This document shows positions 1-32,000 of a stretch of DNA of 32,000 nucleotides, piece after piece. Origin of the DNA: Candidatus Saccharimonadota bacterium (GTDB lineage: Bacteria > Patescibacteriota > Gracilibacteria > BD1-5 > UBA2023); contig JAXLZO010000001.1 of the NCBI GenBank assembly GCA_046350815.1, forward strand, positions 1,200,001 to 1,232,000, written 5' to 3'. The notes under the pieces were generated by a model that had not been told where the DNA came from, made no database searches, and saw only the letters and a list, made by a program, of their open reading frames with translations. The translations under genes and the position numbers were made by a program. How positions within the stretch are numbered: position 1 is the first letter of the stretch; each line of letters opens with the position of its first letter.

Positions 1-406
1 CAAGTGCATCGAGATGACCACATCCATTCATCAGAGCCATAATCTGTGAGGTCTTCGATCCTGGTGCAGCACATGCATCAAGCACATTCATACCAGGAGA
101 GAGATCCATGCAGAGTGCAGGTATCTGTGAAGAGATAGATTGTAGATAGATTTTTCCACTATTAAATATTGGATTTCCTTTGATCGTATACTCCTCCTCA
201 CGAGTGATCGTATAGGCATGATCAATACTTGGAAAAGCTACTGGATGTATACCGAGAGATGCAAGTGACTTGAGTGCTTCACTATCCGTCGTACGAAGTG
301 TGTTGACTCGTAGTGATGCGTCACGCTTGAATGCAAGATCCTCCCGAATGAGTGCTATATCTGCTTCAGTCAAATAGGTCATCAAAGATGAAAGAAAAGT
401 TTGCAT
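1..406 (-). CDS. NOL1/NOP2/Sun (RsmB/RsmF-type) RNA cytosine-C5 methyltransferase, N-terminal part; the gene runs off the left edge
   Basis: Reverse-strand ATG at 406-404. Translation MQTFLSSLMTYLTEADIALIRED...GKIYLQSISSQIPALCMDLSPGMNVLDACAAPGSKTSQIMAL carries the SAM-binding D-x-C-A-A-P-G-x-K-T motif of this family. The frame stays open to position 1. Confidence 0.8.
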   Translation of the reverse strand, partial: MQTFLSSLMTYLTEADIALIREDLAFKRDASLRVNTLRTTDSEALKSLASLGIHPVAFPSIDHAYTITREEEYTIKGNPIFNSGKIYLQSISSQIPALCMDLSPGMNVLDACAAPGSKTSQIMALMNGCGHLDAL

Positions 407-463
407 TTTTTTGGATTATCAAACAATAAGAGATATACTATAGTCTTAGTTGTCTTTTTTGCT

Positions 464-3037
464 ATGCAATTTCCAAATTTCACCCCAGAATGTCGCCAAG
501 TTCTCATAGATAGTGAGCTCCGTGTCCAAAAATTATGACTCTCCTGGGTGACGAGCAGCGAAGTATTTTTCTCGCTCCTTGAAAGTAATCATCCGCAACT
601 CCAGGATTTTTGTATGACCCATGGCCTGAATTCAGCGATCATCAGAGAAGTTCTCAAAGAAGATACGAACTCAAGCGAAGATGAGAAGAAAACCCCAGGA
701 TCATACACAGGAATGAGCACGGTTGTCAAAGATATTATTGTGAATTCTGCCAAAACAGCAGCACACTTTCAAAAAACAAGCATCGATGTGTTTGATCTTT
801 TTCTTGCAATATTGCAGAATGAAGGAACAAATCATATCCGAAATGCACTTGCATTTGTAGGTATAAGCCCCAGTGATCTCGAGGGAAATATCAATGAAAT
901 TAACAAATTTCTTGCCGGAAGCCAGAGTGGCAATCAAGATATATTTGGCCCCCTTGATGGAATTATTGAAGCACTCGAGGGAGATATGGATATCTCTGAT
1001 GGTGGACAAGAGCACGATGTATTCGCACAAAATATTCCACCAAAACGAAAAGCCAAAGAATCAAATACGCCAGCTCTCGATTTCTTCGGTACAGATCTCA
1101 CAGAAGAAGCTCGAAATGGGAAGATCGATCATATCATTGGTCGCGACACCGAGATCGAGCGACTTGTATCCATACTCAACCGAAAGACGAAGAACAATCC
1201 ATGTCTCGTCGGAGAACCAGGCGTGGGTAAGACTGCTGTGGTTGAGTGACTTGCGCTGCGAATCGCACAAAGCAAAGTCCCTCTTGCTATGCGCGACAAG
1301 AAGATCATCGCTATCGACCTATCAAGTGTGGTAGCGGGAACAAAATACCGATGAGAGTTCGAATCACGCCTCAAGCAAATTATCGATGAAGCATCAAAAA
1401 TGGAGAACGAGATTGTCCTTTTTATTGATGAGATTCATACGATTATTGGAGCATGATCTGGAGAAGGATCGCTCGATGCAGCCAATATTCTCAAACCCGC
1501 AATGGGAAGAGGGAAAATCTCTGTTATTGGAGCAACCACTCAGAATGAATACAGTAAACATATTGAGAAAGATTCCGCTCTCGAACGTCGATTTCAGAAA
1601 ATTAATGTTGAAGAACCAACTAATGATGTTGCTCTCTCGATTATTACCGGGATCAAAGAAGGATTTGAAGAATTTCACAACCTCAATATTTCGAATGAAG
1701 CAATCAAGGCGAGCATTGATCTCTCGACAAGGTATATCACTGATCGGTATTTACCAGATAAGGCAATCGATCTCATTGATGAAGCCTGTAGTGCTAAATC
1801 TATGACCTACACGCACAGCGATGATGAGAGTGATGCTATTCGCGAAAAGATCGAAAAACATCAAAAAGATATTGATGCCTTTGTGACAAGCGGGCAGCTT
1901 CATAAGGCACTCAAAGTAAAAGAAGCAATGCATAAACTCGAAGAAGAGCTCACAAACATGAAGGCAAAGCGAACAATCCCAAAGAGTAAGCGACTCATCA
2001 TAACAACAAAGGATATACAAAAAATCGTCCATCAAATGACCGGCGTTCCAGCAGCCAATCTTGAGAGCGAGGATATTTCGAGGCTGAAAAAACTCCCAAA
2101 AACACTCAAATCACAAATTATTGATCAAGAGAGTGCTATTGACGCTATTGTATCATCACTCAAACGATCGAGAACTGGTATAGGTGAGCCAAATCGTCCA
2201 ATCGGATCATTCCTCTTCCTTGGACCAACGGGGGTAGGTAAAACAGAATTAGTACGTGTACTCGCGCGAGAATTCTACGGAGATGAAAAAGCGCTCATCA
2301 AGATCGATATGTCCGAGTTTGGAGAGCGATCAAGTGCTTCAAAACTCATAGGAACAACAGCTGGTTATGTTGGGTATGATGATGGTGGACTCCTCACTGA
2401 AAAAGTCAGAAAAAGCCCATATTCTATCGTACTTTTCGATGAGATCGAAAAAGGAAATTTTGAAGTATTTCATCTTCTTCTCCAGATTCTCGAAGATGGA
2501 GTTATTACGGATGGTCGCGGTCGAAAAATCAACTTCAAAAATACGATTATTATCATGACGTCGAACATTGGAAGTGAAGAATTTGGAGAAAAATCAGCAC
2601 AAATTGGCTTCAGTATGTCCAATGAAGAAGAAGGTGAAATCAAGAGAGATTTTGATAAGATTCGAGAAAAAGTAATCAGCTCACTTGATGACTATTTTGC
2701 ACCAGAACTTATCAATCGTATTGACAAAATCACCGTATTCGATGCACTTACTCAAAAATCTCTCAAAAAGATTGTTACACTTCAACTTCAAAAACTTCAA
2801 GAGCGACTTGAGGGAGTAGGAATGATGTTTGAATTTGATACGAAGAGTGTACATCATATAACTAAGGCAACGTTCGATCCAAAATTCTGAGCTCGTAGTG
2901 TCCGCCGATATATTCAAGATCATGTGGAAGATATGATTGCAGATCATCTCATTAATCATCCAAAAGATACACAATTTATTCTCACTCTTGAGAAGGAAAA
3001 AATTGTGATCAAAACCAACAAATCATCTTTTGTGTAG
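464..3037 (+). CDS. clpC: ATP-dependent Clp protease ATP-binding subunit, ClpC-type AAA+ chaperone (857 aa with UGA=Gly)
   Basis: ATG at 464, TAG at 3035-3037. Track ORFs 548-1249 and 1502-2890 are in one frame, joined through TGA at 536, 1247, 1352, 1454 and 2888. Clp_N-like N-terminus; Walker A motifs [15 protein letters not shown] and [10 protein letters not shown]; short middle domain rather than the long ClpB coiled coil; IGF-type ClpP-docking loop ([10 protein letters not shown]). Confidence 0.9.
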
Positions 3038-3040
3038 AGA

Positions 3041-4612
3041 ATGAAAAAAAGAAGCTCATCTGTCGTTCTTGCTCATTTCATCGGAATTATTTGATGGAGC
3101 ATTTTTTTGGGTGGACAGATGAGCCAAGTTTATGCGATTGGAGATCTTGATATTTATCGAGCGAATCTTACAAAAACGTCCCAATGACAGAGTGACTCCG
3201 CAACACGACGATTTAGTGCGCTATCAAAATCAAAAACACATGATCTCTTCAAGATTCAGTGTTCCTATGGACCTTGTTTTTCGCAAACGGCAGTATTTAC
3301 TCCACGGATTATCACCGATTTGAGCAAGGGATATTTGAGCAAATACATGACTCCAAGCATGATCGGTGTGAATGGAAGCGTGGCTTATAACACGGAGGAT
3401 TTACAACTCATTAGCAATACTGCAGTAGGAATGCTACGTGATATCAATGCAGACTCAGTAAAAGAAGCACAAGATTCTTCAAAAGCGATCAATTATGGGA
3501 TCTATGCTGATGGTAATAAAGAAAATTCAGGATTTGATCTCATGACCGATATCGACAATATCAACACGATTCTCTTCAGTCAAACAACCAATTACCCAAG
3601 TACCAAAAATATAGCACTCGATAGTCTCAAAGATGCTGTGAGATCAAGTGCGAGTAATCTACAAGCTACCGAAGTAGCAACGCGCGCAAGCAATACCAGC
3701 GAAGTAGCTGGAAAAAACAGTCTTGTGCCATCACCAGATGCAAAACCACTCTCCTCAATATTCAACGAACAAAGTCCATCAGCAACGCTGATGTGTCTGC
3801 CGAGTGATCAGGTGGCTATCAATGTAGCATCATCCATCAATCACCCAAGTGAAACAACTATAAGTCGTAGCGTAACGAATGGTACAACTGGCGGATCTTT
3901 TGGTATCCCTATTAGTCGCACAAGCGAACCAACAGGAAGTGATAAATGCGGACCAAGCTCAGAATTTTGTATCGTCACGGAAGCAGTAAAATATAACTAT
4001 CTCCTCCTCTGAGGGGGAAAAACCGTGAGTATCGACTCAGTATTTTCACGTCATGCAGATATAGCATCGCAATATGCTCAAGCGGATTTTACTCCAGGAA
4101 AAGTAACGCGTTCATTTTTTGAGTCAACTCGGTCCTCCATCAATCTCGCTGGTAATCTTTCATTCCAAGTGATCACCAATACTCTTCCTATGCCAAGTGC
4201 CAATGTGAACAAGAGAAAAGCAAAAGATCCATCATCCAGTCAATCAGACCCATCAGAACTTGATAAAAACTTTGATAAAATTGCAGGGGAAATATTTGGA
4301 AATTATGGACTCAAATATAATGCGCCCTACCGACCATGAGAAGGCGACAAAACCAAACTTGATCTTACACTCAATTGTTCGCCAACAGATACAACATCCC
4401 ATTGTTTCAACAGGTTAGATCAAGATGTAACTAGCACATCGCTCAGCTCACATAGTATCAAAGAAACAGCTTATGTCGTCACCAGTGATGCATGGAACGA
4501 AGATCTAAAAGCACTTCAAGGTTTTACTACAAGTCTTTATCAAGCTATCGACAATATCAATGCAGCTTTCGCTGTGGGAAAAGCAAAACCTCATAGTCCG
4601 CAAAACAACTAG
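3041..4612 (+). CDS. hypothetical secreted or membrane-anchored protein (523 aa), Ser/Thr-rich
   Basis: ATG at 3041, 3 nt after the clpC stop; TAG at 4610-4612. Track ORFs 3320-4012 and 4025-4339 are in frame, joined via TGA codons. N-terminus MKKRSSSVVLAHFIGIIGWSIFLGGQMSQVYA looks like a signal peptide or TM helix. No family recognised. Confidence 0.65.
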
Positions 4613-4618
4613 AAATGT

Positions 4619-5986
4619 ATGTTTATTTTTTATCGATTCGTACTCAGCATCATTCTCTTTATGGGAATAGGATTTCAGAATAATGTTTTGTTTGCAGCAG
4701 AAACATGTAGTGTAAGTAATCAAGCAAGTCCAGAATTTCGAGAATATCAGAACAAACTCAATTCAGAGCTTGGAAAAATCCGTGGTGAGATGGCAGCAAA
4801 AACCTGCTGAGCCACACCATTTTCCAATACCAGCATTGAACGTGAAAAATCAAAATGAACTGATCTCATGTACTCGATCATCAATGAAACACGAGATCTC
4901 AATACACTTCAATCATCGTTTCGATTCAACATATCTAGACTCCTCTCTTCAGATGATCTTCCACTTTTACGAAGAGAGCGAAATACACTCACGAACCAAG
5001 CAAAAGCAATCGAGCAGACTGTAGATGAAATGTTTGGACGATGTGCTGGGGACCTCCCCTATAAGAACGGAACACTGCGATCAAATCTCTCACAAATATA
5101 TGCTGATCATGTCCGATTTACTGCCTATTTCGAATCAGTTGCATCTGGATGGAATTGACTCTCGCTACCATCTATTACTCCAAAAGTGATAGGTGACAAT
5201 CAAGATTGGCTCCCAAATATTACCAGCAGCTACAAACCAGAATGACTCAAACCATGCTACGAAGAAGGAGCTACCATGATGGGAACATGGGAGAGAATTG
5301 TCAAAATATGGACGGGAGGAGCAAGTATATCAAAATGAATCCAAGCATGGCAGGATGCTTACTCACTTCTCATTGGAACAGATCCAAACTACAATGCAAA
5401 ACAAAAGAAACTTCTCTCAAGTTATCTCTCAGAAAATGGTATCACGGGTGATGCACGAGATAATATTATGAGCAAGTTAGACTGTAAACAAAAAGGTGGA
5501 AGTAATTGTGGATGACCAGTGAGTTTTGGTGGTATTGATGGTATTGTGCAAATGAAAAATGAAGCAATAGGTCTCTATACTGATATGAGATCAACTATGG
5601 TAAACTTCCGAAAGATGACCAAAGAAACTCAGACTCAATACGCCAATGCTCTCAAATCATACCAATGAGAAGGTGGGGTCGCAGGTGCATTCAAGAATTT
5701 GAAAAATATCATTATACCAGTACCTGATGTTGATACACAATCCATCATTACCGATAGTAACTATTCACAAGATTTGGAATATATCCATCTCACAACACAG
5801 AATCTCTATACAACCCTCCGGTCAAAAAGTAGTTCTGATTTTACCGACCAAGCATCAATCGATAATCTCAAAGCGATAAACCAAGAAGTCTATATGATCA
5901 ATGAAAAACTGAAGTGAATGGAGAAGCTATCTATCTATATGTGCAAAAGCCAAGATACAGCACAAGCATGATTGTGTATCAAATAA
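4619..5986 (+). CDS. hypothetical secreted protein (455 aa)
   Basis: ATG at 4619, TAA at 5984-5986. Track ORFs 4619-4810, 4868-5158 and 5699-5917 share one frame and are joined only by TGA. Signal-peptide-like N-terminus MFIFYRFVLSIILFMGIGFQNNVLFAAE. Several paired Cys residues. No family recognised. Confidence 0.65.
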
Positions 5987-6024
5987 CTATAAAACCCTGG
6001 AATATTCCAGGGTTTTATAGTTAT
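5983..6024. terminator. bidirectional intrinsic terminator between convergent genes
   Basis: Near-perfect palindrome ATAACTATAAAACCCTGGAA/TATTCCAGGGTTTTATAGTTAT, overlapping the TAA of the 4619 gene and 8 nt before the PAP2 stop. Confidence 0.75.
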
Positions 6025-6031
6025 TCTCAAT

Positions 6032-6592
6032 TTATATTCTTCGAAAAGGTCATTTCATAGAGCCAATCATAACAATACCAGCACTCAGACATCCAAGAAT
6101 AATTCATACAAGGATATCACTTGGATAGTGAACCTGCAAATAGAATCGTGAAAAAGCAATCAAACAAGCAAGGATACAGACAATTCATGTAATTATCGGA
6201 TATTTCCGAGAGAAAAGCCAAGTGAAAAGTAATGCAAATGCCACCGAAGCGCTCGCATGACCCGATGGAAAAGAAGATGTAATCGGTGGGGATACGAGCA
6301 AATGGATAGAATCAATAGTTTCAAAAGGGCGAGCACGGTGGAAGATATGTTTAAGAATAACCTCTCACAAAAGAATATTCACACATAATCCAGCTAAAAG
6401 AATAGAAGATTGGATACGAAACTTTTGATAGAAAAACAACCCAACAATCATTCCCATCCATACCATTCCCCAGTCCCCAAGATGAGTCATAGATATCATA
6501 ATGTGATCCAAGAAAGGAGTATGAAGAGAGGCTGCCTGCTCAACCCAATACATATCCCATAAGGCAATAACGCCAAAAATATGATCTATCAT
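6032..6592 (-). CDS. PAP2-family lipid phosphatase (undecaprenyl-diphosphate/phosphatidic acid phosphatase type), 186 aa
   Basis: ATG at 6592; TAA (complement) at 6032-6034; track ORF 6365-6592 extended through TGA codons. All three PAP2 motifs are present: KHIFHRARP, PSGHAS and SRFYLQVHYPSD. Multiple TM helices. Confidence 0.85.
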
Positions 6593-6598
6593 AGGATG

Positions 6599-9500
6599 TT
6601 ATATGAGTCGTCTTATTGCTATCTCGAGCGTACCGAGCTCATCAAATTCTTCGCTCTTTCGAAGATCTGCTTGTGAAATCTCAGATACAAATATTGCAAG
6701 TGTTTCATTCTGTATAAACATACCATGACTTTCTATTACATCATCGATTGCACCAGAGAGAGCAATCTCGATACGATCTGATACATCATAATTTGCCTCT
6801 TTTCGCATATCTTGGATGATACGGACGAGATCACGAGCATATCATTCACGAGCAAGCTCCGGAGTGATTGATGTATCGAGAGCAATAACCATATGTCCTT
6901 CACCCGCCACGTCAGATCATTGCACATATGGCTCGTACGCATTCGTGAATTCCCCAATTTCGAGTATGTGACCAGCAACAACAACCCTACCATCCTCGAG
7001 AGATTCAAATACTCCTTGTTTTCCAGATTGAATAATCGACTGAATTTCCTTACCAAATTTTGGACCGAGAAGACGCGCATCTACCTTGATAATAGAACGC
7101 GCAATCGTATCTGGCGAAGTAGTGACGATTTCATGAATATTGAGCTCGTCACGGATAATTTCACTTGCCATCTCATCAAACTCTCGAGAGATAGTAATGC
7201 GTGAAAGTGGCTGACGAACACGTATTTTTTTCTGTGCCCGCAGTGAAAGACCAAGGCGGATAACACTGCGAACATCCTCCATTTCAGCATTTAGATGAGT
7301 ATTGACATGATGCCTCGAAAATTCTGGCCACATCGAGAGATGTACACTCTCTGATCATGTAAGACCACAATAGAGAGATTCACTGATAAATGGACAGATC
7401 GGAGCAAGAAGCTGAGTCACGCTTACAAGTGTTCGATGGAGCGTTTCATACGCTGAGAGCTTGTCGCTGTCATTTCCTGATTTCCAGAATCTCTTACGAG
7501 AGCGTCGAACATAGAAATTCGTGATATCATCAATGAGTCGTACGATTGATGTAGTTGCTCGAGGAAGATGGTATTCATCAAGAGCAGAAGTCACCTCTGC
7601 AATCGCGACTTGAAGACGAGACGACATCCAGATATCGAGTGGATTGACGAGTGGATATGGTGGTAATTCTAAAACTTCAGCATTCACGAGACGAAGCGCA
7701 TGCTCATGAGTCGTTGATGATCGAGCAAAACGTGATACACCCACAGCGCGACCTGTACCACCATGTGCAACCATCAAGATACGTTCATTCGGATATTTTT
7801 GCTCCAACATGTCAATATATGTATTTACACGCTGGAGAAATTCAGCCTCTGTCTCAGCTCCAAACGCAAGTGCTTTTTCAAAATAATTCGCATGGGTTAC
7901 GCTTGGATCAAGCGCTTGCATCTCTGTGAGAGTAAGAGAAGAGAACTTTCATGCACTTCGCTCTTGAAGTTCTTCATGAATTTCAAGAGAAAGATGTTCC
8001 AATCCAAGTTCCCGACGTACGATTTCAGCAGTCTCCTGAGTTCGAATTGAGGGAGTGACGATAATACGATCGAATGTTTTTCCTTGTAACTTGAGTCGTT
8101 TTGCTGTCTCGTATGCCTGTTGTTTTCCAAGTTCAGTAATATGAACATCGGCACCACTATCACTCACACGTCATGTCGCATTTGCTTCACTCTCAGCATG
8201 TCGCATCAGAGTAATAGATCATTTTCTCGGTGACCAACCATCAATATTCGCATAGGTCGTGAAGAAGCTGTATGTATTCCAAATGGGGAGAAGTACACTT
8301 TTAACAACTTCTTCAACCCCCTGCTCACTAAAACGAAGATCTTCTGCTCGAGTCGCAGGAGAGGAAAGAATATAGAACCTCAATGCATCCGCACCATGTT
8401 TTGAGAGAAGAAGCTCTGGATCTGGATAATTCTTGAGAGACTTTGACATTTTCTTGCCATCTTCAGCGAGAATCAGTCCATTAACGAGGACATGATGAAA
8501 TGGTGGCTCATCAAAGAGTGCAGTTGAGAGTACCATGAGCGTATAGAACCAACCGCGAGTTTGATCAAGGCCTTCAGCGATAAAATCAGCTGGAAAAGTA
8601 TTCGTAAATCGATCCTTTTCGCCAAAAGGAAAATGCTTCTGTGCATATGGCATCGATCATGATTCAAACCAACAATCCAATACCTCCGTGACACGAGTAA
8701 GAGTTTTACCGGACTGTGGATCTTTGAGTCGAATCTTATCAACAAAATGTTTGTGAATATCAACCAGCTCATTGGTAAAGGTATAGTAATATTGTCCATC
8801 TTTCTGATAAATATCTCCAAAATCTTTGTTCAGTTCATACAACTCCGCAATAGATGAGATGCAAACCTGTACTTCCCCGTCATCACTTTTCCATACAGGA
8901 ATTGCCGAACCCCAATAGCGATTACGTGATATATTCCAATCACGCGCGCCCTCAAGCCATTTGCCAAATCGCCCATCACGAAGCATTTCTGGCGCCCAAT
9001 TCGTCTTTGCATTGTTTGCAAGCATCTTCTCACGAAGTGACTCAACATCCACATACCATGCAGATATTCCGCGATAGATAAGTGGGGTTTTACATCGATA
9101 ACAATGTGGATATGAGTGGTCTATCGTGCCTACATGGACAAGTATTTTTCGATCTTTGAGATCTCTAATAACGGTATCATTGTAATCAAAGACGAATTCA
9201 CCAACTCAAAAAGAAATATGCTCGACATTTCCGGTCATATTGATGTGGCCAACATATCCAAGATCTTTTTCAATACCGATAATATTATCATCCTCACCGA
9301 ATGCGGGAGCAATATGTACGACTCCCGTACCCGAATCTGTTGTCACATGATGACCGACAACAACCGAATACACATTTGATCCGAGATTCATACCACGAGG
9401 AAGCTCGTTCATCTCATTCCAGTCAGAATAGAGTGGTTCATATTTGAGTCCAACGAGACATGATCCTGGGTAGCTACGTACCAGAGTATAATCATCAGGT

Positions 9501-10309
9501 GATTTATAGTAAGTCGCTATGCGATCAGTCGCAAGCACATAGGTATCACCTGATGCTTTATCGAGAATCTCTGAGTACCCTATCCCCTCACCCACCGCAA
9601 GACCAAGATTCGCAGGGAGCGTCCACGGAGTTGTTGTCCAAGCAAGAATATATTTTGAGCTACTTCCAACAACCTTAAATTTTACTGTTACAGCCTTATC
9701 CTGTTTGTTCTCATACCCTTGATTCACTTCAAAATTCGCAAGTGGCGTCGCACATCGAGGACAATACGGTACTACGCGATCACGTTCATAAATGAGTCAC
9801 TTCTTGTAGAGTTCACCAAATACCCACCATACCGACTCCATGAAGTCTGTATCCATGGTTTTATAATCATTATCCATATCGATCCATCGACCAATACGAC
9901 GAACGACACGACGCCAATCCTCGACATAACCAAAGACATTTTTTCGGCATTCCTCGTTGAACTCATAAACACCTACACGATCTTCAATATCACGTTTTCC
10001 AGATATTCCGAGCTTCTTCTCGACTATATTCTCGATCGGAAGACCATGACAATCCCAACCAAAACGACGCTCAACATACTTGCCACGCATCGTCTGATAG
10101 CGAGGAATAGCATCTTTGATCGTACCAGCAAGGATATGACCATAGTGAGGAGTACCAGTCGCAAACGGAGGACCATCATAGAAACTAAATTCTTCTCCAC
10201 CCTTACGGATATCGAGTGATTTTTGAAATGTTTTGTGTGTATCCCAATATGCGAGGATCTCCTCTTCAAGAGCTGGGAATGATTGACGGGAATTGATTTG
10301 TGGAAACAT
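6599..10309 (-). CDS. ileS: isoleucyl-tRNA synthetase (1236 aa with UGA=Gly) carrying an internal histidine-phosphatase domain insertion
   Basis: Eight track ORFs (9797-10309, 9206-9727, 8657-9052, 8219-8653, 7949-8167, 7355-7921, 6917-7333, 6599-6808) are all in one frame and are separated only by TGA. HIGH region [16 protein letters not shown]; KMSKS ([14 protein letters not shown]); WFESGSMPYAQ; CP1/editing region; C-terminus ends in TAA at 6599-6601. Confidence 0.95.
7655..8221 (-). other. in-frame histidine phosphatase (PGAM/CobC/SixA-like, branch 1) domain inserted inside ileS
   Basis: Translation [17 protein letters not shown]...[16 protein letters not shown]...[15 protein letters not shown]...[13 protein letters not shown] shows the RHxE, xPxxRxxxTA, ERxxG and HGG signature blocks. 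It is flanked by the IleRS sequences ...[15 protein letters not shown] and [21 protein letters not shown]... Confidence 0.8.
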
Positions 10310-10315
10310 AATATG

Positions 10316-10801
10316 TTAGTTATGAAAAAATGTATGTTTTCGGATGATTTGTTCAATATTTGCAGATCCGTAAAACTTCAACGAAGAAATTCTACCAATA
10401 TCTATCCATTCTGCCTGACTCATCCAAGCCTTCTCGCTTTCTTCGAATCATTTATCTGATAGTTCTCATCAGAGAATATGTGCTGAATAAAAAATCAAAA
10501 TGGATTGAATATATCGCTTCGAAGTATTCGTTCGAAAGAATGCACTCTGACAATCAAGCAATGATTCTATTTCGATATCGTATCCAGTTTCTTCTTTTAC
10601 TTCTCGAACAAGTGCTGCCTCGATAGATTCACCAAGTTCAATCCGTCATCATGGAAGACCATAACCATCACCATGTTGTGGAATAAGGAGTATCTTTCAA
10701 TCTTGAATAATGACACCATAGACCGAAGGACAGAAACGAAGCTCAGAAGATGGAACCTCAAAGGAATTTCCATCTTTGTCATGACAAATAATATTTCTCA
10801 T
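10316..10801 (-). CDS. Nudix hydrolase (161 aa)
   Basis: ATG at 10801; TAA (complement) at 10316-10318, 6 nt before the ileS start. Nudix box GLPGGRIELGESIEAALVREVKEETG, with both PGG glycines encoded by TGA. The standard-code track shows only out-of-frame fragments here. Confidence 0.85.
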
Positions 10802-10812
10802 ATTTACATTAT

Positions 10813-11667
10813 TTATGACAGATTCTTTCTCTCCATTTCATCAAGTGTTTTCCCATTGCTCATTTTCCATTCAATCCATCCATTTGTGGGTCTTCATGTC
10901 AATATAGATGCTGCAAATGATGGAGAACTACCAATATAATCTTCAACAAATATAATATCATCCGCAACTTCCTGAAGAATTCATTTTTCGAGAAGTTCTG
11001 TACGCAATCGCTTTGCTTTTCATTTGAACGATTCTACAACTTCTTTCTTCCCCTTGCTTCAGGCAAGAATAATGAACCCATCATTTGTATACAATCATTT
11101 TCCATCAACACCTCGAGTCTTAATAGAATAAAATGAATTCTCATCAAGATTCTGATCTGGAGTAGACAAAATATCTTTTATGATCGGATATCAACTTGCA
11201 GATAATAACAGATCTATATTCTCTAAAAATTCCTCCATCGATGCTTGTTGATATTCTGGAAGATTGTTCCGAGGTGGAGTTGTATTGTTAGTTAAATTAA
11301 AGCGTTTTATTTGTTTTGCTTTTTCAATAGCTCGAGATTCCAGAAATTTAACATCTCATTTCGTGAGATCATTTCCCTTCGATGTGAACGCGATAGCCAT
11401 TTCCCAAAAATCTTTATTTGTATCATGATTGGCTATACGATCAAAAAGATTCTCCGTTTCACCGATATAAGCAACATCACTTTCATTATCATCTTTCCCA
11501 AAAAGAAAATAAACTCAAGATTGCTGCATCTCCGGACGACTTTTCACATCTTTTAATTTTGCTCGAGGTACCATAATAGCTTTACCAATCCATCAGGATA
11601 GTTCGGTAGTTTTTACGCCCGTCGGACTCCCATCAACAAGAAAAGTTGTAATCGTTTTTCAATGCAT
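10813..11667 (-). CDS. GIY-YIG nuclease-domain protein with a DUF4357-like C-terminal domain (284 aa)
   Basis: ATG at 11667; TAA (complement) at 10813-10815; about 10 in-frame TGA codons. N-terminal GVYFLFG...VAYIGETENLFDRIANH fits the GIY-YIG pattern. C-terminal FVEDYIGSSPSFAASILTGRPTNGWIEWK resembles DUF4357. Confidence 0.7.
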
Positions 11668-11673
11668 ATATAA

Positions 11674-11707
11674 AAAAGCACACAAAAAATAAAAATTGTG
11701 TGCTTTT
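11674..11707. terminator. hairpin terminator (A-tract / stem / T-tract, works on either strand)
   Basis: AAAAGCACACAA-aaaataaaaa-TTGTGTGCTTTT. On the minus strand it ends 7 nt before the GIY-YIG start codon. Confidence 0.7.
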
Positions 11708-11882
11708 GGCTCTTGTCTTCCCCAATGAGAAGATGCCCGAAGGCGGAGGGTTAAGTCCAGAGAGGTACCACCGAAAGCGGATGCTTAATGCTAGGTTGTT
11801 GACGGAGTATTTCAACTCCGGGAGGTTCTATTCGGATAAATCCTTTCTTCCTCCAGCTCGCGGATGATAGCCGCTCAGATGC
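11708..11882. ncRNA. candidate structured RNA of unknown class (GC-rich island between two terminators)
   Basis: I counted 91 G+C in 175 nt (52%), against AT-rich flanks. No credible ORF on either strand. At least five local helices: TCTTC/GAAGA, GCC-TTCG-GGC (cUUCGg-type tetraloop on the minus strand), CGGAGT/ACTCCG, GGAGG/CCTCC and GCGG/CCGC. Bounded by hairpins at 11674-11707 and 11925-11951, with a 28-nt all-purine tract at 11901-11928. Strand not resolved. Confidence 0.55.
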
Positions 11883-11924
11883 TTTTATCACTACCAGTAT
11901 AGAGAAGAAAAAGAAAAAGAAAAG

Positions 11925-11951
11925 AAAACTCGCTAAAATTAGCGAGTTTTT
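11925..11951. terminator. hairpin terminator downstream of the 314-aa ORF
   Basis: AAA-ACTCGCT-aaaatt-AGCGAGT-TTTT, 14 nt after the TAG at 11965-11967 (minus strand), followed on the minus strand by a long pyrimidine run. Confidence 0.7.
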
Positions 11952-11964
11952 CAAGATTACAAGA

Positions 11965-12909
11965 CTACGCCTCCTTCAACGTAGCTAAAAATTTTTCCAT
12001 ACGGGCATTTTGTTGTTCCGGTGTTACGCCGGAGAAAAGAGTTTTAAAAGTAGTATCTGCCTCTAAGTAAGCATCATATGCCATATTTTGCATGGCATTT
12101 ACATGAGCTACTGTCTCCTCCGTGACAGTAGCCAACCAATCCAATTGAGTCCGGCGGACTAACTGAGCTCGGTATTTATGATACTGGTTTTCCCAAAATG
12201 TACGCTCATACAAAACATTCATACGTGCCTTCTCCAGAGATTTTGCATCACTTCGAGCAGTGAAAGCGTATGCAGATTTTTGAGTTTGATTTGCCCAAAA
12301 AAACACAACGTCTAAATCAATGGTACAGTTCGTACAATACTCTTCAAATACTACCGCTTTCAGCCGAGACTGAAAAAAGTACATTACTTGTGGTTGTGAC
12401 AAACTCAACTGCATTTCACTCAGGCAAGCATTCATGAGTTGAAACAATGCTTGCTTTGGTAAGGTAAAATAACATGAACTTACCAAACGATTGCCACTTT
12501 CAATAAACATAAATGCTATCTCGGTGTAAAATCGCCCTTTTAGTCCATCCAAAAGCTTATACCGAGCCTTCATCCAATCAGAATCTAATGCCAACCCTAC
12601 GGAAGTAAGATCTAACAAACAATCTGGCGGAATATGCAATCGAACACTACGAGGAGTAATCTGCTGAATATGCCATGTTAATGGCGTATTAGCAGGATAC
12701 ATACGCAGTCTTACTTGATTTAGAATGTCCGGCAAAAGCATATATGCAGTACCTGTCAAACTCATCGTGGTTTCAACGCACGCTATATCACTAACGATTA
12801 TCGCTTCAATGCGACTTCCAGTTGGAAATAGCAATTTCAAGGGGGCTTGTTTCTGCTTATCTTTTTTCAAAAACAAGCAACTTAACAAAAAAATAATAAT
12901 CCGCTGCAT
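11965..12909 (-). CDS. hypothetical protein (314 aa), no family recognised
   Basis: Uninterrupted ORF with no in-frame TGA. I prefer ATG at 12909-12907 (MQRIIIFLLSCLF...) over the track TTG at 12930 because AGAGAGGAG sits 6 nt upstream. TAG (complement) at 11965-11967. Confidence 0.6.
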   Translation of the reverse strand: MQRIIIFLLSCLFLKKDKQKQAPLKLLFPTGSRIEAIIVSDIACVETTMSLTGTAYMLLPDILNQVRLRMYPANTPLTWHIQQITPRSVRLHIPPDCLLDLTSVGLALDSDWMKARYKLLDGLKGRFYTEIAFMFIESGNRLVSSCYFTLPKQALFQLMNACLSEMQLSLSQPQVMYFFQSRLKAVVFEEYCTNCTIDLDVVFFWANQTQKSAYAFTARSDAKSLEKARMNVLYERTFWENQYHKYRAQLVRRTQLDWLATVTEETVAHVNAMQNMAYDAYLEADTTFKTLFSGVTPEQQNARMEKFLATLKEA

Positions 12910-12937
12910 GCACAACTCCTCTCTAACCAAGAAACAC

Positions 12938-12977
12938 TCATACTAACTTTCTGAAAATATTCATACTAACTTTCTGA
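12938..12977 (-). promoter_or_regulatory. two perfect 17-bp direct repeats upstream of the 314-aa ORF (candidate operator or promoter element)
   Basis: TCATACTAACTTTCTGA occurs at 12938-12954 and 12961-12977, a 23-bp period with spacer AAATAT. On the coding strand it reads TCAGAAAGTTAGTATGA, 29-68 nt upstream of the ATG. Confidence 0.5.
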
Positions 12978-13019
12978 GCGATCGAAAAGATAGTGTTTTT
13001 ACTAAAAAAAGCAATAAAT

Positions 13020-13049
13020 AAAAATAGAACACTACATAGTTCTATTTTT
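13020..13049. terminator. hairpin terminator after the 365-aa gene
   Basis: AAAATAGAAC-actacata-GTTCTATTTT, 10 nt downstream of the TAA at 13059-13061 (minus strand). Confidence 0.7.
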
Positions 13050-13058
13050 ATGATTTTC

Positions 13059-14156
13059 TTATTTTGTTTTCGATTTAAATTTTGTGAAAAATGATGAAAG
13101 TGCATGTGACAAACCATCAAACATTCTTCAGGAGTATTGTTTTACTTTTGAACCAAGTCTCGCCACAAAGGATTTCTCTTTTGAAATATACTTTTGTCAT
13201 CAAGAACGAGAAGTATCTGTTCAAATAGATTCATTATTTTCATGAATGACACTATTTTTTTTGTTCACAGGAAAATGAAGAACATTATTATTCTGATGAG
13301 ACAATATGGGATGAAAGATATTAAAATCAATATGCCCCTTTGAGATAGATTTCATATGAAGAGCGTCTTCGGCAGCTGTATAGAGATCTGTAAGCTGATC
13401 TCTTAGCGTATCATCCGTAGATGATAAGATAGGATAATCCTGATATTGGATGTGCACCGACTCATCAAGCACAGCTTTTTTAACAAAATCTGTATAAATA
13501 GTCGTATTTTTTACCCCTCCATCATCCAAGAGTCAAGATCAGAGTTTTATATCATTATCATTCACTGTAGCTAATCAAACAGCTTTAGATGCATCTCTTT
13601 GAGGAACATTCCTTGTAATCAATGAAGACCAATCAACCATTATAGCAGCTCCATTCTTCAAATCACCTTCTACATTCACTCCTTCAAAAGTGAAATGCTG
13701 AAGGAGGGGGTGTTTTCGAAGTTTATACAGGAGTCATTGTCGGATAAATGGATTACCAACCAAAAACGTTAAACTGCCAACTTGAATATCTTCACTTACT
13801 TTAATATCAATCTCTGCAGCATGCATCAGTGAGTCTATAAAATCTCGTAAATCAATATTTGATTTACGAAAAAAAGTATAGTCAACAAAATCACGACGCA
13901 TATCCAAGATATCCTCACGACTCTGAAATGCTGCTGCATCAAAAATATAATCAGCATTTTTTACACGCAATACTTCACTTATATTTTGACCAATATTATT
14001 CTTAATCTGTTGTACAGATCAGGAATATACGAGGCGTGGTCATCTCTGTCATATTTCTACTTGATCAGCTAACAATTCTCAATTCATCACCGATAAAGCA
14101 TCAAATTCCCCCTCTGAGGAAGTTAAACCTTTTAAAGTCAAAATATTACTATTCAT
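13059..14156 (-). CDS. hypothetical protein (365 aa)
   Basis: ATG at 14156; track ORFs 13734-13970 and 13221-13529 are in frame and joined by TGA. The track stop at 13221 is itself TGA, so the frame continues to TAA at 13059-13061. No family recognised. Confidence 0.6.
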
Positions 14157-14282
14157 AAATAACGATCAAGTGCTGTAATCTACAATATACAAAATCAATC
14201 AATACTTGCATTATATCCAATCCTTGAAATAAATAAAATCAAAGTCTAAATTCTATAGTTTTTTTCAAATCAATGGATTCTG

Positions 14283-14972
14283 TTATTTCTTTTTGCTCTT
14301 TTGTAAAATATATACTCCATTCTGATTGACTATATTCTCCGAATGGAATACCACCGAGAAGTTTCCACCAATCATTTGTTCTGGTGTGAGCACTCGATGA
14401 GCGCGAAATGTAGTGTCGAGAAGAACATCAGCAACATTGTTAGGAGATCGAACGGAACTCAATCAGGTATCATAACCCGATAAAATCATCGTGTCGTTAA
14501 TGAGTTTGGTACAGAAAAATTTTTCTTCTTTGGTATCATCAACTCAAAAGAAAAAATCATATGGCTTACCTATTTTTTCAATGAGTCAAAGAAAATATCT
14601 CCGATAAAAATCACTTCGTCTCGGACGCAGAATCATGATACTATCATATGTTCGTAAAAGTTTGCGAAGAGAAATATATGACACTCCATGTGCAAACGCA
14701 TGAATGCATCGTCATTTTCAAATATAAGCGACCGCGTGAGTAACTACTCATGGAATAAAGAGAGACGATGCATGTTGAAAATTTCATACCAGGATTACAT
14801 CTCAAGCATGAATGAGAGATTTTACTCAACAAATATCTGATCGAGAAAGTGAATTCCGACGTGGGAAGTACGGAATCTGACTTACCCAATACGTGATATT
14901 CGATCACCATTTTTTATACCAAGGGTAATTGGTTGGGAAATTCGCAACGATTGGTATATCAAAAGATTCCAT
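14283..14972 (-). CDS. YiiX/YaeF-like permuted papain-fold (NlpC/P60 superfamily) hydrolase (229 aa)
   Basis: This frame is different from track ORF 14644-14910. Translation ...HAGDVILVGNFQHASSLFIPGVVTHAVAYIGKGRCIHAFAHGVSYISL...KPYDFFFGVDDTKEEKFFCTKLI matches my memory of this family. ATG at 14972 is the first in-frame ATG; TAA is at 14283-14285. Confidence 0.6.
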
Positions 14973-15137
14973 AGAAACAAAAGATGATGAGAGTGTAGCG
15001 TATATATTTCAAAAAATCAAATCAGAAAAAATACATCAAACAATCTCTATAAGAAAGAGCAAACCAAAATTAATCACATCTTTTGCTCGTATCAAAAATA
15101 TATGGCAACATAGGCTATATATTTCCTTTTTATATCT

Positions 15138-17765
15138 ATGCTTGGAATATCTTCTCAAGAAGCAAAAAAACGCCTCGAGCAATTCTGACCAAACATCCTC
15201 ACGGCCGCCAATAAAAATCCGTGGTACAAAATACTTGTTTCACAATTTACGGATATTCTCGTTCTTATTCTCATTGGTGCAGCTCTCATTTCAGCTTTCA
15301 ATAGTGAACTTTCTGATGCTATTGTTATCTTTATTATTGTTCTCCTCAATGGTGGAATAGGATTTTTTCAAGAATATCGAACCGAGAAAACACTTGAAGC
15401 ACTTAAGAAAATGGTACATCCAGAGGTTCGTGTCATTCGTGATGGGCAAGAACAGATTATATCTGCAGAAGCTCTTGTGCCTTGAGACTATGTTATTCTT
15501 GCGGAATGAGACAAGGTTCCTGCAGATGGAATTATTTGAGAATCCAATCGATTGAAAGTGGATGAATCAGCTCTCACTGGAGAGAGTGTTCCTGTAGAAA
15601 AAAAAGAAGATCAAGATATTTTTATGGGGACTGCGATCGCTCGTGGAAGTGGTGCATTTGAGGTAAAAATGACTGGCATGCAGACGAAATTCTGATCTAT
15701 TGCAAGACTCACAACAGAAACAGTAAAAACCCAATCTCCGCTTCAGAGAGAGCTGGAGCATATTGGAAAATTCGTAGCAAAAGTAACGCTTGTTATTTGT
15801 ATTCTCCTTTTCATTGTCGGTATTCTCCGGAATCAATCAATCGTTGATAGCCTTATGTTCTCAGTAGCAACAGCGATTGCAGCTGTACCAGAATGACTCC
15901 CAACAACAATCACTATTGCACTCGCTCTTGGAGCATCTGTACTCGCCCGGAAAATGGCAATTATTAAGAAATTATCATCTGTCGAGACGCTCGGCGCGGT
16001 CACGACTATTTGTAGTGACAAGACAGGAACGCTCACAAAAAATGAAATGACCGTACGAGAGTTTCTCCTCGCAGATGGTACAACCTATCATGTATCTGGA
16101 AGTGGATATGATCCACGAAATAGCTTGATCACCAAATGAAGTGGACATACCCCAGAAAAAAACCTGCTCACGCAAGATTTGGTCGTCAAACTCCTCACTA
16201 TTCTTGAAAACTGTAATGATGCTGAATTGATTGAGAAAAATGGGCGATACTCAATTCTCGGAGATCCAACCGAAGGATCACTCCTCACACTGACTCATAA
16301 GATCTCAAGTGAACAGCGATGGAAAACTGATATTCTCCAGTCATTCCCATTTGATTCTGACCGAAAATTGATGTCGGTTATTACCAAAGAATCCATTCTC
16401 GTGAAGTGATCCCCTGATCATGTCATGGAAAAAGTAACCCACTATCAAGATGCTGATGGAAAAATATGTGAAATGACAGAAGTGAAAAAAGCGGAAATAT
16501 TCGCAGTTTATGGACATATGGCAGAAAATGCTTTGAGAGTCCTTGCTTGTGCGTATCGTGCAAATGATCAAGATAACTATGAAACAGAGTGAGATGCTGA
16601 ACGTGATCTCATATTCATTGGTCTTGTGGGAATGATCGATCCTCCTCGTGATGAAGTCAAAGATGCTGTGAAAAAATGCCATAATGCCGGTATCAGAACC
16701 ATTATCATCACTGGGGATTATGGGCCAACTGCAGCGGCCATTGGGCGAGAACTTGGTATGGTTCATGGTGATAATCTCAAACTCCTCACAGGTGCTGAAG
16801 TCGAAAATATGAATAATGAAGAACTCTGAGAAATTCTCAAAGACAAAACTCGTGCCCTCATATTTGCACGATCACTTCCAGAACAAAAAATGCGCATCGT
16901 CTCGCTCCTCCAGTCTCACGGAGAGATCGTCGCCATGACCGGCGATGGAGTCAATGATGCGCCGGCTCTGAAAAAAGCAGATATTGGAGTAGCTATGGGT
17001 ATTACTGGTACGGAAGTATCCAAGGAAGCAGCGACTATGATTCTCATGAACGATTCATTTGCATCGATTGTGACCGCTATCGAAGAAGGACGAAGAATAT
17101 ATGACAATCTCAAGAAATTCGTCTGGTTTGTATTCTCATGCAACATTGCCGAGCTCTTCACGGTATTTGCAGTGATTGCATTCAATCTCCCCATTGCTCT
17201 CACAGCTATCCTCATACTCTGTATCGATCTTGGTACAGATATTCTTCCAGCAGTCGCACTCGGAGTTGATAATGGTGATCCAAAGAATATGAGCCGACCG
17301 CCTCGCAATCCACAAGAGAAAATCATGCAAAGACCCTTTGTTATGCACTTTCTGACAACATGACTTTTTATTGGAGCATGTGTCATGGGGGCATTTATTC
17401 TCACACTCACTCGTGATGGCTGGATATGGTGAATGAATGACCTCGGAGAGATCGGTTATCATGCATCCACTGTTGCATTCACAACGCTTGTTGTAGTGCA
17501 ACTCATCAATACATTTTCCGCTCGGTCATTCACACAATCAGCATTCCGTATACCACTTGGGGGTAATATTCTCCTCGTAGTTGCCATGGTCACATCTCTC
17601 CTCATGGTTATGATTATGCTCTATACACCTATCAATACCTTTCTTCATACCGTGCCACTTGGATGGTTTGATTGGGGTATAGTGCTATGATTTTCACTTC
17701 TACCACTTCTCTTTCAGGAGATTCTGAAATGGAGAAAGAGGCTAGAAACAAAGACGATGATATAA
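15138..17765 (+). CDS. cation-transporting P-type ATPase, type II (PMCA/SERCA-like, probably Ca2+), 875 aa
   Basis: ATG at 15138, TAA at 17763-17765. Track ORFs 15954-16139, 16179-16409, 16626-16829, 16890-17363 and 17433-17690 are in one frame. Motifs TGES, PEGL (Gly = TGA at 15894-15896), DKTGTLT, TGD and [10 protein letters not shown]; N-terminal [17 protein letters not shown]. Confidence 0.92.
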
Positions 17766-17797
17766 AAATTCCGAGGCACATATGTCTCGGAATTTTT
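17764..17797. terminator. bidirectional terminator between the ATPase and the MazG-like gene
   Basis: AAAAATTCCGAG-gcacatatgt-CTCGGAATTTTT, immediately after the ATPase TAA. Confidence 0.75.
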
Positions 17798-17842
17798 ATA
17801 TCATCATTACTGAATGAGAATGAATATTTTGATCTAACTCAG

Positions 17843-18226
17843 TTATATTTTTTCCATCTTTCTTTCCTTTTGTTTTCTTTTTGCTTCCGCCCATATTCTT
17901 TCGCGTTCTTCATGATCTCACTCGAATCTTCACTCAACAACATATGGAAGTCGTTCTGAGAATTTGAGATGGGTATTTTTCATCATTCGCTCAATATCAA
18001 TCATTCCCTTATCCTCAAGCTTCCCCACAAAGTTCATGACACACCATACGAGATCCCCTACCTCATCTTCCAGTTCAGGAAGTTTTTGGAGCATGAGTTC
18101 TTTGCGAATTTCTTCCATCTCATCGAGGATCCCATGAAAATAGTAGAATTCACTCGAATCCTTGAACCAACCATTGTATTGCTGATTACGTTGTTGGAGC
18201 TGAAAAAGATGATCAATATGTTTCAT
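17843..18226 (-). CDS. MazG-like nucleoside triphosphate pyrophosphohydrolase (127 aa)
   Basis: Track ORF 17930-18226 ends in TGA and the frame continues to TAA at 17843-17845. EExxE/D-type helix pair: GILDEMEEIRKEL...LEDEVGDLVWCVMNFV. Confidence 0.7.
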
Positions 18227-18241
18227 AATTCTTTTTGTTAT

Positions 18242-18994
18242 GGCTCTAAACCAGTTGACAGGATAAATTATCCCATAAACTTGGCTCTATGATCAGTAAA
18301 ACTACCTATAGGAAAAAATCACGAATTTGAGATGCAAAAATACGAGAAATAGTGAAATATTTTTCTCTGGATTTTACTTCAGATAAAACAGCAGTATTAA
18401 CAGGTCTCAATCCAAAAACAACACAGGATTGGTATAGATATATCAGAAAGGCGATAGCCTTTCTCTGTGAGAGAGAAAAGAATGAAATATGGACTGGAAA
18501 TGTTGAGATAGATGAGAGTTACTTCTGACCAACAAGAGTCCGATGAAAGAGAGGAAGGTGAGCTGGTATGAAGACAATAGTATTTGGTTTGCTCAAGAGA
18601 AATGGGAAGGTCTACACAGAGATTGTTCCGGATGTGAAAGCAATGACTCTGGTGCCAATCATTCGATGAAAACTTCATATAGAAGAGTCTGAGATTAACA
18701 GTGATGGATGGTGAGCTTATGATGGGCTTGTAGATATTGGATATGAGAAACACTACCGTGTTCATCATGGGAGTAATGAGTTCGCCAGATGAGCGCAGCA
18801 TATCAACGGAATAGAGAGTTTCTGGAGTTTTACTAAAAGAAGACTCTCTCAATTCAATGGAATCAAGAAAGTCTATTTCTACTATTTTTTGAAAGAATCT
18901 GAATTCAGATATAATTGTCGTATTCAGTGAAAAGATATTTATAAGGAAGTACTGAAGTTACTTCGTCAATATAACCCGTAACTGGTTTAGACCC
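18242..18994 (+). mobile_element. compact IS1595-family (ISXO2-like) insertion sequence, 753 bp
   Basis: Terminal inverted repeats GGCTCTAAACCAGTT (18242-18256) and AACTGGTTTAGACCC (18980-18994) match at 14/15 positions and enclose a single DDE transposase gene. No clean target-site duplication seen. Confidence 0.8.
18289..18981 (+). CDS. IS1595-family DDE transposase (230 aa, 8 UGA-Gly codons)
   Basis: Translation ...NVEIDESYFGPTRVRGKRGRGAGMKTIVFGLLKRNGKVYTEIV...INSDGWGAYDGLVDIGYEKHYRVHHGSNEFARGAQHINGIESFWSFTKRRL matches the IS1595 DDE core. Track ORF 18397-18852 (minus) is its antisense shadow. Confidence 0.88.
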
Positions 18995-18997
18995 TTT

Positions 18998-19566
18998 TTA
19001 TTTTTGAGAAATTGATGCCCACTCACTTCGGAGTATCTCCATACTCACATTATCCTCATAACGATCTCATATCCAGACCTCTTCTCGTTGTCGTCCACAT
19101 TCTTGGAATCCGCATGATTTATAGCACGCAATTGCCCGAAGATTATCTCAACGAACCCAGAGAGACACCTTATGAAGATGAATATACTGAAATGCATACT
19201 TAAGAAGTAATGTTATCGCTCTTGCACCAATTCATTTTCCAGTATTTTCTCCATAGAGAAGAATACCAAAAACTGCATTTCTATTAAACACTGAAACACT
19301 GTTTAATCCAAGTGAACCAACAATAGGCGTTCACGCAATATTCTTGAGCATAATCATAAAGCTATGTTTCTGAGGCTTGGATATCATCTCATTCAAAAAC
19401 TCCTCTTCAATTTATAGCCCATCACTCAGCGTGGAAGATCTGGGACTATATATTTCGCATTATCAAGATGATTGATGCCACGGGTCATGACTTCGAGATC
19501 AGACATTTCAGGAACCACGAGAGCGATTTCCTCATCTTCGAGGACAACAATACGATTGTGGGACAT
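18998..19566 (-). pseudogene. GNAT (RimJ/RimL-like) N-acetyltransferase with a -1 frame break near 19408-19420
   Basis: The N-terminal part from ATG 19566 reads MSHNRIVVLEDEEIALVVPEMSDLEVMTRGINHLDNAKYIVPDLPR.... The acetyl-CoA-binding core (...IEEEFLNEMISKPQKHSFMIMLKNIAGTPIVGSLGLNSV...ENTGKGIGARAITLLLKYAFQYIHLHKVSLWVRGDNLRAIACYKSCGFQECG...) is in the -1 frame and is preceded there by TAA. It ends at TAA 18998-19000. Confidence 0.6.
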
Positions 19567-19633
19567 ATATGTATGGCAATGAATTAAGAAAAGTATAGAC
19601 AAGATAGGAAGAATTATAATTCAGATGTTTTCT

Positions 19634-22600
19634 CTATTTTTCTATAAACTCAACACTACCACCTTCTTGAATCCAGAGAGAAATTTGAGTAAGTATTTTA
19701 TTGAGCTCTTCTTGATTCATATTACTTTGAAGATGCTCAACAACTCGATTGTATATCTGAGTGAGTTCACCCGGAGTAAATGATTCTTTTTTCATAAGAT
19801 TCGTGATATATCGAACGAGTCGTATAACATTTGCTCGCTTCACAACAAATGATGAACCTGAGAGACAAACAAATCTTACACCAGAAAATTCAGCCACAGA
19901 AATATCTTTCAGCTCTTTTGCAAGGTCTTGATGATAGGGATTTACTTCTGATTCTGGACTATTTTCTAAAATGAGCGAGTTCGTATCTCAAATACTATCA
20001 TCACTTCTATAAAGGTATCAAAATATCTGAGAAAGAGAAAACTCTTCTTTCCAACCTCGATGAACATAGTTTCCATAGAGTTGTGAGAGGTATATCATAA
20101 GTCCTCCAGACACCATCAATGCAATTACTTTTGCAATACTATCATCAATTTCTGTCCAAATATCAAAGAAGAGAATTTTAGCCAGTGCAAATGTTCCAAT
20201 ATAGAGACCAATCGTGCGAAATTTGGGATTTTCATTAGTGATTCATCGAATAATAAGAAATGTTGCAACAATCGTGAGATAAATCGATACCGCAAATGTA
20301 TTGATAAACTCGTTCACATAGAGCGAAGAAAGAATAAGGAATCCAAGAATACTCGTTGTAAAATTGATATATCCGTAGAGTTCTTTTGATCGAAGTCCGA
20401 TATATCCTACCATCACGAAGAGAGCAAGTGCACTCCATTGAACCACAAATGGTAGCAAAGTATCATGATGGAGTCCATCAAATTTTGCGAAAAATACCAA
20501 TGCAAAGACTGCCAATGTAATATTCAAGAATACCTTATGAATAGTTCTACCATAGTGTGTATAAAGAGGAGCTACAAGAGTCAGAAATCCTATCATACCG
20601 AGCAAGCTCCACCCAGTTCCTGTTGACGGGATAATCTGCGCAATACCAGATCCAATAGCAAGAATGGCAAGAATATGGAGAATATCGTACCCTGTGCGTT
20701 CATTTCACTCATCACGGCGCAAGAAATAGAGACTCGCAAATACTGATATCATAGCAAGGAGTGAAATCCCAAGTGCGAGATAATCTCGAGTATGGAGACC
20801 ACCGATGAGCAAGAGATATTTACAGATGCCAATGAAGAATACCACCGATGCAAAGAGGAGAATTCTGCGATCCTGCATACGACTATAGACCATATAGAGG
20901 ATGGATGATTCAATCATCCAAGCAAGACTCATCACACTCGCACTCTCTTGAAAGATGAATGCAAGAGCAAATGTTACAAGAGAAAGCGGAAGAGCAAAAA
21001 GAACAAGAAGTGTTGTTTTATTCGGAGCAGATATAGTATGTTTCTCATCAGAAATCATCAATTTACGACCTACTACCAGAGCATAGATGAGATAGATTCA
21101 TGCTTCGAGAAGATAGACAAATCATTTTGCAATTGAGCCAATATCATAAGCAGAGGTGATCTGATAGATAGCTGTCATCAGAACCAGTGCACCAACTGGA
21201 AGTGAGGCAATCAAGAAAGATTTGTTCAACGACGTCTGTTCTTGCTGCAAGAGGAGAGCTGGTGTTGCAAGAGCAACAAGAGTGAATATTGCAGTAAATA
21301 TGAGAAATATTGTCAGATGTGTGCTGATGCTTGGGTAGAGAAGAATAATACCACTCAACACAAGAGATAGGAGAAAGAGTACCGATTCTCGAGTACGAAT
21401 TGCAAATACACTCGATCCAATAAGGGCAGCAATACCTAAAGATTTGAATACAAGAAGCGATCAGAAATCCATACTAGCACTCTCGAGAGCCGTTGCGCCA
21501 ATAAGAAGTGAGATGGTCATGCCAACCAACACAACACTTCCAAGGAGTATCGAAGCACTTCGCAGAATAAGCGCTCCGAGCAAAATAAAGAGAGAGGTAT
21601 TTACCGCAAGAAGCGTCATAAAACTCGTTGCAGTTACACCATCAACAAAATACCCAATTATTGAGAGAAAGAATATCCCAACGGAAAGTCCAGATAATGA
21701 GATCAAACTGAGAGTACCAACGAACACAAAAGCCATGGAGAGAAAAAGGAGTGAGACGATAAGAAATGGTAGTAGCACAAACGTATGTGTTCATCCACCA
21801 GAACCTACCAAAGCAAAGATAACAATGTATGAGGCGATCAAGAGCATCATTGGCGACCGTTTCATCTTCCATGCAAAGATTCCAAGACAAGCAACACTCA
21901 CGAGGAATCATACACTGATAACAAGAACTTCATTCATAACATTGGAGGCTATGCCTGCAAGCGAAAATAATGTTGCCATACCTATAATTCCAATCATTTC
22001 AAGATAGTTTCTATTCTCTGATTGATCCATCTTTGAATAGAAAAAATTAATCACTGCAATAGCAAGAGTTATGAGAGTTGTATAGATCGAGAGAAGATAG
22101 GTAGTTTGTGATGATGCACCAACGAGAAATGGTGTAAGATATGCAAAGATAAATGCAAATCAGAGTAATACTCGAGATCGATAGATGAGTGCCATTATCA
22201 CTGCAAGTCACGTGTTGAGGAGAAGAAAAATAGTTGTTGCAATATCTGAAAAGAGAGAATTTCCATTCACCGCTCACATCCCAAGAATATAATGCCCAGC
22301 GAGAATAGAAAGGTAGTTTACAGCAATCCCAACTCCAAAGAGTACTCGAGATTCTGTCGTGATACCACGTTTGTCCAAGAAAATACCAACACCAATAAGT
22401 GCAAATCAAAATAGGAGTCACATAATCACTTTTCCAAAAGGTGAAACCCCATCAAAGATAAGGTAGAGGAAAAAGAGTGAACCCAGAAATAAGAGAATGC
22501 CACCGATCTTGGCAAGTGGGCGATCAGAAAAGAATTCTCGAATATAGCGAATGAATTTGGATGGTTCTTCTGGAACAATCTCAGGAGTTGATTGATCTTG

Positions 22601-22999
22601 GTATTCCTGTTCGGATTGTACACGAGTGTCCTCCCAGGATTGGTCATTCTGCTCCTCCTCTTGATCTTGATGAGCAAGAACAAGTACCTCAAGAGGATTG
22701 ACTAATGATTTTTGCCCTGAATCGTCTGATTGAACAACATCAGAAAGATTATTCACTTGAGAAGAGACTGACTCTAGATGTTTTAGAGAAGATCACACAG
22801 ATGAGAACTCAGCAAGTGATGAACGGATAGTAGACTCTGAGAAAATCACTGCTTTAAGAATCGCTCAGCAAATAATTCCAGAAATGAAGGCATCTGCCAT
22901 CGTACTACGAGAATCAAATAACCCAATAAGCGTAGCGCAAAGTACCATTCAGAGCAATATGGACAGAATCCATGCAATACGGTTGAGAAGAGAAAACAT
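19634..22999 (-). CDS. large polytopic membrane protein, DUF2339-like (1121 aa)
   Basis: ATG at 22999, TAG at 19634-19636. Track ORFs 22418-22756, 21461-21778, 21122-21361, 20705-21061, 20243-20605 and 19634-19897 are all in frame. I scanned the gaps 21779-22417 and 22757-22999 and the only in-frame stop codons are TGA. N-terminal TM helix, then an acidic Gln/Glu-rich linker, then more than 20 hydrophobic helices and a soluble ~150-aa C-terminus. Confidence 0.75.
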
Positions 23000-23010
23000 A
23001 GAGAGATAAA

Positions 23011-24687
23011 TTAGAGTTGGAGTTTACGAACAAAATACACAATTCAAGCGATAAAAGCCAAGCAAATAGCTGAGAAGAGAGCTATAAACACACCACGATT
23101 CGACTCGATAAGACGATCATCTTTGTCATCACAGACATTTCATATTCCATCTTTATCGGTATCTTTCTGATCATTATTAGAGATCTTTGGGCAATTATCT
23201 TGAGCATTGTAGATGTTGTCATGATCATTGTCTTCACACATATCACCGATACCATCATTATTTGCATCTCTCTGATCACTGTTCTTGATGGTTGGACAGT
23301 TGTCTCTCCAGCCTTCGATCGTATCCCCATCACTATCATCACACATATCGCCTATTTTGTTCTTGTCTTGATCCTTCTGATCTGGATTTTTGATTGCTGG
23401 ACAGTTATCTGCTACATCACCTATGCTATCCTGATCGGTGTCTTTCTGATCTGGATTTGCAATCTTTGGAGCATTATCTTGGGCATCGAGAATACCATCG
23501 TTATCACTGTCATGAGTTTTGAGATATTTTTCTTTGTCATCACATACATCTCCGATACCATTTTGATCAAGATCCAGCTGATCTGGATCAAATAGTGCGC
23601 ATCTATCACATACATCTCCGATTCCATCGTTATCACTATCCTTTTGATCTGGGTTCGAAGTATGAATGCAATTATCAACACCATCTGGAACTCCATCACG
23701 ATCGGTATCAAATTCACATGCATCACCGATATTGTTTGCATTTTGATCTTTTTGATCTCGATTTTTGACTATTGGACAATTGTCACGATCTCAAACAATC
23801 ATATCACCATCATCGTCGCTACATACATCACCAATGCCATCAAAATTTCGATCCTTCTGATCTTTATTTGCCATCGAAGGACAGTTATCACGCATATCGA
23901 TGATTCCATCACTATCAGTATCACGACCAGTAGTTGGAATAGGAAGAAATTCAAGAGGAACAGCACTATCAGTCGGAACATCAAGATTCATATCTTGGCT
24001 TATACCCGATTGTTTGCTCGTAAGTGCGAATAATTCATCATCGCTACATATCCAATTACGATAAGCAAGAATGGGATTTTTTTGCTGAGGTTTGATAATA
24101 TAAATATCATTATTTCGCTGATCAAATCGAAGTGTTTTTATAGATACGCTTGTTTGTGGTCAAACCTCTTTTGCAAAGGAGATACGAAGTGAAGAAAATG
24201 AATAATTCGAAAGATCATTTTGACGAACCTCTATGAATACCCTATCATCTGATGCTATCTCAAATTTCATTGCTTTACTTGTAGCAATATCAATAACAGG
24301 GATGAAGGTTCTTTTTTCCAGCTTATTCTCAAAAGAGAGCGTAATATCAAATCAAGATGGAGCATCTACGGGATCAATGCGCAATTGTGTTTCACGAAGA
24401 TCATCAATAAGTGCAGATTTTTGGTCAATTACATTCTTAGCAAGAGAGCTTGAGAGAGTATAGTCATAACTTTTTCGAACAATACTCGATTTGAGTCATG
24501 ATGGTATAATAATGCCGTCTTGCACAAAGAAAATATTGTCTCATGCTCAAACAGAAAATATGTTACCTACATTATCAGATGGAACTTCAGCGTATTCCGT
24601 AAAACAACGACTATCAAGTGCTGATGCTGTGAATGAATATCCAAGCAATACAAATACCGCAAGAGAAAGAGGAAAGTATCGATTCAT
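23011..24687 (-). CDS. secreted, C-terminally anchored thrombospondin type-3 repeat (Ca-binding) protein (558 aa)
   Basis: ATG at 24687 with signal peptide MNRYFPLSLAVFVLLGYSFTASA. A ~230-aa N-terminal domain is followed by about 9 copies of DNCPxxxNxDQxDxDxDGIGDxCD. The C-terminal hydrophobic helix is GVFIALFSAICLAFIAGIVYFV. TAA at 23011-23013, 11 nt before the DUF2339 start. Confidence 0.85.
23105..23930 (-). repeat. degenerate tandem coding repeats (TSP type-3 Asp-rich calcium-binding units)
   Basis: The GAT/GAC-rich periodic sequence also generates long spurious ORFs in other frames and on the other strand (track ORFs 23082-23342, 23200-23595, 23421-23741, 23644-24033, 23799-23984). Confidence 0.8.
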
Positions 24688-24825
24688 ACTGGTCTAATAA
24701 ATATTGCCATTGTACAATATTTCAACTTTTGCGTCAAAAATCAGGAATTTTTCATATTGCACAAGATCTATCTGTAGTTATTATAATGGAGAGTAGATGA
24801 TAGAAATAAGCTAGCCTGCAAAAGA

Positions 24826-24852
24826 TTGACTTAAAACAAAAATCCATATACT
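24826..24852 (+). promoter_or_regulatory. possible sigma70-like promoter for tRNA-Gln
   Basis: TTGACT (24826-24831), a 15-nt spacer, then TATACT (24847-24852), about 22 nt upstream of the tRNA 5' end. The spacer is shorter than optimal. Confidence 0.35.
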
Positions 24853-24874
24853 TCTCCAAGTCTTTCGAACATAT

Positions 24875-24949
24875 TGGGGATTCGCCAAGTGGTAAGGCAG
24901 CGGACTTTGACTCCGCCATGCGTAGGTTCGAATCCTACATCCCCAGCCA
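24875..24949 (+). tRNA. tRNA-Gln (anticodon UUG), CCA encoded
   Basis: Manual cloverleaf fold. Acceptor TGGGGAT/ATCCCCA with the U1-A72 pair typical of bacterial tRNA-Gln; D arm GCC-AAGTGGTAA-GGC; anticodon arm GCGGA-CTTTGAC-TCCGC; variable loop CATGC; T arm GTAGG-TTCGAAT-CCTAC; discriminator G followed by CCA. Confidence 0.9.
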
Positions 24950-25111
24950 TTTCCTAGTTTGTCCACAAAAGAGTAGTTCATTGAACGGCTCTTTTATTTT
25001 GTAGGCTAGGTTACTACCATCTGCTTCCAAGTTCGCAAATATAAAATTTATAAGTTCTCATTTTTTTTTCTGAGATTTGCGAACCCTTGAAAAGCATGTG
25101 GGCTCGATTTA

Positions 25112-25688
25112 CTAGTTCCAGTACGTACGAAGACGATATAAAAAATGATTCTTGAGTTGTTCACAAGTATCTCACTCTTCTTGTTTTGAGCTTCTGTATC
25201 TTTTTGTCATATTCATTGGCTGTAATTCTCATATTTCCGCATAAATATAATATAATTCATCGAGATCAGAATCACTTATCTGATGAGTATCAAAAGCATA
25301 AAGCAATCCAGACAAACGCGCAATATGATACATCATCAATGAATATTCGTCCTGCATAAAAAAGATGATCATGAAGTTCATAATCATTCCACAACTCATC
25401 ATCGAACTTTTGAATCACTTTTTTATATCACTCTACTTCTCCAATGTCAGTCAGCAAGCAAGCAATAAATAAATAATACTCAGCATCTGTATAAGGTGTG
25501 CTTGGCTCAGATTCAAAAGCCTCAAAAATTTGCATCAAATACCAAAAATATATTGGATCTTAAAAAGCAGTATTCCATTCAAGGTCAAAGCCCTCTTCCA
25601 TTGCATTTGGTGCAAAAGATGAATCAAATGCAACGAAGGATTTCTGAAGTGTGAAGTTATTGGTTGTTTTTGGTCTTTTGAAAATCAT
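25112..25688 (-). pseudogene. decayed gene downstream of hsdR (internal TAA plus a frameshift), unknown family
   Basis: ATG at 25688, 22 nt after the hsdR stop, gives 42 codons and then TAA (25562-25560). The same frame continues plausibly (DPIYFWYLMQIFEAFESEPSTPYTDAEYYLFIACLLTDIGEVEGYKKVIQKFDDELWNDYELHDHLFYAGRIF). The plausible reading then moves to another frame (MMYHIARLSGLLYAFDTHQISDSDLDELYYIYAEI...), ending at TAG 25112-25114. Confidence 0.35.
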
Positions 25689-25710
25689 ACAGTTTTAGCA
25701 AAGACAATAT

Positions 25711-28671
25711 CTATACTTTTTCTCGCAGCTTCTCAGTGACAATTTTATCAAGATATCGAATAAGATGCTCTTGAAAATCGTTATTATCGTGGTAGTTATT
25801 ATAGAATTCTAAATGATCATCTACATTTGTGACAATTTTCTCCTTTATCAGATTATTAAAAACTAATTTTCTGTTTGCTCTATCTGTCTGGAGTGAATCA
25901 ATCATTCTCTGATCTCCCACTATCTCATCAGATATATCCGAAATCATCTTCTTTACTTTGTCCTCACTGCTAAAATTCGTACCAAATCGAGTATTGAATT
26001 CAGTGACTATATGATCGAGTATATCTGTAGGTATATCAGTTCCTGAACCAATGAGTGTTGTTGGCATCGGCGTGAGTTCTCCATCTTCTGCGAGGCTGAT
26101 ACGAGCATTTGAAGTCATTTTCTCGTTTCTATACGACTCAAAATCTATAGCATCGAGGACATCCTGACTGATGATAGTTTCTTTCGATCCAAGTTCTATA
26201 ATCTTTTTATAGAGAACCTTGAGGAACTGATAGAGTTCTTCAAATTCAACGACATCATAATCAACTATCTGAGAAATAAAGCTATAGAACTTTGTATATG
26301 ATTTTGTTTTATCCTTGAAGTCATCTATCTGATCGACAGGAAGTTTTTTGATATTCTCGACTACACTATCGAGCATAGCGTGGAGCTTTTCGACTGACAC
26401 GCCTGAGAGTATATCGGTTGCGAATTTATTGACCACAAATGAGTCATATACTCCGAAAGCATCAAGAGCATCTTTGAGGTCGTGAAGCTTATTTGGATCG
26501 CTGCCACTCGCAAGAATAGTAGTCTTATAATAAGGCTCAAATGATTTCTGAATATCTTCTTCAGTGTTGTAGAAATCAAGGACAAATACACCTTCTTTGT
26601 CTTTATGGACTCGATTGAGTCGAGATAGAGTTTGCACAGCGTTGACTCATCCGAGCTTCTTATCGACATACATCGTCTGGAGAAGTGGCTGATCAAATCC
26701 TGTCTGGAATTTATTAGCACATATGAGAATCTGATAATTTCCATTTTCGAACTCATCAGGGATTTTACTGGAGCTAAAGTGATTGAGATTCGACTCGTTC
26801 CAATCAGTCCCATCGATATTCACATCTCCTGAGAAAGCCACAATTACAGCAAGAGGAAGATTTTTTTCTTTGATGAGTTGTTTGAAGGCAAAGCTATATT
26901 TTACCGCACTCTTACGACTTCCACATACGACCATTGCTTTTGCTCTTCACCCTACAAGTCCCTTGAGATATACCTGATTATAAAAGTGATCTATCATCAC
27001 TTCTGCTTTTTTCTCTATGGTTGCCGTGTGAGTCTCCACGAATCCTTTGAGCTGTCTATTTGCTCGTTTTTTATCATACTCACGATCCTTATCACCTGTG
27101 ATGATGAGTTCATAATAACTCTGGAAGGTAGTATAGTTCGAGAGCACATCCATTATAAATCCCTCTTCGATAGCCTGTTTCATCGTATAGTTATGATACG
27201 CCCGATATTTTCCATCATCTCATCGTACTCAAAATATTTCGAGAGTTTTATTCTTTGGAGTGGCAGTGAAGGCAAAATAGCTTGCATTTGGAAGCATCTT
27301 TCGAGCTTGTAGAGTCTCAAGGACTACATCCTCATCGGTATACTCTTCTACACTTTCTTCGTCTTTTTCTTCTTCGAGTGTCATTGTCTTATTCATCTTT
27401 CCGATTGTCTCACCACTGGTACTGGAGTGAGCCTCATCGATGATGATAGCAAATCTCTGACTTCAGAGTGTTCCTATCGTATCGACTATCATCGGAAATT
27501 TCTGAATAGTTGTGATGATTATTCTTTTTCCACTCTCCAATGCTGATTTGAGCTGTTTACTTCCATCTGTGATAGCTTCTACGAGTCCACGAGTATGATC
27601 AAATCCACTCACTGTATCTCTGAGCTGTTTATCGAGTACCTGACGATCAGTGATGATAAGGATACTATCAAATACATTGGTCACTCCGTCTTGCATATAG
27701 AGTCCTGCGAGTTGGTGAGCGAGCCATCCAATAGAGTTACTCTTTCCACTTCCTGCACTATGCTGTATGAGGTATTTTTGTCCTGTTCCTTTTCCTTTTG
27801 CATCCTGAAGGAGCTTATTTACTACCGTGAACTGATGATAGCGAGGAAAAATCAGCTTTCGTACTTTCTTGCCTCATTTTTCTTCGATGATGACTTGTGC
27901 GAAGTCTCGTATCAGCTTAGAGAGATTGGATTTTGTAAGGATTTCTTCCCACATATAGCTCGTACGAATACCATCTTCTAATGGAGGATTTCCTGCTCAC
28001 TCATTGTATCATTTGTTAAATGGGAGAAACCAAGTCTTGTTATCTTCGAGTCGAGTCGTCATATAGACAAGCTCTGTATCGACTGCAAAATGCACAAGGC
28101 ATCGCTCAAATCGAAAAAGCTCTTCACGACTACTTCTATCAGTTTTATACTGCTCGATAGCATCTTTTACATTTTGTCCTGTGAGGAGATTTTTGAGTTC
28201 GAGAGTTGTGATTGGGAGTCCATTGATAAGAAGTACCATATCGATGGACTTATTGTTCTGGAGGCTAAAAAATAGCTGTCTCGTCACGATAAAGGTATTG
28301 GCTTCCCAGAGAGCTATGAGATCTGGATTCAGAGTCGAATTTGGCTCAAAAAAGAAAACCATAATATGGGCATCTCTATCTTTCACTCATTTTCTCATCA
28401 CGTGTATGATTCCTTTTTCTGCGATTTCTTTCTGGAGTCTCTGGAGGAATTTTGATTGATATGATTCTCCATAGTTTACTCTGAGTTTTTCGATCTCTTT
28501 TGGCTGTGTTCGCTCTACGAAATCCCAAAATGCCACAAGGTCGATACATTCCTTACGGTCATAATGTCCTGAATGTTCTCCAGAGTAGAATTTCTGGACG
28601 AATCCATTTTGTTTGATGAGGGATTCAGTGAATAATTGCTCGAATCCTGATTCACGAGTATTGGTAGACAT
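25711..28671 (-). CDS. hsdR: type I restriction enzyme R subunit (986 aa)
   Basis: Track ORFs 28387-28671, 28009-28386, 27463-27696, 26947-27183, 26647-26934 and 25711-26637 are in one frame. In gaps 27184-27462 and 27697-28008 the only in-frame stop codons are TGA. N-terminal nuclease region (FFEPNS...IDMVLLINGLPITTLELK), helicase motif I (HSAGSGKSNS), DEAH box (IIIDEAHSS) and motif VI (QTLSRLNR). TAG at 25711-25713. Confidence 0.93.
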
Positions 28672-28681
28672 AAATACGCGG

Positions 28682-29932
28682 TTATGAAATACTGATTTTC
28701 CCTGTTACTGTTTGATAGATGAGACTGGTCTGGTATTCTTCGATGAGAGCGATTTCTTGTTCTATTTTTGCTATGGCTGAGTCGATTTGAGATAATTGTT
28801 GCTCGATATACTGAATAATTTTATTCTGGGTAAAATTATTTGGTAATGGAATCACTATATTTCATACAGTGTCGATATTTAGATTGAGTTGTGTTCATTC
28901 TTTTCAAATTCAAGAGTAGGCTAATCCTGAATATAAGATATAAAATAAATACATCTTATTTATTCTCTCATTTAGCTTTCAAAAAGTTACAAATCAATCG
29001 TGAATGCAACATTTTATGTTTGCAATTATTGGTTTTCATACGGATCAAGCTATACTGAGAAAAAGGTCTCAGGGATATTGTTTTACGCTCAAAGATGCTC
29101 ATAATTCGGACAACTGTTGCTCTGTAGTCTCAAGATACATATTGCTCGCACTTACATCTGATATTCTAACCCAAGCAAATTCTCCATTATCATCAAAATA
29201 TTTTTTATCATCTATTGGACGTGGCGAGGCTCATCTTTTTATATTTGAAAGCATTTTTAATCTCCTTACTTCCCAATCCTCTGGAATTTCTCCAATCCAC
29301 GGGATTCCACTCTCTTTCATCTTTGCATTTGGATCAATTCACTTCGTGACAGCACGATGGATAATAGATTGTTTTTGTTCTTTGAGAAGCTCGATGAGTT
29401 TTCTTTTATTTTCGACGAGTTTCTTGATCTCAGTCGTTTTTTGGTCGAGGAAGTTAGCGATGGCGGTTTGAGTGGAGAGAGGAGGGAGAGGGATTTGAAA
29501 ATTTTGTAGCATTGGGAGCCTCAGGCTGTCCACTGTAGATTTTGCAGATATACGCAAGACTTCATTATAAAAATTCGATTTCATGAAGTAATAAAGATAT
29601 TTTCATGTTACTTTCCGAAAATCGGTAAAGGCATATACTCTTTGATGAAACGCAAATTTTCATTGAAAATAATGAAATACTCGTCATGCTCAAACTCAAT
29701 CTCATGCAGTCAACACAGCCTCGCAATCCATAGAATATGAATCCAAACTTTCAATATTTTCTGATCTTACAAAAAATGGATAGATTCCATCGGGCAAGTT
29801 ATCTTGAGTATCTTTATCTCAAGTTTGAATTCTAGCCAGAAATTTCAATCGTCTCACTTCCCAATCCTCAGGAATCTCTCAGATCCAAGGGATATTTGAT
29901 TGTTTTAGGGATGTTGTAGGACTTTGAGTCAT
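28682..29932 (-). CDS. hsdS: type I restriction-modification S (specificity) subunit, two TRDs (416 aa)
   Basis: ATG at 29932; TAA at 28682-28684, 10 nt before the hsdR start. The block IPWIGEIPEDWEVRRLK is duplicated at the start of each TRD. Central conserved region (PLPPLSTQTAIANFLDQKTTEIKKLVENKRKLIELLKEQKQSIIHRAVTKG) and C-terminal conserved region (IIQYIEQQLSQIDSAIAKIEQEIALIEEYQTSLIYQTVTGKI). Confidence 0.9.
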
Positions 29933-30067
29933 AGGAATTATTTTTTGGTGTCAAGGGATTTTAGTTGACTTTTAAGTCTTTTTCGAGTATATTATCTGTG
30001 TCTCAGATACCTCTTGTTGTATCAGGAGCCATCAGAACCGTCTCACTTGTTGGGGCGGTTCCCGCTT

Positions 30068-30553
30068 TTATCAGGATATATCTATCTTATAATGCTCATA
30101 CTCTTTGAGCATTTTTTGTTTGTATCTATTCGAATCTATAGGAAATGCAGAAATAAGTACGATATAATCTTTTCTCTGAGACAAGACTACCAGGTAATCA
30201 AAATTTTCATCTGAAATATAGTATTTTTGTTCATTATTTTTTGCTCTTTGCCAAACTTTCAAGGTGTCTACGCTGTCTATATAGTGTCGTGGGAATCGTA
30301 TTCTTTTAGCTCTTGGAAGACAAAATTCTCGATCCTCAGATCATAGTTTTTCGATCGTTATAATATGGTGAAATCACCATTCGTACATTATGCCATCAAG
30401 ATCCAAATATGGTTTTTTCTTGAGATTTACAGGAAAATCAAGGAAAATTGCCGATTTATTTCAGAGGGTAGATCGAAATATAGGATAAATCCTCCCGAGA
30501 AAATTATGGAGTCACTCAGTATCGAGTTTTTGTTCAAGATTTGGCAATGGCAT
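30068..30553 (-). CDS. hypothetical protein (161 aa) embedded in the type I R-M operon
   Basis: ATG at 30553, 2 nt after the DUF3800 stop. Five in-frame TGA codons; ends ...KIDIS-G(TGA)-TAA at 30068-30070. Track ORF 30071-30262 is its C-terminal part. No family recognised. Confidence 0.6.
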
Positions 30554-30555
30554 AA

Positions 30556-31278
30556 TTAACAGCTTATATTTTGAGGTTTCCAGAAAAAGAGATTAAATTT
30601 CTTTTCTCATCTTAGTGTACTTTTTCTGAGTGAATACTTACTTCGTTCTTCAATCCGTTTTATAATTTCTATTTTCGCGGAACTGGTTTCAAGGTCTCGA
30701 TTAACATAGGCAAGTGCTCACGCAAATATATCAGTCAGTTGCATTATTTCAACCTCGTGAGATCGTATGAGTTGTATTTTCTTTATGATCCTATGATTAA
30801 AGTCATACATCGAATTTATAAGAACATCATTGAGTTTTTGTATTTTTTCTCAACCATTTGTATCTTTTATGTCTATATAGAAATTATAGCTATATTCAGG
30901 ATCAATAATAGATAAAAGTTGCCAGTACATCTTATAGTACCAATCATTATATGTTTGATTGAATTGAGCGTGGTCGAGAGTGTCTTTATCTGTTATGACT
31001 AAGGCTCGAAGTACAATATCATCATCATCAAAAAAATAGTCTACCAAATCCAGATAAAAATCTTTTTTTGAATCCGATATTTTTGTCCATTTAACTTCTT
31101 GAAATTCTGATATTCAATGCTTTTTCTTGATTTCTTTTATCCGTGTAAAGATTTCAAATCTCTTATCTTGAGGCACTTGTACACCTGCAAGAACCATTAC
31201 TTTTTTATTTTGTCCATTGAGAGAATTATCATTCTCAAGGTGACAGCTTTCATCACAATAAAAATTGTATGTTGTCAT
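30556..31278 (-). CDS. DUF3800-like protein (240 aa) embedded in the type I R-M operon
   Basis: ATG at 31278, 4 nt after the hsdM TAA. N-terminus MTTYNFYCDESCHLEND (the xxxDES start characteristic of DUF3800), a mid-region acidic block, and C-terminal LTDIFAGALAY. TAA at 30556-30558. Track ORF 30850-31047 is an internal piece. Confidence 0.6.
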
Positions 31279-31282
31279 AGAT

Positions 31283-32000
31283 TTATTGGATTATCGCAGA
31301 TAAAACCCCATCCGTTTCTGCTTCGAGAGCGAGTATATCTCTCGTGATGTCTTCGAGACTTCGAGGTGGAGTGTATTCGTAGAAGTATTTATTGAAGTTG
31401 ATCTCATATCCTACTTTTTTCTCCTTCTCGCTGATCCAAGCATCAGGAGCAAATGGGAGGACTTCTCGTGCGAAGTATTCCTGTATATCTTCTTTGAGTG
31501 GGATATTTTCCTTATCTCTCAGGTCTGCATCTGGTTCTGGTTTTCCTTTCTTTGTGATGATATTTCCATTCTCATCCCTCTTTGGTCGTTCGACGATGAT
31601 CTGAGTGTAGCCGAAGTCTTCATTATCAAATATCTTTGAGTATTCTGTTTCCTTGAATCCATCAAAAAGCTCATAAATTTTCTGGATTCCTGCATCTTTT
31701 ATCTCATTTCTCTTGCTTCCGAGACTCTTCGTCATCTTCGTGAAGAACTCACTACTTGTAGCATTGATGAGTTGGATTTTACCTTTCTTGTGAGTAGGTT
31801 TTCGGTTCGTCATTACCCAGATATATGTCCCAATTCCAGTATTATAGAAGAGTTCTTTTGGGAGAGCAATGATGGCTTCGAGATAGTCATTTTCGATTAT
31901 ATGTTTACGAATCTCACTCTCTCCGCTTCCTGCATCTCCTGTGAAGAGAGCAGAACCATTGTGTACTGAGGCGATACGAGTCCCGAGTGGTGTATCGTGT
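31283..32000 (-). CDS. hsdM: type I restriction-modification M (methyltransferase) subunit, C-terminal part; the gene continues beyond the right edge
   Basis: Translation ...NGSALFTGDAGSGESEIRKHIIENDYLEAIIALPKELFYNTGIGTYIWVMTNRKP...KGKIQLINAT...FGYTQIIVERP... is the typical HsdM C-terminal region. TAA at 31283-31285. The frame is open to 32000. Confidence 0.88.
   Translation of the reverse strand, partial: HDTPLGTRIASVHNGSALFTGDAGSGESEIRKHIIENDYLEAIIALPKELFYNTGIGTYIWVMTNRKPTHKKGKIQLINATSSEFFTKMTKSLGSKRNEIKDAGIQKIYELFDGFKETEYSKIFDNEDFGYTQIIVERPKRDENGNIITKKGKPEPDADLRDKENIPLKEDIQEYFAREVLPFAPDAWISEKEKKVGYEINFNKYFYEYTPPRSLEDITRDILALEAETDGVLSAIIQ

What the first reader, a model, noticed from the sequence alone, without database searches (positions are those of the whole stretch)
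1..32000. The window is written in genetic code 25 (UGA = glycine)
Every long gene is broken in the standard-code track only at TGA, and the pieces always stay in the same frame. The TGA codons fall where the protein families have invariant Gly:
- 1247-1249: ClpC GKTAVVE-G-LA
- 1352-1354: KYR-G-EFE
- 1454-1456: IGA-G-SGEG
- 8657-8659 (minus strand): IleRS WFES-G-SMP
- 15894-15896: P-type ATPase PE-G-L
- the Nudix box LP-G-G
- the IS1595 transposase SYF-G and KRGR-G-AG

Every gene I reconstructed terminates in TAA or TAG, never TGA. Trp is still encoded by TGG, so this is not code 4. This places the organism in the Gracilibacteria or Absconditabacteria (SR1) type of recoding, and it means any standard-code annotation of this contig would be badly wrong.
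Basis: partly seen in the sequence, partly recalled or inferred. Interest (0 to 1): 0.65.

Follow-up and report, generated by a model that had tools for sequence, protein, structure and literature searches.

The report
UGA-as-glycine code in a Gracilibacteria genome
This stretch of DNA comes from an uncultured Gracilibacteria bacterium that reads the usual stop codon TGA as glycine; the claim is correct, but this code has been known since 2013 and NCBI already annotates this genome that way.

Summary
Confirmed, but already known.

- **TGA is a sense codon.** Dropping TGA alone from the stop set lengthens the longest open frames from 478 aa to 884-1239 aa. Shuffled sequence never exceeds 287 aa. 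All five quoted coordinates are in-frame TGA. Nineteen gene models hold 152 in-frame TGA and end in TAA (13) or TAG (6).
- **TGA means Gly, not Trp.**
  - Across 84 TGA columns of IleRS, scored against 15 standard-code orthologues translated from DNA, log-odds are Gly +79, Ala -56 and Trp -101.
  - ClpC gives 4/4 and the ATPase 9/13 TGA sites on Gly of solved structures.
  - Four Pfam profiles score higher with Gly and lower with Trp.
  - The two half-repeats of hsdS differ only synonymously, including TGA versus GGA.
- **No other recoding.** CGA and CGG remain Arg, so this is plain table 25, not the SR1-type extended code.
- **Already annotated.** My Gly translations match, residue for residue, NCBI proteins on a 1,283,673-bp contig labelled Candidatus Gracilibacteria bacterium.
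- **Not reachable.** tRNA-Gly(UCA) and loss of RF2 could not be checked.

Side lead: the IleRS carries an inserted, apparently active histidine-phosphatase domain, shared by a clade of recoded relatives. I found no paper describing it.

The parts
1..406 (-). RsmB/F-like methyltransferase, N-terminal part. The gene runs off the left edge. 0 TGA in this part.
   Evidence: Open frame seen. Upstream contig L025 carries a Methyltr_RsmB-F call at the matching position.
464..3037 (+). ClpC AAA+ chaperone, 857 aa, 5 in-frame TGA, TAG stop. TGA at 1247-1249, 1352-1354, 1454-1456 and 2888-2890 each align to Gly of B. subtilis ClpC.
   Evidence: Pfam hits. PDB 3j3s alignment gives 4/4 Gly. The Gly version is identical to an NCBI protein.
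3041..4612 (+). Unknown protein with an N-terminal hydrophobic segment, 523 aa, 4 TGA, TAG stop.
   Evidence: No Pfam family.
4619..5986 (+). Unknown protein, 455 aa, 9 TGA, TAA stop.
   Evidence: No Pfam family.
6032..6592 (-). PAP2-family phosphatase, 186 aa, 4 TGA.
   Evidence: Pfam PAP2 scores 79.1 bits with X, 84.6 with Gly and 77.1 with Trp. The Gly version is on record from NCBI.
6599..10309 (-). Isoleucyl-tRNA synthetase (eukaryote-like type), 1236 aa, 9 TGA. TGA at 9797-9799, 8657-8659 and 6842-6844 fall in columns that are Gly in 14/15, 15/15 and 15/15 standard-code orthologues.
   Evidence: The Gly version is identical to an NCBI protein.
7652..8233 (-). Histidine-phosphatase (His_Phos_1) domain inserted in IleRS (aa 693-886), between the catalytic and anticodon-binding domains. 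This is a side observation.
   Evidence: Pfam E = 7e-28. Absent from 17 orthologues. Present in relatives. Catalytic R-H, R, E and H residues are invariant.
10316..10897 (-). Nudix hydrolase, about 184-193 aa (start uncertain), 9 TGA. TGA at 10649-10651 and 10646-10648 form the 'LP-G-G' of the Nudix box.
   Evidence: Pfam NUDIX scores 49.8 bits with X, 62.1 with Gly and 40.0 with Trp.
10813..11667 (-). DUF4357 protein, 284 aa, 10 TGA.
   Evidence: The Gly version is on record from NCBI and the Trp version from Logan/ENA.
11965..12909 (-). Unknown protein, 314 aa, no TGA (7 GGN). It reads the same in any code.
13059..14156 (-). Unknown protein, 365 aa, 12 TGA.
   Evidence: The Gly version is on record from NCBI and the Trp version from Logan.
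14283..14972 (-). Small protein, 229 aa in NCBI's model (117 aa in other calls), about 10 TGA.
   Evidence: P0075.
15138..17765 (+). P-type Ca2+-ATPase-like pump, 875 aa, 13 TGA. Nine align to Gly of Listeria LMCA1. TGA at 15894-15896 is the 'PE-G-L' site, where LMCA1 has Ala.
   Evidence: The Gly version is identical to an NCBI protein.
17843..18226 (-). MazG-type NTP pyrophosphatase, 127 aa, 2 TGA.
18289..18981 (+). IS1595-family transposase, 230 aa, 8 TGA, including 'SYF-G' and 'KRGR-G-AG'.
   Evidence: Pfam DDE_Tnp_IS1595 scores 88.1 bits with X, 94.4 with Gly and 81.9 with Trp. The Gly version is on record from NCBI, and sister copies are named IS1595 family transposase [Candidatus Gracilibacteria bacterium].
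18999..19566 (-). GNAT acetyltransferase remnant with a 1-nt frameshift relative to the NCBI TPA strain. TGA sits on the Gly of the 'GK-G-IGARA' loop.
19634..22999 (-). DUF2339 polytopic membrane protein, 1121 aa, 17 TGA.
23011..24687 (-). Thrombospondin type-3 repeat protein, 558 aa, 8 TGA.
24875..24949 (+). tRNA-Gln(UUG), the only RNA gene in the window. It is not the UGA decoder.
   Evidence: ARAGORN. Rfam RF00005, 65.1 bits.
25014..25535 (-). Unknown protein, 173 aa, 6 TGA.
25711..28671 (-). Type I restriction enzyme HsdR, 986 aa, 9 TGA.
   Evidence: The PDB alignment is too distant to be informative.
28682..29932 (-). Type I specificity subunit HsdS, 416 aa, 20 TGA against 6 GGN. TGA at 29879-29881 is matched by GGA in the gene's own second half-repeat.
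   Evidence: The Gly version is identical to an NCBI protein.
30068..30553 (-). Unknown protein, 161 aa, 5 TGA. The last sense codon is TGA, immediately before TAA.
30556..31278 (-). DUF3800 protein, 240 aa, 4 TGA.
   Evidence: The Gly version is on record from NCBI and the Trp version from Logan.
31283..32000 (-). HsdM methyltransferase, C-terminal part. The gene runs off the right edge. 0 TGA against 16 GGN.

Best explanation
The window is chromosomal DNA of an uncultured Candidatus Gracilibacteria (BD1-5-type) bacterium that uses NCBI translation table 25. UGA is decoded as glycine throughout, UAA and UAG are the only terminators, UGG remains Trp, and CGA and CGG remain Arg.

**Shown here:**
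- TGA is a frequent in-frame sense codon, making up 24% of all Gly codons.
- TGA occupies Gly positions in conserved proteins.
- TGA is interchangeable with GGN between relatives and within one gene.

**Inferred from what is established for this clade, not observed here:** a dedicated tRNA-Gly with anticodon UCA is charged by GlyRS and reads UGA, and release factor 2 has been lost, so nothing terminates at UGA.

The share of Gly codons written as TGA rises in AT-rich genes. That fits AT mutation pressure converting GGA to TGA once the codon had been captured.
For: 1. **Only TGA interrupts genes.** Longest open frames go from 478 aa to 884-1239 aa when TGA alone is dropped, and are unchanged when TAG or TAA is dropped. 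Shuffles reach at most 287 aa. Coverage by frames of at least 150 aa rises from 39.6% to 95.1%.
2. **IleRS, scored Codetta-style** against 15 standard-code orthologues translated directly from DNA. Over 84 TGA columns from three recoded genomes, log-odds are Gly +79.1, Ala -56.4 and Trp -100.9. Columns at least 80% conserved are 37 Gly, 2 Asn, 2 Trp and 2 Glu. Controls give TGG to Trp +202.6 and GGN to Gly +149.1. For the window alone, Gly is +6.7 over 7 columns and TGG to Trp is +67.7.
3. **Solved structures from standard-code organisms.** ClpC gives 4/4 aligned TGA on Gly. The ATPase gives 9 Gly, 1 Ala, 1 Phe, 1 Leu, 1 Asp and 0 Trp. The IleRS motif CWFES-G-SMPYA matches. HsdS has several G-S-x-G sites.
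4. **Pfam bit scores with TGA read as X, Gly and Trp.** Nudix 49.8 / 62.1 / 40.0. IS1595 88.1 / 94.4 / 81.9. HsdS 97.0 / 115.9 / 84.4. PAP2 79.1 / 84.6 / 77.1. For HsdS, Gly beats Ser, Ala, Arg, Asn, Cys, Leu and Trp.
5. **Internal control.** The two half-repeats of hsdS encode IPWI-x-EIPEDWEVRRLK and differ only by synonymous changes plus TGA versus GGA.
6. **Relatives.** Where L001 has TGA, the window has GGN at 28 of 44 sites and never TGG.
7. GGN alone gives 5.0% Gly, and adding TGA gives 6.7%. TGG gives 1.0% Trp.
8. **Public record.** The Gly translations of 10 window proteins (IleRS, ClpC, ATPase, HsdS, PAP2, DUF4357, the 365-aa unknown, IS1595, DUF3800, MazG) are exact matches to NCBI proteins on a 1,283,673-bp contig. 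A sister IS1595 copy on that contig is named [Candidatus Gracilibacteria bacterium].
9. **Literature.** UGA = Gly in BD1-5 has been confirmed by proteomics, with 97 Gly-specific against 3 Trp-specific peptides (PMC4032931). The clade hallmarks are described in PMC8629427 and in the gTranslate preprint.
Against: - **The decoding machinery was not seen.** The window has only tRNA-Gln(UUG). None of the other recoded contigs scanned holds any tRNA gene. prfA and prfB could not be searched in this genome.
- **About half of the TGA columns are variable**, and a few align to non-Gly residues: Phe, Leu and Asp in the ATPase, and Ile/Val or Lys in IleRS.
- **The HsdS margin is small.** In that profile alone, Gly leads Ser by only 3 bits.
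- **No protein-level evidence exists for this organism.**
Confidence: 0.97

Rival explanations
1. Translation table 4: UGA is a sense codon but encodes tryptophan, as in Mycoplasmatales and several insect endosymbionts.
For: - UGA is clearly sense and RF2-independent termination is implied, which tables 4 and 25 share.
- Public gene calls from Logan and ENA for this organism's contigs carry Trp at these positions.
- One IleRS column with TGA in L001 and L002 is Trp in Bdellovibrionota orthologues.
Against: - Trp log-odds is -100.9 over 84 columns, against +79.1 for Gly.
- No TGA aligns to Trp in ClpC, the ATPase, IleRS or HsdS of solved structures.
- Trp lowers all four Pfam scores below the X baseline.
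- Trp content would be an abnormal 2.6%.
- In the single Trp column, the window itself has a GGN Gly.
- The Trp versions in databases come from pipelines that appear to have applied table 4 or table 11 (inferred). They are not evidence about decoding.
Confidence: 0.01
2. SR1/Absconditabacteria-type extended code: UGA = Gly, and in addition CGA and CGG reassigned from Arg to Trp.
For: - Codetta reported CGA/CGG to Trp in Absconditabacteria, and CGG to Trp in some Gracilibacteria (PMC8629427).
- The relatives L001 and L002 almost lack CGA and CGG.
Against: - In the window, CGA is the most used Arg codon (145 per 10,000) and scores Arg +17.7 over 17 IleRS columns.
- CGA pairs with AGA in the hsdS internal repeat.
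- CGG sits on conserved Arg in ClpC (R428), the ATPase (R796) and IleRS (R1024), and on Lys in ATPase R271.
Confidence: 0.02
3. Standard code with TGA as stop: the interrupted genes are pseudogenes or sequencing errors, or the TGAs are selenocysteine or read-through sites.
For: Under code 11 the window shows only short ORFs, which on its face resembles a degraded genome.
Against: - All 152 interruptions are TGA, with no TAA or TAG and no frameshifts in the long genes.
- The sequence is 100% identical in independent assemblies from several runs.
- The TGA sites are conserved or swapped with GGN in relatives.
- They align to Gly, not Cys, and 16 per 1000 codons is far beyond any selenoproteome.
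- Essential genes (IleRS, ClpC) would all be inactivated.
Confidence: 0.005

Closest known systems
NCBI translation table 25 (Candidate Division SR1 and Gracilibacteria code; UGA = Gly)
   Same: - In-frame UGA at Gly positions, UAA and UAG as the only stops, and UGG still Trp.
- A CPR-type genome with moderately low GC.
- The nearest relatives are recoded MAGs labelled Gracilibacteria.
- NCBI's own proteins for this genome use Gly.
   Different: Nothing in the codon assignment differs. The tRNA-Gly(UCA) and RF2 loss that define the mechanism could not be checked here. GC (about 39%) and heavy CGA use are higher than in the two nearest representatives (26-29% GC, almost no CGA).
Absconditabacteria (SR1) code as inferred by Codetta (UGA = Gly plus CGA/CGG = Trp)
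   Same: UGA = Gly, and a sister lineage within the same recoded clade (GTDB class JAEDAM01, per the gTranslate preprint).
   Different: CGA and CGG are abundant and read as Arg in this window.
Translation table 4 (Mycoplasma/Spiroplasma and endosymbionts; UGA = Trp)
   Same: UGA captured as a sense codon in a reduced, AT-leaning genome. Termination is by UAA and UAG only.
   Different: The amino acid is Gly, not Trp. Automated pipelines that apparently choose only between tables 11 and 4 therefore mistranslate this genome.
Selenocysteine recoding of UGA
   Same: UGA read as sense inside genes.
   Different: Sec insertion is rare, depends on a SECIS element and aligns with Cys or Sec. Here every gene is affected, at 16 sites per 1000 codons, and the sites align with Gly.

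Membership tests
Genetic code 25 (UGA = Gly) | UGA occurs in frame inside conserved protein-coding genes | tested here: met
   There are 152 in-frame TGA in 19 genes, and homologue alignments run colinearly across them.
Genetic code 25 (UGA = Gly) | UGA positions correspond to glycine in homologues from standard-code organisms | tested here: met
   - IleRS log-odds are Gly +79.1 and Trp -100.9.
- PDB alignments agree.
- Pfam scores agree.
- The hsdS internal repeat pairs TGA with GGA.
Genetic code 25 (UGA = Gly) | Genes terminate only at UAA or UAG | tested here: met
   There are 13 TAA and 6 TAG stops. The C-termini agree with homologues and with NCBI's models.
Genetic code 25 (UGA = Gly) | UGG retained as Trp | tested here: met
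   TGG to Trp scores +67.7 in the window over 22 columns.
Genetic code 25 (UGA = Gly) | tRNA-Gly with anticodon UCA (G1:C72, C2:G71, G3:C70, U73) | not testable with these tools
   The only tRNA in the window is Gln(UUG). No tRNA gene was found in any reachable flank or relative. The 1.28-Mb contig could not be fetched.
Genetic code 25 (UGA = Gly) | Loss of release factor 2 (prfB) | not testable with these tools
Genetic code 25 (UGA = Gly) | Placement in the Gracilibacteria/Absconditabacteria clade (GTDB class JAEDAM01) | tested here: inconclusive
   - No marker-gene phylogeny was possible.
- The nearest IleRS relatives are two recoded MAGs at 64-65% identity, labelled Ca. Gracilibacteria and Ca. 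Peribacteria.
- NCBI labels proteins of the matching contig Candidatus Gracilibacteria bacterium.
SR1-type extended code (CGA/CGG = Trp) | CGA and CGG rare and aligned to Trp | tested here: not met
   CGA occurs at 145 per 10,000 codons and scores Arg +17.7. CGG sits on conserved Arg at three sites.
Genetic code 4 (UGA = Trp) | UGA positions correspond to Trp in homologues | tested here: not met
   Trp log-odds is -100.9. No TGA aligns to Trp in the PDB alignments. Trp lowers every Pfam score.

The most novel reading that the evidence does not exclude
The code itself holds no novelty. The most novel reading the evidence allows concerns IleRS.

This lineage, and a clade of other TGA-recoded bacteria, have an isoleucyl-tRNA synthetase with one or two catalytically intact histidine-phosphatase domains spliced into it. 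One relative adds a serine-hydrolase segment. Site 2 lies between the KMSKS/catalytic body and the anticodon-binding domain. Site 1 lies inside the catalytic domain.

If these domains are active, IleRS in these organisms is a bifunctional enzyme of a kind I found no description of. The partner activity might act on a phosphorylated nucleotide or on a tRNA end.
Probability: 0.45. Interest if true: 0.45.

Novelty: already known. Interest (0 to 1): 0.15.

Why it matters
**As a discovery it does not matter much.** UGA = Gly has been NCBI table 25 since 2013 and was validated by proteomics in 2014. NCBI's record for this genome already uses it.

**It matters practically.** The same organism's contigs in other public resources are either cut into fragments by code-11 gene calling or translated with table 4. 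Table 4 puts Trp where Gly belongs at about 16 of every 1000 residues, often at invariant catalytic glycines. Examples are the ClpC Walker-region glycines, the Nudix box and the IleRS CWFES-G-SMP motif. Such entries pollute protein databases and profile searches.

**The result also refines the description.** This genome keeps CGA and CGG as Arg, so it should be translated with plain table 25 and not with the extended SR1 assignment.

Tried and rejected
- **Decoding machinery.** I looked for tRNA(UCA) with ARAGORN on the window, on the two recoded GTDB relatives, on 10 contigs of the same organism, and on 7 contigs of relatives. No tRNA was found other than the window's tRNA-Gln. Rfam found nothing else in the window.
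- **Extending the window.** The look-up of encoding contigs refuses Gly-translated proteins. TGA-bounded code-11 fragments gave only 2.6 kb more on the left. Proteins of the 1.28-Mb NCBI contig are not in the position index.
- **HsdR against solved structures.** EcoR124I is too distant (E about 1e-13, patchy alignment) to say anything about its 9 TGA sites.
- **Strain-level TGA/GGN swaps.** Only two TGA-involving differences exist between the window and the NCBI TPA strain (TGA/TCA and GGA/TGA), which is too few to use.
- **Campbell et al. 2013.** The paper (PMC3619370) is not held, so the tRNA-Gly(UCA) and RF2 statements rest on secondary sources.
- **A pattern scan of metagenomes for Gly-like tRNA(UCA).** I considered this and dropped it, because hits could not be tied to this genome.
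- **Horizontal transfer as the reason hsdM and the 314-aa gene have zero TGA.** I considered this and dropped it. 0 of 16 and 0 of 7 are not remarkable after correcting for 19 genes, and TGA share tracks gene GC.

Full report
**1.

Under the standard bacterial code the window contains only short ORFs, the longest 478 aa. Treating TGA alone as a sense codon produces open frames of 1239, 1130, 998, 908 and 884 aa. Doing the same with TAG or TAA changes nothing.

In 200 shuffles of the window, the longest TAA/TAG-free frame averaged 175 aa and never exceeded 287 aa. Frames of at least 150 aa cover 39.6% of the window with TGA as stop and 95.1% with TGA as sense.

Nineteen gene models contain 152 in-frame TGA (16.1 per 1000 codons), no in-frame TAA or TAG, and end in TAA (13) or TAG (6).

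Pfam identifies these genes:
- ClpC
- a PAP2 phosphatase
- IleRS
- a Nudix hydrolase
- DUF4357
- a P-type ATPase
- an IS1595 transposase
- DUF2339
- a thrombospondin-type-3 repeat protein
- a type I restriction-modification system (HsdR, HsdS, HsdM)
- DUF3800

Later comparison added MazG, a GNAT remnant, an RsmB-like fragment and a 229-aa gene.

**2. TGA means glycine.** Six independent lines agree.

(a) *Solved structures from standard-code organisms.* In ClpC all four aligned TGA sites face Gly of B. subtilis ClpC: AE-G-LA, KYR-G-EFE, IGA-G-G and EY-G-AR. In the ATPase, nine sites face Gly of Listeria LMCA1, with one each on Ala, Phe, Leu and Asp and none on Trp. The Ala site is the PE-G-L motif of transmembrane helix 4, which from general knowledge is Gly in SERCA-type pumps. 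IleRS CWFES-x-SMPYA faces Gly in the yeast and human enzymes. HsdS shows several Gly matches with the M. jannaschii and other S subunits.

(b) *An annotation-independent test.* A scan of one genome per GTDB species with IleRS returned 18 loci. Two of them (L001, L002) are themselves TGA-recoded, with 44 and 37 in-frame TGA in IleRS and standard-code ORFs under 180 aa. The others read normally.

I translated 15 standard-code orthologues straight from DNA and aligned them with the three recoded genes. A Codetta-style log-odds over 84 TGA columns gave:

| Codon(s) | Best amino acid | Log-odds | Other values |
|---|---|---|---|
| TGA | Gly | +79.1 | Ala -56.4, Trp -100.9 |
| TGG (control) | Trp | +202.6 | |
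| GGN (control) | Gly | +149.1 | |

Columns at least 80% conserved were 37 Gly, 2 Asn, 2 Trp and 2 Glu. The two 'Trp' counts are one alignment column shared by L001 and L002, and there the window has an ordinary GGN glycine. The share of TGA columns that are conserved Gly (37 of 84) equals that of GGN columns (56 of 124). So TGA behaves as a normal Gly codon.

(c) *Synonymy between relatives.* Where L001 has TGA, the window has GGN at 28 of 44 sites, TGA at 2, and never TGG.

(d) *Synonymy within one gene.* The two half-repeats of hsdS encode IPWI-x-EIPEDWEVRRLK. They differ only by synonymous changes (CCT/CCG, ATC/ATT, GAG/GAA, AGA/AGG, CGA/AGA, TTG/TTA and others) plus TGA versus GGA.

(e) *Curated Pfam profiles*, in bits, with TGA read as X, Gly or Trp:

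| Family | X | Gly | Trp |
|---|---|---|---|
| Nudix | 49.8 | 62.1 | 40.0 |
| IS1595 | 88.1 | 94.4 | 81.9 |
| HsdS | 97.0 | 115.9 | 84.4 |
| PAP2 | 79.1 | 84.6 | 77.1 |

For HsdS, Gly also beats Ser (112.8), Ala (107.0), Arg (101.2), Asn (100.2), Cys (96.7) and Leu (85.6).

(f) *Composition.* GGN alone gives 5.0% Gly, and adding TGA gives a normal 6.7%. TGG gives 1.0% Trp, which would become 2.6% if TGA were Trp.

**3. No other codon is reassigned.**

Codetta reported that Absconditabacteria also read CGA and CGG as Trp, and that some Gracilibacteria read CGG as Trp (PMC8629427). Here CGA is the commonest Arg codon (145 per 10,000) and scores Arg +17.7 over 17 IleRS columns. It also pairs with AGA in the hsdS repeat.

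CGG (22 per 10,000) sits on conserved Arg in ClpC, the ATPase and IleRS, and on Lys at one further ATPase site. No other codon gave a supported departure from the standard meaning. The code is therefore plain table 25.

**4. Whose DNA it is, and what the public record says.**

The window is 100% identical to Logan assemblies of runs SRR26348419-23. It is 93-98% identical to a contig of the NCBI TPA MAG GCA_964536125.1 and to other contigs, which are therefore other strains.

Exact-sequence look-ups found the Gly translations of ten window proteins on record from NCBI, on a contig of 1,283,673 bp:
- IleRS (1236 aa)
- ClpC (857 aa)
- ATPase (875 aa)
- HsdS (416 aa, with 20 TGA)
- PAP2
- DUF4357
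- the 365-aa unknown protein
- IS1595
- DUF3800
- MazG

A sister IS1595 copy on that contig is named 'MAG: IS1595 family transposase [Candidatus Gracilibacteria bacterium]' (MFO0763303.1 and others). So my gene models reproduce an existing table-25 annotation residue for residue, and the organism is already labelled Gracilibacteria.

By contrast, the Trp versions of several of these proteins are on record from Logan, ENA and the unannotated TPA contig. Other Logan contigs carry code-11 fragments.

**5. Mechanism: what is shown and what is inferred.**

Shown:
- UGA is sense.
- UGA corresponds to Gly.
- UAA and UAG terminate.

Inferred from the literature on this clade:
- A tRNA-Gly(UCA) with Gly identity elements decodes UGA.
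- RF2 has been lost (PMC8629427; gTranslate preprint).
- UGA = Gly was confirmed by proteomics in a BD1-5 bacterium, with 97 Gly-specific against 3 Trp-specific peptides (PMC4032931).

Neither the tRNA nor prfB could be examined. The window has only tRNA-Gln(UUG), and no tRNA gene lies in any other DNA I could reach.

The TGA share of Gly codons ranges from 0 (hsdM fragment 0/16, the 314-aa gene 0/7) to 0.77 (hsdS 20/26). It is highest in the most AT-rich genes. That is what AT pressure on GGA would produce after codon capture; this last step is inference.

**6. Rival explanations.**

- *Table 4* is excluded by the alignments, the Pfam scores and the Trp budget.
- *The SR1-type extended code* is excluded for CGA and is unlikely for CGG.
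- *Pseudogenes, sequencing errors, selenocysteine or read-through* are excluded for four reasons. Only TGA interrupts the genes. The long genes stay in frame. Independent assemblies are identical. The sites are conserved or exchanged with GGN in relatives.

Retention of TGG = Trp does not separate code 25 from code 4.

**7. Verdict on novelty.**

The finding is correct and well observed. It describes a known code in a known clade, in a genome that NCBI already translates correctly. I rate it 'already known' with low interest.

**8. Side observations.**

*The IleRS insertion is the most interesting thing in the window.* A 194-aa histidine-phosphatase domain (Pfam His_Phos_1, E = 7e-28) sits between the catalytic body and the anticodon-binding domain, at aa 693-886 (window 7652-8233, minus strand).

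- It is absent from both nearest recoded relatives and from all 15 standard-code orthologues.
- It is present in independent assemblies and in NCBI's protein.
- A search with the insert found dozens of database fragments that combine tRNA-synt_1, His_Phos_1 and Anticodon_1, at 37-86% identity. All are shorter than 480 aa, as expected from code-11 calling on recoded genomes.
- I reconstructed three of these genes from DNA. All three are TGA-recoded. They carry two phosphatase insertions, and one has an added Ser_hydrolase segment.
- In an alignment of six inserted domains at 22-59% identity, the catalytic Arg-His, Arg, Glu and His residues are invariant.
- Solved relatives are only distant: dPGM, PhoE and CobC at E about 1e-6. 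The substrate is therefore unknown.
- Two literature searches found nothing on such an architecture.

*Other notes:*
- IS1595 is inserted between MazG and GNAT, which are adjacent in the TPA strain, and the GNAT gene is frameshifted.
- A strain from SRR11567520 lacks the Nudix-DUF4357 segment.
- L001 is labelled Peribacteria, of phylum Peregrinibacteriota, but is plainly recoded.
- No Shine-Dalgarno-like motif precedes any of the start codons.

Noticed in passing
window 7652-8233 (minus strand), inside IleRS 6599-10309; relatives L029, L031, L032: IleRS carries an inserted 194-aa histidine-phosphatase (His_Phos_1) domain between its catalytic and anticodon-binding domains. It is absent from the 17 orthologues compared. 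It is shared, sometimes twice and once alongside a Ser_hydrolase segment, by a clade of other TGA-recoded bacteria. The catalytic R-H, R, E and H residues are invariant in six domains that are only 22-59% identical. Two literature searches found no description of it.
   Followed up: partly
window, all genes; extremes are hsdS 28682-29932, hsdM 31283-32000 and the 314-aa gene 11965-12909: The fraction of Gly codons written as TGA varies from 0 (hsdM fragment 0/16, the 314-aa gene 0/7) to 0.77 (hsdS 20/26). It is highest in the most AT-rich genes. This is probably AT pressure on GGA and not evidence of foreign origin.
   Followed up: partly
public protein records for window genes (for example 13059-14156, 10813-11667, 30556-31278, 17843-18226): The same proteins exist in public collections in two forms: Gly versions from NCBI's annotated 1.28-Mb contig, and Trp versions from Logan and ENA gene calls. 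Other Logan contigs carry code-11 fragments. So a sizeable share of public entries for this lineage are mistranslated or truncated.
   Followed up: yes
window 17843-19566; compare L020 3117-4076: IS1595 (18289-18981, with 8 TGA codons of its own) sits between MazG and a GNAT acetyltransferase. Those two genes are only 3 nt apart in the NCBI TPA strain. The window's GNAT has a 1-nt deletion that shifts its frame, so it is a pseudogene or an assembly error. The TPA strain also has two extra genes (157 aa and 224 aa) that the window lacks.
   Followed up: partly
L024 (SRR11567520) against window 10310-11752: A 98%-identical strain lacks the segment holding the Nudix and DUF4357 genes and has an acetyltransferase there instead. 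This is a strain-variable islet next to IleRS.
   Followed up: no
L001 (CAZKUA010000002.1) and L002 (JALNXF010000006.1): L001 is labelled 'Candidatus Peribacteria' (phylum Peregrinibacteriota), a lineage not listed among the table-25 lineages in the papers read here. It nonetheless has 44 in-frame TGA in IleRS and no standard-code ORF above 146 aa, so the label is probably wrong. Both relatives (26-29% GC) almost lack CGA and CGG, whereas the window uses CGA as its main Arg codon.
   Followed up: partly
20 nt upstream of each of the 18 complete gene starts: None of the start codons is preceded by a recognisable Shine-Dalgarno (GGAGG-like) motif. The upstream regions are AT-rich.
   Followed up: no
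window 25711-32000; relative L033: The type I restriction-modification operon is interrupted between hsdM and hsdS by a DUF3800 gene and a 161-aa unknown gene. A relative at 85-90% identity keeps this order, but has a different, longer HsdS (497 aa) and an extra DUF6602 gene before hsdR.
   Followed up: no

Follow-up and report, generated by a model that had tools for sequence, protein, structure and literature searches.

Few enzymes are as conserved as the aminoacyl-tRNA synthetases, and their accessory catalytic domains, such as editing domains and appended eukaryotic domains, have repeatedly revealed new biology. The CP1 editing domain of class Ia synthetases, a universal and ancient esterase for mischarged tRNA that sits in a body loop of the synthetase and hydrolyses the enzyme's own products, is a conceptual precedent for a hydrolytic domain carried in this way. 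For isoleucyl-tRNA synthetase (IleRS), the carriage of a foreign catalytic domain has a curated precedent in the family NF040702, 'isoleucine--tRNA ligase, N-acetyltransferase domain-containing'. We know of no synthetase with phosphoryl-transfer accessory chemistry, and none was described in the literature that we searched.

Histidine phosphatases (HPs) such as PhoE (1H2E), CobC (6E4B), PspA (4IJ5/4IJ6) and Rv2419c (4PZ9) are free-standing enzymes of ~190 aa that share a fold and the residue series R-H...N...R...E...H. This family also occurs in described fusions. In the RNase H/acid phosphatase proteins (NF005567, Rv2228c type), a CobC-like HP is fused terminally to a nucleic-acid-processing enzyme. 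Mycobacterial MutT1 joins an N-terminal NUDIX domain to a C-terminal RHG histidine-phosphatase domain and acts on both nucleotides and phosphoproteins (PMC11784022, PMC12407098).

Here we analyzed the window, the whole 32,000-nucleotide stretch of DNA, in which a sequence-only reading had proposed a histidine-phosphatase domain inside IleRS. The domain found there has the fold, size and residue series of the free-standing phosphatases, but it is inserted inside another enzyme. It belongs to a different domain family from that of NF040702 and occupies a different site. It scores only 73 bits against NF005567, far under the cutoff of 326, and is no terminal fusion. MutT1, too, has its two domains fused terminally; it contains no synthetase, and its HP is short and SixA-like. 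In contrast to CP1, the insert is lineage-specific and of a phosphoryl-transfer family.

The ileS gene and its genetic code

The ileS gene (6599..10309) lies on the reverse strand, as do all features described below. Under genetic code 25 it forms a single frame of 1236 codons running from 10309 to 6599, with nine in-frame TGA codons, no other internal stop and a terminal TAA at 6599-6601, in agreement with the sequence-only reading. Reading UGA as Gly, in the manner of Gracilibacteria, is directly supported, since the TGA at 8657-8659 encodes the Gly that is universally conserved in the CWFESGSMPYA motif and since P0159, an NCBI homolog with 87% identity, has Gly at eight of the nine TGA positions. 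In-frame TGA codons occur within the IleRS core of 53 of 80 relatives; as the others may simply have none there, this count does not separate code-25 from code-11 hosts.

The 1236-aa product passes the ileS model TIGR00392 with 896 bits (cutoff 621.4), the match being split into two stretches, and carries the HYGH (aa 55-58), WTTTPWT editing (aa 224-230) and KMSKS (aa 620-624) motifs. Its domains are those of the type-2 (eukaryote-like, MupA/MupB-like) bacterial IleRS: a class I catalytic domain that includes the CP1 editing insertion (aa 18-658, 8336..10258; PF00133 tRNA-synt_1, E=5.5e-145), an anticodon-binding domain (Anticodon_1, aa 892-1036, 7202..7636; PF08264, E=3.7e-28) and a DUF5915 C-terminal domain (aa 1050-1216, 6662..7162; PF19302, E=7.7e-30). 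The last is a marker of type-2 enzymes and stands in place of the type-1 zinc-finger C-terminus. After ileS, the nearest NCBIfam relatives are MupA and MupB, but assignment to these mupirocin-resistance enzymes (NF000257/NF000258; cutoff 1900 bits) was rejected on scores of 753 and 690 bits. The protein also falls outside NF040702 (ileS_w_GNAT; 313 bits, cutoff 1999) and contains no GNAT domain. What distinguishes it from an ordinary type-2 IleRS is ~190 extra residues in a loop between two helices.

Position and boundaries of the insert

Two insert-free relatives, P0017 (...YANTSGWKPRDVREHSSHPLDRW...) and the Peribacteraceae IleRS P0148, have ~14 residues where the window IleRS has its insert. 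Comparison with them delimits the inserted block to aa 697-885 (7655..8221), exactly the interval proposed from sequence inspection, and three of the UGA=Gly codons (8219-8221, 8171-8173 and 7949-7951) lie within it. A long helix (aa 666-690, 8240..8314) runs up to the insertion point; the 87%-identical proxy has it in its model as the predicted helix H22-49. IleRS resumes with a second helix (aa 889-910, 7580..7645; H250-271 in the model), which opens the anticodon-binding domain, Anticodon_1 itself beginning at aa 892. The insert is positioned between the catalytic and anticodon-binding domains, in the loop before the NPLDIW helix, as had been proposed. It replaces a surface loop of ~14 residues that leads from the last helix after the KMSKS/stem-contact region to the first Anticodon_1 helix. 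Spacing between the YAN and RH(G/A) motifs is 12-15 residues in all 81 proteins compared.

An intein is ruled out, as the first reading had also judged: no intein or Hint family in Pfam matches the window IleRS, and the junctions SPRK/GSITL and PPYPLV/NPLD show neither an HN nor a nucleophile pattern, so that splice-junction residues are absent at both boundaries. In our reading, the HP is made as an integral portion of the synthetase and is not spliced out. Chimeric assembly is ruled out as well, because 80 of 80 related species genomes, complete chromosomes included, share the architecture and its junction.

A complete branch-1 histidine phosphatase

The block contains a His_Phos_1 (branch 1) domain at aa 699-878 (7676..8215), identified by Pfam, PDB sequence matches, the AF2 fold and Foldseek. 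The match to PF00300 (cutoff 21.7) scored 104-108 bits, with E=8e-30 in the full-length protein and 5e-31 for the insert alone, and covers positions 1-176 of the 194 in the profile. The His_Phos_1 and ileS profiles, both of which the sequence-only reading had proposed as a check, are thus above their cutoffs in one polypeptide. PDB sequence matches of the insert were to dPGM, PhoE and CobC.

The catalytic residues R703, H704, N710, R756, E783 and H849 are all present; the Arg-His, Arg, Glu and His among them had already been read from the sequence and align with those of known and free-standing members. The phosphate-binding Arg and nucleophilic His are R703-H704 of the RHA(G)E motif (8198..8203), and R756 (PSIRTQET, 8042..8044) is the second phosphate-binding Arg. 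E783 (LQERSAG, 7961..7963) is the general acid/base and H849 (VAHGGTGR, 7763..7765) the second catalytic His. Of 113 HP modules from IleRS proteins, not one has lost the R, H, N, R or H, and the acid is always Glu (108) or Asp (5), which argues for selection on catalysis.

For the fold, an AF2 model was made on the P0159 segment as a proxy for the window domain. It reached a mean pLDDT of 84.5 and a pTM of 0.78, with most of the HP core above 90, and is thus a confident prediction. In Foldseek searches the proxy model, which adopts the alpha/beta/alpha PGM-like fold, matched more than 50 HP structures with probability 1.0. The best superpositions were with PhoE (1h2e), CobC (6e4b), PspA (4ij6) and Rv2419c (4pz9) at an rmsd of 2.5-3.5 Å, versus 6-7 Å for dPGMs. 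As modeled, the insert superposes best on phosphatase-type members, not on mutases.

Residues specific to the dPGM mutases include Y92, K100 and N186 (E. coli numbering). Membership in dPGM was rejected on scores (37-53 bits, cutoffs 225-316), on the above rmsd and on residues, with ERSAG and HGG in the window versus ERHYG and HGN in dPGM. The alpha-ribazole phosphatase CobC (TIGR03162) was also rejected, at 69-74 bits against 162.9, even though it is the top-scoring subfamily, as was the phosphohistidine phosphatase SixA (TIGR00249; 41-45 bits, cutoff 74.5), for which only the N-terminal half matched. The window HP therefore belongs to no named subfamily, being below every NCBIfam equivalog cutoff.

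Distribution and descent

We compared the window with the best 80 species-representative genomes from Gracilibacteria, Peribacteria and Patescibacteria. The HP insert at the position found in the window (site A) is present in 80/80, and the suggestion of a fusion specific to this (CPR) lineage holds. The architecture is not rare but the norm for a whole bacterial class, which keeps an apparently active phosphatase inside what is presumably its only IleRS. In a wider family search, which returned 675 cluster representatives at E<=1e-30, HP was found in 115 of the top 150, and each representative whose architecture was examined was a type-2 IleRS. HP divergence tracks IleRS divergence (r=0.76), with the HP evolving faster than the IleRS core (36% versus 59% identity). 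We read this as vertical descent of the HP together with ileS in the Gracilibacteria and in lineages related to them.

The sequence-only reading was aware of no aminoacyl-tRNA synthetase with such a domain. In the literature that we searched, no published account of an HP-bearing IleRS was found, and the architecture is apparently undescribed. Public databases already contain such proteins, annotated just as isoleucine--tRNA ligase.

Other insertion sites and modules

HP domains occupy five loops of type-2 IleRS (B1, B2, C, D and A), with up to four copies per protein. In many of the 80 relatives, IleRS has further HP, NUDIX, esterase or acetyltransferase modules besides the site-A insert. Relatives carry up to ~900 extra residues, and their IleRS lengths range from 1212 to more than 2100 aa. 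The same loops also receive NUDIX modules (~18 of 80 relatives), alpha/beta serine hydrolases, GNATs (L055, L074 and P0192) and, in single cases, a DUF559 endonuclease-like domain and an IS200-type transposase domain (Y1_Tnp). Proteins such as L016, L061 and P0231 combine NUDIX and HP chemistry in one polypeptide, as MutT1 does. Altogether there are six insertion hot spots and at least six unrelated module types (HP, NUDIX, Ser_hydrolase, GNAT, DUF559 and Y1_Tnp), with at least 113 HP modules and 1-18 of each other type. The window insert is one element of this larger pattern of in-frame module insertion in the IleRS lineage, in which the HP family has become fixed in at least five different loops. 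A further insert of ~230 aa in L068 was considered as a 2H phosphoesterase (HATIV...HITFG) but found no Pfam or PDB sequence support and is left unassigned.

HP modules are site-orthologous: the nearest neighbor is at the same site in 28 of 32, and identity is 35-36% within a site versus 27% between modules of one protein. Since the site classes are as distant from one another as from free-standing HPs, with B2 closest to the free-standing forms, these data suggest more than one HP capture. A neighbor-joining tree of the modules was used as a hint only, sequences with 25-30% identity being too weak to prove independent captures. Among the B1-only forms, the contig with the lone 'Alphaproteobacteria' label is compact and CPR-like, and the label looks unreliable.

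No HP was found outside ileS in the 795 kb of DNA searched, and the MetRS that shares a contig with a B1-type IleRS (L082) is a plain protein of 493 aa without an insert. These are hints of specificity for IleRS; exclusivity among the synthetases is not proven by them because the searches were biased towards IleRS.

The neighboring NUDIX gene

A NUDIX hydrolase gene (10316..10897; PF00293, E=7e-17) ends 6 nt before the ileS start. L029 and L034 have orthologues of it, at ~50% identity, upstream of their ileS genes, and the gene may be associated with IleRS, given the NUDIX modules embedded in the synthetases of relatives. A conserved NUDIX-ileS-PAP2 operon is only partly borne out, the neighborhood being different in L001 and L082. 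The window gene as the source of the embedded modules is not supported, the similarity being only generic (30-45% around the NUDIX box).

Possible functions of the embedded phosphatase

Our leading interpretation, offered tentatively, is that the HP, permanently built into a working type-2 enzyme, is catalytically active as an accessory phosphomonoesterase and that its activity is tied to IleRS nucleotide chemistry. We infer its activity, substrate class and coupling to IleRS. A phosphomonoester would be gripped by R703, R756 and H849 and attacked by H704, with E783 serving as acid/base and a phospho-His intermediate forming. The most likely role would be the clearing of adenine-nucleotide products and by-products, such as AMP and the breakdown products of Ap4A-type side products. 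In this the HP would work beside NUDIX modules, which are embedded in the IleRS of many relatives and here would be supplied by the gene immediately upstream. No channel to the aminoacylation site would be needed, as co-localization and matched expression may suffice. If the HP does act on IleRS products, tRNA or inhibitors, it would represent a new kind of synthetase-linked housekeeping.

The link to nucleotides comes from the embedded NUDIX modules, from the NUDIX genes that abut ileS in the window, L029 and L034, and from CobC, a nucleotide 5'-phosphatase, as the closest subfamily similarity of the window HP; MutT1 (PMC11784022) is a known case in which NUDIX is paired with an RHG phosphatase. 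Against coupling, the CobC score is far under the family cutoff (74 versus 163 bits), the NUDIX/PAP2 neighborhood is not kept in L001, and the window NUDIX resembles the embedded ones only generically. Furthermore, because HP modules are found at five different loops, they have no fixed geometry to the synthetic or editing sites, and this variable placement fits an unrelated passenger as well as a coupled enzyme.

Such a passenger is possible, though we consider it a somewhat less likely explanation. The HP would then be an autonomous general phosphatase unrelated to aminoacylation, for which IleRS would do no more than provide permissive surface loops and, in a streamlined genome, constitutive expression. 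Selection would act on the phosphatase alone. That the loops are simply permissive is shown by the unrelated, in part selfish-type, modules that they hold (DUF559, Y1 transposase). The six hot spots with their diverse contents point in this direction, the selfish-type modules argue for ongoing non-adaptive insertion filtered by tolerance alone, and the shifting position of the HP and its faster evolution relative to the core are in keeping with it. However, chance tolerance does not readily account for the overwhelming numerical dominance of HP over the other module types or for its universality at site A across 80 species. Nor does it readily account for the retention in one protein of up to four diverged paralogues with intact catalytic residues, for site classes that look like separate old lineages, or for the insert-free MetRS encoded on one contig with a B1-type IleRS. 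Were the HP a passenger, these proteins would be a natural experiment on the limits to which domains can be inserted in frame into an essential enzyme, of use both to protein engineering and to the study of CPR genome evolution.

A more ambitious version of the coupled-enzyme interpretation, which we regard as doubtful, is that IleRS in Gracilibacteria, Peregrinibacteria and related CPR lineages is a modular multi-enzyme platform. The direct targets of its one to four active, diverged HPs and of its NUDIX, serine-esterase and GNAT modules would be substrates or inhibitors of the synthetase itself. The modules might, for example, heal phosphorylated tRNA(Ile) ends, destroy by-products derived from the adenylate, such as Ap4A, or inactivate antibiotics that mimic the adenylate. 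An aminoacyl-tRNA synthetase would thereby gain a form of quality control or defense based on phosphoryl transfer, which would be new.

It is unlikely that the HP is specifically a tRNA-end phosphatase. As such it would repair damaged tRNA(Ile) in cis, enabling charging, by stripping the 3' end (or the end of another RNA) of a phosphate that is 2'-, 3'- or cyclic-derived. The short, rigid linkers that tether it to a tRNA-binding enzyme, the fusion of an HP to a nucleic-acid enzyme in NF005567 (the second-best NCBIfam similarity) and a weak but recurrent similarity of the embedded NUDIX modules to Nudt16-like (RNA-decapping) proteins would all be consistent with such a role. However, the HP modules are mildly acidic (median pI ~6), which does not suggest a basic RNA-binding surface, and the L068 candidate 2H phosphoesterase lacks support. 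With site A at the end of the anticodon domain and the other HP modules on the catalytic domain, A76 is not approached in any consistent way. To our knowledge, no RNA-end phosphatase of the HP family has been described.

Less likely again is a phosphoprotein phosphatase acting on phospho-His, -Ser or -Thr, by which the HP would regulate IleRS or a partner in the manner of SixA, PGAM5 or the MutT1 C-terminal domain. CPR genomes have few signaling systems, and no kinase partner or phosphosite is known. The partial SixA-like similarity (TIGR00249, 41-44 bits) is under the cutoff of 74.5, and the window domain is of the full-length PhoE/CobC-like form, not the short SixA form. The RHG domain of MutT1 does dephosphorylate sensor kinases (PMC12407098).

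We consider it very improbable that the HP, with the GNAT and esterase modules, is a resistance module that inactivates adenylate-mimic or Trojan-horse inhibitors at their IleRS target. MccE is a GNAT that detoxifies an aminoacyl-tRNA synthetase inhibitor warhead. TfxH, in the tiarin preprint (10.64898/2025.12.02.691738), is another GNAT that detoxifies a warhead of this kind, and GNAT and serine-hydrolase modules do occur in the same IleRS loops. Nevertheless, class-wide universality fits housekeeping better than niche resistance, and the cleavage of acyl-adenylate analogues by an HP would be unprecedented because HP enzymes transfer terminal phosphoryl, not nucleotidyl, groups.

Finally, a non-catalytic structural or ligand-sensing domain is scarcely credible: nothing specific favors it beyond the RHA (Gly to Ala) variant of the window motif, whereas the catalytic residues are strictly kept in 113/113 modules and RHA occurs in free-standing phosphatases too.

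A phosphatase-type domain inserted in isoleucyl-tRNA synthetase

Read with UGA as glycine (code 25), ileS forms a single frame of 1236 codons (positions 10309-6599, minus strand) with nine in-frame TGA codons, no other internal stop and a terminal TAA, as initially proposed. UGA being glycine rather than tryptophan in this gene is supported by the TGA at 8657-8659, which coincides with the invariant glycine of the CWFESGSMPYA motif, and by P0159, a Gracilibacteria IleRS from NCBI that is 87% identical to the window protein and carries glycine at eight of the nine TGA positions. Other deposited sequences are affected by the code: the public translations of three database proteins (P0006, P0010, P0154) have tryptophan at conserved glycines (e.g., VWHSWSARP), code 4 having been applied where code 25 was needed, and in many further entries for such genes, code-11 gene calling has broken the frame into fragments at UGA.

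The defining features of both IleRS and histidine phosphatases (HP) were found in this protein. Pfam domains on the minus-strand frame are tRNA-synt_1 (aa 18-658), His_Phos_1 (PF00300, aa 699-878, E=8e-30), Anticodon_1 (aa 892-1036) and DUF5915 (aa 1050-1216). With the curated ileS equivalog model, the protein scored 896 bits (cutoff 621), the match falling into two stretches on either side of the insert, and it preserves the HIGH (as HYGH), KMSKS and CP1 editing motifs. Membership in MupA/MupB and in ileS_w_GNAT was rejected. Relatives with no insert at this site, P0017 and P0148, have ~14 residues between ...YAN and ...PLDxW, and this spacing delimits the inserted block to aa 697-885 (nt 7655-8221, minus strand). 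The block contains the full branch-1 catalytic set: R703-H704 (RHAE), N710, R756, E783 and H849. The sequence-only reading had claimed exactly these coordinates, the catalytic Arg-His, Arg, Glu and His residues, and an insert unlike an intein; all of this held, with neither Pfam domains nor junction sequence showing intein features.

No curated subfamily cutoff was reached by the HP domain: CobC scored 74 bits (cutoff 163), RNase H/acid phosphatase 73 (326), dPGM models at most 53 (at least 225) and SixA 45 (74.5), such that membership in dPGM, CobC and SixA was rejected. Mutase-type residues are also missing, with ERSAG in place of the dPGM ERHYG and HGG in place of HGN. The domain is therefore of the phosphatase type but belongs to no named subfamily.

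The corresponding segment of P0159 was modelled as a proxy, using an alignment of ten homologs with the insert at the same site (mean pLDDT 84.5, pTM 0.78; HP core mostly >90). In the model, an alpha/beta domain is suspended between a 28-residue helix and the first helix of the anticodon domain, joined to both by linkers of ~7-8 residues. With Foldseek, >280 PDB chains matched at E<=1e-3; the model fitted most closely (rmsd 2.5-3.5 A) to PhoE, CobC, phosphoserine phosphatases and Rv2419c, whereas true mutases superposed at 6-7 A.

Distribution and history of the phosphatase modules

A junction-spanning query retrieved many database proteins with IleRS domains and PF00300, including full-length versions (1225-1239 aa) whose entries say no more than [quoted passage not shown]. 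The 80 best loci from a scan with one genome per species all carry the label Gracilibacteria, Peribacteria or Patescibacteria and include complete chromosomes and animal-oral lineages, and the whole query, HP included, was covered in every one. When their ORFs were rebuilt with TAA and TAG as the only stops, all 80 showed an expanded KMSKS-to-RRSRxRF spacing (299-332 aa) and an HP domain at site A, the loop between the catalytic and anticodon-binding domains, which rules out a chimeric assembly.

When 1.84 billion cluster representatives were searched exhaustively with a profile, 675 matched at E<=1e-30. Among the best 150 of these, 115 carried at least one HP module, and every HP-bearing protein checked was a type-2 IleRS. 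Six insertion hot spots were mapped on the window protein: S1 (~aa 211-220, in CP1), B1 (~aa 498-516), B2 (~aa 526-536), C (~aa 564-572), D (~aa 601) and A (~aa 694). HP occurs at all of these except S1, with up to four copies per protein; an ORF of at least 2165 aa in L024 (JANPGO010000063.1) has four His_Phos_1 stretches by Pfam. The window protein is the minimal version, with HP at site A only. A large group of ~1150-1250 aa proteins has HP only at B1, and Peribacteraceae-type IleRS (P0148, P0147) have it at both B1 and B2 and not at A. One B1-only protein (P0290) comes from a genome deposited as "Alphaproteobacteria bacterium" (L082; JASGCN010000001.1, GCA_030054135.1); this label may be wrong, since the contig is packed with co-directional housekeeping genes in the manner of CPR genomes.

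All of 113 near-complete HP modules keep the nucleophile and second His, both Arg and the Asn, and the acid residue was Glu except for Asp in five. Divergence is more rapid in the site-A HP than in the adjoining IleRS sequence (mean pairwise identity 36% vs 59%). This difference, the tracking of IleRS divergence by HP divergence (r=0.76) and the constant N-side junction length (12-15 residues) together indicate an ancient, vertical co-inheritance. Identity between genomes at the same site was 35-36%, versus 27% across sites within one protein, and the nearest neighbour lay at the same site for 28 of 32 upstream modules; the modules are site-orthologous. Occasional internal copying is visible in L024, whose D module is ~59% identical to a B1 module, and in L068 (JAQUKG010000014.1), whose B1 and C modules are 41% identical. 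Site classes are about as distant from each other as from free-standing phosphatases, with B2 nearest to free-standing RHGETDWN forms in a weak tree, which hints at more than one capture. In 795 kb of DNA from these organisms, HP domains were confined to ileS, and a class-I MetRS on the same contig as a B1-type IleRS was a plain 493 aa.

Possible function of the inserted domain

The data show a phosphatase-type domain whose catalytic set is complete, joined rigidly to a working IleRS and kept throughout a class; its substrate class we infer. Our tentative preference is for a coupled accessory phosphomonoesterase that would act, without channelling, on adenine nucleotides arising as products or by-products of the synthetase reaction. 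Favouring this, the two families were joined repeatedly and the joins retained, and the nearest subfamily, by a sub-cutoff score, is a nucleotide 5'-phosphatase. A NUDIX domain also recurs in the same protein, where ~18 of 80 related genomes have it at S1, ahead of the WTTTPWT motif, and a NUDIX hydrolase gene (10316-10897, minus strand; PF00293, E=7e-17) stops 6 nt short of the ileS start codon, with orthologues of ~50% identity upstream of ileS in two related loci (L029, L034). NUDIX and RHG-phosphatase domains form a known nucleotide-sanitising pair in MutT1 (PMC11784022).

The leading alternative, possible but less probable, is a passenger enzyme in permissive loops, which is supported by the diversity of sites and module types, selfish-type ones included. 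One or two PF06821 serine hydrolases occur at B2 and a GNAT module at C. A DUF559 endonuclease-like domain lies in frame at B2 in one genome (L058, JAGYLK010000042.1; E=2.6e-30), and another has an in-frame IS200-type Y1 transposase domain at C (L050, OZ245768.1; E=1e-8), which suggests that IleRS loops can take up ORFs of mobile elements while the gene stays intact. In some relatives, IleRS reaches a giant size of 1700 to >2100 aa (L024, L016, L061, L068, P0144, P0192, P0231), with GNAT and HP in P0192, and NUDIX, HP, two PF06821 hydrolases and another HP in L016 and L061. An extra ~230-aa insert in L068 (aa ~698-929), with no match in Pfam or PDB sequences, has two H-x-T-x motifs (PHATIV...FHITFG) reminiscent of 2H phosphoesterases.

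Repair of tRNA ends is doubtful, given the acidic character of the modules and the inconsistent position of HP. A protein phosphatase, for which the MutT1 C-terminal domain is a precedent (PMC12407098), is improbable with SixA similarity below threshold. Inhibitor detoxification, analogous to GNAT immunity against aaRS inhibitors (tiarin preprint), would require chemistry unprecedented for the HP fold and is very unlikely, and a non-catalytic role is scarcely credible given the conserved catalytic residues.

The closest known systems are free-standing PhoE/CobC-type phosphatases, type-2 IleRS, the NCBI-curated GNAT-containing IleRS family NF040702, MutT1 and RNase H/acid-phosphatase fusions. 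That no synthetase with such a domain was known holds for the literature searched, which yielded no description of HP in any aminoacyl-tRNA synthetase, but not for databases: HP-bearing IleRS sequences are already public, one JGI annotation reading "isoleucyl-tRNA synthetase/...phosphoglycerate mutase". The window protein is a case of a synthetase with an accessory catalytic domain, a kind already known, and its interest rests on clade-wide conservation, convergent placement in several loops and direct testability.

Genomic neighbourhood

Upstream, a minus-strand gene (10813-11667) encodes a C-terminal DUF4357 domain and matches GIY-YIG nucleases weakly; its 3' end runs into the longest NUDIX ORF, whose real start may thus be located further downstream. 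Directly after ileS, 6 nt past its stop, comes a gene for a membrane phosphatase of the PAP2 family (6032-6592, minus strand; PF01569, E=6.5e-24), an arrangement not seen in related loci L001 or L082. Farther away are an IS1595-family (ISXO2-like) DDE transposase (18289-18981, plus strand) adjoining a small GNAT acetyltransferase gene (18998-19387, minus strand), and, by eye, type I restriction-modification R (986 aa, DEAH-box helicase motifs) and S (416 aa, duplicated target-recognition halves) subunits (25711-29932, minus strand), followed by a DUF3800 protein (30556-31278, minus strand; Pfam E=6.5e-13). A predicted secreted or anchored protein (23011-24687, minus strand), also recognized by eye, has many Asp-rich repeats (...DQKDxDxDGIGDxCD...) similar to the calcium-binding type-3 repeats of thrombospondin.

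Follow-up and report, generated by a model that had tools for sequence, protein, structure and literature searches.

What is the structured, G+C-rich DNA that lies between two transcription terminators, just ahead of an operon containing ileS, in a candidate-phylum bacterium? The locus sits in a 32,000-nt stretch of a genome labelled Candidatus Saccharimonadota bacterium (assembly GCA_046350815.1, contig JAXLZO010000001.1, positions 1,200,001 to 1,232,000 of the forward strand); this whole stretch is called the window here, and all coordinates refer to it. Here, we describe the minus-strand RNA from about 11889 to 11672 as the 5' leader of a DUF4357/GIY-YIG, Nudix and ileS operon and, with high confidence, as an isoleucine-specific T-box riboswitch, which, judged from its sequence, most likely switches the ileS operon on when tRNA-Ile is uncharged. 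A first-pass annotation made from the letters alone had pointed to a structured leader and terminator on the minus strand, resembling a riboswitch or attenuator for the ileS operon, and was correct as to kind and strand. It had found no match to the T-box consensus, which proved mistaken: the T-box core GGUGGUACC, an Ile codon, S-turn motifs and an F-box are all present and conserved.

Genomic context and genetic code

G+C content is 38.6% for the window and 52% for positions 11708-11882, where a recount returned the 91 of 175 bases first reported. The homopurine tract (11901-11928) and the hairpins at 11925-11951 and 11674-11707 lie where the first-pass annotation had placed them, and the local helices it described (GCC-UUCG-GGC and CGGAGU/ACUCCG) are present. 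The stretch 11668-11960 folds more stably than its dinucleotide shuffles whichever strand is read (minus strand, z = -5.1; plus strand, z = -3.6). ORFs under translation table 11 across the structured region are short (55-67 aa) and its conservation pattern is that of RNA, which bears out the earlier statement that no credible ORF is found there.

The neighboring genes are broken under table 11 and become long ORFs once TGA is read as a sense codon. TGA occurs at sites where Gly is expected, such as the GIY-YIG motif (read as 'S*VYFLFG'), and in the ileS alignment the TGA columns hold Gly in 13 of 21 aligned cells and Trp in only 1. Because TGA falls at Gly positions in both, the window most likely uses code 25 (TGA = Gly), and with TGA as sense the GIY-YIG, Nudix and ileS genes would therefore be intact only under that code. 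The nearest relatives of the IleS protein are found in genomes labelled Gracilibacteria and Peribacteria.

The regulated operon occupies 6599..11667 on the minus strand and consists of the DUF4357/GIY-YIG gene (11667-10813, ATG at 11667-11665; Pfam DUF4357, E 6.5e-20), the Nudix gene (about 10897-10316; Pfam NUDIX, 7e-17) and ileS (10309-6599; Pfam tRNA-synt_1, 5.5e-145, and Anticodon_1). It is compact, as the Nudix gene overlaps the DUF4357 gene and ileS starts 6 nt past the Nudix stop, and no terminator-like site above chance was detected between its genes. Upstream, also on the minus strand, the 314-aa ORF (11965-12909) is followed by its own intrinsic terminator at 11925..11950, found by the terminator scan as 11 pairs and then a T run; this terminator is the end of the preceding transcription unit and is outside the riboswitch.

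A putative promoter (11896..11928, minus strand) lies between that unit and the leader, with a pyrimidine tract (11928-11901) leading into a -10-like TATACT (11901-11896). The best sigma-70-like match in the window, TTTTCT-16-TATACT, ends 7 nt ahead of position 1 of the covariance model described below, and a putative transcription start can be placed near 11890 from the sequence. Promoter-like sites occur directly upstream of the leader in most homologues, with stronger matches at the same place in loci L077 (TTGACA-16-TATTAT), L009 (TTGAAA-16-TATAGT) and L013 (TTGATT-16-TATAAT).

Parts of the leader

The T-box motifs stand in canonical order on the minus strand of the window: a K-turn (GA/GA), the Stem I loop CUAUCAU, the Stem II strands GAAGAAA...AUAGAA, the F-box CCGUCA, the core GGUGGUACC and a terminator that overlaps helix A1. 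RNase P, SRP and 6S RNA had been considered as identities and were dropped once GGUGGUACC and the loop AUC were recognised.

The K-turn and Stem I together span 11855..11883 (minus strand), and 6 of their 7 pairs covary, the third pair of the C-stem being an invariant C-G. The K-turn is laid out as AGC-AUCU-GA ... GA-GCU, with a C-stem AGC/GCU, a bulge AUCU and a tandem GA/GA; its 5' bulge has 4 nt in the window, where 3 is usual, and across the family a tandem GA/(G/A)A stands beside a covarying 3-bp C-stem. Stem I has only 4 bp (GCGG/CCGC) and closes the loop CUAUCAU, so that the Specifier AUC (11868-11866), followed by the purine A at 11865, is carried in the apical loop. In most members Stem I has 4-6 bp and the loop 6-7 nt, with extra sequence beside Stem I in a few (L009, L069).

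Stem II (11821..11854, minus strand) is composed of a lower helix (GGAGG/CCUCC), an upper helix (GGA/UCC) and the S-turn strands AAGAAA and AAUAGAA, with compensatory changes in 8 of 8 pairs. It is followed at 11799..11820 (minus strand) by the Stem IIA hairpin CGGAGU-UGAAAU-ACUCCG, the helix of which is supported by covariation, and by the F-box CCGUCA (11805-11800, minus strand; sequence as in PMC7583486). A 4-bp pairing, UUGA/UCAA, is available for a IIB pseudoknot in the window; because loop-tail complementarity is no better than with shuffled tails, the pseudoknot is not claimed. The IIB pairing is not evident in many relatives, and L014 is without the whole Stem IIA/B element.

The discriminator, or antiterminator, covers 11702..11778 on the minus strand and reads GCUUUCGG-UGGUACCU-CUCU...AGAG-CCAAAAGC. 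The 5' strand of A1 (11778-11771), an 8-nt T-box bulge between A1 and A2 (11770-11763), helix A2 (4 bp, CUCU/AGAG, 11762-11759 with 11713-11710), a 45-nt insertion closed by A2 (11758-11714) and the 3' strand of A1 (11709-11702) follow one another in this order. Compared by hand with the canonical T-box AGGGUGGNACCGCG, 10 of 13 specified positions match; the bulge has 8 nt versus 7 in the canonical form, and the foot pair of A2 is C-G in the window and U-A or C-G in most relatives, not the conserved G-U wobble. Covariation is seen in 10 of 11 A1/A2 pairs. A1 carries a C/A mismatch in the window, and A1 of L006 is weaker still. No Stem III hairpin is found in the window between the conserved motif AAAUYRAGNA and A1, where a purine-rich flank is kept; an insert with room for such a hairpin is seen only in L010, L012 and L093.

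Relatives and covariation

The 314-aa neighbor protein occurs with identical sequence in seven public assemblies. Positions 11600-12000 are identical in four of them (L001, L003-L005), a fifth contig (L002) ends inside the region, and the leader of the remaining two (L006/L007) is 92% identical and lacks 45 nt at 11714-11758. L006/L007 differ further between the leader and ileS, where a GNAT acetyltransferase and an unknown ORF replace the DUF4357/GIY-YIG and Nudix genes, the two breakpoints coinciding with the first start codon and the start of ileS. Since these assemblies keep both leader and ileS and swap the genes between them, the leader belongs with ileS and not with the adjoining gene.

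More distant loci were collected by scanning species-representative genomes with the IleS N-terminus, and the same leader was found upstream of ileS in Gracilibacteria, a Woesebacteria genome and several genomes labelled otherwise. A first MAFFT alignment of seven leaders was too ragged in the variable regions and was replaced by model-based alignments from a covariance model (R1), built from 10 closer leaders and a hand-annotated structure. Searched against 82 sources (648 kb), R1 gave 7 new full-length matches (E 1e-11 to 4e-8), a marginal match in L085 (E = 0.008) and no match in about 60 ileS loci of Lentisphaerae, Kiritimatiellia and other phyla. The window leader scores 151.8 bits, among the highest. 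A pattern scan of metagenomes yielded 54 loci, 25 of them with a full-length R1 match; the other 29 were by eye mostly chance matches in coding DNA. A weak R1 match elsewhere in the window (25640-25774, E = 0.5) is without a T-box motif and was read as chance. R1 recovers such leaders cleanly, with 31 further full-length copies beyond the 10 training sequences, from candidate-phylum (Patescibacteria-type) genomes and metagenomes. Wherever a locus has enough sequence, ileS is downstream on the same strand; in the 10 metagenome loci with an identified ileS, the distance is 37-4347 nt.

The first-pass annotation had proposed a search for relatives and covariation, and this came out in favor of a conserved RNA. 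Across 41 sequences, aligned by fitting to R1 itself (which 10 of the 41 had trained), standard pairing holds in 97.2% of cells, and compensatory changes, 299 cells in all, occur at 27 of 31 pairs. Scored for covariation, the alignment reaches 0.672; none of 500 shuffled alignments comes up to this value (0.210 +/- 0.011), and sliding the partners gives no more than 0.167. RNAalifold returns the identical 31 pairs. The RNA is read on the ileS strand, because the frequent G-U pairs would be C/A on the opposite strand. Of 41 apical loops, 40 retain AUC within a stem that varies; near-invariant single strands (AUC plus purine, GAAGAAA, AGUAGAA, AAAUYRAG and UGGUA(C/A)CU) alternate with stems that vary.

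Rfam does not report these leaders. Its T-box family (RF00230) had no match in the window at the gathering threshold, nor at E <= 10 in 11500-12100 or in L006, no match at the gathering threshold in nine relatives, and none among 20 metagenome pattern matches tested. It had been suggested that an Rfam match might reveal a routine RNA; no relevant match was obtained, because Rfam misses this T-box variant.

Terminator and mode of action

An intrinsic terminator (11672..11707, minus strand) follows the discriminator, with a 12-bp stem (AAAAGCACACAA/UUGUGUGCUUUU), a 10-nt loop and a six-U run. The hairpin (11674-11707) is unlisted in the generic terminator scan because its loop exceeds the limit of the scan; stem and U run are plain in the sequence. 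The earlier description of a second terminator near the GIY-YIG start was right, except that the distance is not 7 nt: six bases (11668-11673) separate the last paired base of the hairpin from the ATG (11667-11665). The terminator 5' arm AAAAGC is also the 3' strand of A1, and since this strand is common to both, terminator and antiterminator are mutually exclusive.

The full-length minimum-energy fold of the window leader is the terminator form, at -34.5 kcal/mol versus -26.1 kcal/mol with A1 forced, and the same form has the lowest energy in each of the 6 sequences for which the full discriminator was folded. In the 5 sequences with A1 correctly assigned, it beats the forced antiterminator by 4-8 kcal/mol. 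Four relatives, folded freely without the sequence past A1, adopt exactly the canonical antiterminator (A1, bulge and A2) as their minimum-energy structure. Because the terminator is the more stable fold, the design would be OFF by default, as is usual for T-boxes, and uncharged tRNA would have to stabilise the antiterminator.

Bacterial tRNA-Ile(GAU) is known to carry A73, and the N of UGGN is U in this leader, which would pair with A73. In the mechanism that we propose, the anticodon GAU of tRNA-Ile would pair with the Specifier AUC in the apical loop of the very short Stem I, and the resulting codon-anticodon duplex would be clamped by the Stem II S-turn, which the K-turn and Stem IIA/B would hold in place. 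With uncharged tRNA, the 3' end A73-C-C-A would pair with UGGU of the discriminator bulge and stabilise the A1 and A2 antiterminator, so that RNA polymerase reads into the operon. With tRNA charged or absent, the more stable terminator would form on the 3' strand of A1, and transcription would end in the U run, 6 nt short of the first start codon. The sequences show the motifs, the covarying helices, the mutually exclusive hairpins, the linkage to ileS and the strand; we infer that tRNA binds, that its charging state is sensed and that termination is the step under control. A search for a tRNA-Ile gene found none in the window or in 19 loci.

Provided that the leader is a T-box, transcription attenuation is its probable mode of action. 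The alternative is a translational T-box, with or without an effect on transcription as well, in which the hairpin at 11707-11674 would block the 30S subunit unless the antiterminator forms. In its favor, the start codon follows the hairpin very closely in the window and in L006, and Actinobacterial ileS T-boxes of Class III offer a precedent ('mostly' translational regulation; PMC10482949). According to a 2020 review, moreover, T-boxes acting on transcription as a rule require a long, elbow-contacting Stem I, for the kinetic reason that tRNA must be bound in time (PMC7583486). Yet a U run follows the hairpin in the window and in the 15 relatives whose folds were printed, and the start codon of relatives lies 20-45 nt past the hairpin. 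There is also no Shine-Dalgarno motif to sequester in the window; such motifs are almost absent from the genome (1 of 24 long ORFs), and where relatives have one (L064, L066/L076) it is outside the hairpin. Shine-Dalgarno scarcity and position favor termination over sequestration of the ribosome-binding site, and the translational alternative is considered unlikely. As the window hairpin ends only 6 nt before the AUG, it may have an added effect on translation initiation there.

The 45-nt insertion and rival identities

The insertion carried by A2 (11758-11714, minus strand) is strain-specific and forms two hairpins (GCC-UUCG-GGC and UCUUCUC-AUUG-GGGAAGA). It has no second copy in the window or in the loci examined, and is therefore not a repeated mobile element there; it also has no detectable similarity to the insertions of other members.

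Such an insertion could mark a T-box relic, decaying or inactive, in which the 45 nt and the inserted genes uncouple regulation and ileS is transcribed from an internal promoter. The helix that closes the insertion has only 4 bp, A1 has a mismatch, the fold with A1 forced falls 8.4 kcal/mol below the stability of the terminator (the largest gap among the sequences tested), and 1.36 kb of cargo separates leader and ileS. We regard decay as improbable nonetheless: the sequence is identical in L001 and L003-L005, all helices and motifs are intact, and the leader keeps its score of 151.8 bits under R1. A2 insertions also occur in members L134, L138 and L110 and in known T-boxes, members of the family as a rule carry cargo between leader and ileS, and the operon holds no internal promoter-like signal above chance.

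Even less room is left for a free-standing small RNA gene (about 200 nt, of the 6S, SRP or other housekeeping type) that merely lies between two terminators, which the first-pass annotation had offered as its second reading. The region does have its own promoter-like site and terminator, and termination would leave a leader RNA of about 215 nt to accumulate. Against this reading, no Rfam family matches, every conserved motif belongs to a T-box, ileS invariably follows the leader on the same strand, and the loop retains its Ile codon. A ribosome-mediated leader-peptide attenuator, or a protein-binding leader (L-box-like or ribosomal-protein leader), can be given next to no weight, since the weak Rfam matches that speak for it (Trp_leader/Phe_leader, E 0.054 to 1.1) are on the plus strand at the terminator hairpin of the upstream gene, no conserved small ORF is found, the covariation fits the T-box fold, and the conserved motifs of a T-box refute such a reading. 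Along with a weak plus-strand match to STnc230, these Rfam matches were rejected as driven by terminator hairpins.

Comparison with known T-boxes

Four classes of T-box are distinguished in a 2023 paper, and Class III, represented by N. farcinica ileS, has a short Stem I without an elbow-binding platform, a Specifier in the apical loop and a dependence on Stem II (PMC10482949). Through such published descriptions, the T-box leader of the window can be likened to the Class III leaders of Actinobacterial ileS genes (Nocardia farcinica, Mycobacterium tuberculosis). Shared features are a short Stem I without the distal elbow-binding platform, AUC plus a purine in the apical loop, a K-turn, a Stem II that bears the S-turn, a UGGN bulge between A1 and A2, the F-box CCGUCA in the Stem IIA/B region and control of ileS. 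The distance from the C of the codon to the S-turn adenines is about 20 nt, in agreement with C18 and A38-39 of N. farcinica (PMC7583486).

Unlike in Class III, the leader ends in an intrinsic terminator, U run included, and not in a hairpin that sequesters the Shine-Dalgarno sequence, the apical loop has 6-7 nt versus 5-6, and the bulge has 8 nt. Stem III, an integral part of the discriminator (PMC7583486), is absent from most members. The hosts also differ, being Gracilibacteria and other candidate-phylum bacteria, here with code 25 and without Shine-Dalgarno usage, and extra genes often lie between leader and ileS. [quoted passage not shown] The two-hairpin insertion atop A2 occupies a site at which insertions in T-box discriminators have been reported (PMC7583486, section 6.2; PMC9177973); A2 insertions are common among short-Stem-I T-boxes (PMC7583486). 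It can be likened to stem Sa of staphylococcal glyS T-boxes and to the A2 insertions of translational T-boxes, and differs from them in being strain-specific, as it is missing in L006/L007, which share the identical 314-aa neighbor.

The basic answer is an ordinary one, since few RNA switches are understood as well as T-boxes and ileS is one of their classic targets. The mechanism is known; what is uncatalogued is the variant, which is short-stemmed, coupled to a terminator, from candidate-phylum bacteria and missed by Rfam. A partial search found no literature linking T-boxes to the candidate phyla radiation, Patescibacteria, Gracilibacteria or Saccharibacteria, and an earlier description is possible. 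The short-Stem-I model of the T-box database was searched in Actinobacteria only; with this, the invisibility to Rfam and the lack of a linking paper, such leaders are probably unannotated across the candidate-phylum radiation.

We tentatively propose, at somewhat less than even chances, an uncatalogued T-box class, widespread among Gracilibacteria and other candidate-phylum bacteria, that combines Class III decoding with a co-transcriptional terminator and is without Stem III, and in which the interval between leader and ileS is a hotspot for swaps of accessory genes under the control of tRNA-Ile charging. If true, this would contradict the view that transcription-acting T-boxes need fast, elbow-assisted tRNA capture, and a natural family without elbow contact and Stem III would be a useful test of the kinetic argument. 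The variable genes in this interval suggest that an essential operon regulated by tRNA carries accessory genes along; those seen at this position are Nudix, CYTH, MazG, NTPase, GNAT, MazF-like and GIY-YIG genes.

The genes that lie between the putative isoleucine-specific T-box leader (window minus strand, approximately 11889 to 11672) and ileS vary by strain and species (compared in the window, L006, L009-L016, L041, L103, L108, L116 and L122), and ileS lies between 33 and 4347 nt beyond the leader in the compared loci. In the window this interval (10316-11667) holds a DUF4357/GIY-YIG gene and a Nudix gene, and in L006, a related strain with a 92%-identical leader, it holds a GNAT gene and an ORF of unknown function (1263-2498). 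Further cargo among the compared loci includes CYTH, a PemK/MazF-like toxin, NTPase_I-T with MazG, and several small membrane proteins. This stretch resembles a recombination hotspot at which accessory genes are exchanged, many of them coding for nucleotide hydrolases.

Like the window's leader, other T-box leaders of the family carry insertions of their own (L012, L134, L138 and L110). In the L012 leader, the expected position of Stem III holds two copies of a roughly 19-nt direct repeat (CGTATTACATTGTATTACA), separated by about 19 nt (2360-2440), and long inserts occupy the A2 loop of the antiterminator in L134, L138 and L110.

A metagenome leader (L089, 5398-5550, plus strand) has the same architecture with GUC (Val) in place of AUC in the apical loop, and is followed by a gene for an EamA-like transporter rather than by ileS; on the sequence of this single example, it may be a short-Stem-I T-box with a specificity other than isoleucine. 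The ileS leader of a Bdellovibrionales-labelled genome (L085, 3315-3549, plus strand) shares the Stem II and discriminator motifs, and is matched weakly by the covariance model built from ten leaders (E = 0.008). When this leader is folded by hand, its Stem I is longer and displays AUC in a side bulge, which would be a Class IV-like layout, and an additional hairpin follows.

Upstream of the leader, a 28-nt tract that is purine-only on the plus strand (11901-11928) separates the leader's -10-like box from the terminator of the upstream gene. The tract is kept in L006 and L007, no counterpart was found in more distant relatives, and it is probably the U tail of the upstream terminator together with the promoter spacer. 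Pfam has no match for the 314-aa ORF that precedes the leader (11965-12909, minus strand).

Within ileS itself (6599-10309), Pfam places a His_Phos_1 (histidine-phosphatase) domain (7655-8239, minus strand; amino acids 699-878, E = 8e-30) between the catalytic and anticodon-binding domains of IleS. The same insertion, at 28-36% identity, is found in ileS of L009, L012, L069 and several Peribacteria-labelled genomes, with two copies in some relatives, and is absent from the remaining Gracilibacteria ileS loci compared.

TGA is a sense codon in the window, probably read as glycine (code 25), and Shine-Dalgarno-like motifs are nearly absent upstream of its long ORFs (1 of 24). Across the whole window, the sole Rfam match at the gathering threshold is a tRNA-Gln (24875-24946).

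Follow-up and report, generated by a model that had tools for sequence, protein, structure and literature searches.

What two tightly spaced genes are doing inside a type I restriction-modification (R-M) operon, and whether they depend on that operon, is the question raised by the window analyzed here, a stretch of 32,000 nucleotides from a member of the Gracilibacteria in which TGA is read as glycine. When the minus strand is translated with table 25 (TGA=Gly), the interval between hsdM and hsdS holds g1 (hereafter A; 240 aa, with four in-frame TGA codons) and g2 (hereafter B; 161 aa, with five TGA codons, one of them being the last sense codon), and both frames are broken by stops under table 11. 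The hsdM stop codon (31285-31283) is followed by a gap of 4 nt to A, A and B are separated by 2 nt, B lies 135 nt from the start of hsdS, and hsdS and hsdR are spaced by 10 nt (Table 1). These frames and spacings, proposed in an earlier note on this DNA, were confirmed, and Pfam domain matches agree with its naming of the neighbors as hsdM, hsdS and hsdR. The 135-nt gap has the length given there but is not empty, as a small RNA gene lies inside it on the opposite strand. At the DNA level, the hsdM part is 87-89% identical to the complete hsdM gene of a related locus, L003.

Table 1. Features of the hsdM-hsdR interval, in coordinates of the window.
Feature	Coordinates	Strand	Evidence and remarks
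hsdM 3' part, type I R-M methyltransferase	31283..32000	-	Pfam N6_Mtase, E 7e-20; gene continues beyond window end
Gene A (g1), DUF3800, RlfA / PDC-M04A type, predicted RNase HII/H2-like nuclease	30556..31278	-	Pfam, PADLOC, P1 homology, AF2
Gene B (g2), partner protein, RlfB / PDC-M04B type	30068..30553	-	PADLOC, hhalign, AF2
Small RNA, predicted intrinsic terminator	30035..30071	+	Stem 30035-30061, then CCGCUUUUAU
Small RNA, conserved 5' hairpin, CUCAGAUAC...GUAUCAGGAG	30003..30028	+	Helix 1 covariation
Small RNA gene, ~75 nt, convergent and antisense to gene B	29998..30075	+	R1/R2 models, covariation
Predicted sigma-70-type promoter of small RNA, TTGACT-17 nt-TATATT	29965..29993	+	10/12 matches
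hsdS, 416 aa, two target-recognition domains	28682..29932	-	Pfam Methylase_S, 2.8e-33, two stretches
hsdR, 986 aa	25711..28671	-	Pfam HSDR_N, SWI2_SNF2, ResIII, T1R_D3-like

The product of A, previously described as DUF3800-like, is a true member of this family, with 50.1 bits against Pfam DUF3800 (PF12686; gathering cut-off 21, E 6.5e-13). DUF3800 was independently called RNase H-like (PMC7736814; PMC10910872), and the motifs that define it, an N-terminal DE and a C-terminal QxxD (PMC7736814), are present and conserved in A as D9-E10 and Q180-x-x-D183. An AF2 model of a 96%-identical homologue of A (pLDDT 88), when compared with the PDB by Foldseek, gave RNase HII/H2A as the best matches (3p83_E, 2.4e-6; 1eke; 3puf), with a probability of 1.0 and TM values of 0.46-0.52; on this model, the fold of A is predicted to be RNase H-like and nearest to the type 2 enzymes (RNase HII/H2A). 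Sequence searches of PDB chains with A and with B returned nothing. YCDESCH (7-13), D136, D139, D183 and other residues of A are invariant and Q180 is near-invariant, so that the candidate DEDD carboxylates (D9, E10, D136 and D183), placed by conservation and secondary-structure order, are all invariant and located on the expected elements.

The partner B, taken at first for an orphan, belongs to a family of ~160-aa proteins with 209 cluster representatives at E<=1e-3, and a protein identical to g2 is recorded from a 'Candidatus Gracilibacteria bacterium' MAG. Its AF2 model (pLDDT 96.1) found no significant match in the PDB by Foldseek (best E 0.22, TM<=0.25) and, in BFVD, one uncharacterised phage homologue and nothing else; B is thus a confidently predicted fold without a PDB relative. 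Weak partial PDB matches of the model were to RelE/HigB, Pur-alpha and RPA (E>=0.2). Conservation in the family centers on an invariant H63 and on near-invariant P4, F61, R75, R81, W101 and L124. A HEPN motif, suggested by an R-x5-H string (R84..H90), was rejected because the family does not conserve H90 and the fold is rich in beta structure.

The pair is also present in existing catalogs. A matches the PADLOC model PDLC04353 of PDC-M04A over residues 1-236 of 240 (E 1.6e-86), and B matches ten PDC-M04B models, among them PDLC04357 (E 4.7e-28). The phage-defense candidate PDC-M04 (the M denoting multi-gene) comes from a guilt-by-embedding screen, was discovered through embedding in BREX, DISARM or type I R-M, and is listed in Table S8 with 679 instances of the cassette FAM_00014>>FAM_00043 (Payne, Hughes, Fineran, Jackson 2024, bioRxiv 10.1101/2024.01.29.577857). 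The window cassette shares the order A>>B with this entry. It differs in being recoded, by which it would escape standard gene calling, and in what is attached to it: PDC-M04 is catalogued as two proteins, and no RNA, no fold for B and no link to P1 rlfAB was found in the text and tables consulted. Within the literature searched, PDC-M04 was not found among experimentally tested candidates, and no validated function was found for either protein, in agreement with the earlier note.

The two proteins are also homologues of RlfA and RlfB of phage P1 (RapA and RapB of P7). A is 49% identical to P1 RlfA over 98% of its length (tblastn), and hhalign aligns B with P1 RlfB at a probability of 100 (E 5.7e-40). 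The arrangement is shared as well, with a 1-nt overlap between rlfA and rlfB and a copy of the same antisense RNA where rlfB ends (P1 locus L089, 4648-4725). Unlike the window copy, the P1 pair lies outside an R-M operon; it follows repL, with a C1 operator upstream of rlfA. Such an operator is unusual for a defense gene expressed in lysogeny and counts against a defense reading. P1-type plasmids of 117 E. coli genomes also carry the full cassette. From these sequence matches, the window cassette is a recoded (TGA=Gly) Gracilibacteria copy of a widespread mobile cassette that is at once P1 rlfA/rlfB and PDC-M04.

To examine how tightly A and B are linked in other genomes, loci were retrieved via A alone, since no stretch of the B alignment was conserved enough for a scan. 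In this set of 80 loci from independent species, B lies directly downstream of A on the same strand in every case, with the A stop and the B start lying -17 to +14 nt apart, a 4-nt overlap being the commonest arrangement. The suggestion that the two form a coupled and probably co-translated pair is thereby strengthened, and comparison of sequences supports an obligate, translationally coupled unit. The two proteins have also diverged together, their distances being correlated (r=0.54, Mantel p=0.001), at different rates: the median identity is 56% for A, which is under very strong purifying selection, and 38% for B. B evolves about twice as fast as A and is swapped at times; between the window and L003, for instance, identity is 97% for A and 44% for B, and DNA similarity breaks off 20 nt into B. 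Fast change and swapping are expected of a specificity, sensor or regulatory subunit, any of which B may be.

The genomic context of these 80 loci bears on whether the pair serves the R-M enzyme. Type I R-M genes are found at most four genes away in 43 loci and are absent nearby in the other 37. Elsewhere the neighbors include type III-like R-M enzymes, AbiE (AbiEii), Schlafen/AlbA2 (SLFN_AlbA_2) and GmrSD_N, and DUF4917 and HATPase_c_4 also occur beside the pair. The association with defense loci that had been anticipated is therefore borne out. The more specific proposal, in which the R-M complex guards the module, fared less well. By analogy with PrrC and EcoprrI, A-B would be a latent suicide or abortive-infection device that is held in check by contact with the type I enzyme and fires upon phage anti-restriction attack, a reading encouraged by the 43 loci, by the embedding of the pair in the hsd operon, both in the window and in relatives, and by the fact that embedded genes can be defense systems (e.g., TgvAB and PrrC). 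However, PrrC is almost exclusively embedded, whereas about half of the A-B copies are outside type I operons: close relatives adjoin type III-like enzymes or sit in islands without R-M, and the P1 copy is far from any type I system. Within hsd operons the position of the pair varies (M-A-B-S-R, M-S-A-B-R or R-M-S-A-B), scans of Pfam, NCBIfam, PADLOC and PHROGs detected no ABC-ATPase or anticodon-nuclease domain in A or B, and the cassette carries a putative RNA regulator of its own. Control of this kind is consequently highly improbable. The 37 loci lacking nearby type I genes, the P1 copy and the varied hsd junctions are best read, at the level of sequence, as those of an autonomous cassette.

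The putative regulator is the small RNA gene in the B-hsdS gap. Covariance models detect it in the window at full length (R1, 89.6 bits; R2, 65.9 bits), and exactly one match was found in each of 92 loci, including P1, with no off-target matches in 1.23 Mb. Its position and orientation are fixed in 91 of them, where it is single-copy, downstream of the pair and antisense. Base pairing is maintained by compensatory change: 96.3% of cells are paired, double-change cells number 322 vs 81 in shuffles, and 182 G-U cells were counted vs 16 A-C cells. Helix 1 has 8 pairs, 5 of them with compensatory changes (97.8% paired), and helix 2 has 12 pairs, 10 with such changes; the terminator stem of the window copy comprises 11 pairs, 6 of them G-C. 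The 5' hairpin is an almost invariant 25-nt sequence across phyla, taking the form CUCAUCUACC-AUGU-GUAGAAGGAG in phyla other than that of the window. Promoter hexamers are conserved, as is their distance from the start of the RNA, while the spacer varies, and a promoter score of at least 9/12 at this fixed position was obtained in 61 of the 92 loci vs 1.5% of random controls. In line with the strand assignment, folding of the gap gives a z of -2.65 on the RNA strand, the coding strand being unremarkable (z -1.5).

This antisense RNA gene is a new component, without a match in the annotations or the RNA library examined. No Rfam 15 family was found in the window or in 28 related loci, whether the gathering threshold or a cut-off of E<=1-10 was applied. 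Rfam 15 includes DUF3800-I and DUF3800-IX, and its DUF3800 entries, such as RF02969 and RF02968, do not match the RNA. Exact-pattern scans of JGI metagenomes and IMG/VR with the Gracilibacteria form of the RNA also returned nothing. Three other interpretations of the element or its parts were rejected: an integron attC-like recombination site, as conserved core sites are missing and the G-U bias indicates RNA; a small ORF behind its AAGGAG motif, whose start codon is not conserved in the alignment; and pairing of its 5' part with the ribosome-binding region of A or B, for which duplex energies equal those of shuffled controls and the sites are scattered.

The 3' tail of the RNA covers the last codons and the stop of B in the window, and across loci the overlap with the B ORF extends from a few to ~40 nt (typically 5-40 nt). 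A U tract follows the hairpin on the RNA strand only. Because the sense strand has none, transcription of A-B can continue into hsdS/hsdR, and such a transcript would contain the full complement of the RNA. The same element could instead be a mere transcriptional insulator made of a convergent promoter and a terminator, with the two proteins constituting the working system. This would suit its location exactly at the cassette boundary, the failure to find a conserved pairing site for its 5' part, or any other trans target, inside the A-B mRNA, and the operation of phage copies in other contexts. Nevertheless, insulation requires neither a near-invariant 25-nt hairpin across phyla nor a promoter at a fixed distance, the sense transcript is not terminated by the element, and dedicated structured RNAs accompany other DUF3800 genes too (PMC5737381), which makes pure insulation unlikely. 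The RNA is more likely than the R-M enzyme to be the regulator of A-B.

The RNA hairpin is also found in 61 viral contigs, 54 of them without A-B and 7 with it. In the 54, the RNA usually lacks a promoter of its own and is located in front of packaging genes, and in many viral contigs it lies between regulator/HNH genes and terminase genes. Given the 54 contigs without A-B, the cassette may have co-opted a generic RNA element. The viral locations, together with the P1 name 'replication-linked function', the placement of rlfAB after repL with its C1 operator, the PHROG label 'replication protein' on the B family and the participation of RNase H-like enzymes in replication, could indicate a function in the life cycle of phages or mobile elements (replication, late transcription or RNA processing), the RNA being a phage leader or terminator and the chromosomal copies cargo or remnants. 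But the P1 annotation ('possibly associated with lytic replication') was derived from position alone, lytic growth of P1 requires neither rlfA nor rlfB, A-B accompanies the RNA in just 7 of the 61 contigs, and most of the 80 genomic copies reside in hsd operons or in islands without phage structural or replication genes. Thus, a life-cycle role is very doubtful.

Another candidate role is that of a selfish addiction module, i.e., a protein-protein or RNA-protein toxin-antitoxin (TA) system that stabilizes its host mobile DNA and has no direct anti-phage role. A coupled two-gene operon with a convergent antisense RNA recalls type I TA loci, the spread of the cassette across nearly all bacterial phyla at ~55% identity is expected of horizontal transfer, and the 117 E. 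coli genomes carry it on plasmids. Yet an intact A stands beside a damaged B in 3 of the 80 loci, which speaks against lethality of A without B. P1-like plasmids can lose the pair without apparent harm, and P1 tolerates a CRISPRi knock-down of either gene. The neighborhood is rich in defense genes and not in plasmid maintenance genes, which counts against a pure addiction role, and this explanation is distinctly unlikely.

The reading preferred here, to which we assign a probability of roughly 0.45 and which is accordingly tentative, is that of an autonomous three-part conflict or defense cassette, lodged in this genome in a type I R-M operon and composed of a nuclease, a fast-evolving partner and a regulatory RNA. 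A is the likely effector and would act as a metal-dependent nuclease of RNase HII/H2-like type, and B would be translated in step with A and probably form a complex with it. The RNA, which would be expressed from a strong promoter of its own on the opposite strand and end at a terminator that overlaps the B stop, is inferred to check or tune the system. One possible route is base pairing with the 3' end of the read-through A-B transcript, as with type I antitoxin RNAs; alternatively, the invariant 5' hairpin of the RNA could bind A or B, as with those of type III. Loss of the RNA, or its disturbance during infection, would then release the nuclease on phage or cell nucleic acids. In favor of this reading, the P1 genes are non-essential and lie in a replaceable cargo region. 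Against it stand the C1 operator in P1, the three loci with a damaged B, the viral copies of the RNA without A-B and the missing pairing site for the 5' part of the RNA.

Each of these analogies is partial. In type I TA systems such as bsrG/SR4, an antisense RNA overlaps the 3' end of a gene for a small hydrophobic membrane peptide, the toxin. The cassette likewise has a convergent, cis-encoded antisense RNA with overlapping 3' ends; however, A (240 aa) and B (161 aa) are soluble proteins with globular models, and the ORF overlap is short. In the type III system ToxIN, the antitoxin RNA consists of tandem repeats upstream of the toxin on the same strand, and phages escape by means of pseudo-ToxI. 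The cassette resembles ToxIN in combining a putative nuclease with a small structured RNA that is predicted here to be made constitutively, and in the orphan look-alike RNAs of phages (the 54 viral contigs above). It differs in that its RNA has no tandem repeats and is single-copy, downstream and antisense, that it encodes two proteins, and that the predicted effector is RNase H-like rather than ToxN/Kid-like.

Should the resemblance to ToxIN extend to its mechanism, the cassette would be a new type of RNA-controlled nuclease, in which the invariant 5' hairpin binds the RNase H2-like A-B complex to silence or license it and the orphan RNAs in phages and at E. coli prophage or island borders act as decoys. 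We regard this extension as improbable. If true, it would reveal a widespread RNA-mimicry arms race, escape of this kind being, to our knowledge, known from the single case of ToxIN.

DUF3800 proteins are accompanied by dedicated nucleic acids in other systems as well. Eleven motifs, DUF3800-I to -XI, were described as small structured RNAs beside DUF3800 genes, in either orientation, their function being unexplained, and several are followed by intrinsic terminators (Weinberg et al. 2017, PMC5737381). The small RNA described here differs from them as far as the motifs in Rfam allow comparison. Type VII retrons combine the reverse transcriptase with DUF3800, either as a fusion or as a separate partner (Mestre et al. 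2020, PMC7736814). These retrons and the CRISPR-linked DUF3800 proteins (Cas12a2/a3 TPR-DUF3800; Cas13 Csx32) share with the cassette a DUF3800 RNase H-like domain and a dedicated nucleic acid, employed together in conflict systems. In contrast, the window cassette has no reverse transcriptase, Cas protein or TPR domain, Rfam detects no retron RNA in the window, where the neighbors are hsdM and hsdS/hsdR only, and the QxxD motif, which retron-linked DUF3800 proteins lack (PMC7736814), is retained in RlfA-type proteins.

Collectively, these comparisons join three separate records, namely PADLOC PDC-M04, P1 rlfA/rlfB and the DUF3800 genes with companion RNAs. In TGA-recoded lineages, a copy such as the one in the window illustrates that defense annotation requires recoding first. 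The unit has three parts, and cloning the two ORFs alone may omit a required regulator, with false negatives or toxic clones as possible results. P1 and the 117 E. coli genomes with the full cassette constitute a tractable model. More broadly, a concrete hypothesis can now be framed for why structured RNAs accompany DUF3800 genes, an association that has long lacked an explanation. If the RNA-controlled nuclease reading holds, the eleven unexplained motifs would, by extension, be the cognate RNAs of sister systems.

[quoted passage not shown] The earlier note had taken both as unknown; when the recoded proteins were run through PADLOC, both were matched, A as PDC-M04A (1.6e-86) and B as PDC-M04B (4.7e-28). 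Payne, Hughes, Fineran and Jackson (2024) compiled the PDC-M systems, which are multi-gene phage-defence candidates, by 'guilt-by-embedding': the genes sit inside BREX, DISARM or type I R-M systems. Table S8 of that study lists the cassette FAM_00014>>FAM_00043 (679 instances) with the remark 'Assign as candidate PDC-M04'. No test of PDC-M04 was found in Payne et al. (2024) or in later papers testing other PDCs. RlfA of phage P1 (RapA in P7) is 49% identical to A (tblastn against phage genomes), and the next gene after rlfA, rlfB, clearly belongs with the B family (hhalign probability 100, E 6e-40). The P1 record describes both genes as 'possibly associated with lytic replication' on a positional basis only; they were scored non-essential by CRISPRi (PMC10695390), and other cargo often stands in their place on P1-like plasmids (PMC6906374). 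The equivalence of PDC-M04 and P1 rlfAB is new relative to these records.

Translation of the minus strand with table 25 bore out all the coordinates and spacings that the earlier note had assigned to the operon, and Pfam confirmed hsdM, hsdS and hsdR. Stops interrupt A and B alike under the standard bacterial code, and a protein identical to B is recorded from a Candidatus Gracilibacteria MAG, which fits the recoding. In the public gene calls of close relatives (protein records P0002, P0003, P0155 and P0156), table 4 is used and TGA becomes Trp at positions that are Gly in the consensus of the family (e.g., G187 of A), pointing to systematic W-for-G errors in database sequences of these recoded lineages. 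Additionally, a DUF6602 gene (260 aa) lies between hsdS and hsdR in the related locus L003 (9935-10717) and in loci L004-L008, at the junction where the window has a short gap; thus, the genes that the same operon takes in differ between junctions. About 0.8 kb past the end of hsdR is a tRNA gene (Rfam, 65 bits); because integration often occurs at such genes, the hsd region may belong to an island. The window also encodes, in translation, a 558-aa protein with a C-terminal hydrophobic anchor and many tandem Asp-rich repeats (DxDxDGxxDxxDNCPxxxNxDQxD) that look like thrombospondin type 3 calcium-binding repeats.

Features of the hsd region and of the small RNA gene in the window
Feature	Position	Strand	Details
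hsdM	off the window end; stop 31285-31283	minus	TGA=Gly (table 25) translation; Pfam
Gap hsdM-A		minus	4 nt
A	31278-30556	minus	240 aa, four in-frame TGA; table 25 translation
Gap A-B		minus	2 nt
B	30553-30068	minus	161 aa, five TGA; table 25 translation
Gap B-hsdS			135 nt; holds the small RNA gene on the + strand
Small RNA gene	29998-30075 (29965-30075 with promoter)	+	~75 nt, antisense to B
RNA promoter	29965-29993	+	TTGACT-17-TATATT
RNA 5' hairpin		+	conserved; ~7 nt after the promoter, followed by a short linker
RNA terminator	stem 30035-30061	+	GC-rich hairpin, then U tract CCGCUUUUAU; overlaps the last codons of B
hsdS	29932-28682	minus	Pfam
Gap hsdS-hsdR		minus	10 nt
hsdR	28671-25711	minus	Pfam
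tRNA gene	24875-24946	+	
558-aa protein	23011-24687	minus	

A genuinely belongs to DUF3800, scoring 50.1 bits where Pfam requires 21; its relatives at E<=1e-3 number over 5,600, and ~55% identity is maintained across distant phyla. Its invariant residues include YCDESCH at 7-13, E61, K63, W64, D84, R91, Q108, D136, D139, D183 and R194. The AlphaFold2 model of a 96%-identical homologue, in which the four TGA positions are read as Trp (pLDDT 88), finds archaeal RNase HII and human RNase H2A as its top PDB matches (E 2e-6 to 1e-4, probability 1.0, TM ~0.5). This predicted RNase H2-like fold is in line with the literature, where DUF3800 has been described as RNase H-like, with a DE motif near the N terminus and QxxD near the C terminus (PMC7736814, PMC10910872); A has both motifs (D9-E10 and Q180..D183). 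B matches no family in the Pfam or NCBIfam profile sets. Its description as an orphan is nevertheless refuted by an exhaustive search, which returned 209 cluster representatives at E<=1e-3; among those listed, most are ~160-aa single-domain proteins and the remainder are shorter. H63 is invariant in the family, and P4, F61, R75, R81, W101 and L124 nearly so. The model of B is very confident (pLDDT 96.1, pTM 0.89), matches nothing significantly in the PDB (best E 0.22, TM<=0.25) and has one uncharacterised phage protein as its sole match in BFVD; B is thus predicted to be well folded, with a fold that has no solved relative. Both predicted folds are new relative to the records consulted.

The two proteins had been proposed to act as a pair, possibly as toxin and antitoxin. 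A scan for two invariant A motifs, with one genome per GTDB species, recovered at least 515 species, and in the best 80 loci, which were analysed with simple ORF calls as in all related loci, the pairing is upheld: a same-strand B homologue follows A in 80/80, with -17 to +14 nt from the A stop to the B start and a 4-nt ATGA overlap as the commonest arrangement. A simple scheme of toxin A and antitoxin B is weakened by three of these loci (a small sample, partly MAGs), which keep an intact A beside a B damaged by an insertion (L014), a stop (L020) or a truncation (L058). The anticipated enrichment near hsd and other defence genes was also found. Type I R-M genes, detected with home-made profiles iterated from the window's own Hsd proteins, lie within four genes in 43/80 loci, a lower bound, in the orders M-S-A-B-R, R-M-S-A-B and, in Gracilibacteria-type loci, M-A-B-S-R. 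In the remaining 37 loci the neighbours are mixed and include ordinary genes as well as HATPase_c_4, ResIII, GmrSD_N, N6_N4_Mtase, RhuM and integrases. Pairs closely related to that of the window adjoin a convergent type III-like res/mod pair, and one shares an island with DUF2326, CTD12 and a recombinase. Another close relative (locus L093, 365-11600) belongs to a single type I R-M operon with four successive embedded units, namely DUF4917, SLFN_AlbA_2, the A-B pair plus RNA, and a 200-aa gene with AbiEii, which amounts to a defence island within one operon. Thus, the cassette of A, B and RNA is strongly drawn to R-M operons and defence islands and is not tied to type I enzymes. The idea of a PrrC-like module guarded by the R-M complex, to which the frequent hsd neighbourhood might lend itself, is weak: nearly half of the copies are without type I R-M neighbours, the insertion point within hsd operons varies, and P1 carries the cassette.

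A and B evolve unequally, an asymmetry that is likewise new relative to the records. Over 80 pairs, A has a median identity of 56% and B of 38%, their distance matrices being correlated (r=0.54, Mantel p=0.001). Between the window and L003, hsdM, A and hsdR share 85-89% DNA identity and the A proteins 97%, whereas similarity collapses 20 nt into B (window 30533-30317 vs L003 8021-8241); the B proteins are 44% identical, residues 7-58 are almost unrelated, and the adjacent hsdS is variable. This break suggests allele replacement or very fast divergence. The same pattern is seen in other pairs (e.g., A 85% and B 38%; A 83% and B 40%). On these contrasts, B has the behaviour of a subunit that diversifies rapidly or can be exchanged, and A that of an enzyme under constraint.

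What the earlier note had counted as a 135-nt gap is occupied by the small RNA gene and its promoter; the RNA gene is present in 92/92 related loci including P1. Among Gracilibacteria-type loci, the sequence just past the B stop is better conserved than B itself, and this persists where B is replaced and where the downstream gene differs. RNAalifold on eight sequences gave two helices of 20 pairs, 7 with compensatory changes, and a covariance model from the same eight gave 58 full-length matches in many phyla, all at the 3' end of B, including one in P1 (L089 4648-4725; rlfB ends at 4654). A second model, built from 54 matches, has exactly one full-length match in each of 92 loci (E<=4.5e-7, E-values being rough owing to a shortened calibration) and no further match at E<=0.1 in 1.23 Mb. 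The RNA is antisense to the end of B in 91/92 loci; the only exception, in the complete Chakrabartyella piscis genome (L072 11433-11507), lies on the A-B strand ~210 nt downstream. In the 92-sequence alignment, whose fitting to the model inflates pairing and covariation numbers somewhat and leaves the one-per-locus result untouched, pairing holds in 96.3% of cells, compared with 77% in shuffles and ~45% with partners slid, and double changes occur in 15/20 pairs and 322 cells, against 81 in shuffles. G-U pairs exceed A-C cells (182 vs 16), and the U tract is present on the RNA strand only, the sense strand having none after the hairpin. Covariation, G-U excess and the one-strand U tract together indicate that the structure is selected as RNA, read from the strand opposite A-B.

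At the fixed distance, 61/92 loci have a promoter with a score of at least 9/12, against 1.5% of random controls. Outside Gracilibacteria, the RNA consensus reads CUCAUCUACC-AUGU-GUAGAAGGAGU-(linker)-terminator-AGCUUUUU. No family of Rfam 15 matches the RNA of the window or related loci, even though DUF3800 motifs are included in that collection. Weinberg et al. (2017) described eleven RNA motifs, unrelated to one another, beside DUF3800 genes, several of them with terminators; set against the motifs in Rfam, from which some may be missing, the RNA looks like a further one. In locus L009 (10724-11296), the stop of B is missing and its frame goes on for 28 codons through the RNA gene. The added residues look like what the window's intergenic DNA would encode if the B frame were continued; conservation of the RNA gene at the DNA level is the most likely cause, not a true lengthening of the protein.

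From the demonstrated anatomy, family, predicted folds, conservation, A-B-RNA linkage and context, we infer, as the preferred model, an autonomous three-part conflict cassette. A would be the nuclease effector, as its predicted RNase H2-like fold, its invariant carboxylates and its extreme conservation suggest. B would be made in step with A, probably binds it and, considering its fast evolution and allele swaps, could supply specificity, sensing or control. The RNA would be made constitutively from a near-consensus promoter and hold the system in check. Because no U tract follows the hairpin on the sense strand, A-B transcripts could read on into hsdS/hsdR, carrying a perfect 75-nt complement of the RNA. 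Control could then be type I-like, via an RNA/mRNA duplex, or type III-like, with the invariant 5' hairpin binding A or B. No conserved pairing site for the hairpin was found inside the A-B message, which mildly favors protein binding or a cis duplex. The cassette is alike in logic to type I and type III toxin-antitoxin systems and to DUF3800-RNA associations, but lacks defining features of each; its anti-phage function is a candidate one and unproven.

The universal antisense RNA and its orphan phage copies are, above all, what is new relative to the records. In 61 IMG/VR viral contigs (L105-L165), selected by an exact match to the 24-nt hairpin core, the full-length model matches in 61/61; A-B lies beside the RNA in only 7, the RNA is orphan in 54, and 48 lack A or B despite room. 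Orphan copies are mostly co-directional with their neighbors, which are regulator, HNH, ParB-like or methylase genes upstream and, usually directly, HNH, small-terminase or large-terminase genes downstream; the fixed-distance promoter is present in just 9/61 viral-contig copies. In E. coli, matches covering at least 80% of a P1 rlfA-rlfB-RNA query occur in 117 genomes, and matches to this query lie in more places on plasmids (123) than on chromosomes (61). The chromosomal matches listed, eight in number, all comprise the RNA portion alone (83-86% identity); of two inspected copies (L166 4001-4071 and L167 4001-4071), both in unannotated stretches, one lies at the margin of a prophage-like element and the other adjoins an IS element. 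Phages may carry decoy copies of a regulatory RNA; alternatively, the RNA may be a common element of phages that the cassette has taken over.
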